Shown piece after piece: positions 1-54,113 of a stretch of DNA of 54,113 bases. The position numbers were made by a program, and so were the translations under genes. The DNA is taken from IMG/VR virus record IMGVR_UViG_3300021962_000141, positions 1 through 54,113 of that record, one strand, 5' to 3'. This DNA is from a virus. Taxonomy: Duplodnaviria > Caudoviricetes. Positions within the stretch are counted from its first letter, which is position 1, and each line of letters opens with the position of its first letter. The notes below the pieces were generated by a model, which searched no databases, had not been told where the DNA came from, and worked only from the letters and a program-made list of their open reading frames with translations.

Positions 1-64
1 CAAGACCTTCAATACTCTTGGTGAGGCTTTTTCTAAACTTTGAAATATCAAATGCTTTTGTCAT
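1..64 (-). CDS. uvsX: RecA-like recombinase UvsX, N-terminal fragment (runs off window start)
   Basis: Read by hand: ATG at 64 gives MTKAFDISKFRKSLTKSIEGL; SD GAGGA at 75-79; directly downstream of gp32; N-terminus resembles my recollection of UvsX in this type of phage. Only 21 codons are visible. Confidence 0.65.
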   Translation of the reverse strand, partial: MTKAFDISKFRKSLTKSIEGL

Positions 65-92
65 TACTTTTTAGTCCTCACAGAAATGGAAT

Positions 93-111
93 GGAGGGGA
101 TGAACCCCTCC
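93..111 (-). terminator. GC-rich stem-loop between gp32 and uvsX (weak terminator or RNA stability hairpin)
   Basis: GGAGGGG-N5-CCCCTCC; poor U-tract on the minus strand. Confidence 0.5.
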
Positions 112-120
112 TATCGTTTT

Positions 121-1092
121 TTATTGGCTTTGGCGTGAGCGGATCATCGCTAGGATGTCTTGTGCTCTGCTGTTGCTGTCACCACTTGAAGCTGGTGCTG
201 CTGGTGCTGCCGTTGCCTTTGGTGCCGGTGCTGCTGCTGGTTCGTCATCCTCACTTGAGGCAAGGTCATCATTACGACGAGCTACAGGATCGCCTGTTGC
301 TTGACTCATACCTGCTGGTTTGAAATACTGGCCCCAACGATCCATGTCATAGGCTTCTCCGTCAACAGATGCTTCAAACATCTCTTTGATAACTTTGAGT
401 TCTACGTCTGTGGGTTTCTTTGGTAGGAAGTCTTTTAGATTGAAAAGACCATGTGCTTCAACTGCGGCACGTTCTTCATCGCCAAGAGCACGTTCAACAC
501 GACTCCATTTAGATGTAGAATAATCCGCATAGCCACCTTTGCTAGTTTTAGCAATTCTGAAATCAACACCATGTGAGAAATCAGTTGGCAGTTCGTTGAG
601 TTCCGGATCCATCAACGCACTCTTGATGATCTGATAGATCTGAGGTCCGATGATAAATCTACGGATTGGATTTTCTGGAGTTGTATCTTCTGCGATAGGA
701 TTCTTAACAACGAAGCCTTGGAAAATGTATGAACGCTTTTTCCAATACTTACGGCCCATGTCTTCAAGACTCTTGTCTTTGAACCAACCACGTACTTCGC
801 TTAGGATAGGGCAGGTTTCGTTCCACATTTCCATACAAGGTACTTGTACTTGTACTGGTTTACTACTAGTATCACCTTTGATTCCAGCGAATGGCAATTT
901 GATCATTGCTCGTTCAATCCAGAAAAAAGTGTTAGATGAGTCGCCATCGGGCAAGAAACGAATAGTTGCTTCTTTACCTTCTGCCATGTTCCAGTGTGGA
1001 TAGATTGCGTTGTCGCCGCCGCCTGTTGAACCGCCGCCTTGGCGTGATTGTGCTTCTTGAAGTTTCGCACGGATTTCTGCTAATGTTGCCAT
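121..1092 (-). CDS. gp32: T4 gp32-like single-stranded DNA-binding protein
   Basis: MATLAEIRAKL start, IRFLPD, C-x7-CP, YWKKRSY, DFRIAKTSKGGYADYSTSKW motifs; acidic/Ala-rich tail; SD AAGGAGG. Confidence 0.93.
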   Translation of the reverse strand: MATLAEIRAKLQEAQSRQGGGSTGGGDNAIYPHWNMAEGKEATIRFLPDGDSSNTFFWIERAMIKLPFAGIKGDTSSKPVQVQVPCMEMWNETCPILSEVRGWFKDKSLEDMGRKYWKKRSYIFQGFVVKNPIAEDTTPENPIRRFIIGPQIYQIIKSALMDPELNELPTDFSHGVDFRIAKTSKGGYADYSTSKWSRVERALGDEERAAVEAHGLFNLKDFLPKKPTDVELKVIKEMFEASVDGEAYDMDRWGQYFKPAGMSQATGDPVARRNDDLASSEDDEPAAAPAPKATAAPAAPASSGDSNSRAQDILAMIRSRQSQ

Positions 1093-1145
1093 TTTAAATT
1101 GCCTCCTTTAATATGCCTTAAAATGTATGCCTTACGCATATTGTT

Positions 1146-1174
1146 ATTATGCGTGATTTATTTAGTAAAAGCAA
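1146..1174 (-). promoter_or_regulatory. sigma70-like promoter with nested TAAATA late element upstream of gp32
   Basis: TTGCTT(1169-1174)-N17-CATAAT(1146-1151); TAAATA at 1159-1164 inside the spacer. Confidence 0.6.
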
Positions 1175-1199
1175 GATATTTCTGAAATATTTTTTCGCC

Positions 1200-1232
1200 A
1201 AAAGAAAAGGCCCTAATTTAGGACCCTTTCTT
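1200..1232 (-). terminator. Rho-independent terminator
   Basis: Minus strand AAAGGGTCCTAAATTAGGGCCTTTTCTTTT: stem with G-U pairs plus U-tract, just after the 64-aa gene. Confidence 0.75.
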
Positions 1233-1241
1233 ACACACAGA

Positions 1242-1436
1242 TTATTTCTTAGCTGCGTCTTTCTTTTTGTCCTCTTTCTTAGCAGGAGCAGTTGGTTCTG
1301 CTTTAGCATTTGTAGGTTTAGAAGCGTTAGGTGCTACTGTCTTTACATCCTTGTCCGTTTCTTTCTTAGCAGGTGCTTGAGCAAATGCTGTGGTGGCTGC
1401 GAAAAGGGCAGCAGTTAATACTACGATCGATTTCAT
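1242..1436 (-). CDS. Small secreted Lys/Ala/Pro-rich protein (64 aa)
   Basis: Sec signal MKSIVVLTAALFAATTAFA followed by low-complexity APAKK repeats; SD GGAG; terminators on both sides. Confidence 0.8.
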   Translation of the reverse strand: MKSIVVLTAALFAATTAFAQAPAKKETDKDVKTVAPNASKPTNAKAEPTAPAKKEDKKKDAAKK

Positions 1437-1536
1437 ATAAAAATCTCCATTTTGTTATATTGCTGAAATAATCAGCAACTGTATATATTAACGCTGATAA
1501 CTCGTGGTAGACAATCATGGATCGATAAGATTGGTC

Positions 1537-1560
1537 AAGAGAAAGGGCACCGAAGTGCCC
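1537..1560 (-). terminator. Rho-independent terminator with cUUCGg tetraloop
   Basis: GGGCAC-TTCG-GTGCCC-TTTCTCTT on the minus strand. Confidence 0.85.
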
Positions 1561-1581
1561 AATTTGCCTATTAAGCGATTA

Positions 1582-3720
1582 TTATAGTCCTGATAGTTCT
1601 TTGATACGTGCTAGTTCACTTACCTGAGGAACCTGTGTGTTTTGATTCGGAGCCATACGCTCTACAAATTGACGAGCTACTGATTCGGCCTTTGGTCCGA
1701 ACTTTTTACCCACCATCGTACACATTGCTTCTGGACCTTTAGGGAATGTCTGTTGTGCTGGATCATATCCGCTGAACATAAATTCAGCTACTTCTTGAAC
1801 ATTCACGGATTCTTCTTGGCCAGAGCGTTTGCGGAAGTCTCTAGCGTGCCTGTCGTCATGCTTGTCAGTGTCTGGTAAACGATATTTGTCTGTGCCTTTT
1901 CCTCTCATACTAGGAGGTAAATCGTAGTCATCTTGTTTATCATATTCTGGGTGATTAGGATCGTTGGCTTCGTATTCGTTACCAAAATCTCCATAGTCTT
2001 CGTCTGAACCATGACCTGCTGATGCTAGAGCATAACTATCATCAGTTTCTCCGCCTTCGTCCTCATCGCCACCTTGGGCAAGTTCTTTGAACTCGTATTC
2101 GATATCTTCAATATAAGAATCCATGTTACGAAGTTCGCCGCCGTCTTGATCACCATAAGCATACCATACTACTTCGGTAGCACCGTCCCAGTCGCCTTGT
2201 TTTAATAATTCAACAATCTTGTTTTGATCTGGATCGCCATAACCGCCAATTTCGTTCATTTGTTCGTCAAACTTTCTTAGAATTTCTGCAACCTTTGATT
2301 CTAAAGAGTCAGCTTCTTCTTGAACTTCTTCTTGAGCAGGCATATCCATATCACCAAAATCTAATTCTCCAACTACGTCAGGAGCATTATTTTCTAACCA
2401 TTGATATACTAGTGGACGTACACAAGTATCAGCATCTTCTTTGGCTGCTGATTTGATTTCCTGTGCTAGTCTTGGATCGTCAATGATGCCTTTAAGGCTG
2501 CTGATAGCATTCTGTCCATCTACACCTGCTGGGAAATGTTCACCAACTAATGATTGAAGCTTGTCAACAGCCGCTGCCTTTTCATCTTCGTCTTGACTGG
2601 TAATAGCGTTGTCTTCGCCTAGATTCATAGCCCATGCTTCAAATTTTGTAAATGGATCGTTAAACTCTTCTGTTGTTTCTAGGTCAAGTTCTACTTCTTC
2701 GTTGGTTGGTTGGGTCATTGCGACTATGTCGTCATAATGTATATCTTCTTTGGTCTGCATCAGGCTATAGATAATAGGAAATGCGGCCTTGATGTCTTCT
2801 TTAAAATTCTTTACTGTAAACTTGTTAGTTAGGTCTTCGATAAATTCTTCCGGAACTTCGGAAATTTGTTCTGCCTGGAACTGAGATTTAAATTGTTCGT
2901 AGTGAGATTTTTTAGCAAGTTTCTTAACAGTTTCTCTTAGATTGTCTAGAGTGTCTTGGGCACGTGAAACGATATCATTAGTTTCGGAGTTCATAAGATC
3001 GTTACGTACTACATAATTTCCAAAATTCTTTAGGTGTGCGATTTTTTCACTGATCCCGATGATGTGCTTGCCGATATCATCGTAAGGCATGCCACCTTCT
3101 TGTACGTGTCTCTGCATAGCACGAGCGCCTGCTAGGTGGATGAACGGATATTTGAATCTCTCTCCGTCGCCGTTTTCGATGAACATAGCACCAATATTTC
3201 TAGTTCTAGCACCTGGGCTGGTTTCATCTACTTGATGATTATGTTTAATAATCAATCTAGTGTTTTCCAGTTTTTGGTAACTGGTTTTATTAGTACCGTA
3301 CATTCCTTCTTTCATAATTCCCTCTCCGACGGGCGTGTTAGTCGCGTATTGACTTAAGAAACTGAAGTCTCTTTGGTCTAGATTATCTTTAGTAATATCA
3401 CGTGTGTCAAAACTCATCAATCTACGTTTGGCGAATTCTCTAAGTCCTCTTAGGAAATCGTACCACGAATCTTTTTGTACAGCATCCATATTCTCAGTAA
3501 TGCCTGTACTATAATAGACTTTCATGTTTCCGGGTTCTGCTAGGCTGATGCTAACATGTCCTACAGGCTTTTCGCCTTCCATGTAGTCAAAATCGAAGAA
3601 GACAGCTTCTTCTGGATTGATGGTTACTTCACCAAGATCTGAACCTAATTTTAGGCCAGAAAAGCGGCTTCTTATTTTATAAAAAAGGTCAGTGCTTACA
3701 CTTTTGATATTATCTTCCAT
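1582..3720 (-). CDS. Acidic 712-aa hypothetical protein, probable head/internal virion protein
   Basis: Long ORF after a late promoter; very acidic C-terminal half; ends in amphipathic ELARIKELSGL; function inferred. Confidence 0.7.
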   Translation of the reverse strand: MEDNIKSVSTDLFYKIRSRFSGLKLGSDLGEVTINPEEAVFFDFDYMEGEKPVGHVSISLAEPGNMKVYYSTGITENMDAVQKDSWYDFLRGLREFAKRRLMSFDTRDITKDNLDQRDFSFLSQYATNTPVGEGIMKEGMYGTNKTSYQKLENTRLIIKHNHQVDETSPGARTRNIGAMFIENGDGERFKYPFIHLAGARAMQRHVQEGGMPYDDIGKHIIGISEKIAHLKNFGNYVVRNDLMNSETNDIVSRAQDTLDNLRETVKKLAKKSHYEQFKSQFQAEQISEVPEEFIEDLTNKFTVKNFKEDIKAAFPIIYSLMQTKEDIHYDDIVAMTQPTNEEVELDLETTEEFNDPFTKFEAWAMNLGEDNAITSQDEDEKAAAVDKLQSLVGEHFPAGVDGQNAISSLKGIIDDPRLAQEIKSAAKEDADTCVRPLVYQWLENNAPDVVGELDFGDMDMPAQEEVQEEADSLESKVAEILRKFDEQMNEIGGYGDPDQNKIVELLKQGDWDGATEVVWYAYGDQDGGELRNMDSYIEDIEYEFKELAQGGDEDEGGETDDSYALASAGHGSDEDYGDFGNEYEANDPNHPEYDKQDDYDLPPSMRGKGTDKYRLPDTDKHDDRHARDFRKRSGQEESVNVQEVAEFMFSGYDPAQQTFPKGPEAMCTMVGKKFGPKAESVARQFVERMAPNQNTQVPQVSELARIKELSGL

Positions 3721-3725
3721 GTTTA

Positions 3726-3731
3726 TATTTA
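3726..3731 (-). promoter_or_regulatory. T4-like late promoter, leaderless arrangement
   Basis: TAAATA-TAAAC-ATG, no SD. Confidence 0.7.
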
Positions 3732-3733
3732 TC

Positions 3734-5320
3734 TTAATATATAGAACTTACATAAATGGGCATAGGTAGCTGATCTTCTGATAGACGTTCTGTCATTTTT
3801 TCGTAGATCTGTGGATCCCAATCGGATAAAACTGCGGCCATGCGTATAACTAACAAAGTAGCTGAAACTAGGTCGTCGTGTTCTCCGGTTTTTGCCCCAA
3901 AACCTACACCATGGGCTACGAATGTTTTTAATTCTGAAATTAGAGGTTTGCTGTATATTTTCATCTTGTAGGTTTCCAGCATATTTTTTAACTGACTGCA
4001 AGCAGTGACTTTGGTTCGATGGGTGGTGTTAAATCCTTTGCGGAATTTTCGAACATGCCCTTTACGTATCGGTTCGCTTAAGAAAAGTCCGGGGAAGTTT
4101 TCTTCGCCAATATCTCGTATTACGATCAGTGCTGCTTCTCCCAGCGTGTTATTTTCTACGCTGTAATATATCTGCGGCTGTCCGCCTAGTTCCTGGGCGC
4201 GGTCCTGAATATATTTTAAGATTTCTCTCATATGCTTGACCTGCGACTGTATAGGTGTAAGATTGTGTCGCCATTCTGCTACCTGCTCCATAGATGGCAT
4301 TTCATAAACTTGTATAGCACCGTAGTCGCCGCCTGTGCCTAGGCTAGGGTCTAAGGCCACAAGATATGTAGCATGGGGGTTGATTTCTTTGTACCAACGG
4401 GTCTGTCCCATAGTCATTTTAGGTTCAACACCTTTAAGTTCTGCTAATTTTACTGCGTTGATTAGAGTTTCATCAAAAATCAAGAATTCGCAATCGAACT
4501 CACGACGGAAACGCTCGTCACCGATTTTAGCACGTTCTACTTTAGCCCACTCTTCGTCGCGATCCGGATGTTCTGCCCAGTGGGCGAAGTATGAACAAAA
4601 TCCGTTAGCACCTAATTTTTGTTCATTACCAAATTCGTCGAATTTTTTATTAGCTTCTGTCCAGATCAACGCAAACTGATCTTCGTCTGAGTTTGGTGTT
4701 GAAGTGATAATACATTTACCGCCGGTGGACAGTGTAGGTGATAAGGCAGTCCAGAATTCTTTGGCTTTCTCTGGCGGCTGAACGAACGCAAACTCGTCAC
4801 AGTAAATCAAGGATAGCGATTTACCACGACCTGTGTTTTCAGTAGTTGTGGTTGCTTGGATACGAGCACCGTTATCGTATTCAATAGTATTCCTGTTATA
4901 AGAATATACACCAGCACGGATAAAATCAGGTAAATTTTCATAACCATAGCGATAACGATTCATGATGTCCTGAGCACCTTCGTATTTGTGTGCTGCGATC
5001 AGCACCTGTGCTTCTGGAACGAACATCGTATACCATAATAGATAACCTGTGGCACAGGTAGTCTTGCCCATCTGGCGTGGTAACATGGCGATACACTGTT
5101 TGTTTTCATGATAGGCCTGTATCAGCCTTTCTTGATATTCGTAAGGTTCAAACGGAATCGATCCTCGTACCGGATGTTGTATCTTTAAAAAGTTTCTACA
5201 GAAGTACAAAGGCCCTGTTACAGGATCCATACATGCTTCTAGATGTTTGACTTCTTCGAGCGTGTATTTGATCTGAGCATGGGCTTTCTTGATCAGATTA
5301 CCGTCTAATGATTTTGCCAT
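3734..5320 (-). CDS. gp17: Terminase large subunit
   Basis: PYEYQ adenine-binding motif, PRQMGKT Walker A, LIYCDEFAF Walker B, ITSTPN motif III, LDPSLG and HDDLV nuclease motifs. Confidence 0.97.
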   Translation of the reverse strand: MAKSLDGNLIKKAHAQIKYTLEEVKHLEACMDPVTGPLYFCRNFLKIQHPVRGSIPFEPYEYQERLIQAYHENKQCIAMLPRQMGKTTCATGYLLWYTMFVPEAQVLIAAHKYEGAQDIMNRYRYGYENLPDFIRAGVYSYNRNTIEYDNGARIQATTTTENTGRGKSLSLIYCDEFAFVQPPEKAKEFWTALSPTLSTGGKCIITSTPNSDEDQFALIWTEANKKFDEFGNEQKLGANGFCSYFAHWAEHPDRDEEWAKVERAKIGDERFRREFDCEFLIFDETLINAVKLAELKGVEPKMTMGQTRWYKEINPHATYLVALDPSLGTGGDYGAIQVYEMPSMEQVAEWRHNLTPIQSQVKHMREILKYIQDRAQELGGQPQIYYSVENNTLGEAALIVIRDIGEENFPGLFLSEPIRKGHVRKFRKGFNTTHRTKVTACSQLKNMLETYKMKIYSKPLISELKTFVAHGVGFGAKTGEHDDLVSATLLVIRMAAVLSDWDPQIYEKMTERLSEDQLPMPIYVSSIY

Positions 5321-5325
5321 ACATT

Positions 5326-5331
5326 TATTTA
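5326..5331 (-). promoter_or_regulatory. T4-like late promoter, leaderless arrangement
   Basis: TAAATA-AATGT-ATG, immediately after a terminator, no SD. Confidence 0.7.
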
Positions 5332-5334
5332 ATG

Positions 5335-5362
5335 AAAAAAATAGGCTCCGAAGAGCCTATTT
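5335..5362 (-). terminator. Rho-independent terminator with cUUCGg tetraloop
   Basis: AAATAGGCTC-TTCG-GAGCCTATTTTTTT on the minus strand. Confidence 0.9.
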
Positions 5363-5377
5363 GGATTTTCTAAACGA

Positions 5378-5935
5378 TTACTTTGCTTTGATTTCTGCTA
5401 GTAATGCTTCTAATTGTGCTTTAATGCTTTCCACAGCCATAGGATTGTCGCCTAATTGTGTAGCAGGATATTGGCTCTTTTTACGATTTAGATCGTCGCC
5501 GTTCGGGATCGCAGCACTGACGGGTTTGATTTCTGGATCACTGCCACCGTCTGGTGTATTAGCAAATGACTCTTCTTCAGAATCTACTTTTGACATAGGA
5601 TCATCTGTAGGATCAATATCGTTGTCTGCCATAGCAGAAGGTGCTTTTGGTAGTAGCTTATCTCTAAGAGAAGCCATCGATGGTTCTGGTTTCAACATCG
5701 GCAATGTTGGCTCACTGGTATCGCTGCCTGGGGTCATGCTAGGATTGACCTTATTGATCAACTTCATCAATGATTCGATATTGTCTAATCCCTGAGCATT
5801 TAAATTGATGCTCATTGATGGCGGTGCTGTAGGTGTAGGAGTAGCAGCGGGTGTTGACATGGGCATGCCACACTCCTCTGATACCTCGCTGGCTTCCAGC
5901 TCGGCCATCTTTTCTAGTATAGCTTTAAAATCCAT
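5378..5935 (-). CDS. Hypothetical acidic, largely disordered protein (possible internal head protein)
   Basis: 185-aa ORF with amphipathic helices at both ends; SD GGAG; co-oriented with neighbours. Confidence 0.7.
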   Translation of the reverse strand: MDFKAILEKMAELEASEVSEECGMPMSTPAATPTPTAPPSMSINLNAQGLDNIESLMKLINKVNPSMTPGSDTSEPTLPMLKPEPSMASLRDKLLPKAPSAMADNDIDPTDDPMSKVDSEEESFANTPDGGSDPEIKPVSAAIPNGDDLNRKKSQYPATQLGDNPMAVESIKAQLEALLAEIKAK

Positions 5936-5936
5936 A

Positions 5937-6500
5937 TTAACTCCCTAGGGCACTTTTAGTGCCTGCTTTGTCTTGTTTAGGTGCTTTGGGCATTTTATAT
6001 TCGCCCTGATTTGTTTCTTTTACTCGATCCTTGCTAGCTTTAGCAAGATCTTTTAGGAACGATGCTGTAAATTCGTTACCAAAATTTTCTTTATGTTTGA
6101 TCTTTTCGCTGTCTTTGAGTTCGCTGTCATTTAACAGAGCTTTACCTGTAGGTTCGTCTGCGGGTTCTGCTTGTTCGAATGGATCATTAACATTTCTTAC
6201 ACGTAGGTGTGTGTTAGAAACGCCTGTAGATTCGTGTACATCAACCTGTACCTGTTGCGGAGTCACTGGATATGAGCATTCACACTCAAACACTGTTACT
6301 TCAACATTGGTAAGATCTAGGAATTCTAGAGCTGTTTTTTGTATAGGTGTAGTAGCTACTTTTTCAAATTTTCCGCAGCCGTATTTGCCCATCTTAGATT
6401 TGGCTTTTTCTTCAAACCCTTCGGGCAATGGACCAGCGACCTTAATACGGAAACCGTAGGTTTTTTTACTTTCGGATAGATATTCTTTGAATGTTTTCAT
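5937..6500 (-). CDS. Hypothetical protein with capsid-targeting-like N-terminus
   Basis: MKTFKEYLSES resembles the T4 internal-protein capsid targeting sequence; late promoter 5 nt upstream. Confidence 0.7.
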   Translation of the reverse strand: MKTFKEYLSESKKTYGFRIKVAGPLPEGFEEKAKSKMGKYGCGKFEKVATTPIQKTALEFLDLTNVEVTVFECECSYPVTPQQVQVDVHESTGVSNTHLRVRNVNDPFEQAEPADEPTGKALLNDSELKDSEKIKHKENFGNEFTASFLKDLAKASKDRVKETNQGEYKMPKAPKQDKAGTKSALGS

Positions 6501-6505
6501 ATCAG

Positions 6506-6511
6506 TATTTA
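6506..6511 (-). promoter_or_regulatory. T4-like late promoter overlapping upstream TAA stop, leaderless arrangement
   Basis: TAAATA-CTGAT-ATG. Confidence 0.65.
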
Positions 6512-6991
6512 TTCCTTTCCTTGGAGTTTCTTCAAGAGCTCATTGCGATCAGTGATCACAAATGCCTGACCGCTTAACATACTGTTAGCGTCATCATCTC
6601 CAGCATCTTTGTCGATTTTTAACTTTTTAAGTTTAGCGTCTATGGCTTTTAACTTTTTATCAATTTTAGCAGATTTGGCATCTATAGCGTTTCTTAGCAT
6701 AGTACCAGCTACTTCAAAAATACGTCCGCTGTAGCGTACTTCTACGTTCATGCCTAGATCCATTAGATCGTCATAGGCGTCTTCGGCTTTTTTCGCTAGT
6801 GCGTCAAGCTCATTTTCCCCTAGTGTATCTAGATCAGCTATATCTGGTAATCTACCAGCGATAGCATCAACTTCTCTATAACTTCTTTCGAGATCTCGGA
6901 CTTCATCTTTGGATTCTTCGATAACAGGGATCTTAGCTTCAACAGCCTTTGAATCTTCTAGATTGAATAATTCTTCAAGTTTTTTAGTCAT
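6509..6991 (-). CDS. Probable terminase small subunit (gp16-like)
   Basis: Helical 160-aa protein; GRIFEVAGTML resembles the gp16 PRAxEV core; C-terminal ITDRNELLKKL; near gp17; preceded by TAAGTA-N4-ATG. Confidence 0.55.
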   Translation of the reverse strand: MTKKLEELFNLEDSKAVEAKIPVIEESKDEVRDLERSYREVDAIAGRLPDIADLDTLGENELDALAKKAEDAYDDLMDLGMNVEVRYSGRIFEVAGTMLRNAIDAKSAKIDKKLKAIDAKLKKLKIDKDAGDDDANSMLSGQAFVITDRNELLKKLQGKE

Positions 6992-6998
6992 ACAATAC

Positions 6999-7439
6999 TT
7001 ATCTACGTTTTGAGCCTTTGTGGAAAATATCTTCTTCGTTGACTACTCTAAATCGGATCCCCTGCTGTTTACACCAAGCAGTGGCAGCTTCCCACTTGGC
7101 TAGATTTTTCACATACTGTTCTTGGTTATATCTGCTTTTTCCGACTTTTTCTAGAAAGGTATGATTGCTGGGTTTAACTTCAACTACTTCAGCGTGTTTC
7201 TTTCCGGACTTGTCATTGTAGACTATAAAAAAATCAGGAACGTATATGGTATACTTTCCTGTTAACGGATCTCTATAGGGTATCTGTATGCTTTCGCTGG
7301 CCCAATTCTGTACTCCTGGATGTTCATCAAGCATCCTCATAAAAACAAATTCCCAACTACTTCTAGCCAATGGTGTTTTCTTCCCGATGTATTTGTCGGG
7401 ATTTTTCATCTCGAATTTTCCCTGGGCAAATCTAACCAT
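6999..7439 (-). CDS. gp4: Head completion nuclease, T4 gp4-like (TnsA-type PD-(D/E)xK)
   Basis: RSSWE, WASE-x2-IPY, YVPDFFI, EVKP, NLAKWEAA motifs. Confidence 0.9.
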   Translation of the reverse strand: MVRFAQGKFEMKNPDKYIGKKTPLARSSWEFVFMRMLDEHPGVQNWASESIQIPYRDPLTGKYTIYVPDFFIVYNDKSGKKHAEVVEVKPSNHTFLEKVGKSRYNQEQYVKNLAKWEAATAWCKQQGIRFRVVNEEDIFHKGSKRR

Positions 7440-7816
7440 TATGCTCTGATGTTTCTTAGTTTAATCTGATTAGCCGTTGATGAGGACCGATATCCTAATC
7501 TCGAAGTCTGTGATCTGTTTTGATTTAATATTTCAGCTACAAGAGCAGATAACTGTAAATTTTGTAATGATCCTAAAGTCTCTAATAAGGTCAGTGCCGA
7601 TATTCCATCTCTCTTGGCCTGCTGAAGTAACACCATGCCACTAACTGTAGCGGCTTCTAGGGCAAATCCTCTTTTTGTCAAAAAACCGACAGTAGCATCA
7701 ACATCGGCGCTAAGATATTCTTCACCTGTTTCTCTGTAATTGTTTAGATAGACCTTAGTTCTATCTGCACTGTCAGTAGACTGTGTCGGCGGCAAATTAG
7801 TTAAAATATCATTCAT
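7439..7816 (-). CDS. Hypothetical protein
   Basis: 125-aa ORF tightly packed between neighbours, stop overlaps gp4 start. Confidence 0.7.
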   Translation of the reverse strand: MNDILTNLPPTQSTDSADRTKVYLNNYRETGEEYLSADVDATVGFLTKRGFALEAATVSGMVLLQQAKRDGISALTLLETLGSLQNLQLSALVAEILNQNRSQTSRLGYRSSSTANQIKLRNIRA

Positions 7817-7819
7817 AAT

Positions 7820-9004
7820 TTAATCTAGGCGGGTGGGATTATTAAATCGTTCAAACCCGAGTGGTAGAGCTTCCTTTGTTGGGAATCGAGTAGCCGGTGG
7901 AGCATTAGATGCGCCAAAAGACACTCCTGGTATTCCGCTGGTCACATTTTGAATTCCCTGCGGTGTTAATAGAATATTTGTAGCTTCTGCTATAAGATTT
8001 TGTGGAGTTAGGCTGCGTAAACTTTTATAAAAATTAACTGCTTTTACAGCATTGGCTAATGTAAACAAGTTGCCGCCACCAACTTCACCTTGAACGTTTC
8101 GATCACCGTAAATGCTTTTAGCATTATCAATAATTCCACTGGAAAAATTAAAAAGACCGCCAGGACCAAACACACTGGTTAATGTTCCTCCCCCGATGGT
8201 CAGCGGACTAGGTACAGCATCATAATATAAATCTCCGAAACCTCGTGGAACATTTCCTCTAACTATAGAGCCAGTACCATAAAAAACTGTTTCATAAGCA
8301 ATGTTCATAGTCGATTCTATAGTGCCGTTATTAGACGATTGATCAACATTACCGTGATTCCAACTTAAAATATGTGGATTTATTAATGAGTAAGAATTAA
8401 ATTTCTTTCGGCTTAATGTAAAAAGAGTAATAGAGCTAAAAAAAGGCCCAGAAAATGCCTGAACACCGGCCTTACTTTTGTCAACATCCAGACCATACCG
8501 ATAACTTTCCACTTTCGATTCTTTACCGTCGAGAGGCGTGACTGTCTTATCGTACAGATTATTCCCACTGTGCCTCCATGCTTCCGCGACGCCATCTCTT
8601 TCGGAGGAATAATATGACAGGTATTGAGCCCATAACGCATTAATGATTCCTAAATTATCATCATGGAACACAAGATTTAGTGGTTCATATTTTATATCTT
8701 TATAGACTATTCTTTTTCTATTATATTCATTTTTTACGTCGTGTTCAAATGTTACTTTAGGCAAATCAGCTTGCTTGACTAACATATTGATTGCTGGGCC
8801 ATGTTTTCTAGCAAAGTCACTAATAGCAAGGGCCGGCGTGTTTATATTAAATTGAACGTGATAAAGGAATTTCGTTCTAGGGGCGCGAGAAAACTGATTA
8901 TCGAGATATAATCTAGCCGCGTGTCTAAAATCACCTAAGTTGCCTTTGGGATTACTAATGCCTTGCCCGGCACCTTGAAGGAATCGTGTAAATTGGTCTG
9001 CCAT
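7820..9004 (-). CDS. Tail-tube-fold protein (gp48/gp54-like tube initiator or cap)
   Basis: VKQADLPKV...YNRKR...YEPLNLVFHDD parallels the gp19 motif in the adjacent gene; has a C-terminal extension. Confidence 0.6.
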   Translation of the reverse strand: MADQFTRFLQGAGQGISNPKGNLGDFRHAARLYLDNQFSRAPRTKFLYHVQFNINTPALAISDFARKHGPAINMLVKQADLPKVTFEHDVKNEYNRKRIVYKDIKYEPLNLVFHDDNLGIINALWAQYLSYYSSERDGVAEAWRHSGNNLYDKTVTPLDGKESKVESYRYGLDVDKSKAGVQAFSGPFFSSITLFTLSRKKFNSYSLINPHILSWNHGNVDQSSNNGTIESTMNIAYETVFYGTGSIVRGNVPRGFGDLYYDAVPSPLTIGGGTLTSVFGPGGLFNFSSGIIDNAKSIYGDRNVQGEVGGGNLFTLANAVKAVNFYKSLRSLTPQNLIAEATNILLTPQGIQNVTSGIPGVSFGASNAPPATRFPTKEALPLGFERFNNPTRLD

Positions 9005-9009
9005 AATAT

Positions 9010-9015
9010 TATTTA
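9010..9015 (-). promoter_or_regulatory. T4-like late promoter, leaderless arrangement
   Basis: TAAATA-ATATT-ATG, right after a terminator. Confidence 0.7.
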
Positions 9016-9020
9016 GTGAT

Positions 9021-9046
9021 AAAAAAAGCCCGGATTATCCGGGCTT
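9021..9046 (-). terminator. Rho-independent terminator after tail tube gene
   Basis: AAGCCCGGA-TAA-TCCGGGCTTTTTTT. Confidence 0.9.
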
Positions 9047-9063
9047 GATTTTTTGTTAAGACC

Positions 9064-9696
9064 TTAACTACCTGTAGCTAGGCTACCGACTGTTCTAGCA
9101 CCAATATTTCTACCAATGCCATCGATGCCGCCGCCTTTGTATTGGATCGCATTATCGTAACGCATTGCTAGAGCGATCATTGCTGGCTCATTTGATGTAT
9201 AGTTTAAATCGCCGTAATCGATATTTTGTACAAAACAACCATACAATTCAAACGTTTCTAGCACGTTAGGTGTCTGTGCTCCGTTACCGCCGTCGAGTAC
9301 TTCGATTAATGTGGTAAATTTATAGTCCTGTGCTGACGCTGCCCCAGACTGCTCGAAGAAATCGAACTGCTTCTGGATTTGTTCGCCGCACAATCTTTGT
9401 ATAGACCCTGTTGCATCATCTCTGACGTTTAGAGTAACTGGTTCCCAGTTATGACGACCCGCTAAGTAAACTCTCGAATTATAAACTGGAAGTTCGATTT
9501 CTTCAAAGTTGATTTTAGGTCGGGTAATGTCATTTACCTGTTTTGTTAATTCAGTTGCTACTGTTCCATTTGCCCCGAAGCCTTGTAAGACGACCCTAAA
9601 TCTGTACTTTAGCTTGGGCATCAACAGGCCTTGAGCACTAGACGAAGCGTCTGTTGCTAGAGGTACTGTTAATTTTGATAGTGTTGAAATTGCCAT
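9064..9696 (-). CDS. gp19: Tail tube protein
   Basis: KYRFRV, RPKINFEEIELPVYNSRVYLAGRHNWEPVTLNVRDD, FELYGCF..NIDYGDLNY; adjacent to sheath; SD GGAG. Confidence 0.9.
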   Translation of the reverse strand: MAISTLSKLTVPLATDASSSAQGLLMPKLKYRFRVVLQGFGANGTVATELTKQVNDITRPKINFEEIELPVYNSRVYLAGRHNWEPVTLNVRDDATGSIQRLCGEQIQKQFDFFEQSGAASAQDYKFTTLIEVLDGGNGAQTPNVLETFELYGCFVQNIDYGDLNYTSNEPAMIALAMRYDNAIQYKGGGIDGIGRNIGARTVGSLATGS

Positions 9697-9718
9697 ATTC
9701 TTATGCTCCGGATAATGT

Positions 9719-9724
9719 TATTTA
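9719..9724 (-). promoter_or_regulatory. T4-like late promoter for tail tube (leadered)
   Basis: TAAATA 22 nt upstream of ATG with GGAG SD between. Confidence 0.65.
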
Positions 9725-9736
9725 TCTCTTGACATC

Positions 9737-9754
9737 GGGGGATTTTTATCCCCC
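9737..9754 (-). other. Stem-loop between sheath and tube genes
   Basis: GGGGGAT-N4-ATCCCCC, no U-tract. Confidence 0.55.
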
Positions 9755-9759
9755 AATTA

Positions 9760-12700
9760 TCAAGACGCTCTTGACGCTGCTATCTCTCCTGTGTTCTTCA
9801 ATCTTAATGGTATGTAGATAAATTCGATTGCTTTTACTGGTTCAATTGCGATATCTACATATAATTCATTTCGATCAATTCTTGCTGGAGTATTGTTTGT
9901 TTCATCACAAACTACTGCGTAGTCATAGATAGCACGTAGACCTACAAGCTCTAGCAATAAACTTTCAACAGCCTGTCTAACTTCATCCCTTGTTAACTTG
10001 TCATTAGGTTCAAATACAAACGGTTTAGCGAGTTTACTTAGCTGGCTGCGTAGATAAATTACCAATCTCGCTACGTTAATTCTATCTAGTGCTGATGTAC
10101 CGGCACTTAGAGTTTTTTGACCGTAGTTAACTAATCCAACTCCGTTGAAAAAAGTCAGTGGGTTAATTTTAACTGTTGATAAAGTGTCTCGTTGTCCTTC
10201 TGTTAAAGCTACTGGAACAAACTCACCTGTACGACCGTTTAGATAACCGACTGAAGTAGCATTAGTGATTCCGCCCCTTCTAATACCAGCAGGAGCAAAC
10301 CAAGGATACGCTACTTGATCGTTCAACGCAATAGTACGTAACATCATGTGACTTGCTGGTACCATGATTGTATTACCGCTGTTATCGCTAGTTAAACCGG
10401 AAGGATAAAATACGCCAGCATACGGATCAGCACTTATTAGTCCTGTATCTCCGTTATCAGTGGCGCTGTTTAGATTTAATCCCCAATCATTTAATGTATT
10501 GGTTTCAGAGGTTAGTCTGAAAGGTGAATCACCAACGACAAATGCTGTAGTACCTCTGTCAATGTTGAGTTCGATCATATTTTGAATTAGTTCAGGATAT
10601 CCAGGACATGATATAAGATTAAAATTCCTTATTTCATCTTCTCTAATTTCTCTGTTCGAATTCACTAATCCTTTTAGTGATGTTACAACAACTTGACGCT
10701 GTGCCTTTCGACCAAACTCTTCACCTGAATCGGATACCCAACGTGCTGGTTCGTAATCTATCATCGATTCATCACCATAGCGACCGTTGTCACTAGCTGT
10801 GTTGACATGATTCCTTACATATTTTTTAATGTTAAATCCGCTTCTACGTGTGTTGAATAACAAGATTCCCCTTGGATACAAGTCAGGATCTGGAGCATCA
10901 TAATCAACAAAGTCGCTAGACAACAAGTCTACGATAGTAGCTGGATCTTTTGATTCGCCATTTAAATCCCATCTAGCATCAGCAAATATAATTCCATCCT
11001 CAGATGTGCTGTCTTTTTTATCTATTAATACCCAATTGTTTGCTGTTTGGTCTGTTAAACCATCTTGATATTTGTAAATTACAGGATAGTTTTCGAGATC
11101 GCTGGTGTCGATCCATAGATCACCTGTTACTAGTGCTGTACCATCGTTTTGTACTAATGGTCTTGTTGTAGAAACGATTGGGCCTAGTTGATCTGTTCCG
11201 TTAGAGTAGAACGGAGATGCTGTTGTAGAGATTCCGCCACTACCGCTGTATCGATATCCGACCCAGGCCGAACCGTTATGAATCATAATATCTGGCTCGT
11301 CGATGATACTGCTGAACCATCTTTGTCCGTCTGCAGGATCATTTAATGGAGCATCAGCTGCTGCTACATATCCTGTAGCAGTTCCAGACATTGGTATGTA
11401 ATTACTGATTACATAATCAAAGTCACTGCTAACGCTAGGCGAACCGTAAAAATTAGCTGTGCCGGTAGCATCAGTGATATCATATTCGATAAAACCAGCG
11501 TCTGCGAATAGATCGTCGCCGTCGATGATTCGAATTTCACCGCCTAATGTGTGAGTAATAGTTAGTTTACCATCAACTACTGTGGCTTCAACATTGACTA
11601 AATCGGAGTTGTTAATAGCTTGGCGTAATGTATTAGCATCAGCACCAGTACCTGCTGCTGTAAACGATATCGATACAGGACTTGAAAGGGCTGAACTGTT
11701 TACAAGACTTTCTCTCATGCTGAAAGTGTATGTTCCGCTAAATGTCCCCGCACCAATAGTATCCGATGTTACTGATGTAGCACCTTTGATTTTTCTAACG
11801 AAAATCTTGAAGCTAGCTGTTTGAGGTGTGCTGTCGTAGCCAGTATCTTCAGTATAGTTGTATTGTACATACACAGTATCTTTATCGATGCTTGATCCGC
11901 CCCCGGTTTTGTTTACACCATAGATAGCACCTTGAGCGTTTGCTGCCAAAGGAGCAGCTACTTCTAACCAAGATTTTGAAGCAGAATTCCAACGCTTTAT
12001 TCTCCAACGAGCACCTAGATTAGGATCTGTAGTCTTAACCCAGATAGAACCACTTGGTCTGGCAATAGCTGCGTTCGATTTCCACTGTGGAACTTGAGTG
12101 TGTGGAGACATTGTTAGTTCTGGACCATAATATGTTCCAGCCGCAATGCCAAACAGTGTAGAGATTGTAGCTGACCCGTCTTGTAAAACAATAGCATTGC
12201 TGCCAGTAGAATCACCGACCATGTCGTCTGTGGTGTCTGTGATGAATAAAGTTACAAACCCGTTAACGCTGGCTGCTCTAACACCTTGTATCAGTGCGTT
12301 ATTGATCAATGTTACCATGCCTTCAACTGTTGTATACGCTGGTACGTTGATCTGTACACCATTGATAACAAATGTTGTTCCTGTAGTTTGAGAAGAATGG
12401 CCGTCGATTTCTGCTGTAAACGCAGGCCAAAACTTACGCCATTCGCTGGTTCCTAATAGTTCCCAAGAAATTGGCTCTCCTACTGCTGTATAATCTTTGC
12501 CTTTGTAATAGATTCTAATAACATCAGAAGCCGCTACAACAGCATAATCGCCTACACGACCAACACCTGTGGCTGGTTCATTACCGTTTAGGCTTTCTGT
12601 ATCTTCTGCGGTGATAACGATAGGAGATTTATTATTAAATTTCTGTCCTGATAAATTAGCAGGAGCAGAGTCCCACTCAAAAATACCCCAGTTTGTACTT

Positions 12701-13119
12701 TGAGTGTCTAGCCACCATTGGCCGCTTGTGGCTTCGGATCCTGGAGTTTCTGACTTTGCTGTTAGATCGTCTAGGTTTACTGCTGCTCTCACGACGTAGG
12801 CAGTATTAGCTGACCCCAAGAAGCTGTAAGCAGCCTGTAGTCCGTATTCGTTCTGTTCGCCGCCGTGTATAGGCGAACCTGAAATTGTTCTCTTAAATGA
12901 TGGTACGCCAAAGAAATCAACAAGTTCTCTCTGACTAGAAACTTTATACACTTTACCAGCATTGGTGGCAAGTGTTCCTTGTGCGGTTCCTGTTCCGCTA
13001 GCGTTTGATTTGTTTTCTGCTGTAGCAATTACGATCAATGGAGTTGTGCTGCTTTCAGCTGGGGTATAAAAACTCTCATCAATTACTGTAACTTCTACGC
13101 CTGGTGAATTTAGTGCCAT
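9760..13119 (-). CDS. gp18: Tail sheath protein, 1119 aa (start corrected from 13173)
   Basis: MALNSPGVEVTVIDES start with SD AGGAG; PWFAPAGIRRG, INPL, YGQKTL, DRINVARL, FVFEPND, PVKAIEFIYI. Confidence 0.96.
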   Translation of the reverse strand: MALNSPGVEVTVIDESFYTPAESSTTPLIVIATAENKSNASGTGTAQGTLATNAGKVYKVSSQRELVDFFGVPSFKRTISGSPIHGGEQNEYGLQAAYSFLGSANTAYVVRAAVNLDDLTAKSETPGSEATSGQWWLDTQSTNWGIFEWDSAPANLSGQKFNNKSPIVITAEDTESLNGNEPATGVGRVGDYAVVAASDVIRIYYKGKDYTAVGEPISWELLGTSEWRKFWPAFTAEIDGHSSQTTGTTFVINGVQINVPAYTTVEGMVTLINNALIQGVRAASVNGFVTLFITDTTDDMVGDSTGSNAIVLQDGSATISTLFGIAAGTYYGPELTMSPHTQVPQWKSNAAIARPSGSIWVKTTDPNLGARWRIKRWNSASKSWLEVAAPLAANAQGAIYGVNKTGGGSSIDKDTVYVQYNYTEDTGYDSTPQTASFKIFVRKIKGATSVTSDTIGAGTFSGTYTFSMRESLVNSSALSSPVSISFTAAGTGADANTLRQAINNSDLVNVEATVVDGKLTITHTLGGEIRIIDGDDLFADAGFIEYDITDATGTANFYGSPSVSSDFDYVISNYIPMSGTATGYVAAADAPLNDPADGQRWFSSIIDEPDIMIHNGSAWVGYRYSGSGGISTTASPFYSNGTDQLGPIVSTTRPLVQNDGTALVTGDLWIDTSDLENYPVIYKYQDGLTDQTANNWVLIDKKDSTSEDGIIFADARWDLNGESKDPATIVDLLSSDFVDYDAPDPDLYPRGILLFNTRRSGFNIKKYVRNHVNTASDNGRYGDESMIDYEPARWVSDSGEEFGRKAQRQVVVTSLKGLVNSNREIREDEIRNFNLISCPGYPELIQNMIELNIDRGTTAFVVGDSPFRLTSETNTLNDWGLNLNSATDNGDTGLISADPYAGVFYPSGLTSDNSGNTIMVPASHMMLRTIALNDQVAYPWFAPAGIRRGGITNATSVGYLNGRTGEFVPVALTEGQRDTLSTVKINPLTFFNGVGLVNYGQKTLSAGTSALDRINVARLVIYLRSQLSKLAKPFVFEPNDKLTRDEVRQAVESLLLELVGLRAIYDYAVVCDETNNTPARIDRNELYVDIAIEPVKAIEFIYIPLRLKNTGEIAASRAS

Positions 13120-13154
13120 TCCGTTATCTCCTGATGGTTTAAATCTTGTATTAA

Positions 13155-13160
13155 TATTTA
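13155..13160 (-). promoter_or_regulatory. T4-like late promoter for sheath (second TAAATA at 13183-13188)
   Basis: TAAATA in the intergenic region upstream of the SD. Confidence 0.6.
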
Positions 13161-13225
13161 TTCGGCAAACCAAAAAACACTGTATTTAAACCATAGGAAA
13201 AGGGGCGAAAAAGGTCCAATATCTT

Positions 13226-13231
13226 TAAATA
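13226..13231 (+). promoter_or_regulatory. T4-like late promoter, leaderless arrangement
   Basis: TAAATA-CTAGT-ATG on the plus strand. Confidence 0.7.
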
Positions 13232-13236
13232 CTAGT

Positions 13237-13572
13237 ATGAGACCCCTTTGTAAATGTGGATATAGGCTTGCTGCGATTAATTATCGCAAGGGAAAAAAGA
13301 TCTATTATAGATCCCTATGTGAAATATGTCTAAAGCATGGAAAATATCACGGAATACCTAGGTGGCATAGAGCCGGGTATCGTAAGAAAAATCAGTGTGA
13401 TAAGTGCGGCTTTAAGTCGCTCCACCCTGAGATTTTTTCAGTCTATCACGTTGATGAAGATTTAGATAATTGTAAAATATCGAATCTTAAAACAGTATGT
13501 GCTAACTGCCAGCGTGTTCTAGCCAAAGAAGGCATTAAGTGGAAACAAGGCGATCTTGTGGCTGACTTTTAA
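13237..13572 (+). CDS. Zn-binding HNH-like protein
   Basis: CxC, CxxC, CDKC...YHVD-x4-N-x4-NL-x3-CANC pattern. Confidence 0.75.
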   Translation: MRPLCKCGYRLAAINYRKGKKIYYRSLCEICLKHGKYHGIPRWHRAGYRKKNQCDKCGFKSLHPEIFSVYHVDEDLDNCKISNLKTVCANCQRVLAKEGIKWKQGDLVADF

Positions 13573-14194
13573 TCAGAGTTTCAAGTTTTTCAAATAGATC
13601 TGATATATCAGCGTTATTATCTAGCACAGCATCGAACTTAGTTCCCACCCAAGCAGTTTCTGAAGCGTGTATCTTAAATTGTGCTAACCTGTCCTTGCTT
13701 AACGCCCAGTTCATGTGTTTAGGACCCGCATTTACCGCTACTGCATCTTGGTACCAGTCAGGCTCAGGACCACGAACTACACGTACTACAATTCCTCCGG
13801 CGTTTTTAATACTGGCTATTTCGTTAGGGAAACGACAGTCTGATATCACTACATTATCTTTGGAGTTACGGATTTTATTTTCTAGGCTAGCGATCCAGAT
13901 GTCGTCATGGAAACTTTTACGGCAAACTTCTGTACCCCAATATTGAAGGACCCATCGAGGAGTAAGTGTAGGCATATCTAGTCTAGCTGCCCACCATGGA
14001 TCCACTTGCTCTCGCCACTCTCGGGCTTCCTTAGTACGCCCTTCTAGCATAGTCCGGTCCCAACCAAAAACTGCTGCTACTGCGTCCTTTAATGTATTGG
14101 CAAATGACTCTCGTCTAAATTCGTGAAAATTAACTAGGTAATCAGCGATAGTATCTTTACCGCTGCCGATAAATCCGCATACTCCAATAATCAT
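13535..14194 (-). CDS. gp1: Deoxynucleoside monophosphate kinase
   Basis: IIGVCGFIGSGKDT P-loop, SFANTLKD, TPRWVLQYWGTEV, ISDCRFPNE, HASE. Confidence 0.94.
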   Translation of the reverse strand: MIIGVCGFIGSGKDTIADYLVNFHEFRRESFANTLKDAVAAVFGWDRTMLEGRTKEAREWREQVDPWWAARLDMPTLTPRWVLQYWGTEVCRKSFHDDIWIASLENKIRNSKDNVVISDCRFPNEIASIKNAGGIVVRVVRGPEPDWYQDAVAVNAGPKHMNWALSKDRLAQFKIHASETAWVGTKFDAVLDNNADISDLFEKLETLIKSQPQDRLVST

Positions 14195-14216
14195 AATATC
14201 TCCTAACGATAAAGAT

Positions 14217-14245
14217 ATTATAGCAGATTTTTGATATTAGGTCAA
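14217..14245 (-). promoter_or_regulatory. sigma70-type promoter for dNMP kinase
   Basis: TTGACC(14240-14245)-N17-TATAAT(14217-14222) with extended -10 TGn. Confidence 0.85.
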
Positions 14246-14255
14246 CGATTAAGAA

Positions 14256-15020
14256 TTAACCGATTACAAAGGTGTAACCGGCATTAGCATGACCTGGGAC
14301 ATAATTGACTAGTTCTGCGGTTAATCGATCAATGTCGGCTTGTGCCTCTTGTTTGAGTGTAGCACCGTTTAGGCTAGTACCGCCCTGTGGGCCAGCAATT
14401 TGAGCAAATTTTTCACGTGCCTGTCCTAGCATCATTTTACAGTTAGCTAATGTGTAGTCTTTGATCCATTGCCCAGCATAGGTATCAACAAGGATCGCCA
14501 CATCTGGTCTTGTGTTGTAGCACCAAAGCATGATTTCTTCGTCAGTTCTAGGACGCTGATGTATGGTTAATTTATGAGATTGGGCATGCCAAGTAAACTG
14601 TATAAAACTACCAAACATTTTACCTACACGTTCTTGATAGCCTGCGAAAAGTTCGTAGGTTAAAAGACCTCCCATGTTTGTAGAACTCAAAAGATAGGTA
14701 TTTGTATAGGCTAGATTGAACGGTTCAAAAACAGTACCACCATTTCCACCACCTGATCTAGATCCAATACTTCTACGATATATTTCTCTAACAACCTGTA
14801 TTTCGGGCGGTAAAATGTATTCGTTTTGATCTTCTGAGAGTGTTAGGAAAGCAAAACTTTCTTCTACAGAATTATCACCACGCTGGCGGAAAACTCCTAG
14901 ACTTCGCTGAAACGCCGTTTCGTAGTGCTGCGGGTCTAGTTCTACGTCAACCATGCCGTCGCCTAGCATTAAACGGCAGTAGTCAAACACCTTCTGTTTT
15001 TCTTGATCTAATTGGCTCAT
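14256..15020 (-). CDS. gp13: Neck protein gp13-like
   Basis: LGDGMVDVELD..H, WIKDYTLANCK.MLG.AR.KF...GP.GG.SLNG..L..EA. Confidence 0.88.
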   Translation of the reverse strand: MSQLDQEKQKVFDYCRLMLGDGMVDVELDPQHYETAFQRSLGVFRQRGDNSVEESFAFLTLSEDQNEYILPPEIQVVREIYRRSIGSRSGGGNGGTVFEPFNLAYTNTYLLSSTNMGGLLTYELFAGYQERVGKMFGSFIQFTWHAQSHKLTIHQRPRTDEEIMLWCYNTRPDVAILVDTYAGQWIKDYTLANCKMMLGQAREKFAQIAGPQGGTSLNGATLKQEAQADIDRLTAELVNYVPGHANAGYTFVIG

Positions 15021-15025
15021 GCTAG

Positions 15026-15046
15026 TATTTATCGTAGCGGTAAATA
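15026..15046. promoter_or_regulatory. Back-to-back divergent late promoters for gp13 and gp14
   Basis: TAAATA on minus (15026-15031, N5 to ATG) and on plus (15041-15046, N7 to ATG 15054). Confidence 0.7.
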
Positions 15047-15053
15047 TATGACT

Positions 15054-16268
15054 ATGCCAAGACTTTCGCTTTATCGCCCAGAAAAGGGCAATGATTACAA
15101 ATTTATCGATAAAACCGTCTGGGAAATGTTCCAGGTAGGCGGTGTTGATGTTTTAGTACACAAATATGCAGGCCCAGGTGATCCATTACCTGGTGCTAGT
15201 ACGCCTACTACACCTATATATTCGGGCGGAATTCCTGAGCTACAAATACAAGATCTTTTATTTTTAGAAAATCGAGATAGAAAATATGATCCCGATGTGT
15301 ACATTCTTAGAGGTGTATACAATATAACAGATCTAGACTTTAATCTAACACAGTTTGGATTATTTTTACAAAACGACACAATCTTTATCACTTTCCATAT
15401 CAATGACACCGTAGAAAAATTAGGAAGAAAATTGATCGCAGGTGATGTCATAGAATTGCCGCATCTAAAAGATTACCACGCACTCAACGATTTAAAATTT
15501 GCCTTAAAACGATTCTATGTTATTGAGGAAGTTAACAGGGCAGCAGAAGGATTTTCATCGACTTGGTATCCGCACTTATATCGTGCTAAATGCACTCCAT
15601 TAGTTGACAGTCAGGAATTCAAACAGATACTAGATGGTCTTGCCGATGATTCTGGCGAGGACACTAATACAACTCTACGTGACATAATGAGCACCTACGA
15701 AACTGAGATGAGAATCACAGAAGCGGTGTTAGATCAAGCAGAGTCAGACGCACCTAAGAGCGGCTACGATACTACGATGTACTATACCGTTCCGTTGGAC
15801 GAAGAAGGAAATGTTAAATTAGTCACTACTGATACCGGCGATATCGAAGCTAGTAATGACGGCAGCGGTGTAGATGCTAGCGTGATTATCGCTACACCAA
15901 CCAAAGACGGGTATCAAAACTATCATGAAGATGGAGCAACACCTAATGGGGCTCCGTTCACTAGTGGTATTACATTTCCTGGTAATCCTGTAGACGGACA
16001 ATTTTGTCTACGTACAGATTATTTTCCTAAGAGATTATTTAGATTCAATGGCCGCAGATGGGTTAAGTACGAAGACAATGTACGCATGACAATGAGTAAT
16101 CTAGGAACTACTGACACCGAGTCTGGAGAAAGATTCGAAGGCAGAGATACAAGACAAAACCAAAAAGGCACGTTTATCAATAACACTAATGAACGTATGA
16201 TAGACGGCAAATTGGTTAAAGAAAAACAGAGCTTGAGCAAAGCACTACGACCTAAGGCAGACGAATAA
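15054..16268 (+). CDS. gp14: Neck/head-closure protein gp14-like, 404 aa (start corrected from 15012)
   Basis: MPRLSLYRP start downstream of TAAATA; LTQFGLFL, LGRK...GDVIELPH motifs; position between gp13 and gp15. Confidence 0.75.
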   Translation: MPRLSLYRPEKGNDYKFIDKTVWEMFQVGGVDVLVHKYAGPGDPLPGASTPTTPIYSGGIPELQIQDLLFLENRDRKYDPDVYILRGVYNITDLDFNLTQFGLFLQNDTIFITFHINDTVEKLGRKLIAGDVIELPHLKDYHALNDLKFALKRFYVIEEVNRAAEGFSSTWYPHLYRAKCTPLVDSQEFKQILDGLADDSGEDTNTTLRDIMSTYETEMRITEAVLDQAESDAPKSGYDTTMYYTVPLDEEGNVKLVTTDTGDIEASNDGSGVDASVIIATPTKDGYQNYHEDGATPNGAPFTSGITFPGNPVDGQFCLRTDYFPKRLFRFNGRRWVKYEDNVRMTMSNLGTTDTESGERFEGRDTRQNQKGTFINNTNERMIDGKLVKEKQSLSKALRPKADE

Positions 16269-17698
16269 TGGATTTTTTCTACGATGGCCAGATAAGAAGA
16301 TACGTGACTCAGTTCATGAGGATCTTTATTGGTTTTAAATTTCAATCCGGTGATGGCACACTGAAACAGGTGCCTGTTGCCTACGGAGATTTAACAAAAC
16401 AGGTAGCACAGATTATCAAAGAAAATTCTGAAAATAAATTAGCAAGCGTTCCTAAAATCGCCTGCTATATAACTGGTATAGAACTAGATAGAGCAAGATT
16501 AGCTGATGCTAGCTATGTTAGCAAGATCAGCATTAGAGGAAGGTCCTACGAATCATTTGATGATGAAACAGGAGAGCCAGTGTACGATAATACACAAGGC
16601 GGAGGTTATACAGTAGAACGCCTAATGCCCACTCCATTCAAGCTGAGTATGCGAGCAGACATATGGACCAGCAATACCGATCAAAAACTTCAATTGTTAG
16701 AACAAATCATGGTTCTGTTTAATCCTAGCCTAGAAGTACAGACCACAGACAACTATATAGATTGGACCAGTCTTAGTGTAATAGAACTAGTAGCTTCTAC
16801 ATTTACTTCACGATCTATTCCACAAGGTACAGAAGTAGATATAGATATCTGTTCTCTAGATTTTGAAATGCCAATTTACATCAGTCCGCCAGTTAAAGTC
16901 AAGAAACTAGGCGTGGTACAAAACATTATCATGAATATGTTTGACGATGATGGTCAATTAAAGCCGTTAGCAGAACTAGCATTTAATGATCCCGCCGATG
17001 CCAAAGATATTAAAACTACATCTGTAATCACAACACCTGGAAATTTTGGAGTTTTATTATTATCATCGAAAACAGTTACTGGCGTTGAGACAGGTTCTTA
17101 TTATATTAGTGCTCTAGATCCCAACGAGGCTGTTGTCGAAAGCGGCCTAGATATACCTAGAAAAGGTGGAGCGGTTATTGATTGGAACAAGATCGTTCCT
17201 CAATATGGAAAGTACCGTCCTGGTATCAGCAGAATAAGATTTTTACAGCCTAGTGGTTACGAATTAGTAGGAACATTTACTATCAACGAAGTTGATTCTC
17301 AATTCCTAGTAGTAGATTTTGATTCAGATTCGGAACCACAAACAGATTTGATCATCAATGCTATTATAAATCCACAAACATTTGATCCTAGAAGCAATCT
17401 ACTAACAGGGATGAAATATCTAATATTAGAAGATATAGGTTCAATATCAAATATGGACGGTGCCGATGCGTGGAAGAATTCTGACGACACTGATTTTGTA
17501 GCTCCTGCTAATTCTATAGTCGAATGGGATGGCGACGATTGGAATATCATTTTTGATCCCACAGTCGAACACACTGGAACTTATTACATAAAAAATCTCA
17601 AAACTGGAATCCAATATAAGTGGGAAGACAATCAATGGTTAAAATCTTTTGAGGGAGAATATACTGCCGGATATTGGAGTTTTGATCTAGAAGGATGA
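16268..17698 (+). CDS. gp15: Tail sheath stabiliser/terminator gp15-like with C-terminal extension
   Basis: FFYDGQIRRY..QF...F, VPVAYG, MPTPF.L....DIWT.N..Q.LQLLEQI...FNP. Confidence 0.87.
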   Translation: MDFFYDGQIRRYVTQFMRIFIGFKFQSGDGTLKQVPVAYGDLTKQVAQIIKENSENKLASVPKIACYITGIELDRARLADASYVSKISIRGRSYESFDDETGEPVYDNTQGGGYTVERLMPTPFKLSMRADIWTSNTDQKLQLLEQIMVLFNPSLEVQTTDNYIDWTSLSVIELVASTFTSRSIPQGTEVDIDICSLDFEMPIYISPPVKVKKLGVVQNIIMNMFDDDGQLKPLAELAFNDPADAKDIKTTSVITTPGNFGVLLLSSKTVTGVETGSYYISALDPNEAVVESGLDIPRKGGAVIDWNKIVPQYGKYRPGISRIRFLQPSGYELVGTFTINEVDSQFLVVDFDSDSEPQTDLIINAIINPQTFDPRSNLLTGMKYLILEDIGSISNMDGADAWKNSDDTDFVAPANSIVEWDGDDWNIIFDPTVEHTGTYYIKNLKTGIQYKWEDNQWLKSFEGEYTAGYWSFDLEG

Positions 17699-18096
17699 TA
17701 TATAAAGGCATGCAGAAATATGCCGGAATCCTGTTTATGTCTAAAAAAACTTCTAGAATTCTAATGGTTCTAGAAGATCTCAAATGGACTGTTCCTAGTT
17801 TTGCCAGAGAAAAATCCGTAGTTGAAGATGCTGGAAAGATTATCGAACATTTTTACGGAAAACCCGCAAGACTGGTCCCTGTAGAATTATATCTTAGCCA
17901 AGATAAGGGATTTGAATTTTCAACCTATATATGCTTAGTCGAAGAAGAATTCGTCCCTTCTTCTGATCAAACGTTCTGCTGGTCAACAATAGACGTTCTG
18001 CCAAAAGGTCTACATTCAGGATTAAAAAATACCCTGACTGATAAAATTATCAAAACTAAAATTGATACTATTTTATTGATAGGAAATTCTTTATGA
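17695..18096 (+). CDS. NUDIX-fold-like protein lacking an intact Nudix box
   Basis: AGILF...RILMV...W.VP and EEEFVP...W...LP..LH.GL framework; no GX5EX7REUXEEXGU. Confidence 0.55.
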   Translation: MIYKGMQKYAGILFMSKKTSRILMVLEDLKWTVPSFAREKSVVEDAGKIIEHFYGKPARLVPVELYLSQDKGFEFSTYICLVEEEFVPSSDQTFCWSTIDVLPKGLHSGLKNTLTDKIIKTKIDTILLIGNSL

Positions 18097-18350
18097 AACT
18101 GACTATTACTAAAAGCAAAAACTTCATAGAAGACTGTCGTCGTTACGAAAAAGCGATCAAAGAAACCAAAGACACAGAACTTGATAGCCTTTATAGAAGA
18201 TTTGTGTCTCAGGCACGATCGATGGATGCTTCAACAGATTCTATCGCAAATCTTTCAAACACTTCTCAAGAAAGAAACAAATTAAAATCTTTAAGAATCG
18301 ACATCGAGAAGAAAATTATGTCGTTGAAAGAAAAGATTCAACAGTCTTAA
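18093..18350 (+). CDS. Hypothetical helical protein
   Basis: 85-aa ORF coupled by ATGA overlap to the previous gene. Confidence 0.65.
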   Translation: MKLTITKSKNFIEDCRRYEKAIKETKDTELDSLYRRFVSQARSMDASTDSIANLSNTSQERNKLKSLRIDIEKKIMSLKEKIQQS

Positions 18351-19206
18351 ACTGATAATCTCCTAGCATACTTAACAACCTTGTGTTGTCTGAGCAGGTG
18401 TATTTTTGATATTGATTTATTAGTTCTCTAGGAAAATCAATTTCTTCTATATCTGCTGAATATTTTTCAGCCACTGCTTCGGCTACCTGTCGGAATGAAA
18501 CAGCAGAACCAGTTCCTAGGTTAAAAATCCCATTAAAATTTAAATCAAAAGATTTTAATTTAACATCAACTACATCATCAACACAGATGAAATCTCTTTG
18601 GAAGTTTTCACTGCCTCTAAATACTTTGATTTTTCCTGTGGTCTCGGCTTGATGTCTAAATTTTGTCACAGGACTGGCCTGATCTTTTTTGTGATTTTCA
18701 TTGTTGCCATATACATTAAAATATCTCCACCCTTGTATTCGAGCACCCGGATAATCTAATAGTGTCGAATACACATACTGATCTATTCTCATTTTGCTAG
18801 AAGCATATAAAGATCTGGGCATCAGCGGTTGATTTTCTTGGAAAGTATTGCTATCTCCGTATACCGATGCTGAACTAGCATAGGATAAAAATAAATTATT
18901 CTGTACTGCTTGGTCAATTAACCAATAACTAGGTTGTAGATTATATTGATCAATCCTCAATGGGTCTTTTTCAGTAGTGGAAGATATCGCTCCTTCGTGG
19001 AAGATAGCTTCCACTTTTAACCAATGATTGAATCTACCATAAAAATCATCAGTTGACATTATATCAGTAAATGTTAAATTTTTTAAGTTAGATTCTTTAT
19101 CTTGATTAATGTCGTCTACTATTAAAATATCAGAGACATATCGACTGTTCAATCTTTTAACAATATTAGAGCCAATGAATCCCGCTCCACCAGTTACGAC
19201 TATCAT
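18316..19206 (-). CDS. hldD: ADP-L-glycero-D-manno-heptose 6-epimerase (HldD/RfaD-like SDR)
   Basis: VTGGAGFIGSN, FHEGAISSTTE, YASSASVYG, YxxSK, RYFNVYG.NE.HK, RDFICVDDV, YQKYT. Confidence 0.92.
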   Translation of the reverse strand: MIVVTGGAGFIGSNIVKRLNSRYVSDILIVDDINQDKESNLKNLTFTDIMSTDDFYGRFNHWLKVEAIFHEGAISSTTEKDPLRIDQYNLQPSYWLIDQAVQNNLFLSYASSASVYGDSNTFQENQPLMPRSLYASSKMRIDQYVYSTLLDYPGARIQGWRYFNVYGNNENHKKDQASPVTKFRHQAETTGKIKVFRGSENFQRDFICVDDVVDVKLKSFDLNFNGIFNLGTGSAVSFRQVAEAVAEKYSADIEEIDFPRELINQYQKYTCSDNTRLLSMLGDYQFKTVESFLSTT

Positions 19207-19511
19207 TTAAAAAAATGCTCCGGATGAACAGACTTATCATCGATCCATACATCATAGTGTGGTTTACGTAGTTGAAGACTAGTATACTTTGCTCCCCAGT
19301 CGTTCATCTGTTTATGCGTGATTTCAGTCCTATCGATCCCCGAACGTGACCCACGTGCTGTGTAGTAATGTATTTCGTGACCTTCATCGAATAGCTGATT
19401 GATTTTAGCTATTCTATCCATGTAAGGTTTTGTTTTAGCATAGTCTACATTACCGTTGCTGTCAAATTCCATAGAACAAATAGTACCATCGATGTCAACA
19501 ATAAAAATCAT
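19203..19511 (-). CDS. Small capless HAD-superfamily phosphatase
   Basis: DIDGT motif I, YTARG motif II, KP..D.WIDDK motifs III/IV. Confidence 0.85.
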   Translation of the reverse strand: MIFIVDIDGTICSMEFDSNGNVDYAKTKPYMDRIAKINQLFDEGHEIHYYTARGSRSGIDRTEITHKQMNDWGAKYTSLQLRKPHYDVWIDDKSVHPEHFFK

Positions 19512-19876
19512 TTTTGGCTGTCTCCTGGAGCTAGTCTAAAATTGTCTTCGACTGAATCTGCTGTGCTGACTTCAAATATCATGGCACCGTCAGTCATTGC
19601 TTCCAGCTGATGAGGTTGGAGTGGTGGATTGTGCCACGTATCGCCTTCATTTAATTCTTGTTCATAGATTTTAGCGTCTCGGGTGTCAATCCAACGTAGT
19701 TTAAATTTTCCAGAATTTACGAACCAAGTTTCATCTTTGGCTCTATGAAAGTGCATAGAAAATTTATTTCCTGCCTTTTCAAAAACTAGAATCTTGCCGC
19801 AGTAGTGATCATTGGTGGCCCAAATTATTTCAAAGCCCCAGCCCTTATCAACTTTACCTGTTAGTCTTTGTGTCAT
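19508..19876 (-). CDS. Cupin protein, mannose-6-phosphate isomerase type II C-terminal-like (start corrected from 19906)
   Basis: KGWG.E, SMHFHRAKDETWFV, PP.QPHQL, FEVST; ATG 19876 overlaps the upstream TGA. Confidence 0.85.
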   Translation of the reverse strand: MTQRLTGKVDKGWGFEIIWATNDHYCGKILVFEKAGNKFSMHFHRAKDETWFVNSGKFKLRWIDTRDAKIYEQELNEGDTWHNPPLQPHQLEAMTDGAMIFEVSTADSVEDNFRLAPGDSQK

Positions 19877-20622
19877 TTTATTTCCTCTAATCTTGGAGCA
19901 TAGCATCCTACATGCTGTACTGTTATACTCGCAGCTACGGTGGCAAACTCCATAGCTGATTTAATATTGTTAGTGTTTAGATATCCGTAGGCGAGGGCTG
20001 CTAAAAATGTATCTCCTGCTCCGGTAACGTCAACAACTTCAACGCTGGGGGCAGACGTAGAAAACTCATGAAATACTGCTCTAGCCCCTTTGCCTCCTCG
20101 GGTAACAATAAGTCCCGAGCATTCGCTTTTTATTTTACTATATTCTAGTTCATTGATTTTAACCCACGCACCTTGTAATCTTTCTAGATCCGTTTTTTTC
20201 GTGTCAACAAAAACAGGAATCCTTGTAGCTATTGCCTCTTCGATTATGTCGTAGGAAACAGTTCCTTTGTTATAGTCGCTGATAACGATAGCATCATAAA
20301 CTTTAGGTATCGCAGTTTCGAATTCAATCGGTGGCGATATTAGATCAGTATCTATCCTAACGATCTGTTGTTTGCTGCGAATGTCTACTAGTCTTGTTTT
20401 TGTAGAAGTTTCTCCGTGGAGATAATTTACTTCACAGTCTAAGGCTTCTAGATTACGGGCCACATTGCCTGCCATGCCCGGCTTGCGTTCTTCATACTCG
20501 AACTTAAACACCGGAACTGGTGCTTCTGGGCTGATGCGATCAACTGTACCATACTGGTACACATCAACACAGTCATCACCGATTAGCAATATTTTGTATG
20601 ATCTTGGTTGTTGAATAGTCAT
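19873..20622 (-). CDS. hldA: D-glycero-D-manno-heptose-7-phosphate kinase (RfaE domain I, PfkB family)
   Basis: GD..VD.Y..G.VDRISPEAPVPV, GMAGNVARNL, KTR, ISDYNKG, VDVTGAGDTF. Confidence 0.93.
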   Translation of the reverse strand: MTIQQPRSYKILLIGDDCVDVYQYGTVDRISPEAPVPVFKFEYEERKPGMAGNVARNLEALDCEVNYLHGETSTKTRLVDIRSKQQIVRIDTDLISPPIEFETAIPKVYDAIVISDYNKGTVSYDIIEEAIATRIPVFVDTKKTDLERLQGAWVKINELEYSKIKSECSGLIVTRGGKGARAVFHEFSTSAPSVEVVDVTGAGDTFLAALAYGYLNTNNIKSAMEFATVAASITVQHVGCYAPRLEEIK

Positions 20623-20968
20623 CTAATATATCAAAAAATACGATTTCGTCACAGACAATGTCACCAACTATGGGCTTGCCCATATAATCACTGCCTTTGA
20701 CCATAATGTCGCAGGCTGCGACTAGGTTAATAAGTTCTACATCATTATTGAAAACAACAACTTCGTCAACTGCTTTTAAATTTTCAAGCATAAATGCTCT
20801 ATGCTTTTGGTTGTTGATTGGACGCTGTGGTCCTTTTAGTTGTCGTACTCGTTCGTCTGAATCGATCCCGACCATGAGATGGCCACCTAAACTTTTAGCG
20901 TAATTTAAAAGTTCGACGTGACCGGGATGAAGAATATCGAAAGTTCCATTAACAAAAATCAGACTCAT
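20576..20968 (-). CDS. hldC: Heptose-1-phosphate adenylyltransferase (RfaE domain II)
   Basis: NGTFDILHPGH, VGIDSDERVRQLKG..RPIN....R, VKGSDY, YSTTKII. Confidence 0.92.
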   Translation of the reverse strand: MSLIFVNGTFDILHPGHVELLNYAKSLGGHLMVGIDSDERVRQLKGPQRPINNQKHRAFMLENLKAVDEVVVFNNDVELINLVAACDIMVKGSDYMGKPIVGDIVCDEIVFFDILDDYSTTKIIQNIANR

Positions 20969-20994
20969 GCTGTAATTATACAGTCACGAGTCTG
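20951..20994 (-). terminator. Terminator-like hairpin spanning the -10 box and hldC start codon
   Basis: CAGACTCGTG-A-CTGTA-TAAT-TACAG-CATGAGTCTG followed by ATTTTTGTT. Confidence 0.65.
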
Positions 20995-21002
20995 TTTGTC
21001 AA
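20975..21002 (-). promoter_or_regulatory. Consensus sigma70 promoter for the heptose operon, leaderless arrangement
   Basis: TTGACA(20997-21002)-N16-TATAAT(20975-20980)-N6-ATG; no SD. Confidence 0.85.
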
Positions 21003-21006
21003 CCTT

Positions 21007-24000
21007 TTAGGCTTGTGCTTCAGACCAACGTAAAATAACGTTGGCGTTAACAGCAGCCCCCGAAACCTTATAGATATTGACAGCTAAAACATCTGGGCCG
21101 TTTGGAAAGGTTCCGCGACCGCCCAGTGTAGTATTAGTCAATTCTTTGAGTTCTGAAAGATCCAATTGGTCTGAATTTCCTGGTAAGCTGATGAATGAGA
21201 ATACCTGTTCGCCTGGCAGGGCATATGGTGGTTGTCCAAACTTGAATGTTATCGTGCTGGCTCCTGCTACCACAGCATTCGATGTCTGGGTGAACGTTAC
21301 AGTATAGTAACCAGTACCACCGAATGTTCGTAGGGCACTAACCGATGCTACTCGAGTACCAGCAGCAAATTTAGCATCAGATACCTCCGTACCAGCACCT
21401 GCTGAATAGGTGCTAACGAGCGTTTCCCACGATGCTTGTGTAAAATAAACAAAGTTTGTAACTGCGGTATTTTGAGACAGTGACATTGTTATTGTATTAT
21501 TAGCATTGACTGCCGAAGCAGTAGTCCTACTCAAGAATAATGTGTAGTATGGAATTGTATCAAAGGTTATGTTCTCGGACCCAGAAAGTGTTCCAATACA
21601 GTTATTGCTAAACGTCACTGAATAATAGCCTACTGAATTAAAAGTCCGTAAACTGCTAATGCTTGTGATCGTAGTTCCGCCAGTAAATTTACCAGAATCG
21701 TTAGTTAGTGTTCCTACTACAGGAACATCAACGGGCAGTGCTGTCCAACTGGCTGCGGTAAAGAATAAATTATTTGTGGTCGTTCTCGCACCGCCAAATG
21801 CTGTGTTGATCGTCTGCGAACTTAGCGGAAGATCGGAACTCAACCCCTGGTCCATCGTCACAGTATAGTATCTGTTCGGTGAGGTTCCTTGTACAGCCGA
21901 TACTGCTGTTACTGTAGTACTTGCTGGAAATGCTGAGGTCACTGAGAACCCGGTAGCAGTTACAGGATTGGTCATGGCATTCCAACTAGCTTCTGTAATA
22001 TTCAACGAAGTTTGACCAGCGACGTAGGCAGTAGAAATCGTTCCGTTATTATTAAATCCAGTGGCTGTCGAGTTAAATTGAACAAAGTTATTACCAGAAC
22101 CTGTTACAAGATAAGTTCCATTGTATTGATTCGGCTGTACGCCAGATACTGTAATTCGTGAGTTAACTGGGAATGGCGCATATCCCGGGTTATTAAAGAA
22201 TAATGTAGCTGTAACTCCGTTCCCTTGGGCAAATGTAGTACTAAAGGATCTAAAGAATGTAGACATCGATCCGGTCTGAGAAGCCAGCGTAGTAGCGATA
22301 GGGCTTGGACTTGTAGCGACCGAGGACACAGTTGTTCCAGATTGGAATTTAGTATCTGTGGTCGAAATAGCGAATCCAGCAGCCGCACCAGATGCGTTCC
22401 AGCTGGTCTGTGTAGCGTACACAAAAGATGACCCCGACGACCTGTTAAATGCTGTCTTATTCGGTACTGTTACGTTGGCTGTAGTTGTATTCAGAGCAGT
22501 AGCTGTCGATGTTGGCTGTGCTACGCCACCGCCCCAGTTTACAGAACCGCCCGGGGCGATCTGTGCGAAGCTTGGCTGTCCACCAGAAGCAACGCCTGAT
22601 AGTCCGCTCCAGATAATATCACTGGGATTAGATGGGTAGTTTTGAGGATTCAATACACCTTCAACGATGATACCACCTGTGCCTGTATCAGATGTAACAG
22701 CGATTTCTTTCAATAACAATTGAGCTCTGTTTAACAATTCTCTCTCACCAAGGTCGCCCACTACGGCATTTGAAACACTAGGTGCCAAGCGGATCAAGAA
22801 AGCAGTTGATTTGGTTGTACTAACACTAATACCAGTAGACGCATAGTTAAAAATGTATCCACGATCAAAGTCAAATAGACCGTCTGTTAAGAACGCAGAA
22901 CCCCAGTGGCTAATTAATGGAGTCGTTGTGTTGTTTAGCAATATAACTCCGGTGCCTGTCGAGTGATCGGCGGCAGTTCCTGCGGTAAAGTTTCTAGTAG
23001 CACCTGCGATAAACAGATCTAATTGTGCCGATCTAGAGCAGCCTGTTAACTTGTTAAGGTCAGTGTCTAATCCAGTATAAGCGATCATCTCGTTGTCGAC
23101 GTAGATTATACCAGTATTCGGAAACCCTGCTACACTTTCTAAAAATACTTCAGTTCCAGTATTACTTAGATTAGAAACCAATCTGCTAGTAGCCCCATAG
23201 TTTGAAACTTCATAACGAACAGGAAGGTTACCAGTACGCATATACGCTTCAGTGTTAACGTTGCTATTTCTCATACGGTGGGCAAACACATAATTACCAT
23301 CGGATCCCCGTAGCATGAAATCAATAAAACCAGCACCGTACCAGCTGTATTGAATACCGATCATCTGCATCTTGACAATATCGAGATCGTAACCACTCGG
23401 TCCGGTTCCGTCTAATCGATCTTTATTGAAATCTGATTGTTTAACTCTTACCTCACTAATCAAACTCATCTTGGCATTAGATACATTGTTAACACCACGA
23501 TAATCGGGGTTAACAGTCATCGAAGTCTGACTATCAACATGTGTGACTATATGAGTCATTCCACGAATGGTCACTGAATCGCCTGCCTTTACTTGATCTC
23601 TGAATCGGCTGTTTAGACCTGTTATTCTATTAGAGCCTGCGTTAACTGAAATAGTGCCGGCTAATTGTCTAGTCGATGTTCTTTGAACAGCCCATAATGT
23701 TTGACCGTCATATTCCCAGAAAATACCGTTTTGATCGTCGAATACTCCAGCACGAACGACAGCACCTTTCCACCGTAGTGTAGAAACTTGGCAGCTAAAA
23801 CTCAGTGTAGGTTTTCTCGAACCAACACGCTTTGTGGCAATGATCCTAAATGTACGTTCAGTGACGATTTCGTCTACTTCATAGTCTCCATCATACCCGC
23901 CTGTTGTTACTCCGCTAAGACGTATCACAGCACCCCGTTGTAGACCGTGGTCGTTGTCACCTAAAGTAATTTCGATAGTAGCACCAACTTCGACGTCTGT

Positions 24001-27000
24001 GGCTAAAATAGTCAACACATCATAGCTAGGAGCAAATAACGCACCAGTTGTATACATGACACCTTTACCAGACTGATAACGAATATATTTTTTACTCTGA
24101 CGTATGGCCTGTACACCGTGTTGTGGGCCACCTGTACCTAGTTGTACACCGCCGTCAAATGGTCGATGTGTAAAGAAGCTGTCCGGTCTTGGATATATTA
24201 CACCAGTAATTGGTGCTCCAGTTATGATACCTGGGGATCTAGCTTGGAATGTGATAGTATTTCTGGTAGGAATCTGTGTAGCAGAGAATGATCCATTAGC
24301 CAACGCATGATTGTTTGATCCGTTGTCTGAACTCACTGTTACGATAAATGATCCCCCTGGAGGAATTCCGTGCGGCTCTTGGAAAATTATCTGTAGGGTT
24401 GCTAATGTTCCAAAACCCAATGACGTGCCGGATGCGATAGTGGCTGTGTTAAATTCACTGACAGTCACTGATGAATATAAATCAAGATCTATACCAGTTA
24501 CACCAGTTCCTGTTACTGTGGCCGCTGTGATAGCACCTGTTGACAGATTAACCGAAGTTACAGAAACGATAGCATCATTTGTGGTATTTGCTCCGCCTAG
24601 GTCGCTGCCTAGTATTCTAATCCTATTACCTGGCAAGTAGGCTGTACCGCCATCGGTAATAACAACATCGGTATATCCGCCAGCTGTTCTTGTTAGTGTA
24701 AATTCTCCGTTAATACCTGAACCGGGCACGATAACTACCGGAACATTATTAACAGTTATACGATCATCACCAGTACCTGCGGTGGTAATCTGAGAAATCA
24801 CGCCTGGAGCAGCATCATTGGCTAAAAGTCCGCTGACTAAGGATGCTGCGACAATTTCTCCCGAACCACCTACGTTATCAATTTGGATCTGTAGATCGTG
24901 TTCTGGATTGTTACCGCCTAGCTGTGTGCCGTATATGGTTACTATTTCACCTAAAGCATAACCGCTGCCGGCAAATGATACTACTAGGCTGGTGTAGGTA
25001 GCTCCTACTCTTGTTATATTAAATTGTGCTAGGCTACCAGATAATGTAGTAGAATTCTGTAGTAGTCCAGTAAATGCCTGTGTAGTCTGTGTGACTTCAA
25101 TCGTCACATCGTTGGCTGGAGTAGTATTAGCAGTAAACACAGTTCCTAAAATAAGGAATTCGGTGCCTTTAACATAGCCTGTTCCTGCAGCATTAATAAC
25201 AGAACTGAACCCTGTTCCTGATCTAGTTATGTCAAATGTCGCACTCGATCCAAGTGTACTATCTGGACTAGTTGCTGTGTAAGATGTATTGTCAACACCA
25301 TTAACTGTTTGATCTGGGGATGATAAAACGCTAGTTCCTGAGATAACATCAGCTGTTAAAATAGCACCGCTAGACACTGTAGCAACTGTTATTAGTAAAT
25401 CATTCGCTGGCGTTGTTCCACTAAGATCTGAACCTAGGATTCGTAACACATCGCCAACTTGATAATCCGATCCGCCGCTGTTTACAGCCACAGAAAGATA
25501 TCCGGCTGAACTACCAACTACGTTAAATGTCGCAGCAGATCCGATTGATACTTCGTTAGTTCCTTCGAGGCCCGTATATGTTGTTGTATTGCCGATGATG
25601 GCACCGCTGAATGGTCTAGTAAATGTTACATCGGTGCCTGCGATAGATTCCACAAAAGTTGCCGATCCTGTTTGATCATCTGCTCCTAAACCAATTACGA
25701 TTCCTGTGGTGCTGGCTACTGTTAATGTGGTTAGACCTAGTAGTGTTGGAGCATAATCACCTAACACCGTAGGTGTTATTACAATACCTCCAGCACCTAC
25801 GACAGCAGTGACTTGAGCACCAAAGCCGATGCCGACAGCAGTATTCATCGGAGATCCGACACTTGGAATAGTTCCGCTGGCTACTGCGAATCTCGCTGTT
25901 GCAGCAGGACTAGCATATTGTGTTACAAATGATCCCGAAGTACCGTTAGACAACAGGTTAATAGTTGGAAGTCCAATCGATGCCCCTGTATAGAATCCGC
26001 CTTTTCTAATCTGCGTATATGTTGTTAATAGAGATGTTCCTGAACTAGTGCCAACTCTTGATTTCGCATAAAAGGTAAAAGTACTGGTTGTAGGAGTTGT
26101 AACAATAACGAATGAACCTTCTGCTCTGCTAATACCAGAAATCGCTGTATTTAAACCAGCAACAGTAACCGGAGTTCCAACACTTAGACCGTGTGGAGCA
26201 GCCGTGGTCACTGTGATCGTGGAAGCACCTACACCGTTGTTTGGAAAAGAAGCGTCTGTAATGATCGCAGTAACCTGGAAATCAGATCCAGGGATTTCGT
26301 ATACCGACGGATATCCTCTAGCTATACCAATTGCCTGCCATTTAGTTGGTTGTAGTCCGTATTCAAAGTCAGCGTCAAGCATAGACTGGGGTGCTGCGAC
26401 TCTGTGACGTTCGATAGCATCTGTACCGAAGTCATAGGGTCTAACAGTCATCTCTGGAGATTCGTAGAATATCTGTAATTCATCTGTTTCGTCCATCGTT
26501 GATGTATCAGAGTTTAATCTTAGATGTATAACTCTATCAGTAGTCTGCTTGAATGATACAAAATCGTCGTCGCCATCAAATTCAGGAGTAATGCTACCGC
26601 CTGCTGTGTTGCTTGAAAAATTGTATATAACAACGTTTTTAGTAGTGTTAGTGATCAATAAAAGATCTTCTAATTTGATAGGACCTTGGAATTTAATCAA
26701 ACCATATCCAGCCGATGCTTTAGCCGGTAAACTGTCTTCACCGTCTTCTATTATATCAACTAGATTGTTTGAAAGTGTAGTAATAATTGTGCCAGCTTCA
26801 GAATCATAGGATTTAGTAGTATCTACGATCTGTTCTTCTACAGTTTGATAAGGCACGGTTCTTGGTGAAACTGCGGGTAACGAGCTAGGTCCAGTCTCTA
26901 AAAAGTTGATAAAGATATTTGTTAATTCGGTTATTCTAGCATATGAACCCGTTTCAGCAGATGGTGCTGTTTTAATTTGGGGATAGACTATCTGATATGA

Positions 27001-29094
27001 ATCAGCAGATAGGCGTGTAAAAATAAATTCTTTAATTAAATTCTGTAAGAATGTATAGCTGGCAATCTCGGGAATCCTAGAACCGTCAACTTGGAATACT
27101 CCATCGATATAATATTTTTGTGCGATCCGTCTAGATTCTTCGTTACCATTATTTTCCAAGTCATAGATTAAAGCGTCAATAACATAACCAGAATCTCTAA
27201 TACATTTTGCCGAATCATAGGTATAGCCTTTAAACACTACAACTTCATCGATAACTGATGTCTTACCAGTTGTTATGGCATTAAATGCTGTCTGTAATGC
27301 CGATGTAGCAAATGTAATGCTAGGTACAGTTCTAACAATGCCAGACAAAATAGTGTTTGCCTGTGTCTGTGTAGTAGCTGCCACAACGTCAGCAGTAATC
27401 TGGACTAGATTTTGACAGAAAATAGCATCACTAGAACTAGCAGCAGGGAAAGTTTGATTTTGTGTTAGGGTATTTCCTGTGGTTTTTGCCACAAATTGAT
27501 TCTGTACAATCTGACCAATGACTTGTTTTAAATGCACATAGGCAGCAACAGTCTGTAATCTATGTGTTGGATCGATGCCAGACGCACCATTTGAAAAACC
27601 GTAGAAGAAAAATTTAGCTTGATCGTAGGTCGCTGAATTTCCACCATACAATATGTCATAACAAATCGCATCAATGGCATACTTAACATCACGAGAACAT
27701 TTGATAGGGTCGTGATCGGCATCGGGATATTGTTCTGCTACCCACGCATTTACTTCAGCAGCTAAGAAATTTTTGTTTGCGATTAGTTGATTTTTAGCCG
27801 CTATCCTGCTAGCTGTAGCATTGCTAGGCTCAGCTAATATTAATTCGTTAGCACTTTCTCGACCGTTTTGTATGATATCAACAACTTCGTTAAAGAAAGA
27901 ATTATTTCTTGCTACTGCGGCAGTACTAGCAGCAACGTTTGGCAATGCTGCTATCGCTGCCTTTGTTCTCTGTATGGTGTCAACAACAAAGAAATCATTG
28001 TCTAAAGAATTATATTCTGCTAGACCTAGGAATAAAGCATTATAATTTGTGCCCAGTGCGATATCATATTTTGCTCCGTCGATTAGATAACCGATGTCTC
28101 TTTCACACTTAGTAGCTTCTGTAATTTCGTTTGCGATCCACCCTACGATTTCATTTTGTAGATAGGATTTATTAAGAGTTAATAATCGAACAGCTTCGGG
28201 ATATAGTGTTACACCTGCCTGATTTTGCATTACACTGTTGATTATTAGGTTTCTTACAAATAAGTGTCCTTCGACTTCGGCCTGTCCACTACCATCAACT
28301 TGTAAAACACCGTTGGCATAATATTTTTGTATAGTCTTTCTTGTTTCTTCATTACCACCGTATCTAAGATCATGTAAGTAAGCATCAAGAACATAACCGA
28401 GATCTCGCTGACATTTTTCAGAATTAAACGTGTAATTTTCGTAAGGAGCTGTCTTATAAGAAATAGCAGGCATAGATGATAAACCATTAGCAATCACTGT
28501 GGTTGTGATCGCTGCTAGAGTATCTATTCGAGATGCTGCAGTAGTTTCAGCTGAAGGTGCTGTGTTGTATATTGCTACAGAACCCTGTAACGGCGTATAT
28601 GTATTTCGAGGCAGAATGTAGTCAGTGATTAGATCTCTAATGAATGCGTGTGTTAATACTTCAGCTTGCCTGTCACCGTCAACTTGTGGTTCGTCGTTGA
28701 TCCAATATTTTCCCACAACAACTCTAGTATCCTCATTGCCCCCGTAACGAACATCGTGTATATAGGCAGTTAGAACGTAGCCAATGTCTCGTTTACATTT
28801 AGCACTATCATAGGTGTAACCAATGAATCCAGGAACACTTGCTGTGACTTGAGCAGCGATCCATGCCGTAGCTTCTTCTTTGATAAAATTGACATTATTT
28901 TCTAATAAACGTACAGCATTAGGATATAAATTAACACCTGTGTCAATGTCAATTCTATAATTTAAATATGCTGTTAGCTCTGCTTTGATAAAAGGAACAT
29001 TATCACTAAAGCTCTGCCATTCATCCGGATATAGATTACCTAGGTAACTGATACCTGGTCTAAATGTATAATTGTCTATTTTTTTCTTTGCCAT
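21007..29094 (-). CDS. Giant virion structural protein (2695 aa)
   Basis: N-terminal helical KCxRD repeats, central G.GY..G..I.I.G..LGG..P.ND repeats, Ser/Thr-rich beta domains; among fibre genes. Confidence 0.85.
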   Translation of the reverse strand: MAKKKIDNYTFRPGISYLGNLYPDEWQSFSDNVPFIKAELTAYLNYRIDIDTGVNLYPNAVRLLENNVNFIKEEATAWIAAQVTASVPGFIGYTYDSAKCKRDIGYVLTAYIHDVRYGGNEDTRVVVGKYWINDEPQVDGDRQAEVLTHAFIRDLITDYILPRNTYTPLQGSVAIYNTAPSAETTAASRIDTLAAITTTVIANGLSSMPAISYKTAPYENYTFNSEKCQRDLGYVLDAYLHDLRYGGNEETRKTIQKYYANGVLQVDGSGQAEVEGHLFVRNLIINSVMQNQAGVTLYPEAVRLLTLNKSYLQNEIVGWIANEITEATKCERDIGYLIDGAKYDIALGTNYNALFLGLAEYNSLDNDFFVVDTIQRTKAAIAALPNVAASTAAVARNNSFFNEVVDIIQNGRESANELILAEPSNATASRIAAKNQLIANKNFLAAEVNAWVAEQYPDADHDPIKCSRDVKYAIDAICYDILYGGNSATYDQAKFFFYGFSNGASGIDPTHRLQTVAAYVHLKQVIGQIVQNQFVAKTTGNTLTQNQTFPAASSSDAIFCQNLVQITADVVAATTQTQANTILSGIVRTVPSITFATSALQTAFNAITTGKTSVIDEVVVFKGYTYDSAKCIRDSGYVIDALIYDLENNGNEESRRIAQKYYIDGVFQVDGSRIPEIASYTFLQNLIKEFIFTRLSADSYQIVYPQIKTAPSAETGSYARITELTNIFINFLETGPSSLPAVSPRTVPYQTVEEQIVDTTKSYDSEAGTIITTLSNNLVDIIEDGEDSLPAKASAGYGLIKFQGPIKLEDLLLITNTTKNVVIYNFSSNTAGGSITPEFDGDDDFVSFKQTTDRVIHLRLNSDTSTMDETDELQIFYESPEMTVRPYDFGTDAIERHRVAAPQSMLDADFEYGLQPTKWQAIGIARGYPSVYEIPGSDFQVTAIITDASFPNNGVGASTITVTTAAPHGLSVGTPVTVAGLNTAISGISRAEGSFVIVTTPTTSTFTFYAKSRVGTSSGTSLLTTYTQIRKGGFYTGASIGLPTINLLSNGTSGSFVTQYASPAATARFAVASGTIPSVGSPMNTAVGIGFGAQVTAVVGAGGIVITPTVLGDYAPTLLGLTTLTVASTTGIVIGLGADDQTGSATFVESIAGTDVTFTRPFSGAIIGNTTTYTGLEGTNEVSIGSAATFNVVGSSAGYLSVAVNSGGSDYQVGDVLRILGSDLSGTTPANDLLITVATVSSGAILTADVISGTSVLSSPDQTVNGVDNTSYTATSPDSTLGSSATFDITRSGTGFSSVINAAGTGYVKGTEFLILGTVFTANTTPANDVTIEVTQTTQAFTGLLQNSTTLSGSLAQFNITRVGATYTSLVVSFAGSGYALGEIVTIYGTQLGGNNPEHDLQIQIDNVGGSGEIVAASLVSGLLANDAAPGVISQITTAGTGDDRITVNNVPVVIVPGSGINGEFTLTRTAGGYTDVVITDGGTAYLPGNRIRILGSDLGGANTTNDAIVSVTSVNLSTGAITAATVTGTGVTGIDLDLYSSVTVSEFNTATIASGTSLGFGTLATLQIIFQEPHGIPPGGSFIVTVSSDNGSNNHALANGSFSATQIPTRNTITFQARSPGIITGAPITGVIYPRPDSFFTHRPFDGGVQLGTGGPQHGVQAIRQSKKYIRYQSGKGVMYTTGALFAPSYDVLTILATDVEVGATIEITLGDNDHGLQRGAVIRLSGVTTGGYDGDYEVDEIVTERTFRIIATKRVGSRKPTLSFSCQVSTLRWKGAVVRAGVFDDQNGIFWEYDGQTLWAVQRTSTRQLAGTISVNAGSNRITGLNSRFRDQVKAGDSVTIRGMTHIVTHVDSQTSMTVNPDYRGVNNVSNAKMSLISEVRVKQSDFNKDRLDGTGPSGYDLDIVKMQMIGIQYSWYGAGFIDFMLRGSDGNYVFAHRMRNSNVNTEAYMRTGNLPVRYEVSNYGATSRLVSNLSNTGTEVFLESVAGFPNTGIIYVDNEMIAYTGLDTDLNKLTGCSRSAQLDLFIAGATRNFTAGTAADHSTGTGVILLNNTTTPLISHWGSAFLTDGLFDFDRGYIFNYASTGISVSTTKSTAFLIRLAPSVSNAVVGDLGERELLNRAQLLLKEIAVTSDTGTGGIIVEGVLNPQNYPSNPSDIIWSGLSGVASGGQPSFAQIAPGGSVNWGGGVAQPTSTATALNTTTANVTVPNKTAFNRSSGSSFVYATQTSWNASGAAAGFAISTTDTKFQSGTTVSSVATSPSPIATTLASQTGSMSTFFRSFSTTFAQGNGVTATLFFNNPGYAPFPVNSRITVSGVQPNQYNGTYLVTGSGNNFVQFNSTATGFNNNGTISTAYVAGQTSLNITEASWNAMTNPVTATGFSVTSAFPASTTVTAVSAVQGTSPNRYYTVTMDQGLSSDLPLSSQTINTAFGGARTTTNNLFFTAASWTALPVDVPVVGTLTNDSGKFTGGTTITSISSLRTFNSVGYYSVTFSNNCIGTLSGSENITFDTIPYYTLFLSRTTASAVNANNTITMSLSQNTAVTNFVYFTQASWETLVSTYSAGAGTEVSDAKFAAGTRVASVSALRTFGGTGYYTVTFTQTSNAVVAGASTITFKFGQPPYALPGEQVFSFISLPGNSDQLDLSELKELTNTTLGGRGTFPNGPDVLAVNIYKVSGAAVNANVILRWSEAQA

Positions 29095-29103
29095 CTTTTA
29101 TCC

Positions 29104-29679
29104 TTAGGCCCCAAACGCTACTGCGAATGCGATAACTGAATTGTCTACATAATCTTTTCGAGTGGCGTGCTCTCCTGATGTCGGAACCGCACTTATCGAA
29201 ATATTTTCTACATAGGTCACTGTACCGGTAATAGTGGCAGCATCAAATGATATGTTCGCACCATCTGCGACAAACTCACCGCTAGCTCCATTATTTTCCA
29301 CAAGGTTGATCTGATATGAATCAACCTTGCCAGGAGTTGTTTGCCCTATATCGACATTGTCTATGCTTCCTGTGGTCAAGCTATTGATCACAACCCTGCC
29401 ATTTATTATTGATAAACGATTGATGTTGTTTTTCTTTAAAAGAACATCTCCGTTTACTGTTAAATTTTGTAATATTCCTAGTGTTTCTAAACTACTGTCT
29501 CTGATATTTTCTGTTATCCTACCTGCTTCGATAACACTAGCACCTGCGATACTAATCGTAGTTGAGTTGATGTTCGATGTGGTAACAGTTAATGCCGTTA
29601 GATCACCTTCTCGATCTACCAAGAATCCCGGACTTCTAAATCCAAACTCTGTTCTAAATTGTTTTGTAGTTACTGTCAT
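29104..29679 (-). CDS. Short fibre-like structural protein
   Basis: SSLETLGILQNLTV and PT..EHATRKDYVD fibre-type motifs; C-terminal IAFAVAFG like the end of 50936-54113. Confidence 0.7.
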   Translation of the reverse strand: MTVTTKQFRTEFGFRSPGFLVDREGDLTALTVTTSNINSTTISIAGASVIEAGRITENIRDSSLETLGILQNLTVNGDVLLKKNNINRLSIINGRVVINSLTTGSIDNVDIGQTTPGKVDSYQINLVENNGASGEFVADGANISFDAATITGTVTYVENISISAVPTSGEHATRKDYVDNSVIAFAVAFGA

Positions 29680-29689
29680 TTTTACCTAG

Positions 29690-29695
29690 TATTTA
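29690..29695 (-). promoter_or_regulatory. T4-like late promoter
   Basis: TAAATA 10 nt before ATG. Confidence 0.55.
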
Positions 29696-29701
29696 TTGGT
29701 G

Positions 29702-31267
29702 TTATAATCTGCCCACTACAACTTCAATGACGCCTTCTATGCCGTCAAAATCTTCGAGGGCTTTTCCAATTACTGTTCCTAATATAGGATCAGTGGACGG
29801 TCTAGCGTAACCATTACCACCACTAATCAACATGTCGCCTTTAGATATTTTTCCTCTAACTTTACAAGGAACTCTTCCCTGTAGTGCTAATTTTACAACG
29901 GTCTCTCCTCTTAGCTCATCGTTCATCACGAACGCAGGATCTGTAGATACAACACCAGCGACACGCCGAGTGGCGTCTTCTGCTAATGTTACTTCTTTGC
30001 TGCCGCCAAATTCTAAGACTGTGCCTGGTTCATAGGCGCGGTCTGCCAAATATTTTTCTGCCAAGTCCGCCCATTTTGCCGTTGCTGCGGTAACATTAAG
30101 TGTGCTGGTAACAACATCTAGTGTTACACCAGAACTGGCATAGAGGCTCTGTCCGGTAATAGTATCTGTTCCTTCCGCTATTACCATCGGATATATACCA
30201 TCGATTACTTCGGTAACAATAATTTCTGTAGCAGTTCCGCCAGTGCCACTTCCTCCTCCAGAACTGCCGGTGTTAGTAATAGTAATCCTATCACTGGTAG
30301 AATTAGTAGTTATTGATATTCCCGATCCTGCTACAAAAGTCAAAGTATCCGATGCCGAATCTGCTCGAATAGTCGACTGTCCTGCTACACTAATCGCACC
30401 GAACGCATTGGCAGATACGCCGCCACCACTGCCGCCACCAGAACTAGCCAACGTAATACTTCGATTTGAAGAATTGGTGGTTATTGTCATCCCCGAGCCG
30501 GCGATAAGTGTTAGATTATCGTTTAATGATATACTTTCAACATCATTTTCGCCTGATACAGAAATAGTGCCAAATGACTTAATTTCATAGCCGCCGACAG
30601 TGGTAGTTTCTGGAAGCTCTATTCCGCCATTTGAGTTCTTTGATATTGTTGCGCCGTCTATATTGATGGTATTTTTTAAATAAAGATCTCTAAATCTTCT
30701 TAGAGCTATACCGACATCAAATGATCCATCGACAGTTGGAGTTAATGTAGTACCAATAGCAGAAAGATCTGCTCCGCCGCCAGAATTACCGCCCCCGGGT
30801 ATACTGCCACCACTGCCACCACCACCGAGATCATCTTCATCAACGAGATAAGTCGGCGCTACTGGTCTATCTAGATCAGTTAGGGTAGCAAAATATTGAG
30901 CAAAGTAAATAGCACGAACACCTTCGTATTCCGGAATTATAGGAGATAATTTTAGACTTAGGTAACTGTCGCTGACCGTAGCAGAAACAGTAACTAGTGG
31001 ATCGTCTATCGAAGCACGGCCATAGATAGTATAGCTGGCCTGATCGGGCCTAGCTACTACTAGGATGGACATTGTTTCTTTTTTCTGAGAATTAAATTCT
31101 ATCGAAACAATGTAATGTGCGGCAGCGAAATCACCGACATACCATCTGTCAATTTCAGTGTTTTCAAAAATTTGACGCCAAGGGCCCCTGTTGTAAAAAT
31201 TCACACCGTTTTTTAAGAACAGTGTATTCTTAACTCCAGGGCCAAAATATTTGGTAAAATCAGTCAT
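29702..31267 (-). CDS. Tail fibre-type protein with C-terminal intramolecular chaperone / Peptidase G2-like domain
   Basis: ADLAEKY..D..YEPGTV, VAGVVSTDP, ALQGRVPCKV, IGKALE; two AFG.ISV.G...D.LT.VAGSG..ITT repeats. Confidence 0.8.
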   Translation of the reverse strand: MTDFTKYFGPGVKNTLFLKNGVNFYNRGPWRQIFENTEIDRWYVGDFAAAHYIVSIEFNSQKKETMSILVVARPDQASYTIYGRASIDDPLVTVSATVSDSYLSLKLSPIIPEYEGVRAIYFAQYFATLTDLDRPVAPTYLVDEDDLGGGGSGGSIPGGGNSGGGADLSAIGTTLTPTVDGSFDVGIALRRFRDLYLKNTINIDGATISKNSNGGIELPETTTVGGYEIKSFGTISVSGENDVESISLNDNLTLIAGSGMTITTNSSNRSITLASSGGGSGGGVSANAFGAISVAGQSTIRADSASDTLTFVAGSGISITTNSTSDRITITNTGSSGGGSGTGGTATEIIVTEVIDGIYPMVIAEGTDTITGQSLYASSGVTLDVVTSTLNVTAATAKWADLAEKYLADRAYEPGTVLEFGGSKEVTLAEDATRRVAGVVSTDPAFVMNDELRGETVVKLALQGRVPCKVRGKISKGDMLISGGNGYARPSTDPILGTVIGKALEDFDGIEGVIEVVVGRL

Positions 31268-31288
31268 AGTTACGCTCGTGTTATCTTA

Positions 31289-31294
31289 TATTTA
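31289..31294 (-). promoter_or_regulatory. T4-like late promoter
   Basis: TAAATA between a terminator and ATG 31267. Confidence 0.6.
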
Positions 31295-31312
31295 ACTGAT
31301 TTTTATATAAAG

Positions 31313-31340
31313 TAAAAACCCCCTAAATCGGGGGTTTTTA
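31313..31340 (-). terminator. Rho-independent terminator after carbamoyltransferase (symmetric)
   Basis: TAAAAACCCCC-N6-GGGGGTTTTTA. Confidence 0.88.
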
Positions 31341-33149
31341 TTAGCTATTGACTATCTTTATCAGCTTACCATATTCAGGCAAGAAAAGATATTCTATATC
31401 ACTTTTTACCAGCGTTTCAATGGCATCGTCTAGCGTTTCTACTAAAGGATCACCACCTAGATTAAAGCTAGTATTAAACACGATAGGAATGCCTGTTTGA
31501 TCATAAAATTCTTTGATTAGATCGTAATAATGAGGATTCTGGTCGCGTTTCACAGTCTGTATCCTACAAGTACCGTCCACGTGTATAATGCTCGGAATCT
31601 TTTCAGCTACACCAGGCTTACAATTTACTGCATACATCATGTGAGGAGTTTCGTCCATACCGCGTAGATCAAACCACTCATGAACATGTTCATGTATGAT
31701 AGATCCAGCGAATGGGCGGAAATATTCACGACGTTTAACCGTGTTTACAAAGTCCTTGCCATCTTCAAAAGTTGGGTCAAATAGCACAGAACGATTACCC
31801 AAAGCACGTGGCCCATTTTCTGAACGCCCTTGGAATATAGTAACAATATTCTTTTCACGTAGAAGTTTAACAACATCTTTGTTAGTAGCATCTAAGACTT
31901 CACCGCCAGCATATTGTACTTTTTCTTTGATTTCTCTTTCGGTATAAGTGTATTGTGGGCCTAGGTACAGCGTGTCTAGCTTTTGTTTTTCTCTACTGTC
32001 TGACAAAGCTCTCCAGAACATCATGCCAGCCCCCATAGCTGTGCCAGCGTCATTACTGATCGGTTCAACATAAAGATTAATTCCTTCATCTTTGAGCTGC
32101 TCGAGATAATGATAGTTAGCCACACAGTTTAGACCGTAACCGCCACTGATTACAACATTTTTCTTTCCGCTTAGTGCTACTGCTTTTTTAATTAAGCGGA
32201 CAACCTGTTCCTGTGTCTGTGTCTGACAAGCATAGGCAAGATCTCTGCGACTCTGTAGCTTGGTAACATCCTCGCCTTCTTTAGGTAATTCGTCAAGATA
32301 GTCAAACAAAGCACTATTGACGATAGAAGAAGATGGATAGGCAGGCACGATTAGATTCCTATTAGACAACGGAACCTTCGAAGTAAAATCGAACAACTTA
32401 GGAATCTTATCGTTGGCTTGACCATAAGGAAATAGACCCATGGTTTTTCCTGCTTCGATAGACGAAAACCCACAATATTCGGTGACAGCCTCGTAGGTCT
32501 TAACTATACCTGCTCTATCCGAAAGCCATGCTTCATGAAAATCTCCAGCTTCTCCGAACTGATCCGATGGGCACTGGTCCATGTGTGTTCCAGCGACTGG
32601 TTCTTTGGCGCCGTAATTTTTATAAAGCGTTTTAAACTGTGATGGATAGCCGCAGTCAATGATTGATTCAACTTCCCATACCCAAAGAGGTTCATTGCCG
32701 TACATCAATTGGATGAATGTACCGGCACCGTCGACGATCAATGCTACAGCATCGTCAAAGCCGCTGCGATAAAAAGCACAAGCGGCATGTAATTTATGAT
32801 GCATGAAACTTAAATCAACTACTTGAGGATGATTATAATTGTCCTCTTTACGGCTGATCAAACCTAGCTTTCTTGCTAGGCCTGTGTAGACATCGTCACC
32901 GCTAAAATCAATTCTTCCAGCAGTGTCCTGTAATTTTTGTGTGTGAGCGACTACAAGATAATCTAGTTTATCGGTATACTCGAGTATTTTAACCATAGAG
33001 GCCAACGGACCTCCGTCATACTTTTGCCTTGTTAATCGTTCTTCTTCGATGGAAAAAACGATTTCTCCGTCTTTAAAAAGGCATACACCTGCGTTATGCC
33101 CACGTGCTATGGCTGCGATCCAGCCTGAATTAAGTTTCGGTTCGTTCAT
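31341..33149 (-). CDS. Carbamoyltransferase, NodU/CmcH family
   Basis: EEERLTRQKYD, HHKLHA, IVDGAG, GKTMGL.PYG, SGG.GLNCVAN, DAGTAMGA, GRSENGPRALGNRS, KRRE.FRPFA, HVDGTCRIQTV, NTSFN. Confidence 0.95.
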   Translation of the reverse strand: MNEPKLNSGWIAAIARGHNAGVCLFKDGEIVFSIEEERLTRQKYDGGPLASMVKILEYTDKLDYLVVAHTQKLQDTAGRIDFSGDDVYTGLARKLGLISRKEDNYNHPQVVDLSFMHHKLHAACAFYRSGFDDAVALIVDGAGTFIQLMYGNEPLWVWEVESIIDCGYPSQFKTLYKNYGAKEPVAGTHMDQCPSDQFGEAGDFHEAWLSDRAGIVKTYEAVTEYCGFSSIEAGKTMGLFPYGQANDKIPKLFDFTSKVPLSNRNLIVPAYPSSSIVNSALFDYLDELPKEGEDVTKLQSRRDLAYACQTQTQEQVVRLIKKAVALSGKKNVVISGGYGLNCVANYHYLEQLKDEGINLYVEPISNDAGTAMGAGMMFWRALSDSREKQKLDTLYLGPQYTYTEREIKEKVQYAGGEVLDATNKDVVKLLREKNIVTIFQGRSENGPRALGNRSVLFDPTFEDGKDFVNTVKRREYFRPFAGSIIHEHVHEWFDLRGMDETPHMMYAVNCKPGVAEKIPSIIHVDGTCRIQTVKRDQNPHYYDLIKEFYDQTGIPIVFNTSFNLGGDPLVETLDDAIETLVKSDIEYLFLPEYGKLIKIVNS

Positions 33150-34087
33150 TTTTTATGTTTTCCTTGGACAGCTTCTACAACATACGTTTGTATTTCTGGA
33201 GTCATGGCCATGATAGATTCGTGTTTTCTATCAACTCTTTCATCCATAGTAATTCTAATAGGGCTATATTCTCTAGTTTCTTCGCCCATATCAAGCACAG
33301 TGAAAAGTTTACTGTCTGGGTATGATACATTGATCGGATATGTAGATCCGAATAACACAGTAGATGGTTTGTCAACGCAGTAGGCTAAATGTTGACCAAG
33401 ACTATCACAGCCTAGGAAATGATCAGCATATTTGATAATAGCTGCCCATTGACGCATAGAAACGTTCTCTGGCATAGCGATTTCATCTTTGAATTTTTCA
33501 TCAGTAAAGTCTATTTTAAATTCACTCATTAAGATCACGCCGTAGTCTTTTTCTTGAAGTTTTTTAATTAGGGCTTTGGTATCCTTGAATTCGATACTTC
33601 TAGAAGTAGGGTCGACTAGAGAATCATCAACTACTTGTATGCCTCTACCAAAAGGTTGGAATATAACGATCTTGCTTTTCTTCAGCTGTTTCTTAACATC
33701 ACCGATTAGCTTTCTTCCTGTAAGTAGCTCGTCCTTGCTTAAGACTAGGGTGGGTTTAGGTAAACTTCTTATACCTTTCTTATTAATCTCAATGTCAAAT
33801 GCCTGTGCTATTGAACACTGTTGGTTGTAATATTCCCAGATTCTGTAAGGTTCTGGACTCACGATATCTCGATTTTTAATCTTTTCTGCGAATAGATTTT
33901 TATGCCAAACATCGTAGGTGCGGCTGTCTAATGTAGGATGTCCTTTGAACACATCAGTGCCGCCTTCGCAGATTATGATAAAATCTTTATCGCCGGATTC
34001 TTTTTCGTATAATTCAAATGCGGGTATTGCACATAACATACGGCCCGCACCACCGTTTAGAAAAAATGCTTTAGAGCGTTGTTCCAT
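33146..34087 (-). CDS. GT-B glycosyltransferase, GT9 (heptosyltransferase)-like
   Basis: C-terminal WAAIIKYADHFLGCDSLGQHLAYCVDKPSTVLFGST matches the GT9 donor-binding signature; N-terminal GGAGR...IP. Confidence 0.8.
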   Translation of the reverse strand: MEQRSKAFFLNGGAGRMLCAIPAFELYEKESGDKDFIIICEGGTDVFKGHPTLDSRTYDVWHKNLFAEKIKNRDIVSPEPYRIWEYYNQQCSIAQAFDIEINKKGIRSLPKPTLVLSKDELLTGRKLIGDVKKQLKKSKIVIFQPFGRGIQVVDDSLVDPTSRSIEFKDTKALIKKLQEKDYGVILMSEFKIDFTDEKFKDEIAMPENVSMRQWAAIIKYADHFLGCDSLGQHLAYCVDKPSTVLFGSTYPINVSYPDSKLFTVLDMGEETREYSPIRITMDERVDRKHESIMAMTPEIQTYVVEAVQGKHKK

Positions 34088-34092
34088 TTAAA

Positions 34093-34162
34093 CTCCAAGA
34101 AAATAGGTTCTGTCTTACTATGTATCACTACAATAATAACACAGAACCTAATCTTGGTTCAA
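34093..34162 (-). promoter_or_regulatory. sigma70-like promoter within a long inverted repeat that reaches the GT9 SD
   Basis: TTGAAC-N18-(TGn)TATTAT; TAGGTTCTGT/ACAGAACCTA and CCAAGA/TCTTGG arms; SD GGAG at 34093-34096. Confidence 0.6.
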
Positions 34163-34169
34163 TGGTTTT

Positions 34170-34817
34170 TTAATAATATGTTGGTATATTATTTGAAAAT
34201 GGGATTTTCCAATGATCGATTCCTGCGTATCGTCTTTCCAAATCACGCAACCATGCTACATGTTCTTCAAGTGCTTCGCGATCCTCGTCTGAGTAGTCGT
34301 TAGCCTGTAGACTCTGTTCAATCTGATTAGCCATTCTTAGATAATTTTCAATCATGCTTGCTTTGGTTACAGCATGTAATCTGTATTCAGGACCAACAAA
34401 TTGATTGTTAACATATTTTAATGACTGACCATAAAAACATTGTCCGATCGCTCCTGTGTTATCATCGTAATGATATTCATAGGACCATGTGTTACCGTCG
34501 GCATCTGTTAGATTATCTACGAAGTTTGGGACTTCCCCTGTTTCGTAGCTGTGTAAAAGATAGGCCGCAGCGAACGGATGTTGACCGGCATCAATCTTAT
34601 AAAAAGTAGTTGCTGGATCGTCGTCTGTAAGATTATCAAAATCTAATTCAGCTTCGGTTTCTCCGCGTCTAGCAACGTATTTGATTTCGCCTGTTGCGTC
34701 GATAACACAGATAGCGAAATAACGCGGACCTGTGTAGACCGCATTCTGTACCTTGTTTAGAGCCGTGGTGTTTTTGTATGGCTCATCTGGTAGTAAAAAT
34801 GTAAAATTTTTTCTCAT
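34170..34817 (-). CDS. Hypothetical protein, C-terminus like tail-fibre assembly chaperones
   Basis: ALEEHVAWLRDL...W.IPF resembles the YRQ.LRDLP...WP motif; follows the Cys-rich genes; SD GAGG. Confidence 0.6.
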   Translation of the reverse strand: MRKNFTFLLPDEPYKNTTALNKVQNAVYTGPRYFAICVIDATGEIKYVARRGETEAELDFDNLTDDDPATTFYKIDAGQHPFAAAYLLHSYETGEVPNFVDNLTDADGNTWSYEYHYDDNTGAIGQCFYGQSLKYVNNQFVGPEYRLHAVTKASMIENYLRMANQIEQSLQANDYSDEDREALEEHVAWLRDLERRYAGIDHWKIPFSNNIPTYY

Positions 34818-34833
34818 AATCTTCCTCTAACAC

Positions 34834-34839
34834 TATTTA
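34834..34839 (-). promoter_or_regulatory. Possible late promoter overlapping the upstream TAA stop
   Basis: TAAATA 16 nt before ATG 34817. Confidence 0.45.
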
Positions 34840-35805
34840 TGTAAAGAATCTAATTCTAACAGCACCCCAGCCGCCACGACCAGCATGGTCACGAACGCCT
34901 GGACATGGGCTAGTTGGATATCCGCCAGTTGCTGGGGGAGCATAGTGCATACATCCCTGCATCTCGTAACATCCGCATTTTCTATCTGATCTCCAGCAAT
35001 AGTTATGTCCGATACCCATTGTAGGTGATCTACGCATCGCAGAGAACGCATTTGTTAACTGCATCAATGGTTGACCTGACCAGTTTGAATGTCTGTTGTC
35101 ATCTTCTGCTCCGAACGCTGCTACGTTGTTTGCTCCGCAGCTATAAAATCCTGCAGGCGATGCTACGTGATATTGGAAACAGCAAGGACATTGTGGCAAG
35201 CAGCCAAAGAATACAGAACAACTAAAGTGACCGCAACAGTTTACATCGCCGCCGTAGCTACAAGCAATCCATATACCGTTGAAATAGTTACAGATGATAC
35301 CGCAGTTGTCGTTAAATGGCCCTGTATAGCAATGACTTTGGTTTACAAAACAACAGAACAATGATGTTCCTGTCGAACACATACCGCGGCCACCTGCTCC
35401 ACCTTGGGCACAGATACAACTGTTTTGTGTATTGTTACAGGCTGTCCAACATACCTGTGTTGGGTCCGAACAGCCTCTAAAACATAATGCTGAACTGTTG
35501 CCACAGCTATTACCAATTGTGCCTCTAACAAAATCGCCTGTGCTAACACAGATAGTTTTCTTCGAATACGCACCGGCGTTTCCTGGAGTACCTCCACCGC
35601 AGCAACACATCTGAGCACCTGACCCACCAGCACCCCAAACTTCTATGACCGCTTTACCGGTCGACGGAGGGTTCCAACAAAATCCGTTACAGAAATTTGT
35701 GTACATGGTACCGGGAGTAAAAACATAGATCCTTCCGGTTTCTAAATTTTCTTCTACTCTACCAGTAGTTCTAGATCTAACTAAGTTTTGAAACGATGTA
35801 GGCAT
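34837..35805 (-). CDS. Cys/Gly-rich protein, paralogue 3, 322 aa (start corrected from 35907)
   Basis: MPTSF start shared with both paralogues; IEVWGAGGSG...CCCGGG...GAYSKK and GG.GAVRIRF Gly-rich-domain frame; about 33 Cys by hand count. Confidence 0.88.
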   Translation of the reverse strand: MPTSFQNLVRSRTTGRVEENLETGRIYVFTPGTMYTNFCNGFCWNPPSTGKAVIEVWGAGGSGAQMCCCGGGTPGNAGAYSKKTICVSTGDFVRGTIGNSCGNSSALCFRGCSDPTQVCWTACNNTQNSCICAQGGAGGRGMCSTGTSLFCCFVNQSHCYTGPFNDNCGIICNYFNGIWIACSYGGDVNCCGHFSCSVFFGCLPQCPCCFQYHVASPAGFYSCGANNVAAFGAEDDNRHSNWSGQPLMQLTNAFSAMRRSPTMGIGHNYCWRSDRKCGCYEMQGCMHYAPPATGGYPTSPCPGVRDHAGRGGWGAVRIRFFT

Positions 35806-36575
35806 TATTTTATCTCTTATAAGTCTCTTACTGTACCATCTTGTACGAATCTGATACGGATAGCACCATGGCCTCCACGATAAGCATGATCTCGAACGTC
35901 GGGACATGGAAATGGTGGCAGGCCTGGAAATCCGGGCGGAACAAATTGAACACAGCCGTTGCCGTCGTAACAGCCGCAGGTTCTGCTACCAGTCCAACAC
36001 GAGTGAGCGGGATTAAGTCCCATGCCAGGTTGTCGACCAGCTACGTTCAGACCATACAGAAATCCGTTTAGAGCCATCCCACTCCAGTTAGAATGTCCGC
36101 TGTCACCTTCGTTGGTATAGGTAATTTCTCCACCGCAGTCGGAATAATATCCTGGAGGAGTTGCCACGTGGAATATTGTTGAACACGGACAACTAGGTGT
36201 ACAGCCAAAAAAGCTAGCACGACTAAATCCGCCTCTTGAATTTACATCGCCGCCAAACGCATCAGCACAACAGGAAGCTGTGGCACTACCATAATTACAG
36301 ATAATACCGCAGTTAGCGTTAAATGGTCCTGTGCCGCAGAAGCCTGCAGCATAAAAACAGCACCACAAGGATGTTCCTGTTGAACAATAAGTTGTTCCTC
36401 CACGGCCGCCTTGGGCACACATACATCCGTTTGTAGTTGTTGATCTCCAACATACACCAGTTGCTTCTGAGCAACCCCTAAAGCATAAATCGTTTGAGTT
36501 ACCGCAACTGAAGCCGACCGATCCTGTGATCAAGCAGCCCGAAGCTACACAGATAGTTTTCTTCGAATACGCACC
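35546..36575. repeat. 29-bp exact repeat between Cys-rich paralogues (35546-35574 and 36547-36575)
   Basis: acacagatagttttcttcgaatacgcacc in both. Confidence 0.85.
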
Positions 36576-36812
36576 AGGGTTTCCTGGGATTCCTCCACCG
36601 CAACAGCACATTTTAGCACCCGAACCACCAGCACCCCAAATTTCGATAGTTGCGATACCGTTACCTGGTGATACCCAGCAAACTTCCCCGCACATTTTAG
36701 TACGGACGTTACCGTGAGTGTAGGCCCAAATACGACCTTGCTCGAGATTTTCTTCTTCGTAGGCAATAAACGGTAATTTTGCTTGGACAAGACCTTTAAA
36801 TGATGTTGGCAT
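35817..36812 (-). CDS. Cys/Gly-rich protein, paralogue 2
   Basis: Same architecture; about 30 Cys in 331 aa by hand count. Confidence 0.88.
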   Translation of the reverse strand: MPTSFKGLVQAKLPFIAYEEENLEQGRIWAYTHGNVRTKMCGEVCWVSPGNGIATIEIWGAGGSGAKMCCCGGGIPGNPGAYSKKTICVASGCLITGSVGFSCGNSNDLCFRGCSEATGVCWRSTTTNGCMCAQGGRGGTTYCSTGTSLWCCFYAAGFCGTGPFNANCGIICNYGSATASCCADAFGGDVNSRGGFSRASFFGCTPSCPCSTIFHVATPPGYYSDCGGEITYTNEGDSGHSNWSGMALNGFLYGLNVAGRQPGMGLNPAHSCWTGSRTCGCYDGNGCVQFVPPGFPGLPPFPCPDVRDHAYRGGHGAIRIRFVQDGTVRDL

Positions 36813-36813
36813 C

Positions 36814-37782
36814 TTATTGTCCTTCTATAAATCTAATACGGATAGCACCGTGTCCGCCACGTCGAGCGTGGTCTCTAACATCGCCACATGGATGAGGTGC
36901 CATTCCTGGATATCCTGGTCCTACATAAGTGTAGCAACCTTCGTTTTCGTAACAGCCGCAGCCGCCTCCAAACCCCCAACAATAGGCCCATGGGATGCCG
37001 TGTGTTGGTTGGCGCGACTGTGCGTTTAGTGCTGATTGATGTTGGTGAGCACCTTGGCCCGACCAGTTTGAAAATTCATTGTTGTTTTCTGTACCAAATA
37101 CCACAACGCCGCCGCATTTAGATACGTACCCTGGAGGTGTTGCCACATGATAGGTATAAGAACAAATACATGGACCTTGGCATCCTAAGAATGCTGTACA
37201 TGAAAATCCGCCGCAGCGATTAACGTCGCCGCCGTAACCGCAGGCGATCCAGATGCCGCCAAAATAATTACAGATTGTTCCGCAGTTGTCGTTGTATGGT
37301 CCACGAGCACAGTAGCCGTTGGCAGCAAAACAACAATATAATGATGATCCTGTAGTACAGAAACTTCTACCACCTGCTCCACCTTGAGCACACATACAGC
37401 CCGAAGCACCGCAGTTTCCTGTCCATGTTACTCCAGTTGGATCTGAGCAGCCTCGGAAACAGATAGCATCTGCGTTACCACAGCTCAGGCCTACTGCTCC
37501 GCAGATATAACAGCCTGATTCGACTTTTATTGCTTTTTTAGAATAAGCACCTGCGTTGCCAGGAAGACCGCCACCGCAGCAGCACATTTTAGCACCGGAT
37601 CCTCCAGCACCCCAAATTTCAATGACTGCTGTACCTCTTGCGGGTGCTTTCCAACAGATCTGATAGTTGGTATAGTTACTGCCCGGAGTAAAGACCCAGA
37701 TGCGACCACGCTCGAGGTGTTCCTCAGTAGCGTAGATCCCGTCTCCTTTGATCGATACTAGATTTCTAAATGATGTCGGCAT
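36814..37782 (-). CDS. Cys/Gly-rich protein, paralogue 1
   Basis: Same architecture; about 30 Cys in 322 aa by hand count; SD AGGA. Confidence 0.88.
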   Translation of the reverse strand: MPTSFRNLVSIKGDGIYATEEHLERGRIWVFTPGSNYTNYQICWKAPARGTAVIEIWGAGGSGAKMCCCGGGLPGNAGAYSKKAIKVESGCYICGAVGLSCGNADAICFRGCSDPTGVTWTGNCGASGCMCAQGGAGGRSFCTTGSSLYCCFAANGYCARGPYNDNCGTICNYFGGIWIACGYGGDVNRCGGFSCTAFLGCQGPCICSYTYHVATPPGYVSKCGGVVVFGTENNNEFSNWSGQGAHQHQSALNAQSRQPTHGIPWAYCWGFGGGCGCYENEGCYTYVGPGYPGMAPHPCGDVRDHARRGGHGAIRIRFIEGQ

Positions 37783-37802
37783 GTTTCTTCCTGTTTAAAT
37801 CA

Positions 37803-38135
37803 TCAAGCAGATGATACTACCCATCCGTAGGTAGAACCTGTGTATACTAAAGTAATGATCGAACCATTAACGTCGATGGTTAAATCGTCGCTGATGTTTT
37901 GAATTTTAGCACCGTTTCTCCCTACCGTGATATTGTTGGTAGCTGCTACACCGCCGATATCGATAATCTGTATCGTATCGTTGAGTAGTAGCGTAGAAAC
38001 GTTTGGTAGTGTGATTGTAAAAGCACCGCCACCGCTGTTAGCTAAAATGCGATCATTGACTGAAGCATTGAAGGCCGCAGAAACTTCACGAATAACGTTA
38101 TTCGCTGTGCCTGTTGTTGTGATATATCGTCCCAT
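37803..38135 (-). CDS. Single-domain protein resembling T4 gp34 N-terminal repeats (fibre adaptor)
   Basis: GAFTITLP...DTIQIID..G...TNNITV.RNG.KI....DDL......LVY.....GW. Confidence 0.7.
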   Translation of the reverse strand: MGRYITTTGTANNVIREVSAAFNASVNDRILANSGGGAFTITLPNVSTLLLNDTIQIIDIGGVAATNNITVGRNGAKIQNISDDLTIDVNGSIITLVYTGSTYGWVVSSA

Positions 38136-38155
38136 GTAAATCCCCTGTCAATGTA

Positions 38156-38161
38156 TATTTA
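38156..38161 (-). promoter_or_regulatory. Possible late promoter overlapping the upstream TAA stop
   Basis: TAAATA 20 nt before ATG 38135; SD AGGGGA. Confidence 0.5.
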
Positions 38162-38479
38162 TGCTGTCGGTGTTTCTATGCCGAACGCTACAGCACTGAC
38201 GTTGGCTGCACTAGAGTAAACTACTAGTAATCTGCCTGCGTCCATAACAATACCTGTGCGTTCTAGAACACCCTTGCCCAATACTTCTGTGTCGTATTCG
38301 ATCCATTCTGCTGCTGTGGGCGTTGCAGCAGCTGATACAGCTACTCTAATAGCAACCGCTTGGTTGCCTCGATTACAGATCGATAAAGTAACCACTGAAA
38401 ATGTGTCAGAGGGCACTGTATAAACTGTTGTATTTGTAGCTGCTGCTAGATCGTTAGCACCTAATCTACCTGTTGCCAT
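38159..38479 (-). CDS. Small beta-rich virion protein
   Basis: TTVYTVP...LSICNR...W.EYD..V....LERTGIV; SD GGAG; similar layout to 50600-50929. Confidence 0.75.
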   Translation of the reverse strand: MATGRLGANDLAAATNTTVYTVPSDTFSVVTLSICNRGNQAVAIRVAVSAAATPTAAEWIEYDTEVLGKGVLERTGIVMDAGRLLVVYSSAANVSAVAFGIETPTA

Positions 38480-38491
38480 TTAGTATCTCCA

Positions 38492-41400
38492 TTAACTATG
38501 TAAAAATAAGTTCATAGCTACTGGGACTCCATTAATACCGCCAATGAAATTCATCGGAGCTGTAACGTTGATACGGCCCCCTGTGGTAGTAGTAATGTAG
38601 TCGCTAGCTACAAATATCTGTCCTGCTGTGAGAGTATTTACGTTCAAGGTACTTGAACCAGAGCCAATTTGTGAAGCAATATAGGCTTTGATAGCTCTCT
38701 GAGTAGGAATAACTGAATCTGAATCCTGTGTAAAGAACGGATCTGTACTGAATTCAGTAACTGTAGCACCCCCTGTGCCCAATTCAACAGAGCCCAAGCT
38801 GAGCTCTTGTAGACCTGCGATATTAAACGCATCTGCGTTTAGTGTAGCAGTACCTGTACTCTGTTCAACTGTAAACAGACCGCCGACTCGGAAGTTACCG
38901 TCTTGGTCAGTTGAAGTATAGAATACTCGTCCACCGTTGCTTTCAACGGTTTCATTTGCCGGGATAGGATCAATCAACGGTAAATTTGGATAGTTAGTGC
39001 TGGTAAAATTACCTGTACCTATATCCAAGAAGTCGTGTCCTGTCAGTCGAACCTGTGAATATCTGATCCTAATTTCGAAAGGATCCTCATGCGGAACTGC
39101 TTCTGGGATCTCAATTGGAGGACTTACCTGTAATCTAGCTGTATAAGGTCCTGCTCCTAGTAGTTGTGTAACAGTAACTAATTTATAAAATTGTCCAGGC
39201 AAACTAGTAAATTCTACGTTTGATCCTGGTACCGGTATAGAATATAATCCCTTAACGTCAACATAGCTGCCATTTTGGAATAGATCGGCGTAGCCGTCTC
39301 CGACAACAGAACCTGTAGCCACTTCCCAATCAGCACCTCTGGTGATAAATGTTGGGTTAGCCAGTACACCGTTGCCTACACGCACAGTATGTGGTGCTTC
39401 GTAGGTATTGTTTGGATCTGTGACTGTCACTGCCGGTGGTGTAACAGAGCTATATCCGCTGCCTGGCTCAACAACTCTAAACTCTACGATCTTAGTGTCA
39501 GCGATTCTAGCACGTACATACGCACGAGTTCCTGTGACCAACGCTGAAGGTGCTGCCGAAGTGTTTGTAATTACCCAAAGTGGGGACCTATTAGGATTAC
39601 CAAATATTGGTCTTCCTGTGGTAGTAAACGCTGCAGTTCCCTGTGTCCAAGTTATACCGTCTTGTGATTTATAATGTGCTGCTGAAGAACCATTACTAGT
39701 AGCTACGAAAGTACCTTGTCCGTAGCCAACTTCGTCAGCGGTAGAAACGGTCGCCGCTATAGTCCATGTAGTTCCATTATTGCTTATTGCCACAGCTCCG
39801 CCTGTTGACAATGCTACAAAAATGTTATTTCCGAATGCAACGCTGTTCCAATTAGCAACTGCCGGAATTGTTGATGCTGTCCAAGTTATTCCGTCTAAGC
39901 TATATGCCGCAGTCACAGAACCGGGAGCAGTATCTGTAGAAACAGCCATGAACCGACCTTTACCATAGGTAATGCTAGGCCAGTTTGTTTTAGTTGGAAG
40001 AGGATTAGCACCGTTCGCCCAGGTTGTTCCATTTGTTGATACGATAGGTGTTGCTGAGTCTGATCTAACTGCGACAAATCTGCCGCCACCAAATGCTATA
40101 GATGTCACAGCACTGGTCTGAGGTAAGTTTGAAGCAGTCCAAGTTACACCGCCATCTATACTGTAGGCAGCGGTAGTTGTTCCTGTTGAACCTAATGCTA
40201 CCACATAAGATACATTGCTGATATCTCCAGCTGCTATCGCTGTCCATACTGCGGTTGTTGGCAATGTTGAAGTAGACCATGTAAGACCGTCAGTTGAATA
40301 ATAAGCAGTATTGCTCGAAGCTGCTGGCAATAATACAAAGTTACCACCGCGTCCTTTTCCTTCATAAGAGAAAGTTAATATTTCTCCCACGACTAGTCCT
40401 GGAGTCGAGTCAACTGTTTCTATTCGAATTCTCAAATCATTGCTCGGAGTAGCACCACCTAGTGATGTACCGAGAATCGTTAATAGATCATTGTTGGCAT
40501 AATCCTGTCCTGCTTGATTTAGGGTAACTGTATAAGTCTGCCCATTTCTAGTGATATTAAATGTAGCTCCGGTACCAGCACCGCCGGACGCAGAAATGTT
40601 AGTAAATGTCTCTCTAACATTAGCATATACAGCATCAGATGTTCCACCCGATGGTCCGCCAGTGACTGCTGGAGAACTTTCAGTAGGTGCTGCTACAGTA
40701 ACTCTAGGTTCGATGATATACAATGATGATGGATCAGGTGCTACTATAGTAGTTCCAGGAATAACATGTTCCCAACCTGCGGTACCTGTTGATTCTTTAT
40801 AAACACCTGCTAGTTTAGAACCAGCATTATAGGTATTGATATAACCATATTGACCTACGCCAGTACCAGACTGTATGTAAATCCTCATGCCGATATAAGC
40901 AGAACTAGTTTGATCGTCTGTGGCTGCTAGCGTGATTGATGATGTTGTACCACTTTGAGCTACGTTTTCTGAACTTAGATAATCTAGTCCACCAAATTGT
41001 CCAGAGCTGTCGTCGTTGTCTAATAATCTTACTTCAAATACGCCGCCGTCTCGGACTTCGTCGCCCACTGTGGTAAATGAAGTTCCTGGTCCGTTGAATG
41101 TAAATGCACCTCCGGTATAGTCTATACCAGCGTTTTCAAATTCCACTCGTTGTACTTCTTGTCCGCTGGTCAGTACTTTAGTAATTAACGCTTCTTCATA
41201 ACGGTTGTTAACTATACCGGTGATTGCTGTTTCAGTAGCATCCACACCTTCAGCTACACAACCGAAGGTACCGTACGATGAGTTACCATTAGTAGCACGT
41301 ATCTTACCACCATCTTCGGCTAGATAACCAATATGACCGTAATATGAGAACACAGAAACAAGTTCTGTCCTTCCTAGGTTTGTACACCATACGCCAATAC

Positions 41401-44400
41401 CGTCGCTGAGAACCTGTGTGAAGTCGTTGGCGACAATGGATTTATTACCACCATTATGTAAATCACCGTCGATCTTAGCACCAACACAGGCTGTTCCAAA
41501 TGTGGTTACATTCTGTACGTAACAAGATCTAGTAGTAATCCATACACGTTCATCATTTGGACCCCAACCTGGATCTAATGAAACATAAGCACCCGCTGTT
41601 GGTCTATAAGTTCCATATGCGTTTGGTCCTGTTAGAGTTCCTGTTAGTCCTTGTACAGTCATGTTTCTAACACCTGTGCTGTTTCTAACTAAGAACATGT
41701 TTTCTGTTACAGATCCTGTAACACCATTCACATACCATTCTGCTGCTGTTAATGATCTATAATTGCCTGTGTAGGCTAGATCGTGTTTGATAGCATCAAT
41801 ATATTCGTTAACATCTCTAGCACAAGCAGCTAATGTGTAGGTGTATGCGGGATATGTTAAGGCGATATACGCATGAACTTCTGCTACTATAAATTCTCTG
41901 TTGAGTTCTAGTTGTCTAATCGCAGAATAAACATCGTAGGCAGTAGCCGCTGCGTTTACACCTGCGATAGATGGGGCAGATCCTGCTGCGTTGATATAAT
42001 AATTGATGTGATCATAGATATCTTGTACTAGATCTTCGGCAAGTGTGCCTTGTGTGGCAGTAGCAAATGGTTTAGTCTGACTTTGAGTTTCTGCGTTACC
42101 TGTTGTTTTAGTAACCAAGTTTCCTTCTACGATATCGGAAATTATAGCTTTGATCCTTGTAAGAGCACCCAGGCTCTTAGGTACATCAGTGGCGTCGATC
42201 TGGCTGGCAGCTGGTCTGATGTTAGTTGAGCGTAGTTCGTCTCCTACTACAGCCGTGTCAACAGGTACGATAATAGGTAATGTTTCATAGAACACACCAG
42301 TCTTAACCAATATAGTTCTTTGTGGTTTTACTTCAGCGCCAACATTTCCTATAGTTCCGCCTGAAATAGCAGTAGTGATCAACGATTTTAAATTCGTTAT
42401 TTCAGTAAATGCTGAATCTTCGGCAGTGTATGTTGAATCTATGATCTGTAATATTCTGTCATTTACAGGCACACTGTTAGTAACTTGATAGTTTGTACCG
42501 GGAGCAGCGTTTAATAACACACAGGTATTGACCAGTGTGTCAACAGCATAATTGATAGCTGCCACTGTTTCTTCTTTTTGTCCTAGACCATAAAATGTTG
42601 AAGCATTGGTTACATATTCAACTGCGGCTTTTCTAGATCTCACGTTTCCGCCATGTCGGATATCCCAAAGGATCGCGTCAATGATCAATCCAACATCGCG
42701 TTCGCATTTAGTTGTATCGTATGAAAAACTAGAAACAAACGGGCTGATGTTATTTGTAATCTGATAATCAATCCACTCAACAGTTTCTCTCTGTACAAAC
42801 TGACGATTGATTTCTAGTAGGAATGCTGACTCTGGATTTCTAGCACCTTTTTCAATCTGATCAGCTGCGTAGCGTACAGTTCTCCATGGTTTGTCTAAGG
42901 TCACACCGTAGTCGGGAGCAGCTTCGTCTGTGCCATCTAGGCTGACATAATAGAGTTGATCAACTTCGCCCCAATATCTCCACTCTGGAGCTGCTGCACT
43001 ATTAACAACTAGCACCTGTCCGTCTGAACCAATAGGTAATCTTGTAGGACCAGCACCACCATAATAGACAATATCACCTTGGGTAGTCAATACACTAGAT
43101 TCTTGACCGTTGGCTAATAGGTTCCAATAGGTTCCTGAAATATCAACGTCTGGTCTATTTGTTGCTGTTGCTGATGTGTGTGCTAGTACGCAGATATAAC
43201 TGTTAGGACCGTATCTTACAGCATCGCCTAACACATATCCGTAACCATTGGCCCACGGACCTAACCAACGAATACCAGGATTTAACTGTTCCCAGTAGGT
43301 AAGATTTGGCGGTTTCTGATTAGTGTTATCGAGCATGGCCACATAGGTATACCCGCTTAATCTAATTACATCGCCGACTTTATAAGCAGTTCCGCTGTTC
43401 CAATCTTGTTGGAATTTAAATGAAGTGGAAAATAAATCCCAGTTCTGAGCTCCGGTTACTGCCTGTGTGGGTTTTATATTGCTGTGGTTGGTGATTGATA
43501 CATAAGCATAACCACCATAGGTAATTATATCACCTGGTTGATAGATCGTCGATGAATTCCAGCTGTCTTCGAACTGTAATCCTTCTAAGAATTGTGCCCA
43601 ATAACCAGAATCTTCATCCTGTTCAAAGGTCCTTGATAGATCTGAAGTGTGTTTTTGTAAACAGATGTAGATTCCATTACCTGTTTTAACTAGATCGTTT
43701 ACTTTATAATTCTGAGCATCAGCATCCCAAGCACCAAGATATTCGACGCCTTGGTTAAAATAATCCCATTTGCTTTGATCTGCTTCGAGGCCTAGAGTAA
43801 ATGATGCTGCTGCTGGGTGTCCTTCATTACAAACATAAGTAGTTCCACCGAAGGAAACTACATCGTTGATTTTATATCGTGTTGAAGGTGTCCAGGGACC
43901 CTTCCAATCAAATGCTTCTGAAAACTGATCCCATTTATCGATATCAGCTTTTTGTCCTGAAACTAGTCTGTCTAGTCCTTCTAGACCCATCGCTGCCGTC
44001 GGAGCAGATGTATGACCTAGGTTACAGAGATAAGTGTTGCCACCGTATTTGACTATATCATTTAGTTTGTATCTAGTATCTGCTGTCCAGTCACCTTTCC
44101 AATCGAACCCTTCGGCAAACTGGTCCCATTTGGTCTGTGTACTATCACCAAGGTCTAGATCTACTTCAAGTCCGTCGCTGGCAGTGGCTGCTGATGTGTG
44201 TCCTACTAAACAGATGTATAGTTGTCCACCATATTTGACTATATCGTTGACAAAGTATTCTGTGTCTAGAGTCCAGTCGCCTCTCCATGCGGTTCCGTCG
44301 CTGGCTTGATTCCAACGTGCTGGAACATTATTCGCATCTACATAAAAATTCGAATCAGCTGTATGACCGATAACGCAGATGTAAACCTTACCGTTTACCC

Positions 44401-44488
44401 GTACTACGTCATCTTTGAGGTAGGTCGTCCCAGAGACCCACTCACCTTTCCATATAAATCTAATTCTACCTAATTTAAACTCTGCCAT
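38492..44488 (-). CDS. Giant virion protein A (1998 aa): CBM5/12-like repeats, beta-helix-like region, Asp-box propeller
   Basis: W....Y...D.V.YGG..Y.C...HTS repeats, YYVS..G.D, S.DG.TW Asp-boxes, FSTD...VIPTQRAIKAYI; SD GGAG. Confidence 0.88.
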   Translation of the reverse strand: MAEFKLGRIRFIWKGEWVSGTTYLKDDVVRVNGKVYICVIGHTADSNFYVDANNVPARWNQASDGTAWRGDWTLDTEYFVNDIVKYGGQLYICLVGHTSAATASDGLEVDLDLGDSTQTKWDQFAEGFDWKGDWTADTRYKLNDIVKYGGNTYLCNLGHTSAPTAAMGLEGLDRLVSGQKADIDKWDQFSEAFDWKGPWTPSTRYKINDVVSFGGTTYVCNEGHPAAASFTLGLEADQSKWDYFNQGVEYLGAWDADAQNYKVNDLVKTGNGIYICLQKHTSDLSRTFEQDEDSGYWAQFLEGLQFEDSWNSSTIYQPGDIITYGGYAYVSITNHSNIKPTQAVTGAQNWDLFSTSFKFQQDWNSGTAYKVGDVIRLSGYTYVAMLDNTNQKPPNLTYWEQLNPGIRWLGPWANGYGYVLGDAVRYGPNSYICVLAHTSATATNRPDVDISGTYWNLLANGQESSVLTTQGDIVYYGGAGPTRLPIGSDGQVLVVNSAAAPEWRYWGEVDQLYYVSLDGTDEAAPDYGVTLDKPWRTVRYAADQIEKGARNPESAFLLEINRQFVQRETVEWIDYQITNNISPFVSSFSYDTTKCERDVGLIIDAILWDIRHGGNVRSRKAAVEYVTNASTFYGLGQKEETVAAINYAVDTLVNTCVLLNAAPGTNYQVTNSVPVNDRILQIIDSTYTAEDSAFTEITNLKSLITTAISGGTIGNVGAEVKPQRTILVKTGVFYETLPIIVPVDTAVVGDELRSTNIRPAASQIDATDVPKSLGALTRIKAIISDIVEGNLVTKTTGNAETQSQTKPFATATQGTLAEDLVQDIYDHINYYINAAGSAPSIAGVNAAATAYDVYSAIRQLELNREFIVAEVHAYIALTYPAYTYTLAACARDVNEYIDAIKHDLAYTGNYRSLTAAEWYVNGVTGSVTENMFLVRNSTGVRNMTVQGLTGTLTGPNAYGTYRPTAGAYVSLDPGWGPNDERVWITTRSCYVQNVTTFGTACVGAKIDGDLHNGGNKSIVANDFTQVLSDGIGVWCTNLGRTELVSVFSYYGHIGYLAEDGGKIRATNGNSSYGTFGCVAEGVDATETAITGIVNNRYEEALITKVLTSGQEVQRVEFENAGIDYTGGAFTFNGPGTSFTTVGDEVRDGGVFEVRLLDNDDSSGQFGGLDYLSSENVAQSGTTSSITLAATDDQTSSAYIGMRIYIQSGTGVGQYGYINTYNAGSKLAGVYKESTGTAGWEHVIPGTTIVAPDPSSLYIIEPRVTVAAPTESSPAVTGGPSGGTSDAVYANVRETFTNISASGGAGTGATFNITRNGQTYTVTLNQAGQDYANNDLLTILGTSLGGATPSNDLRIRIETVDSTPGLVVGEILTFSYEGKGRGGNFVLLPAASSNTAYYSTDGLTWSTSTLPTTAVWTAIAAGDISNVSYVVALGSTGTTTAAYSIDGGVTWTASNLPQTSAVTSIAFGGGRFVAVRSDSATPIVSTNGTTWANGANPLPTKTNWPSITYGKGRFMAVSTDTAPGSVTAAYSLDGITWTASTIPAVANWNSVAFGNNIFVALSTGGAVAISNNGTTWTIAATVSTADEVGYGQGTFVATSNGSSAAHYKSQDGITWTQGTAAFTTTGRPIFGNPNRSPLWVITNTSAAPSALVTGTRAYVRARIADTKIVEFRVVEPGSGYSSVTPPAVTVTDPNNTYEAPHTVRVGNGVLANPTFITRGADWEVATGSVVGDGYADLFQNGSYVDVKGLYSIPVPGSNVEFTSLPGQFYKLVTVTQLLGAGPYTARLQVSPPIEIPEAVPHEDPFEIRIRYSQVRLTGHDFLDIGTGNFTSTNYPNLPLIDPIPANETVESNGGRVFYTSTDQDGNFRVGGLFTVEQSTGTATLNADAFNIAGLQELSLGSVELGTGGATVTEFSTDPFFTQDSDSVIPTQRAIKAYIASQIGSGSSTLNVNTLTAGQIFVASDYITTTTGGRINVTAPMNFIGGINGVPVAMNLFLHS

Positions 44489-45023
44489 CGATTACTCCGA
44501 TCTTCGATACCATATTTATCTAATATGTTTTTAACCCAAATCCCTACCTACTTCTTGCCCATCAAGATTGCTGTTAAATGAGTCTGAAAACATACTCATA
44601 GCCAGCATCATGCCCGATATACCCTTTTTTATGTTCATATTTCTTGGTAGATTCACATAAGTACCGGTGGTGCTACCGATATTATTTGGACCACCTATTC
44701 TAACAGTACCTGCAATCAGCGTACCAGTAGCTGCTTCTGAACCACCACCAGAAATCCTTCGCTCAATATAGGCTTTAATTGCTCGTTCTGTAGGAACAAT
44801 GTTATTAGAGTCAGCAGCAAATGTAACATCTGTTGAAAACTCACGTATAACTACACCTGTGCCGCCTACACGGATTCCACCTAATCTCAATTCTGATAAG
44901 CCACCAAGATCAAAATAATCAGCACTGATCGTAACTACACCAGTGGCCTGTTCGACTGCAAACAGCTCTCCGACTCGGAAGTTACCGTCTTGGTCAGTTG
45001 AAGTATAGAATACTCGTCCACCG
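38883..45023. repeat. 54-bp exact repeat between the two giant paralogues (38883-38936 and 44970-45023)
   Basis: ccgactcggaagttaccgtcttggtcagttgaagtatagaatactcgtccaccg in both. Confidence 0.9.
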
Positions 45024-48000
45024 CCTCGATAATATACTTCGTTTTCTGGTGCTATATTGATTAAATTCGTTGTAGGATAATTCGTATCTTCGAAATTTCC
45101 TGTGCCTATTTCTAAGAAATCGTGTCCGGTCAGACGAACTTGGCTGTATTTTTCTCGTATTTCAATTGGAGCATTATGCTCAGGTGTTGTGGTTCTATTA
45201 AAATCAGGACCTACTCGTATAGCCAATCTATAATTTCCTGGAGACCCGCTTAGAACATCAACAGTTAATACTCTGTAAACTCTATTATCAGTACCATCCG
45301 AAGCTACAGCCGCATCATCATCGGCTAAAACAAGATATTTGTTTAGTCCTGCTACTGCAGCTGATGGGCTTGATAGAGGGAACTCTCTTTCCAACCACGA
45401 ATCGCCCAGTCTAGATGAATATGCGGCGGAGCCTGTACCAGAAAACATTACAAATTTTCTATTAGCGAATATTAACAATGCCCAATCATCTACAGCAGGC
45501 CCGGTTTCGGCATCCCATGTATTTCCATCATCTTCCGATACAGCTATTTCGTCTGTATTTCGGGCAATGATCAACACTCTGTCATTACCATAGGCAATAT
45601 CAGACCATTCAGCAGTGCTAGTTAATGATCTCAATATCCAAGCCTGTCCATCGACAGATAATGCTATTTTGTCGTTGTTGGTAGATATCGCTATAAAATT
45701 GTTGGCGCCATGTCTTACTTTAATCCACTGAGCACTGGTTGGTAAAGATGAAGTTTGCCAAGTCACACCGTCGTCGACGGAATATAAAGAAGAAGCCGAC
45801 CCATTAGAGACAACAACCCATTTTCCGTTCAAGTAATCTACAGATGACCAATTGGCGTTTGGCACTGTAACAGTAGTCCATGTTACTCCATCGGTGCTTC
45901 TAGCGAATGTCGTTCCGTAGGCCACTGCTATATACACTCCATTGCCGAATTTTATATCGCGCCAATCTCGCTGTACAGAAATAGTAGAACTTGTCCACCC
46001 TTCACCGTTAGCCGAATACACTATCTGTGTTGGTCCTAATCCTTGAGAGACTATACCTACAAACTTATCTGCGCCAGCAGTAACCCCTGCCCATGGACCA
46101 GATATGGGCAGCACAGAGGGTGTCCAATTTATCAGATTTAATTCAAAGTTAGCACCGGTTCTAACAACTCTAGGTACGCCGTCGACAATGATATCGCCGC
46201 CTAGAGGATAAACATCAGCATGGCCGTCGCCACTTACAGTTACTCTAGTAGTAGATGTTTTATAACCAATACCTCGATTCAGAAATGTTGGATTTGCTAG
46301 AACACCGTTGCCTATCCTAAATTCGTAATTTGGCTGTGATGTTGACACAGGATCTGAAAAAGTAAACACTGGCTGAGCATTATATCCGCTACCGGGTTCC
46401 CAAATTTTCATACTAGATATACGGCCGCCAGTGATTGTTGGTCTTCCTCTAAATGTCGCACCGTATTGAAATGTGTCTACTGTACCAGAATCTATAGATA
46501 ACAACACCCACCTTCCTCGGGTAGTTGTATTAGGAACAAACGCTAGAGCATCTCTACCGATTGAGCCCCCAACAAGTGACATTAACTGCCAAGCCCATCC
46601 GCCGCTGTCTGAAACAGCAACATAAGATGTAGATGCTGTGCTCACTGCGACAAATAGACCTTGGTCGTAGCTGATTCTTCTCCATGCGGTGTCAAACGGT
46701 AATGTTGACAGGTACCATGTAACGCCATCGAAGCTATAAGCAACAGCATTGGTATTTGACGATATGGCTACGAATCGATTGTTACCGTAGCACATATCGG
46801 TCCATGCCGGCTGTGTAGAATCTCCAAAAGCAGGAATATCCGATCCTGCTGCCCAGGTAATACCGTCTGTACTTGTAGCAGTTTTTCCGGTTGTAGAAAT
46901 AATCACAAATTTATTTTTACCGTAGGCCGCTGCTGTCCATGGAGCAGTAGGTGTAGATCTTAGATTCCACGAACCAGAACTGTAAACAGCCACTGAATTT
47001 GTAGTTGTTGGTGCTGTAGCCACAAAAATACCGTTGCCGCCAGCGATATTTGTACAGCCGTTAATACCGATGTTAGCATCGATCGAAGAAAATGTAAAGG
47101 ATGAAGGACTCCAGGTTCCAACGATAGCAGATGTACCGTTAGTAACTGCTGCGATCTTACTAGCGCCATCCCATGCTACTGCTGTATAAAAATCCACGTT
47201 AATAGTTGATGTATCTATAGCAAGATTAGTTTCGTCAGTGCCTATAAAAATAGTTCCGGCACTTCCTGCGCCGTTTCTTCCGGTTGCGACTAGTCTGCCT
47301 ACTTCTTTTATATAGATAGCATCTGTAAAATAATTAATAATCCCTGCCTGCGAATTACTAACAAACGTAGGAGCTGCGGTAATGGGTCGAGGTTCTATTC
47401 TGTATACAGATGTTGTGTCTAATAATGTTGCTAACGGATAACCCGGAATAGTATGGGTCCATCCAAGAGCACCGTCGTATTCATTGTAAACATCAATCCT
47501 CTTAGTTACTATATCGTAGAATCCCACTGTACCGTATTGGCCTGTTCCTGTACCGCTGGTTATAATAATTCTACAGCCAATATAATCTGTTTCTAATGCT
47601 TCATCGTTAGATGCGATAGTAATACCTGTAGTGTCGCCGCCCTGAGCATTGTTACCCACTGATTGAAAGCCGCCGCCACCTAGGAATTCTCCCTCGTCAG
47701 GATCTAACAGCCTCCATTCAAATACTCCACCGTCGCGGAATTCATCTGCGATCACAGAAGCACCTACTCCAGAACCAACAAAACTAAATGTTGCTGATGT
47801 ATATTCCGAGCCTGCGTTTGAAAATTCTAAATTTAAAATCTCATCGTTGGCTTCGCCTGAGAACGCAGAAGCAACGATAGCGTCGCCTGTCCTATTATTA
47901 ATATTTCCTTCAGCAGGTGTCTCGGTTTCGTCAACTCCTTCTGCTACGCAACCATATGTTCCGTAAGATGAGTTACCGTTAGTAGCACGTATCTTACCAC

Positions 48001-48121
48001 CATTTTCAGCTAGATAACCCATATGTCCGTAGTATGAGAACACAGACACAAGTTCTGATAAACCATTATTTGTTACCCAAGCACCGATGCCATCGCTGAG
48101 AACCTGTGTGAAGTCGTTGGC
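41277..48121. repeat. Near-identical blocks between the paralogues
   Basis: 41277-41367 vs 47967-48057 (84/91 identical by hand alignment); 41403-41431 vs 48093-48121 (29/29). Confidence 0.85.
44513..44518 (-). promoter_or_regulatory. T4-like late promoter (leadered)
   Basis: TAAATA 24 nt upstream of ATG 44488 with GGAG SD. Confidence 0.6.
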
Positions 48122-50218
48122 AACGATAGATCTGTTACCACCATTGTGTAATGCTCCGTCGACTTTTAATCCTACACAACCATTACCGAACGTAGTTACG
48201 TTCTGTACATAACAGGATTTTGTAGTAATCCATACAGAACTATCTGTTGGTCCTAGGCCTGGATCTAGAGAAACATAAGCACCGGCGGTTGGTCTACGAG
48301 TTCCATATTGGTTAATGCTGCTTAGAGACCCGTTTAGCCCCCGCAATGTCATGTTTCTAATACCAGAACCATTGTTAACATAGAACATGTCTGACAATCT
48401 ATAATCCAAAGGATCTGCGTAAGGATCGCCGTCTACATCATAAGAAATATTGTCTGGATCGTATAATGGTTCAATTATTGTGCTTCTTAGTTCTTCGCCG
48501 ACTATGGCAATGTCTTTAGGAACACGTATAGGCAGAATTTCAGAATATACGCCCGATTTAACAAAAATCGTAGCAGGACCGATGGCAAATCCGCAGGCAT
48601 ATCTTACAGTTCTAAACGCACTGTTAAGGCTTGTTCCGTTATCTGGGGCATCGACTCCCTCTGTACTAACATAATAGACCTTCTGCGTCTGATTAAATGT
48701 TTCCCAGCTTGGAATACTATCAACTACTCGCAATGCCTGGCCAACAACACCGATCGGTAATCTTGTTTGGTCTAGGCTGCTGCCATCATCGGTCAGTCCA
48801 TAGACCTTGATATCTCCTTGATACCTCAGACTGTTTGTGGGCTCGCCTCTGATTAACAGAGTCCACAGATTATTATCGTAGTCGTTGTCGGGCCTCTGGT
48901 TAATATTGGAAGCTAAGTGCTTTGTTAGACACCTATAAGTATTATCTTCAAAAGCTACTATATCACCTATAGCATAAGTTTCATTCAATTCCCATTCTTT
49001 TCTATATTTTTCTCCTGGGATAACTAATTCCCATCCGATGGGATCTACGTTAGGATCTGTTATATTATCTGCGATCGCGGTGTATAATTGTCCATTGCGT
49101 CTAATAGTATCGCCAACAAAGTAAGCAGTGTTGTTAGCCCACTCGCCTAGAATCCTATATCCAATAGATAATAACTTCCAGAAAGCAATTGAGCTGTCGT
49201 CATTTTGTGCGGCCGAGGTCGCAGGATTTTGACCCGTATTGTTATTCAAGGCTTCGTAGGCATATCCGCCGTACCGTACAACGTCACCGCGTTGATACAC
49301 CGTGTTAGTATCCCACTCATTTTCAAATTCGAAACCTAGGATGTAGACCTGCCATTTGGTTAGATCAAACTCGTCTGTGCTGGTATGGTGATCTACACAG
49401 ATCCAAACATTGCCGCCATATTTTACTAGGTCATTAAGTTTATATCTAAATCCTGGAGTAGCAGGTGTTAACACTTCTGGGACCCAATCGCCTTTATATT
49501 CGATATTTTTATAAACGATTTCCCAGGCGGCTTGATTAGCTTCGAGACCATCAGCGGCAGTTGATGCTGAAGTGTGTCCATCGACGCAACGATAAACAAT
49601 ACCACCGTATTTGATAATATCATTTTTTCTATATCGTCTATTTGTCGTCCATGCTTGACGCCATTGTTGTGCGGGATTTACTATTTCCCAATCAGCGAAA
49701 TTGCCTTCTAAACCTGTAGTGACATCACTGGAAATATTCCTAGCCACACAACGATATACTATACCATTGTATTTTACTACATCTCTAACAGAATATATCG
49801 TGCTGGTCTGCCAGTCCCCTTTCCATTCGTCGGATCTAGCATAAGATACCCAGTGGCTTTGATCACCTTCTAAGCCGATAGTTTCTGTATTTGAAGTGTG
49901 CGAGCTGACACAGACATATGAGATAGCCTTATATTTGACAATATCTCCGACATTGTATACGGTTAATGGAGTCCAGTCGCCACGCCATTCGTATCCATCA
50001 AACATTAACTCCCAACGAGGATCGTCAGACGCCGGAATAGTTTCTTGATTTATAAAGTTAAGATCAGCATAAAAACTCTGGGTAGACGATGTATGTCGTT
50101 TGATACAGACATAACTCTTTCCTCCAAATCTTACGATATCATCTCTGATATAGTTAAAGTCAGGTTGCCAGTCCCCTTTCCAGGTAAACTTTATTCTACT
50201 AATCTTATATTCTGCCAT
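44531..50218 (-). CDS. Giant virion protein B (1895 aa), paralogue of 38492-44488
   Basis: MAEYKISRIKFTWKGDW vs MAEFKLGRIRFIWKGEW; shared CYVQNVTTFG, NDFTQVLSDGIG, GKIRATNGNSSYG, YSQVRLTGHDFL; two Asp-box clusters. Confidence 0.88.
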   Translation of the reverse strand: MAEYKISRIKFTWKGDWQPDFNYIRDDIVRFGGKSYVCIKRHTSSTQSFYADLNFINQETIPASDDPRWELMFDGYEWRGDWTPLTVYNVGDIVKYKAISYVCVSSHTSNTETIGLEGDQSHWVSYARSDEWKGDWQTSTIYSVRDVVKYNGIVYRCVARNISSDVTTGLEGNFADWEIVNPAQQWRQAWTTNRRYRKNDIIKYGGIVYRCVDGHTSASTAADGLEANQAAWEIVYKNIEYKGDWVPEVLTPATPGFRYKLNDLVKYGGNVWICVDHHTSTDEFDLTKWQVYILGFEFENEWDTNTVYQRGDVVRYGGYAYEALNNNTGQNPATSAAQNDDSSIAFWKLLSIGYRILGEWANNTAYFVGDTIRRNGQLYTAIADNITDPNVDPIGWELVIPGEKYRKEWELNETYAIGDIVAFEDNTYRCLTKHLASNINQRPDNDYDNNLWTLLIRGEPTNSLRYQGDIKVYGLTDDGSSLDQTRLPIGVVGQALRVVDSIPSWETFNQTQKVYYVSTEGVDAPDNGTSLNSAFRTVRYACGFAIGPATIFVKSGVYSEILPIRVPKDIAIVGEELRSTIIEPLYDPDNISYDVDGDPYADPLDYRLSDMFYVNNGSGIRNMTLRGLNGSLSSINQYGTRRPTAGAYVSLDPGLGPTDSSVWITTKSCYVQNVTTFGNGCVGLKVDGALHNGGNRSIVANDFTQVLSDGIGAWVTNNGLSELVSVFSYYGHMGYLAENGGKIRATNGNSSYGTYGCVAEGVDETETPAEGNINNRTGDAIVASAFSGEANDEILNLEFSNAGSEYTSATFSFVGSGVGASVIADEFRDGGVFEWRLLDPDEGEFLGGGGFQSVGNNAQGGDTTGITIASNDEALETDYIGCRIIITSGTGTGQYGTVGFYDIVTKRIDVYNEYDGALGWTHTIPGYPLATLLDTTSVYRIEPRPITAAPTFVSNSQAGIINYFTDAIYIKEVGRLVATGRNGAGSAGTIFIGTDETNLAIDTSTINVDFYTAVAWDGASKIAAVTNGTSAIVGTWSPSSFTFSSIDANIGINGCTNIAGGNGIFVATAPTTTNSVAVYSSGSWNLRSTPTAPWTAAAYGKNKFVIISTTGKTATSTDGITWAAGSDIPAFGDSTQPAWTDMCYGNNRFVAISSNTNAVAYSFDGVTWYLSTLPFDTAWRRISYDQGLFVAVSTASTSYVAVSDSGGWAWQLMSLVGGSIGRDALAFVPNTTTRGRWVLLSIDSGTVDTFQYGATFRGRPTITGGRISSMKIWEPGSGYNAQPVFTFSDPVSTSQPNYEFRIGNGVLANPTFLNRGIGYKTSTTRVTVSGDGHADVYPLGGDIIVDGVPRVVRTGANFELNLINWTPSVLPISGPWAGVTAGADKFVGIVSQGLGPTQIVYSANGEGWTSSTISVQRDWRDIKFGNGVYIAVAYGTTFARSTDGVTWTTVTVPNANWSSVDYLNGKWVVVSNGSASSLYSVDDGVTWQTSSLPTSAQWIKVRHGANNFIAISTNNDKIALSVDGQAWILRSLTSTAEWSDIAYGNDRVLIIARNTDEIAVSEDDGNTWDAETGPAVDDWALLIFANRKFVMFSGTGSAAYSSRLGDSWLEREFPLSSPSAAVAGLNKYLVLADDDAAVASDGTDNRVYRVLTVDVLSGSPGNYRLAIRVGPDFNRTTTPEHNAPIEIREKYSQVRLTGHDFLEIGTGNFEDTNYPTTNLINIAPENEVYYRGGGRVFYTSTDQDGNFRVGELFAVEQATGVVTISADYFDLGGLSELRLGGIRVGGTGVVIREFSTDVTFAADSNNIVPTERAIKAYIERRISGGGSEAATGTLIAGTVRIGGPNNIGSTTGTYVNLPRNMNIKKGISGMMLAMSMFSDSFNSNLDGQEVGRDLG

Positions 50219-50228
50219 AATTTATCTC

Positions 50229-50588
50229 TTAAATTCCTGCCGGATACTGATATTCTTCGCTAATACGAACTACCAGTTGTCCGTCTTCGTCGATGTAATA
50301 ATATAAATTTCTATTATCCCACCTGTACTGTTGATAGATAAGATTTCCATAAACATTATCGTGGTTAACATCGATGCCTTCTAAAAAATCAATACCAACT
50401 TCAAAATCATTATAGTTGTCTTCGGGTACTCCGGGTTGATTGATTTCAACTGAATCTTCTGCGGAAAGCTGATCTAGGCGTCCTAGATACAATTCTCCGT
50501 TGTCTGTTCTTCTAAGACCATAAAAAAATCTAGGAACACCAACGCCTAAAATTCCTTCTACATTATAATCACCTATATAATATGTCAT
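50229..50588 (-). CDS. Hypothetical protein, probably structural
   Basis: 119-aa acidic/aromatic ORF with SD AGGGGA in a structural operon. Confidence 0.75.
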   Translation of the reverse strand: MTYYIGDYNVEGILGVGVPRFFYGLRRTDNGELYLGRLDQLSAEDSVEINQPGVPEDNYNDFEVGIDFLEGIDVNHDNVYGNLIYQQYRWDNRNLYYYIDEDGQLVVRISEEYQYPAGI

Positions 50589-50599
50589 AACTGTTCCCC

Positions 50600-50929
50600 T
50601 TATACGATCTCAACATAACTTACTATAACGTCGGCAGCATTTTCTCTGTCAGCAGATGCTGCTAATAAATTGTTTTCTGCCATGACTAATTTTTCGCCGC
50701 CGTTAATCACACGCAGACTTTGGTTTGGCGGAATGGTGACATCTTTGATAAAATATCCTGTAGTAGATGTATTGTCGGTTAAAGTGATACTGACTTTGAT
50801 TACAGCAGTAGTTAGATTAGTCATGCTTAGGCCGATAACTGTTACACGGCTAGCGGCAGTAGTTTCTACCATATGTGTAGATACTGTTCCTAAATCTTTC
50901 ACCACTTTGTTTCTAAAAAATGTTGCCAT
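50600..50929 (-). CDS. Small beta-rich virion protein
   Basis: VIGLSMTN...Y.IKDV.IPP.QSL....GEKLV...DVIVSYVEI. Confidence 0.75.
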   Translation of the reverse strand: MATFFRNKVVKDLGTVSTHMVETTAASRVTVIGLSMTNLTTAVIKVSITLTDNTSTTGYFIKDVTIPPNQSLRVINGGEKLVMAENNLLAASADRENAADVIVSYVEIV

Positions 50930-50935
50930 TTATAA

Positions 50936-53900
50936 TCATCCAAAAATTAATGCTGTAGTAATCGCTAACCCTTCAGCTTCTGAATATGTTATGCCAGTAC
51001 CCGAACTACCTGCTGCTGAAACCCACGTAACGCCGTCATAAACTTCAACACGCTGGTCTGTGGTATTAAATCGCATCATACCAGTTTCAAACAATACACC
51101 GCGTTCGACGTTTGTTCCTCTCGGAAGAACAAAACCATTAGTACCGTCAATCTTGAAATACCCTGTACCTGTTTGGTTAAATGAAGTTATAGCATCGTTC
51201 TGTGTGTTTGTGATCGTGTTGTTTCGTATGGCAAAAACACCAATAACTGTGCTACCAGTGCCGTTTGGAGCTAATACTAGGTTTCCGTTGGCATTAGTAG
51301 TAGAAATCGTATTACCAGTGATATTTATATTGCCGACATTGACGTTGCTAGTAGAAAAATCTGTGGCGTTTAGGGTAGCACGATTTAACCCGTTGATATA
51401 AAAGCTGATTACATTATCGTTGGCGCCGGGAGTTGTTTCTGCCGTGATATAGGTATTTTCATCTAGATCGTAGACTCCGTCTAGCCTACGCCAATTAGAT
51501 CCGTCGTGACCTTCGTAATAGTTATTATTGGTGTTGTATCTTATTTGACCTGCTTGGCCTACGGGTCTTTCAGCAGTAGTACCTCTAGGTAGCCTTACGG
51601 CCTGTGTGCCTTGGAAATCTACTATACCTGTACCGTTTGGTGCTACTATTAAATTAGTGTTGGTTAGAGTAGATATCTGATTTTGATTTACTATAACTGA
51701 TTCTAATTCTATACCGCCAGTACCATTGGCACGTAATTCTAGATTAGTATTAGATGTACTAGTTGTTATTAGATTTCCGCTGATCGTTATAGAACCTAGA
51801 TTAATTACTGGTGCTGTTATAGAACTAGATGCTATAATATCTGTGGTAGTTACATCACCTGAAACATTTAAATTTTGTGTAATTTCAACATCGTTAAACG
51901 GTGCTGTGATTATTCCGCTGCCTGTGGCTTGGAAAGTTAGATCACTACCCGGTGTAGTTGTCCTAATTACATTACCTTCAACACGTATGTTGCTGTACTG
52001 GACTGTTCCGGTAATGTTCATATTACCTGTTAGGTTATATGCTCCTGTTTGATTTACAGTACCTGTGTGATTAGCAGTACCGCTGTGCGTTAATGTTCCG
52101 GTGATCTGTGTGTTGTTTAATTCAACATCTGTAGTAATTACGAGATTTCCATTAACAATTAAATCGGTATTATCGATTACTACCGAACCGGTTCCGTTAG
52201 CACGTAATTCAAGATCTGAATTTGATAAAGTAGTTGTGATTCTATTTCCACGCACAACAATATCGCCGGTATCTATCTCGTTTGACTGTAAAGAACCAAA
52301 TGTACCGATAACATTGTTAGCATACAAGGTGCCGTTAACAAACAGATCGTTTTCAATTAAAACATCATTTTCTGGAACATAAATTATCCCGGAACCCGGA
52401 GCATCTAAAACTAGATTAAATCCGTTTATCGACGATATCTGATTACCGTTTATCTGTATGTCGGCAATTTCAGCTAGACCACTTACTTCAAGATTTCCGT
52501 TGAGAGTATAATCACCAGTTTGTGTTGTGTTTCCAGTATGTAAAGTGTCGCCTATCTGTGTTAACGTTCCTGTTATATCGGTATCTTGGAGATCTGTATT
52601 TCCTTGTACAGTTAGATCATTTTGAACTAATAGATCAGCATCAGGTACAACTACTTTTCCTGCTCCGTTAGCACGTAATTCAAGATCTGAATTTGATAAA
52701 GTAGTTGTGATAAAATTATTTTGTATTTGTATATCGCTAGTCTGTACTATTTCTGTTTGTAAGATTGTCAGAGATAAATTTTCAACTGTTAGCGTGCCAT
52801 TTACTGTAAGGTCTTGTCCAACTAATACATCATTGTTAGGTACGTAGACTATTCCGGCACCGCTGGCAAACAGTTCTAAGTTGCTATTTGAATCGGTGGT
52901 ATAGAGTTGATTGCCGTCTATCCTAATATCTTCAAACTGAGCAAAGGTACCGACTGTTAGATTGCCTGTTAGATTGTAATTTCCTGTGTGGGTAACAGAG
53001 CCAGTCTGTAATAGATCTCCCACATGTGTTACAGTTCCCGTGATATCTGTGGTTGAAAGTGTTGTGGTACCAGTGACTGATAGATCTTGATTTATTAAAG
53101 TGTCGCTGGTTATTTCAACCACACCCGTTCCATCGGCTCTTAATTCTAAATCGCTGTTAGAAAGAGTAGTAAGGATCGTATTATTTTCAATTACGATGTT
53201 ACCGTTAGTATAGCGATCGGCATTTATGTCTGTGGTAATATTTAGAGAATTAGCAGATAATGTTCCGGTAGTAGCTAAATCACCTTGAACTTCGAGATCT
53301 GTTCCGCTAACAATTATATTTCCTGTGCCTGCTGCTCTTAGTTCTAGATCGCTGTTTGACTCAGTGGTAGTAATAACATTATCATCTATTAAGATGTTTT
53401 CAAACTGAGCAGAATTTCCTACAGAAAGATTTCCAGTAATTGACAAGTCACCTGTTTGTGTATGATTTCCTGTTTGTATAATATCGCCGGTGACTGTTAA
53501 TGAACCAACAATATTAGTGTCGGCTAAGGTAGTAGTACCAAGAACTTCGAGGTCTTCATCAACTTGTACATCACTACTTGAAACGTAGATTTTTCCTGTG
53601 CCGTTTGATCTAAGTTCTAGATCAGAATCCGACAGTGTTGTTGTTATAGTGTTTGAAGTTATAACGATATTTTCGTTTCTGATTGTCGTCGAAGTGATCG
53701 TACCGCTGTTGTTTATAGTTGTTCCGATAATCTGACCATTAACGGTTAAGTCTTGGTCTATCTGTACATCATTAGATGGCACATATATTCTTCCCGTGCC
53801 TGCGGCTTCTAATTGTAGATCCTGGTTGCTGTTTTTAGTCCTAATGTTATTTTGAACTATTTCAATATTTTCGAGATCTAAAGAAGCTGAAAAGAAAGAA

Positions 53901-54113
53901 CCGGATACGCTAAGGTCACCATTTTGTACTACATTACCTGTAATGTTAGCATCACCGGTTAATGTTAGCGTTCCGTTGATGTTAGTAGTCTGTAGATTAG
54001 TAGTTCCTATTACAGTAAATGTGTCATTAACTTGTAAATCGTTGTTAGGTATAAGGACTTTGCCGGTACCTGCTGCGGATAATTCTAAATCACTGTTTGA
54101 ATCTAAGGTCGAA
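50936..54113 (-). CDS. Long repetitive fibre protein, 5'-truncated by window end
   Basis: Frame stays open from 53782 to the window end (read by hand: ...DSNSDLELSAAGTGKVLIPNND...); N.ITTT.SNSDLELRA.GTG repeats; two LP.GT..ER...G..R.NT....E..DG..W motifs. Confidence 0.88.
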   Translation of the reverse strand, partial: STLDSNSDLELSAAGTGKVLIPNNDLQVNDTFTVIGTTNLQTTNINGTLTLTGDANITGNVVQNGDLSVSGSFFSASLDLENIEIVQNNIRTKNSNQDLQLEAAGTGRIYVPSNDVQIDQDLTVNGQIIGTTINNSGTITSTTIRNENIVITSNTITTTLSDSDLELRSNGTGKIYVSSSDVQVDEDLEVLGTTTLADTNIVGSLTVTGDIIQTGNHTQTGDLSITGNLSVGNSAQFENILIDDNVITTTESNSDLELRAAGTGNIIVSGTDLEVQGDLATTGTLSANSLNITTDINADRYTNGNIVIENNTILTTLSNSDLELRADGTGVVEITSDTLINQDLSVTGTTTLSTTDITGTVTHVGDLLQTGSVTHTGNYNLTGNLTVGTFAQFEDIRIDGNQLYTTDSNSNLELFASGAGIVYVPNNDVLVGQDLTVNGTLTVENLSLTILQTEIVQTSDIQIQNNFITTTLSNSDLELRANGAGKVVVPDADLLVQNDLTVQGNTDLQDTDITGTLTQIGDTLHTGNTTQTGDYTLNGNLEVSGLAEIADIQINGNQISSINGFNLVLDAPGSGIIYVPENDVLIENDLFVNGTLYANNVIGTFGSLQSNEIDTGDIVVRGNRITTTLSNSDLELRANGTGSVVIDNTDLIVNGNLVITTDVELNNTQITGTLTHSGTANHTGTVNQTGAYNLTGNMNITGTVQYSNIRVEGNVIRTTTPGSDLTFQATGSGIITAPFNDVEITQNLNVSGDVTTTDIIASSSITAPVINLGSITISGNLITTSTSNTNLELRANGTGGIELESVIVNQNQISTLTNTNLIVAPNGTGIVDFQGTQAVRLPRGTTAERPVGQAGQIRYNTNNNYYEGHDGSNWRRLDGVYDLDENTYITAETTPGANDNVISFYINGLNRATLNATDFSTSNVNVGNINITGNTISTTNANGNLVLAPNGTGSTVIGVFAIRNNTITNTQNDAITSFNQTGTGYFKIDGTNGFVLPRGTNVERGVLFETGMMRFNTTDQRVEVYDGVTWVSAAGSSGTGITYSEAEGLAITTALIFG
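52193..52711. repeat. 48-bp exact intragenic repeat (52193-52240 and 52664-52711), 471-nt spacing
   Basis: tccgttagcacgtaattcaagatctgaatttgataaagtagttgtgat in both. Confidence 0.9.

Follow-up and report, generated by a model that had tools for sequence, protein, structure and literature searches.

A cyanophage fibre region with enzymes seemingly able to make ADP-heptose, attach heptose and add carbamoyl

According to the available part of PMC8005017, the GT9 enzymes WaaC and WaaF and the carbamoyltransferase WapO (PA5005) give rise to 7-O-carbamoyl-HepII in the Pseudomonas LPS inner core, a documented precedent for the carbamoylated heptose that the first-pass annotation had proposed for the DNA studied here. 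Protein heptosylation is described in excerpts of PMC4358343 for TibC, which O-heptosylates Ser on an adhesin in the cytoplasm with ADP-heptose. Marine Synechococcus LPS is stated to contain neither heptose nor Kdo (PMC4515613 in part, citing Snyder 2009), so a phage of such a host would require the entire donor pathway.

The gene set considered here is already in print as cyanophage 'LPS genes' (T4-GC 302-308; PMC3037559, PMC7378029, each available in part). Four of the genes were reported as co-occurring LPS genes in 2010 (PMC3037559), and their published names include LPS genes, cell-wall genes and possible 'stuffer DNA'; in the accessible portions of these texts, supplements aside, the GT9-like and carbamoyltransferase genes are not tied to the heptose genes. 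PeSLs, composites of a terminator and a sigma70-type early promoter that border variable gene cassettes (PMC4122927), have been proposed to mediate modular shuffling (PMC4122927; PMC2839356); the word 'cyanophage' is absent from the available part of PMC4122927.

Donor, transfer and carbamoylation genes

The window, meaning the whole 54,113-nt stretch analysed here, comes from a marine T4-like cyanomyovirus and is a fragment with an estimated completeness of 16%. The first-pass annotation had placed ADP-heptose-type donor genes at 18316-20968 and a GT9-like transferase with a carbamoyltransferase at 31341-34087, and this observation is confirmed: a five-gene module and both genes of the pair lie there on the minus strand, separated by ~10 kb of fibre genes. 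The interpretation built on it, a carbamoylated heptose decoration most simply of the phage's fibres or adhesins, is partly supported.

18316-19206, minus strand: HldD-like ADP-glyceromanno-heptose 6-epimerase, 296 aa (TIGR02197, PF01370)
19203-19511, minus strand: small HAD phosphatase, 102 aa, candidate GmhB substitute (DIDGT motif)
19508-19906, minus strand: metal-site cupin, 132 aa, candidate sedoheptulose-7-phosphate isomerase (3-His/1-Glu site)
19873-20622, minus strand: PfkB-type heptose-7-phosphate kinase-like protein, 249 aa (TIGR02198, PF00294)
20576-20968, minus strand: heptose-1-phosphate adenylyltransferase-like protein, 130 aa (TIGR02199, PF01467)
20960-21002, minus strand: PeSL-type element, adenylyltransferase side (TTGACA-16-TATAAT and 10-pair hairpin)
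31313-31340, minus strand: intrinsic terminator of the GT9-carbamoyltransferase unit (11-pair stem and T run)
31341-33149, minus strand: TobZ/NodU-family O-carbamoyltransferase, 602 aa (PF16861, PF02543, PDB 7xb6)
33146-34087, minus strand: GT9-fold glycosyltransferase of a divergent family, 313 aa (predicted structure, PF01075)
34104-34162, minus strand: PeSL-type element, GT9 side (TTGAAC-18-TATTAT and 10-pair hairpin, T run, GGAG)

The epimerase-like protein matches TIGR02197 with an E of 4.5e-81 and 272.4 bits (cut-off 274.6), the adenylyltransferase-like protein matches TIGR02199 (E 6.3e-37, 126.6 bits, below the cut-off of 181.5), and the kinase-like protein, which at 249 aa is shorter than HldE domain I, matches TIGR02198 (E 3.1e-46, 157.9 bits, below the cut-off of 345). 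That no heptose-pathway match reaches its NCBIfam equivalog cut-off counts against the explanation that we consider best. The HAD phosphatase matches PDB 9iqw, a 'capsule biosynthesis protein' (E 1.1e-12), 1xpj (E 0.014) and TIGR01689, capsule biosynthesis phosphatase (E 4.2e-4). RefSeq labels relatives of the phosphatase 'phosphoheptose isomerase' and those of the cupin 'cysteine dioxygenase'.

We found no gmhA in the window, and none in 5/5 complete relatives. Given that GmhA is absent and that the cupin is the sole spare enzyme of the module, the cupin probably takes its place. His52, His54, Glu59 and His99 are unchanged across 12 cupin sequences, and the sub-threshold families that recur among the members, Lyx_isomer in 12/12 and MannoseP_isomer in 9/12, are sugar ketol-isomerases. 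With Foldseek, the structure model (pLDDT 88.8) retrieves generic cupins, among them D-lyxose isomerases and one phosphomannose isomerase; its first-ranked neighbours, quercetinase and oxalate decarboxylase, count against the isomerase reading, which is supported in turn by S-SM2 and P-TIM68, where the five heptose genes, cupin included, are kept together.

The GT9-like transferase named in the first-pass annotation has a predicted GT9 heptosyltransferase fold: the top matches of its structure model (pLDDT 95.8) are GT9 throughout by both Foldseek and VIA. VIA gives Z scores of 23.2 for 3tov, 21.0 for WaaF, 19.9 for TibC and 19.1 for WaaC, with every GT9 structure in the range 19-23 and the next GT-B at 11.5; the GT9-fold structural subunits of plant NDH-PSI complexes score 18.5-18.9. 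The protein matches PF01075 with 25.1 bits (cut-off 22), and the HMM alignment places its donor-side motif GxDSxGQH against vDTGlsH of WaaC. Across 73 GT9-like sequences, this donor-binding motif does not vary, nor do many residues of the cleft. A near-invariant Arg16 appears, in a weak HMM alignment, at the position of the catalytic Asp13 of WaaC; the reaction could accordingly be a different one, or the protein something other than a classical transferase. Its 5 Cys are scattered and none is conserved. Relatives carry additional tailoring genes, with ~300-aa paralogues in 29/93 loci and one GT8 fusion.

The carbamoyltransferase has a Kae1-like N-terminal and a YrdC-like C-terminal domain and matches PF16861 (E 7e-58, 195 bits), PF02543 (E 4.1e-26, 93 bits) and PDB 7xb6 (E 3.8e-59), as well as GdmN and TobZ. 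Its ORF and that of the GT9-like protein overlap by 4 bases. The first-pass annotation had suggested checking co-occurrence across phages, and the pair is strictly coupled: the carbamoyltransferase is present in 96/96 loci with the GT9-like gene (duplicate loci counted), and orthologues of the two proteins fall in identical phage records (23/23). An HldD-like gene is present in 22 of these 23 records, the lone exception being a 4-kb fragment; among 10 long contigs, 5 have an HldD-like gene above 220 bits, including 2/2 with a completeness of 90% or more.

The genes follow one another without a break in S-CAM1 and P-SSM2, starting with GT9-like and carbamoyltransferase and continuing with adenylyltransferase, kinase, HAD, cupin and epimerase, which upholds the functional link drawn earlier between the two clusters. 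The two halves form one cassette, a sugar module of seven enzymes that falls into two transcription units in this window.

Fibre-gene context and promoter-hairpin elements

The two clusters lie among the following genes of the fibre block.

21007-29094, minus strand: Ser/Thr-rich structural (fibre-like) protein, 2695 aa (21.1% Ser+Thr)
29104-29679, minus strand: Ser/Thr-rich fibre-block protein, 191 aa (composition)
29702-31267, minus strand: fibre-like protein, 521 aa (PHROG matches)
34170-34817, minus strand: acidic protein, 215 aa, possible tail-fibre assembly chaperone (ESM Atlas, position)
34837-37782, minus strand: three tandem Cys/Gly-rich paralogues, ~322-331 aa each, candidate fibre-tip proteins (phrog_4205)
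37803-38479, minus strand: two small fibre-related proteins, 110 and 106 aa (tail/tail-fibre PHROG matches)

The neighbours are indeed Ser/Thr-rich (20-21% Ser+Thr in the 2695-, 521- and 191-aa proteins) and Cys-rich (9.1-9.8% Cys in the three paralogues), as first described. The 2695-aa protein has no Pfam match, and its homologues come after the carbamoyltransferase in most loci; the C-terminal part of the 521-aa protein matches phrog_19602, tail fiber protein (E 9.3e-7), and also phrog_6427. For the 215-aa protein, the ESM Atlas gives Phage_tail_APC (0.90) and Caudo_TAP (0.87) as leads; it is 23% identical to its positional counterpart in S-CAM1, and the gene at its position in a related locus (L014) matches phrog_4912, tail fiber assembly (E 2.1e-14). 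The motif IEIWGAGG..CCCGG is common to the Cys/Gly-rich paralogues and their counterparts in S-CAM1 and P-SSM2. The true start of ORF 34837-35907 is probably an internal Met at ~35805, since the paralogues and a 92%-identical relative begin MPTSF. The 110- and 106-aa genes keep their upstream position in most loci.

In nearly all loci, the GT9-carbamoyltransferase pair has fibre, Cys-rich and chaperone-like genes on its flanks. The same fibre-type flanks recur where GT9 identity is 38-41%, in three loci for which an earlier locus survey had detected only the carbamoyltransferase, and an N4-like Vibrio phage carries a 25%-identical GT9-like homologue between two tail-fibre genes. Placement among virion genes holds in the window, but not for the heptose module of S-SM2 and P-TIM68, which lies distant from fibre genes in large polysaccharide-type clusters without this GT9-like gene; this counts against the fibre reading.

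A sigma70-like promoter inside a hairpin is present at both units, as the first-pass annotation had noticed; the class is already known, both elements matching the PeSL promoter-terminator cassettes of T4-like phages. At the heptose unit, TTGACA-16-TATAAT (21002-20975) agrees with the consensus at 12/12 positions, and the 3' arm of the hairpin (20994-20960) overlies the ATG, 6 nt past the -10. At the GT9 unit, TTGAAC-18-TATTAT (34162-34133) agrees at 9/12 and the hairpin (34150-34104) encloses the -10. As a class, promoter-like sites are not enriched in 17500-37400 (46 versus 52.4 +/- 7.0 in shuffles), so the promoter case depends on the one site with a full match and on conservation: stems of at least 10 pairs occur in 42/84 distinct GT9-upstream regions compared with 11.8 in shuffles, and compensatory changes are seen at all 11 stem pairs in 23 sequences chosen for having hairpins. 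The neighbouring structural genes are instead preceded by a terminator and TAAATA motifs; because the predicted early-type promoters are unlike these, co-expression with the fibres is not favoured.

Proposed pathway, acceptor and alternatives

From family assignments, we infer every step of the following pathway. The cupin would isomerise sedoheptulose-7-phosphate in GmhA's stead, the short PfkB kinase would phosphorylate C1, and the small HAD phosphatase would remove the 7-phosphate. The adenylyltransferase would then activate the sugar and the HldD-like enzyme would epimerise it to ADP-L-glycero-beta-D-manno-heptose, from which the GT9-fold enzyme would transfer heptose; the coupled TobZ/NodU-type enzyme would O-carbamoylate it at the expense of carbamoyl phosphate and ATP. 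The acceptor would belong to the tail-fibre apparatus of the phage itself, as a Cys-rich tip paralogue or a Ser/Thr-rich fibre protein, and would be modified in the cytoplasm ahead of assembly. Each unit would be driven from a PeSL-type element, in which a terminator hairpin encloses a sigma70 promoter of the early type, and such elements would account for the shuffling of cassette halves among fibre genes.

We tentatively favour the phage's own fibre proteins as acceptor, a choice that approaches an even call, because the tail-fibre and chaperone context persists over 38%-92% GT9 identity and in N4-like vibriophages. This context fits virion decoration and, equally, a receptor-masking enzyme tied to receptor-binding genes. 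In the latter case, carbamoyl-heptose would be placed on a glycan of the host envelope, either LPS or some surface glycoconjugate, that the adjacent fibres recognise, so that superinfection is blocked and progeny are not lost on debris, and the genes would stay beside receptor-binding genes since specificity must co-evolve. Host-surface modification is the default in the available parts of the literature (PMC3037559; PMC12801897), the solved enzymes WaaC and WaaF have LPS as their target, and a receptor-masking enzyme would be just as likely to be syntenic with receptor-binding genes; the predicted early-type promoters, which distinguish the units from late structural neighbours, and the polysaccharide-type clusters of S-SM2 and P-TIM68 point the same way. 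We nevertheless consider receptor masking rather unlikely: the canonical GT9 acceptor, a Kdo/heptose inner core, is missing from marine Synechococcus LPS as excerpted from PMC4515613, the constant companions encode fibre-tip and chaperone-like proteins, not export or lipid-carrier functions, and no flippase, ligase or membrane protein is found among the scanned ORFs of 18316-38479.

The first-pass annotation had also raised DNA hypermodification, in which a hydroxymethylated base in the phage's DNA would receive heptose from a GT-B enzyme. Excerpts of bioRxiv 10.1101/2023.12.21.572611 report a metavirome cluster, with a phage GT-B enzyme, HAD/kinase and cytidylyltransferase, that yields mono- and di-heptosyl-5hmC, and phage pathways for DNA arabinosylation include small HAD phosphatases of the 1xpj type (PMC13326640, in part). 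This alternative is weakened by the complete genomes of the cassette-bearing relatives S-CAM1 and P-SSM2, where PF00303 (ThyA/dCMP hydroxymethylase family) and PF00145 (C5 methylase) are each found in 0/2; PF12851 is also found in 0/2, with a control that gave no signal either. The fold, moreover, is GT9 and not T4 beta-glucosyltransferase among the matches listed, and the cassette genes sit in fibre modules in all the loci sampled, which leaves DNA as a very improbable acceptor. The product could instead have nothing to do with fibres, being a small glycoside or else a carbamoyl-heptose glycan that is free or lipid-linked, or the GT9-like protein could be a non-catalytic sugar-binding or assembly factor. 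The Arg seemingly at the catalytic-Asp position, the structural role of the GT9-fold NDH subunits and the extra tailoring genes of relatives speak for this; the invariance of the donor-binding motif and cleft residues speaks against it, as does the strict coupling to a carbamoyltransferase and donor pathway, which is hard to explain without catalysis. We regard it as improbable.

Comparison with known systems

Modification of a phage's own virion proteins by phage-encoded glycosyltransferase genes was reportedly described in mycobacteriophages by Freeman et al. in 2023, where the sugars, GT families and hosts are said to differ from those of the cyanophage module. To our knowledge, those mycobacteriophages have neither a donor pathway nor a carbamoyltransferase.

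The Pseudomonas core pathway, as far as the available part of its description goes, likewise joins a GT9 transferase to a carbamoyltransferase-family enzyme to give a carbamoylated L,D-heptose. Its acceptor, however, is the Kdo2-lipid A core, and the cyanobacterial host is described as being without such a core (PMC4515613, in part); the phage GT9-like protein is a very distant one by sequence (PF01075, 25 bits), with an apparent Arg for the Asp13 base of WaaC. TibC/Aah (BAHT family) share the GT9-type fold, but the phage protein aligns with TibC residues 90-398 only and lacks both the N-terminal beta-barrel and the four-Cys iron finger, and Arg again apparently replaces the Asp base.

Like the PeSLs of RB49/phi1, PST/T4 and nt-1/KVP40, in the part of their description available, the elements of the window are composites of a terminator and an early sigma70-type promoter. 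They differ in that the hairpin loop holds the -10, with the -35 within or before the 5' arm, and in that they bracket a sugar-modification cassette in a cyanophage fibre module. The cassette itself corresponds to cyanomyovirus T4-GC 302-308 (P-SSM2 PSSM2_307-313; S-CAM1 SXBG_00216-00222; also in S-SSM7, S-CAM3, P-SSM5 and Sf-FS3), with orthologues at 38-62% identity, a shared gene order where contiguous and the same fibre-gene flanks. In the window, by contrast, it is split by the fibre genes, with a PeSL-type promoter before each half.

Recurrence of a heptose and carbamoyltransferase cassette

PHROG scans place T4-like myovirus genes around the cassette (ssDNA-binding protein, large terminase, tail sheath, tail tube, dNMP kinase, neck, and sheath-stabiliser), and the nearest cultured relatives of its sugar genes are the marine cyanomyoviruses Sf-FS3, S-CAM1, S-CAM3, S-SSM7, P-SSM2, and P-SSM5. 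At the DNA level, similarity to phage records amounts to a single 170-bp match and nothing else. The viral record is a 54-kb fragment estimated to be 16% complete, so gene absences in the window mean little. We also noticed a small unlisted ORF (minus strand, about 1240-1440) that lies between 1582-3720 and the gene for the ssDNA-binding protein; it encodes a peptide rich in Lys, Ala, and Pro whose N terminus (MKSIVVLTAALFAATTAFA...) resembles a signal peptide, and a strong terminator (1232-1202) follows it.

The two transferase genes overlap by 4 bases:

33146-34087, minus strand: GT9-like transferase of 313 aa (PF01075, GT9 fold)
31341-33149, minus strand: TobZ/NodU-type O-carbamoyltransferase (PF02543 and PF16861)

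The carbamoyltransferase has both domains of the NodU/CmcH/TobZ family above the Pfam cut-offs: a Kae1-like N domain (PF02543, 92.7 bits; cut-off 24) and a YrdC-like C domain (PF16861, 195.4 bits; cut-off 27). It matches solved carbamoyltransferases (PDB 7xb6, GdmN, TobZ, and NovN-type chains) with E-values from 1e-44 to 4e-59, and scores 136.9 with the NodU equivalog model, far under the cut-off of 1000.

The heptose module (five minus-strand ORFs, 18316-20968) and this transferase pair are one cassette. In the cultured phages S-CAM1 and P-SSM2, the genes are contiguous, with tail-fibre genes on the flanks, and run in the order GT9-like, carbamoyltransferase, adenylyltransferase, kinase, small HAD, cupin, and then the epimerase on the opposite strand. 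A GT9-like orthologue (at least 39% identity) occurs in 23 of the 55 matching records of the phage collection; an orthologous carbamoyltransferase (at least 44% identity) is found in exactly the same 23, and an HldD-like gene in 22 of them, the exception being a 4-kb fragment. Likewise, all 96 loci that we collected with a GT9-like gene (2 cultured, 15 MAG contigs, and 79 viral contigs, not de-duplicated) carry the carbamoyltransferase by tblastn. It lies downstream on the same strand in 93 of them, within about 300 nt in 64 of these 93; in the other 29, paralogous genes of about 300 aa (about 290-308 aa) intervene, one or two per locus. At least one heptose-module gene falls inside the 10-kb flanks of 19/96 loci. 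Half of the ten long contigs have a strong HldD-like gene (> 220 bits), including both that are at least 90% complete, and the five without one are fragments, 40-60% complete.

The first-pass annotation had named an ADP-heptose-type donor operon, a GT9-like transferase, and a NodU/CmcH carbamoyltransferase here, and these families are indeed present at the two clusters, the heptose matches being divergent. Its idea that they form one system holds for the GT9-like gene with its carbamoyltransferase and the HldD-like gene, and fails in the other direction: in S-SM2 and P-TIM68, the five heptose genes sit together within large clusters of polysaccharide type (close to hli genes in P-TIM68), and neither phage is among the 23 records, so the heptose module does not imply a GT9-like orthologue.

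The inserted genes of about 300 aa, seen in loci L034, L042, L048, L079, L082, L087-L091 and others of the collection, and absent from the window, share the N terminus MxRLFxFGCS(F/Y)T..WP(T/S)WAD..GLGNRAIAER. A Pfam search assigned them to no family; from the N-terminal 'FGCSFT' motif they appear SGNH-like by eye, an unconfirmed assignment. Fifteen 'cellular' hits (loci L003-L017) are MAG contigs labelled Chitinophagales, Methanobacteriota, Neomarinimicrobiota, Actinomycetota, and others. A cellular origin for their GT9-carbamoyltransferase pairs seems unlikely: the phyla are unrelated, and the same phage fibre genes surround all 15. They are probably cyanophage contigs mis-binned into MAGs and, read as such, give no cellular context.

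Candidate donor pathway and the GT9-like enzyme

The canonical pathway to ADP-L-glycero-beta-D-manno-heptose uses GmhA, a SIS-type sedoheptulose-7-phosphate isomerase, followed by HldE (or HldA and HldC), GmhB, and HldD. The HldE and HldD equivalog models are the best matches of the phage kinase, adenylyltransferase, and epimerase, all three under the curated cut-offs: the HldD-like epimerase scores 272.4 bits (E 4.5e-81) against an NCBIfam cut-off of 274.6, the kinase 157.9 bits (E 3.1e-46) against 345 for HldE domain I, and the adenylyltransferase 126.6 bits (E 6.3e-37) against 181.5 for HldE domain II. We therefore treat them as divergent relatives, not certified orthologues. The small HAD phosphatase carries a DIDGT motif and matches PDB 9iqw, a 'capsule biosynthesis protein' (E 1.1e-12).

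The gmhA model (TIGR00441) had no match in the window or in any of five complete relatives (S-CAM1, P-SSM2, S-SM2, P-TIM68, and a 100%-complete UViG); as a control, it matched in 10 of 14 reference genomes. The conserved module has one enzyme left over, the cupin, and one step left over, the ketose-aldose isomerisation. The metal site of the cupin (His52, His54, Glu59, and His99) is invariant in 12 sequences, down to 37% identity. Beyond the generic Cupin_1 and Cupin_2, the commonest Pfam matches of the family are sugar ketol-isomerases, all sub-threshold (Lyx_isomer in 12/12 members and MannoseP_isomer in 9/12). A fold search with the cupin model (pLDDT 88.8) did not single out sugar isomerases; generic cupins came first, and lower down were D-lyxose isomerases (ranks 8, 11, 17, and 31), CapF (rank 14), and a phosphomannose isomerase (rank 44). 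These data are consistent with the cupin being a GmhA substitute and do not decide the matter; we hold it to be likely, by elimination and by guilt by association.

Several RefSeq labels in S-CAM1 and P-SSM2 (loci L001 and L002) look misassigned: 'phosphoheptose isomerase' is attached to the HAD-phosphatase-like protein and 'cysteine dioxygenase' to the cupin. The label 'bifunctional kinase/adenylyltransferase' sits on a protein that is an adenylyltransferase only.

The LPS of marine Synechococcus WH8102 and CC9311 is reported to contain no heptose or Kdo (review PMC4515613, citing Snyder et al. 2009). Host LPS without heptose would account for the presence of a complete donor pathway in the phage, and host LPS without both sugars would make the canonical GT9 acceptor unavailable.

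The GT9-like protein barely passes the Pfam GT9 model (PF01075, 25.1 bits against a gathering cut-off of 22, over residues 171-255 only) and is far under the NCBIfam cut-offs for the heptosyltransferase I, III, and RfaQ models; a PDB search with the single sequence yielded nothing useful. Its AlphaFold2 model (pLDDT 95.8) predicts a two-Rossmann GT-B fold closest to solved GT9 structures, and the solved GT9 entries listed all head both the Foldseek and VIA-align lists. VIA Z-scores are 23.2 for the Veillonella GT9 3tov (rmsd 3.6, 283 aligned), 21.0 for WaaF, 19.9 for TibC, 19.1 for WaaC, and 18.5-18.9 for plant NDH GT9-like subunits; the best GT-B enzyme outside GT9 reaches 11.5.

A full-library search gave 409 clusters (50% identity) at E <= 0.001, from which we aligned 73 sequences; the family is common, comprising 2744 of 3332 scored candidates at that threshold. 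The locus scan used a 15-sequence alignment, the 73-sequence profile being too diverse. On the donor side, the phage GvDSvgqH motif aligns with WaaC vDTGlsH and WaaF nDSGlmH in the profile alignment, and D228 and H233 are invariant across the 73 sequences; in WaaC, vDTGlsH is the C-terminal donor-binding motif and includes Asp261. Near the N terminus, Gly12, Gly13, Gly15, and Arg16 are at least 90% conserved. HMMER sets the phage 'GGaGRvicaiPAl' opposite WaaC 'SSMGDVLHTLPAL', with the near-invariant Arg16 on Asp13, the N-terminal catalytic Asp of WaaC, in a segment that scores only -2.0 bits. The counterpart base in TibC is reported as Asp110 (PMC4358343). If the Arg16/Asp13 alignment is real, the phage family may use another base, for example Glu79, which is near-invariant beside the invariant Pro80 and Tyr81, or a nucleophile needing none. 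It is co-occurrence with the ADP-heptose module that points to ADP-heptose as the donor.

When we sought longer fused forms of the GT9-like protein, we found one 552-aa protein that looks unrelated. A metagenome protein of 558 aa (P0265) has a GT8 domain (PF01501, E 3e-12) fused to a GT9-like domain, an arrangement suggesting that some relatives may build more than a monosaccharide.

Promoter elements, fibre context and the acceptor

Both halves of the cassette, and one gene outside it, are preceded by predicted elements of the promoter-early stem-loop (PeSL) type:

21002-20960, minus strand: PeSL-type element of the heptose unit, 12/12 sigma70 consensus and hairpin
34162-34104, minus strand: PeSL-type element of the GT9 unit, TTGAAC-18-TATTAT and hairpin
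14192-14245, minus strand: third PeSL-like site, upstream of the dNMP kinase gene, TTGACC-17-TATAAT

The heptose-unit promoter is the only 12/12 sigma70 consensus within 17500-37400, and its -10 and the ATG both lie in a 10-pair hairpin; in the GT9 unit, the -10 sits within a 10-pair hairpin, with a T run and GGAG after it. In each, a predicted sigma70-type promoter and a terminator-like stem-loop share an intergenic spacer at a cassette border. The neighbouring structural genes are instead preceded by plain terminators and TAAATA-type motifs, which resemble the T4 late consensus. A sigma70-like promoter within a hairpin before each unit had been claimed from the sequence; the sites are there, and stems of at least 10 pairs occur in 42 of 84 distinct GT9-upstream regions, compared to 11.8 in shuffles. 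RNAalifold on 23 sequences picked for having hairpins gave 11 pairs, with compensatory double changes in 11/11 and a conserved ATATAAT in the loop. PeSLs, described in T4-like phages as stem-loops that combine a terminator with an early promoter, are proposed mediators of modular shuffling (PMC4122927; PMC2839356). PeSL identity would fit the differing placement of the cassette halves among phages and, by sequence alone, would predict early expression; our literature search, supplements aside, returned nothing usable on the published expression timing of the cassette genes. At the dNMP kinase site, the -10 pairs with the Shine-Dalgarno/ATG region in a 12-pair hairpin that would hide the start on read-through transcripts.

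The virion-gene setting described in the first-pass annotation was borne out: Ser+Thr make up 20-21% of the 2695-, 521-, and 191-aa proteins, and Cys 9.1-9.8% of three paralogues at 34837-37782. The block is nearly constant across loci with 55% to 92% GT9 identity, running from a large fibre protein through two small fibre proteins, one to three Cys/Gly-rich phrog_4205 proteins, a 215-aa protein, the GT9-like protein, and the carbamoyltransferase to more fibre proteins. For the 215-aa protein, the ESM Atlas gives a lead to tail assembly chaperones (0.90 and 0.87). Fibre context also extends to three loci at 38-41% GT9 identity where the initial survey showed the carbamoyltransferase only: at L012 there are a tail fibre and a phrog_4205 protein, at L014 a tail-fibre assembly protein immediately upstream (E 2.1e-14), and at L016 a tail-fibre-assembly-like protein upstream. 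The N4-like Vibrio phages (31 records), which form an independent lineage, keep a 25%-identical GT9-like homologue; the single record inspected has a tail-fibre gene on each side of it, and no donor genes. Hosts of these phages make ADP-heptose themselves.

A tblastn search with a Cys-rich paralogue found no matches, probably because of the low-complexity filter, and pairwise BLASTP with the S-CAM1 and P-SSM2 counterparts aligned the Gly/Cys motif only. The listed 356-aa ORF at 34837-35907 (minus strand) overlaps the next paralogue by 91 nt, and its first 34 residues look spurious; since the paralogues and a 92%-identical relative start MPTSF, translation probably begins near 35805, for a product of 322 aa. 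The giant structural proteins at 21007-29094 and 38492-44488 (minus strand) contain a repeated helical motif, KCxRDxGYxxDAxxxDxxYGGN, with no Pfam match (about 5 copies in the 2695-aa protein and 2 in the 1998-aa protein).

Virion fibre proteins of the phage are our tentative choice of acceptor, at a little short of even chances. Linkage to receptor-binding genes would also be expected if the cassette modified a host surface or receptor and so masked it, and the predicted early-type promoters suit receptor masking at least as well as fibre decoration; we hold receptor masking to be rather unlikely. Another product, or a non-catalytic role of the GT9-like protein, seems improbable. DNA glycosylation has a precedent in the heptosyl-5hmC reported from a phage GT-B enzyme (bioRxiv 10.1101/2023.12.21.572611), but neither a ThyA/hydroxymethylase-family gene nor a C5-methylase gene is present in the complete genomes of S-CAM1 and P-SSM2, and we regard DNA glycosylation as very improbable.

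If fibres are the acceptor, these cyanomyoviruses may encode a self-contained protein glycosylation system, in which GmhA would be replaced by a non-orthologous, cupin-type sedoheptulose-7-phosphate isomerase that feeds ADP-heptose synthesis, and a GT9 variant without the usual Asp base would act with the carbamoyltransferase to attach carbamoyl-heptose to the Cys-rich, receptor-binding tips of the phage's own fibres. Taken whole, from cupin to fibre tip, this chain is possible and still doubtful.

Implications and comparison with known systems

T4-like cyanophages are among the most abundant marine viruses, and their fibre modules determine which strains of Prochlorococcus and Synechococcus they kill. 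If the module decorates fibres, virion glycans would need a place in models of cyanophage host range and stability; should it mask a receptor instead, it would be a new superinfection-exclusion chemistry. The fibre-tip reading, if true, would make this the first phage-encoded protein heptosylation and a way of tuning host recognition in very abundant ocean viruses. Two points of enzymology are testable: the cupin as GmhA substitute and a GT9 enzyme apparently without its Asp base.

The module is real and recurrent, and the genes themselves are already in print as LPS genes. Sullivan et al. 2010 place T4-GC 304, 305, 307, and 308 among LPS genes co-occurring in P-SSM2, S-SM2, and S-SSM7, and ask whether these are functional or 'stuffer DNA' (PMC3037559); a 2020 genome note calls them heptose-related LPS genes (PMC7378029), and a 2025 paper still reads such genes as host-surface or DNA modification (PMC12801897). 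Under either fibre decoration or receptor masking, genes that have passed for 20 years as 'LPS genes or stuffer DNA' would gain an assigned function. No paper in our literature search names the acceptor or connects virion glycosylation with the GT9-like and carbamoyltransferase genes; virion-proteome supplements, outside this search, could bear on the point.

Precedents are described for the chemistry, in the carbamoyl-heptose of the Pseudomonas core made by WaaC/WaaF and WapO (PMC8005017), and for protein heptosylation, in TibC/Aah (PMC4358343). [quoted passage not shown] In contrast, the phage GT9-like protein, at 313 aa, aligns to TibC 90-398 only, and none of its 5 Cys is conserved; with the alignment so confined and no conserved Cys cluster, we rejected it as a member of the BAHT family.
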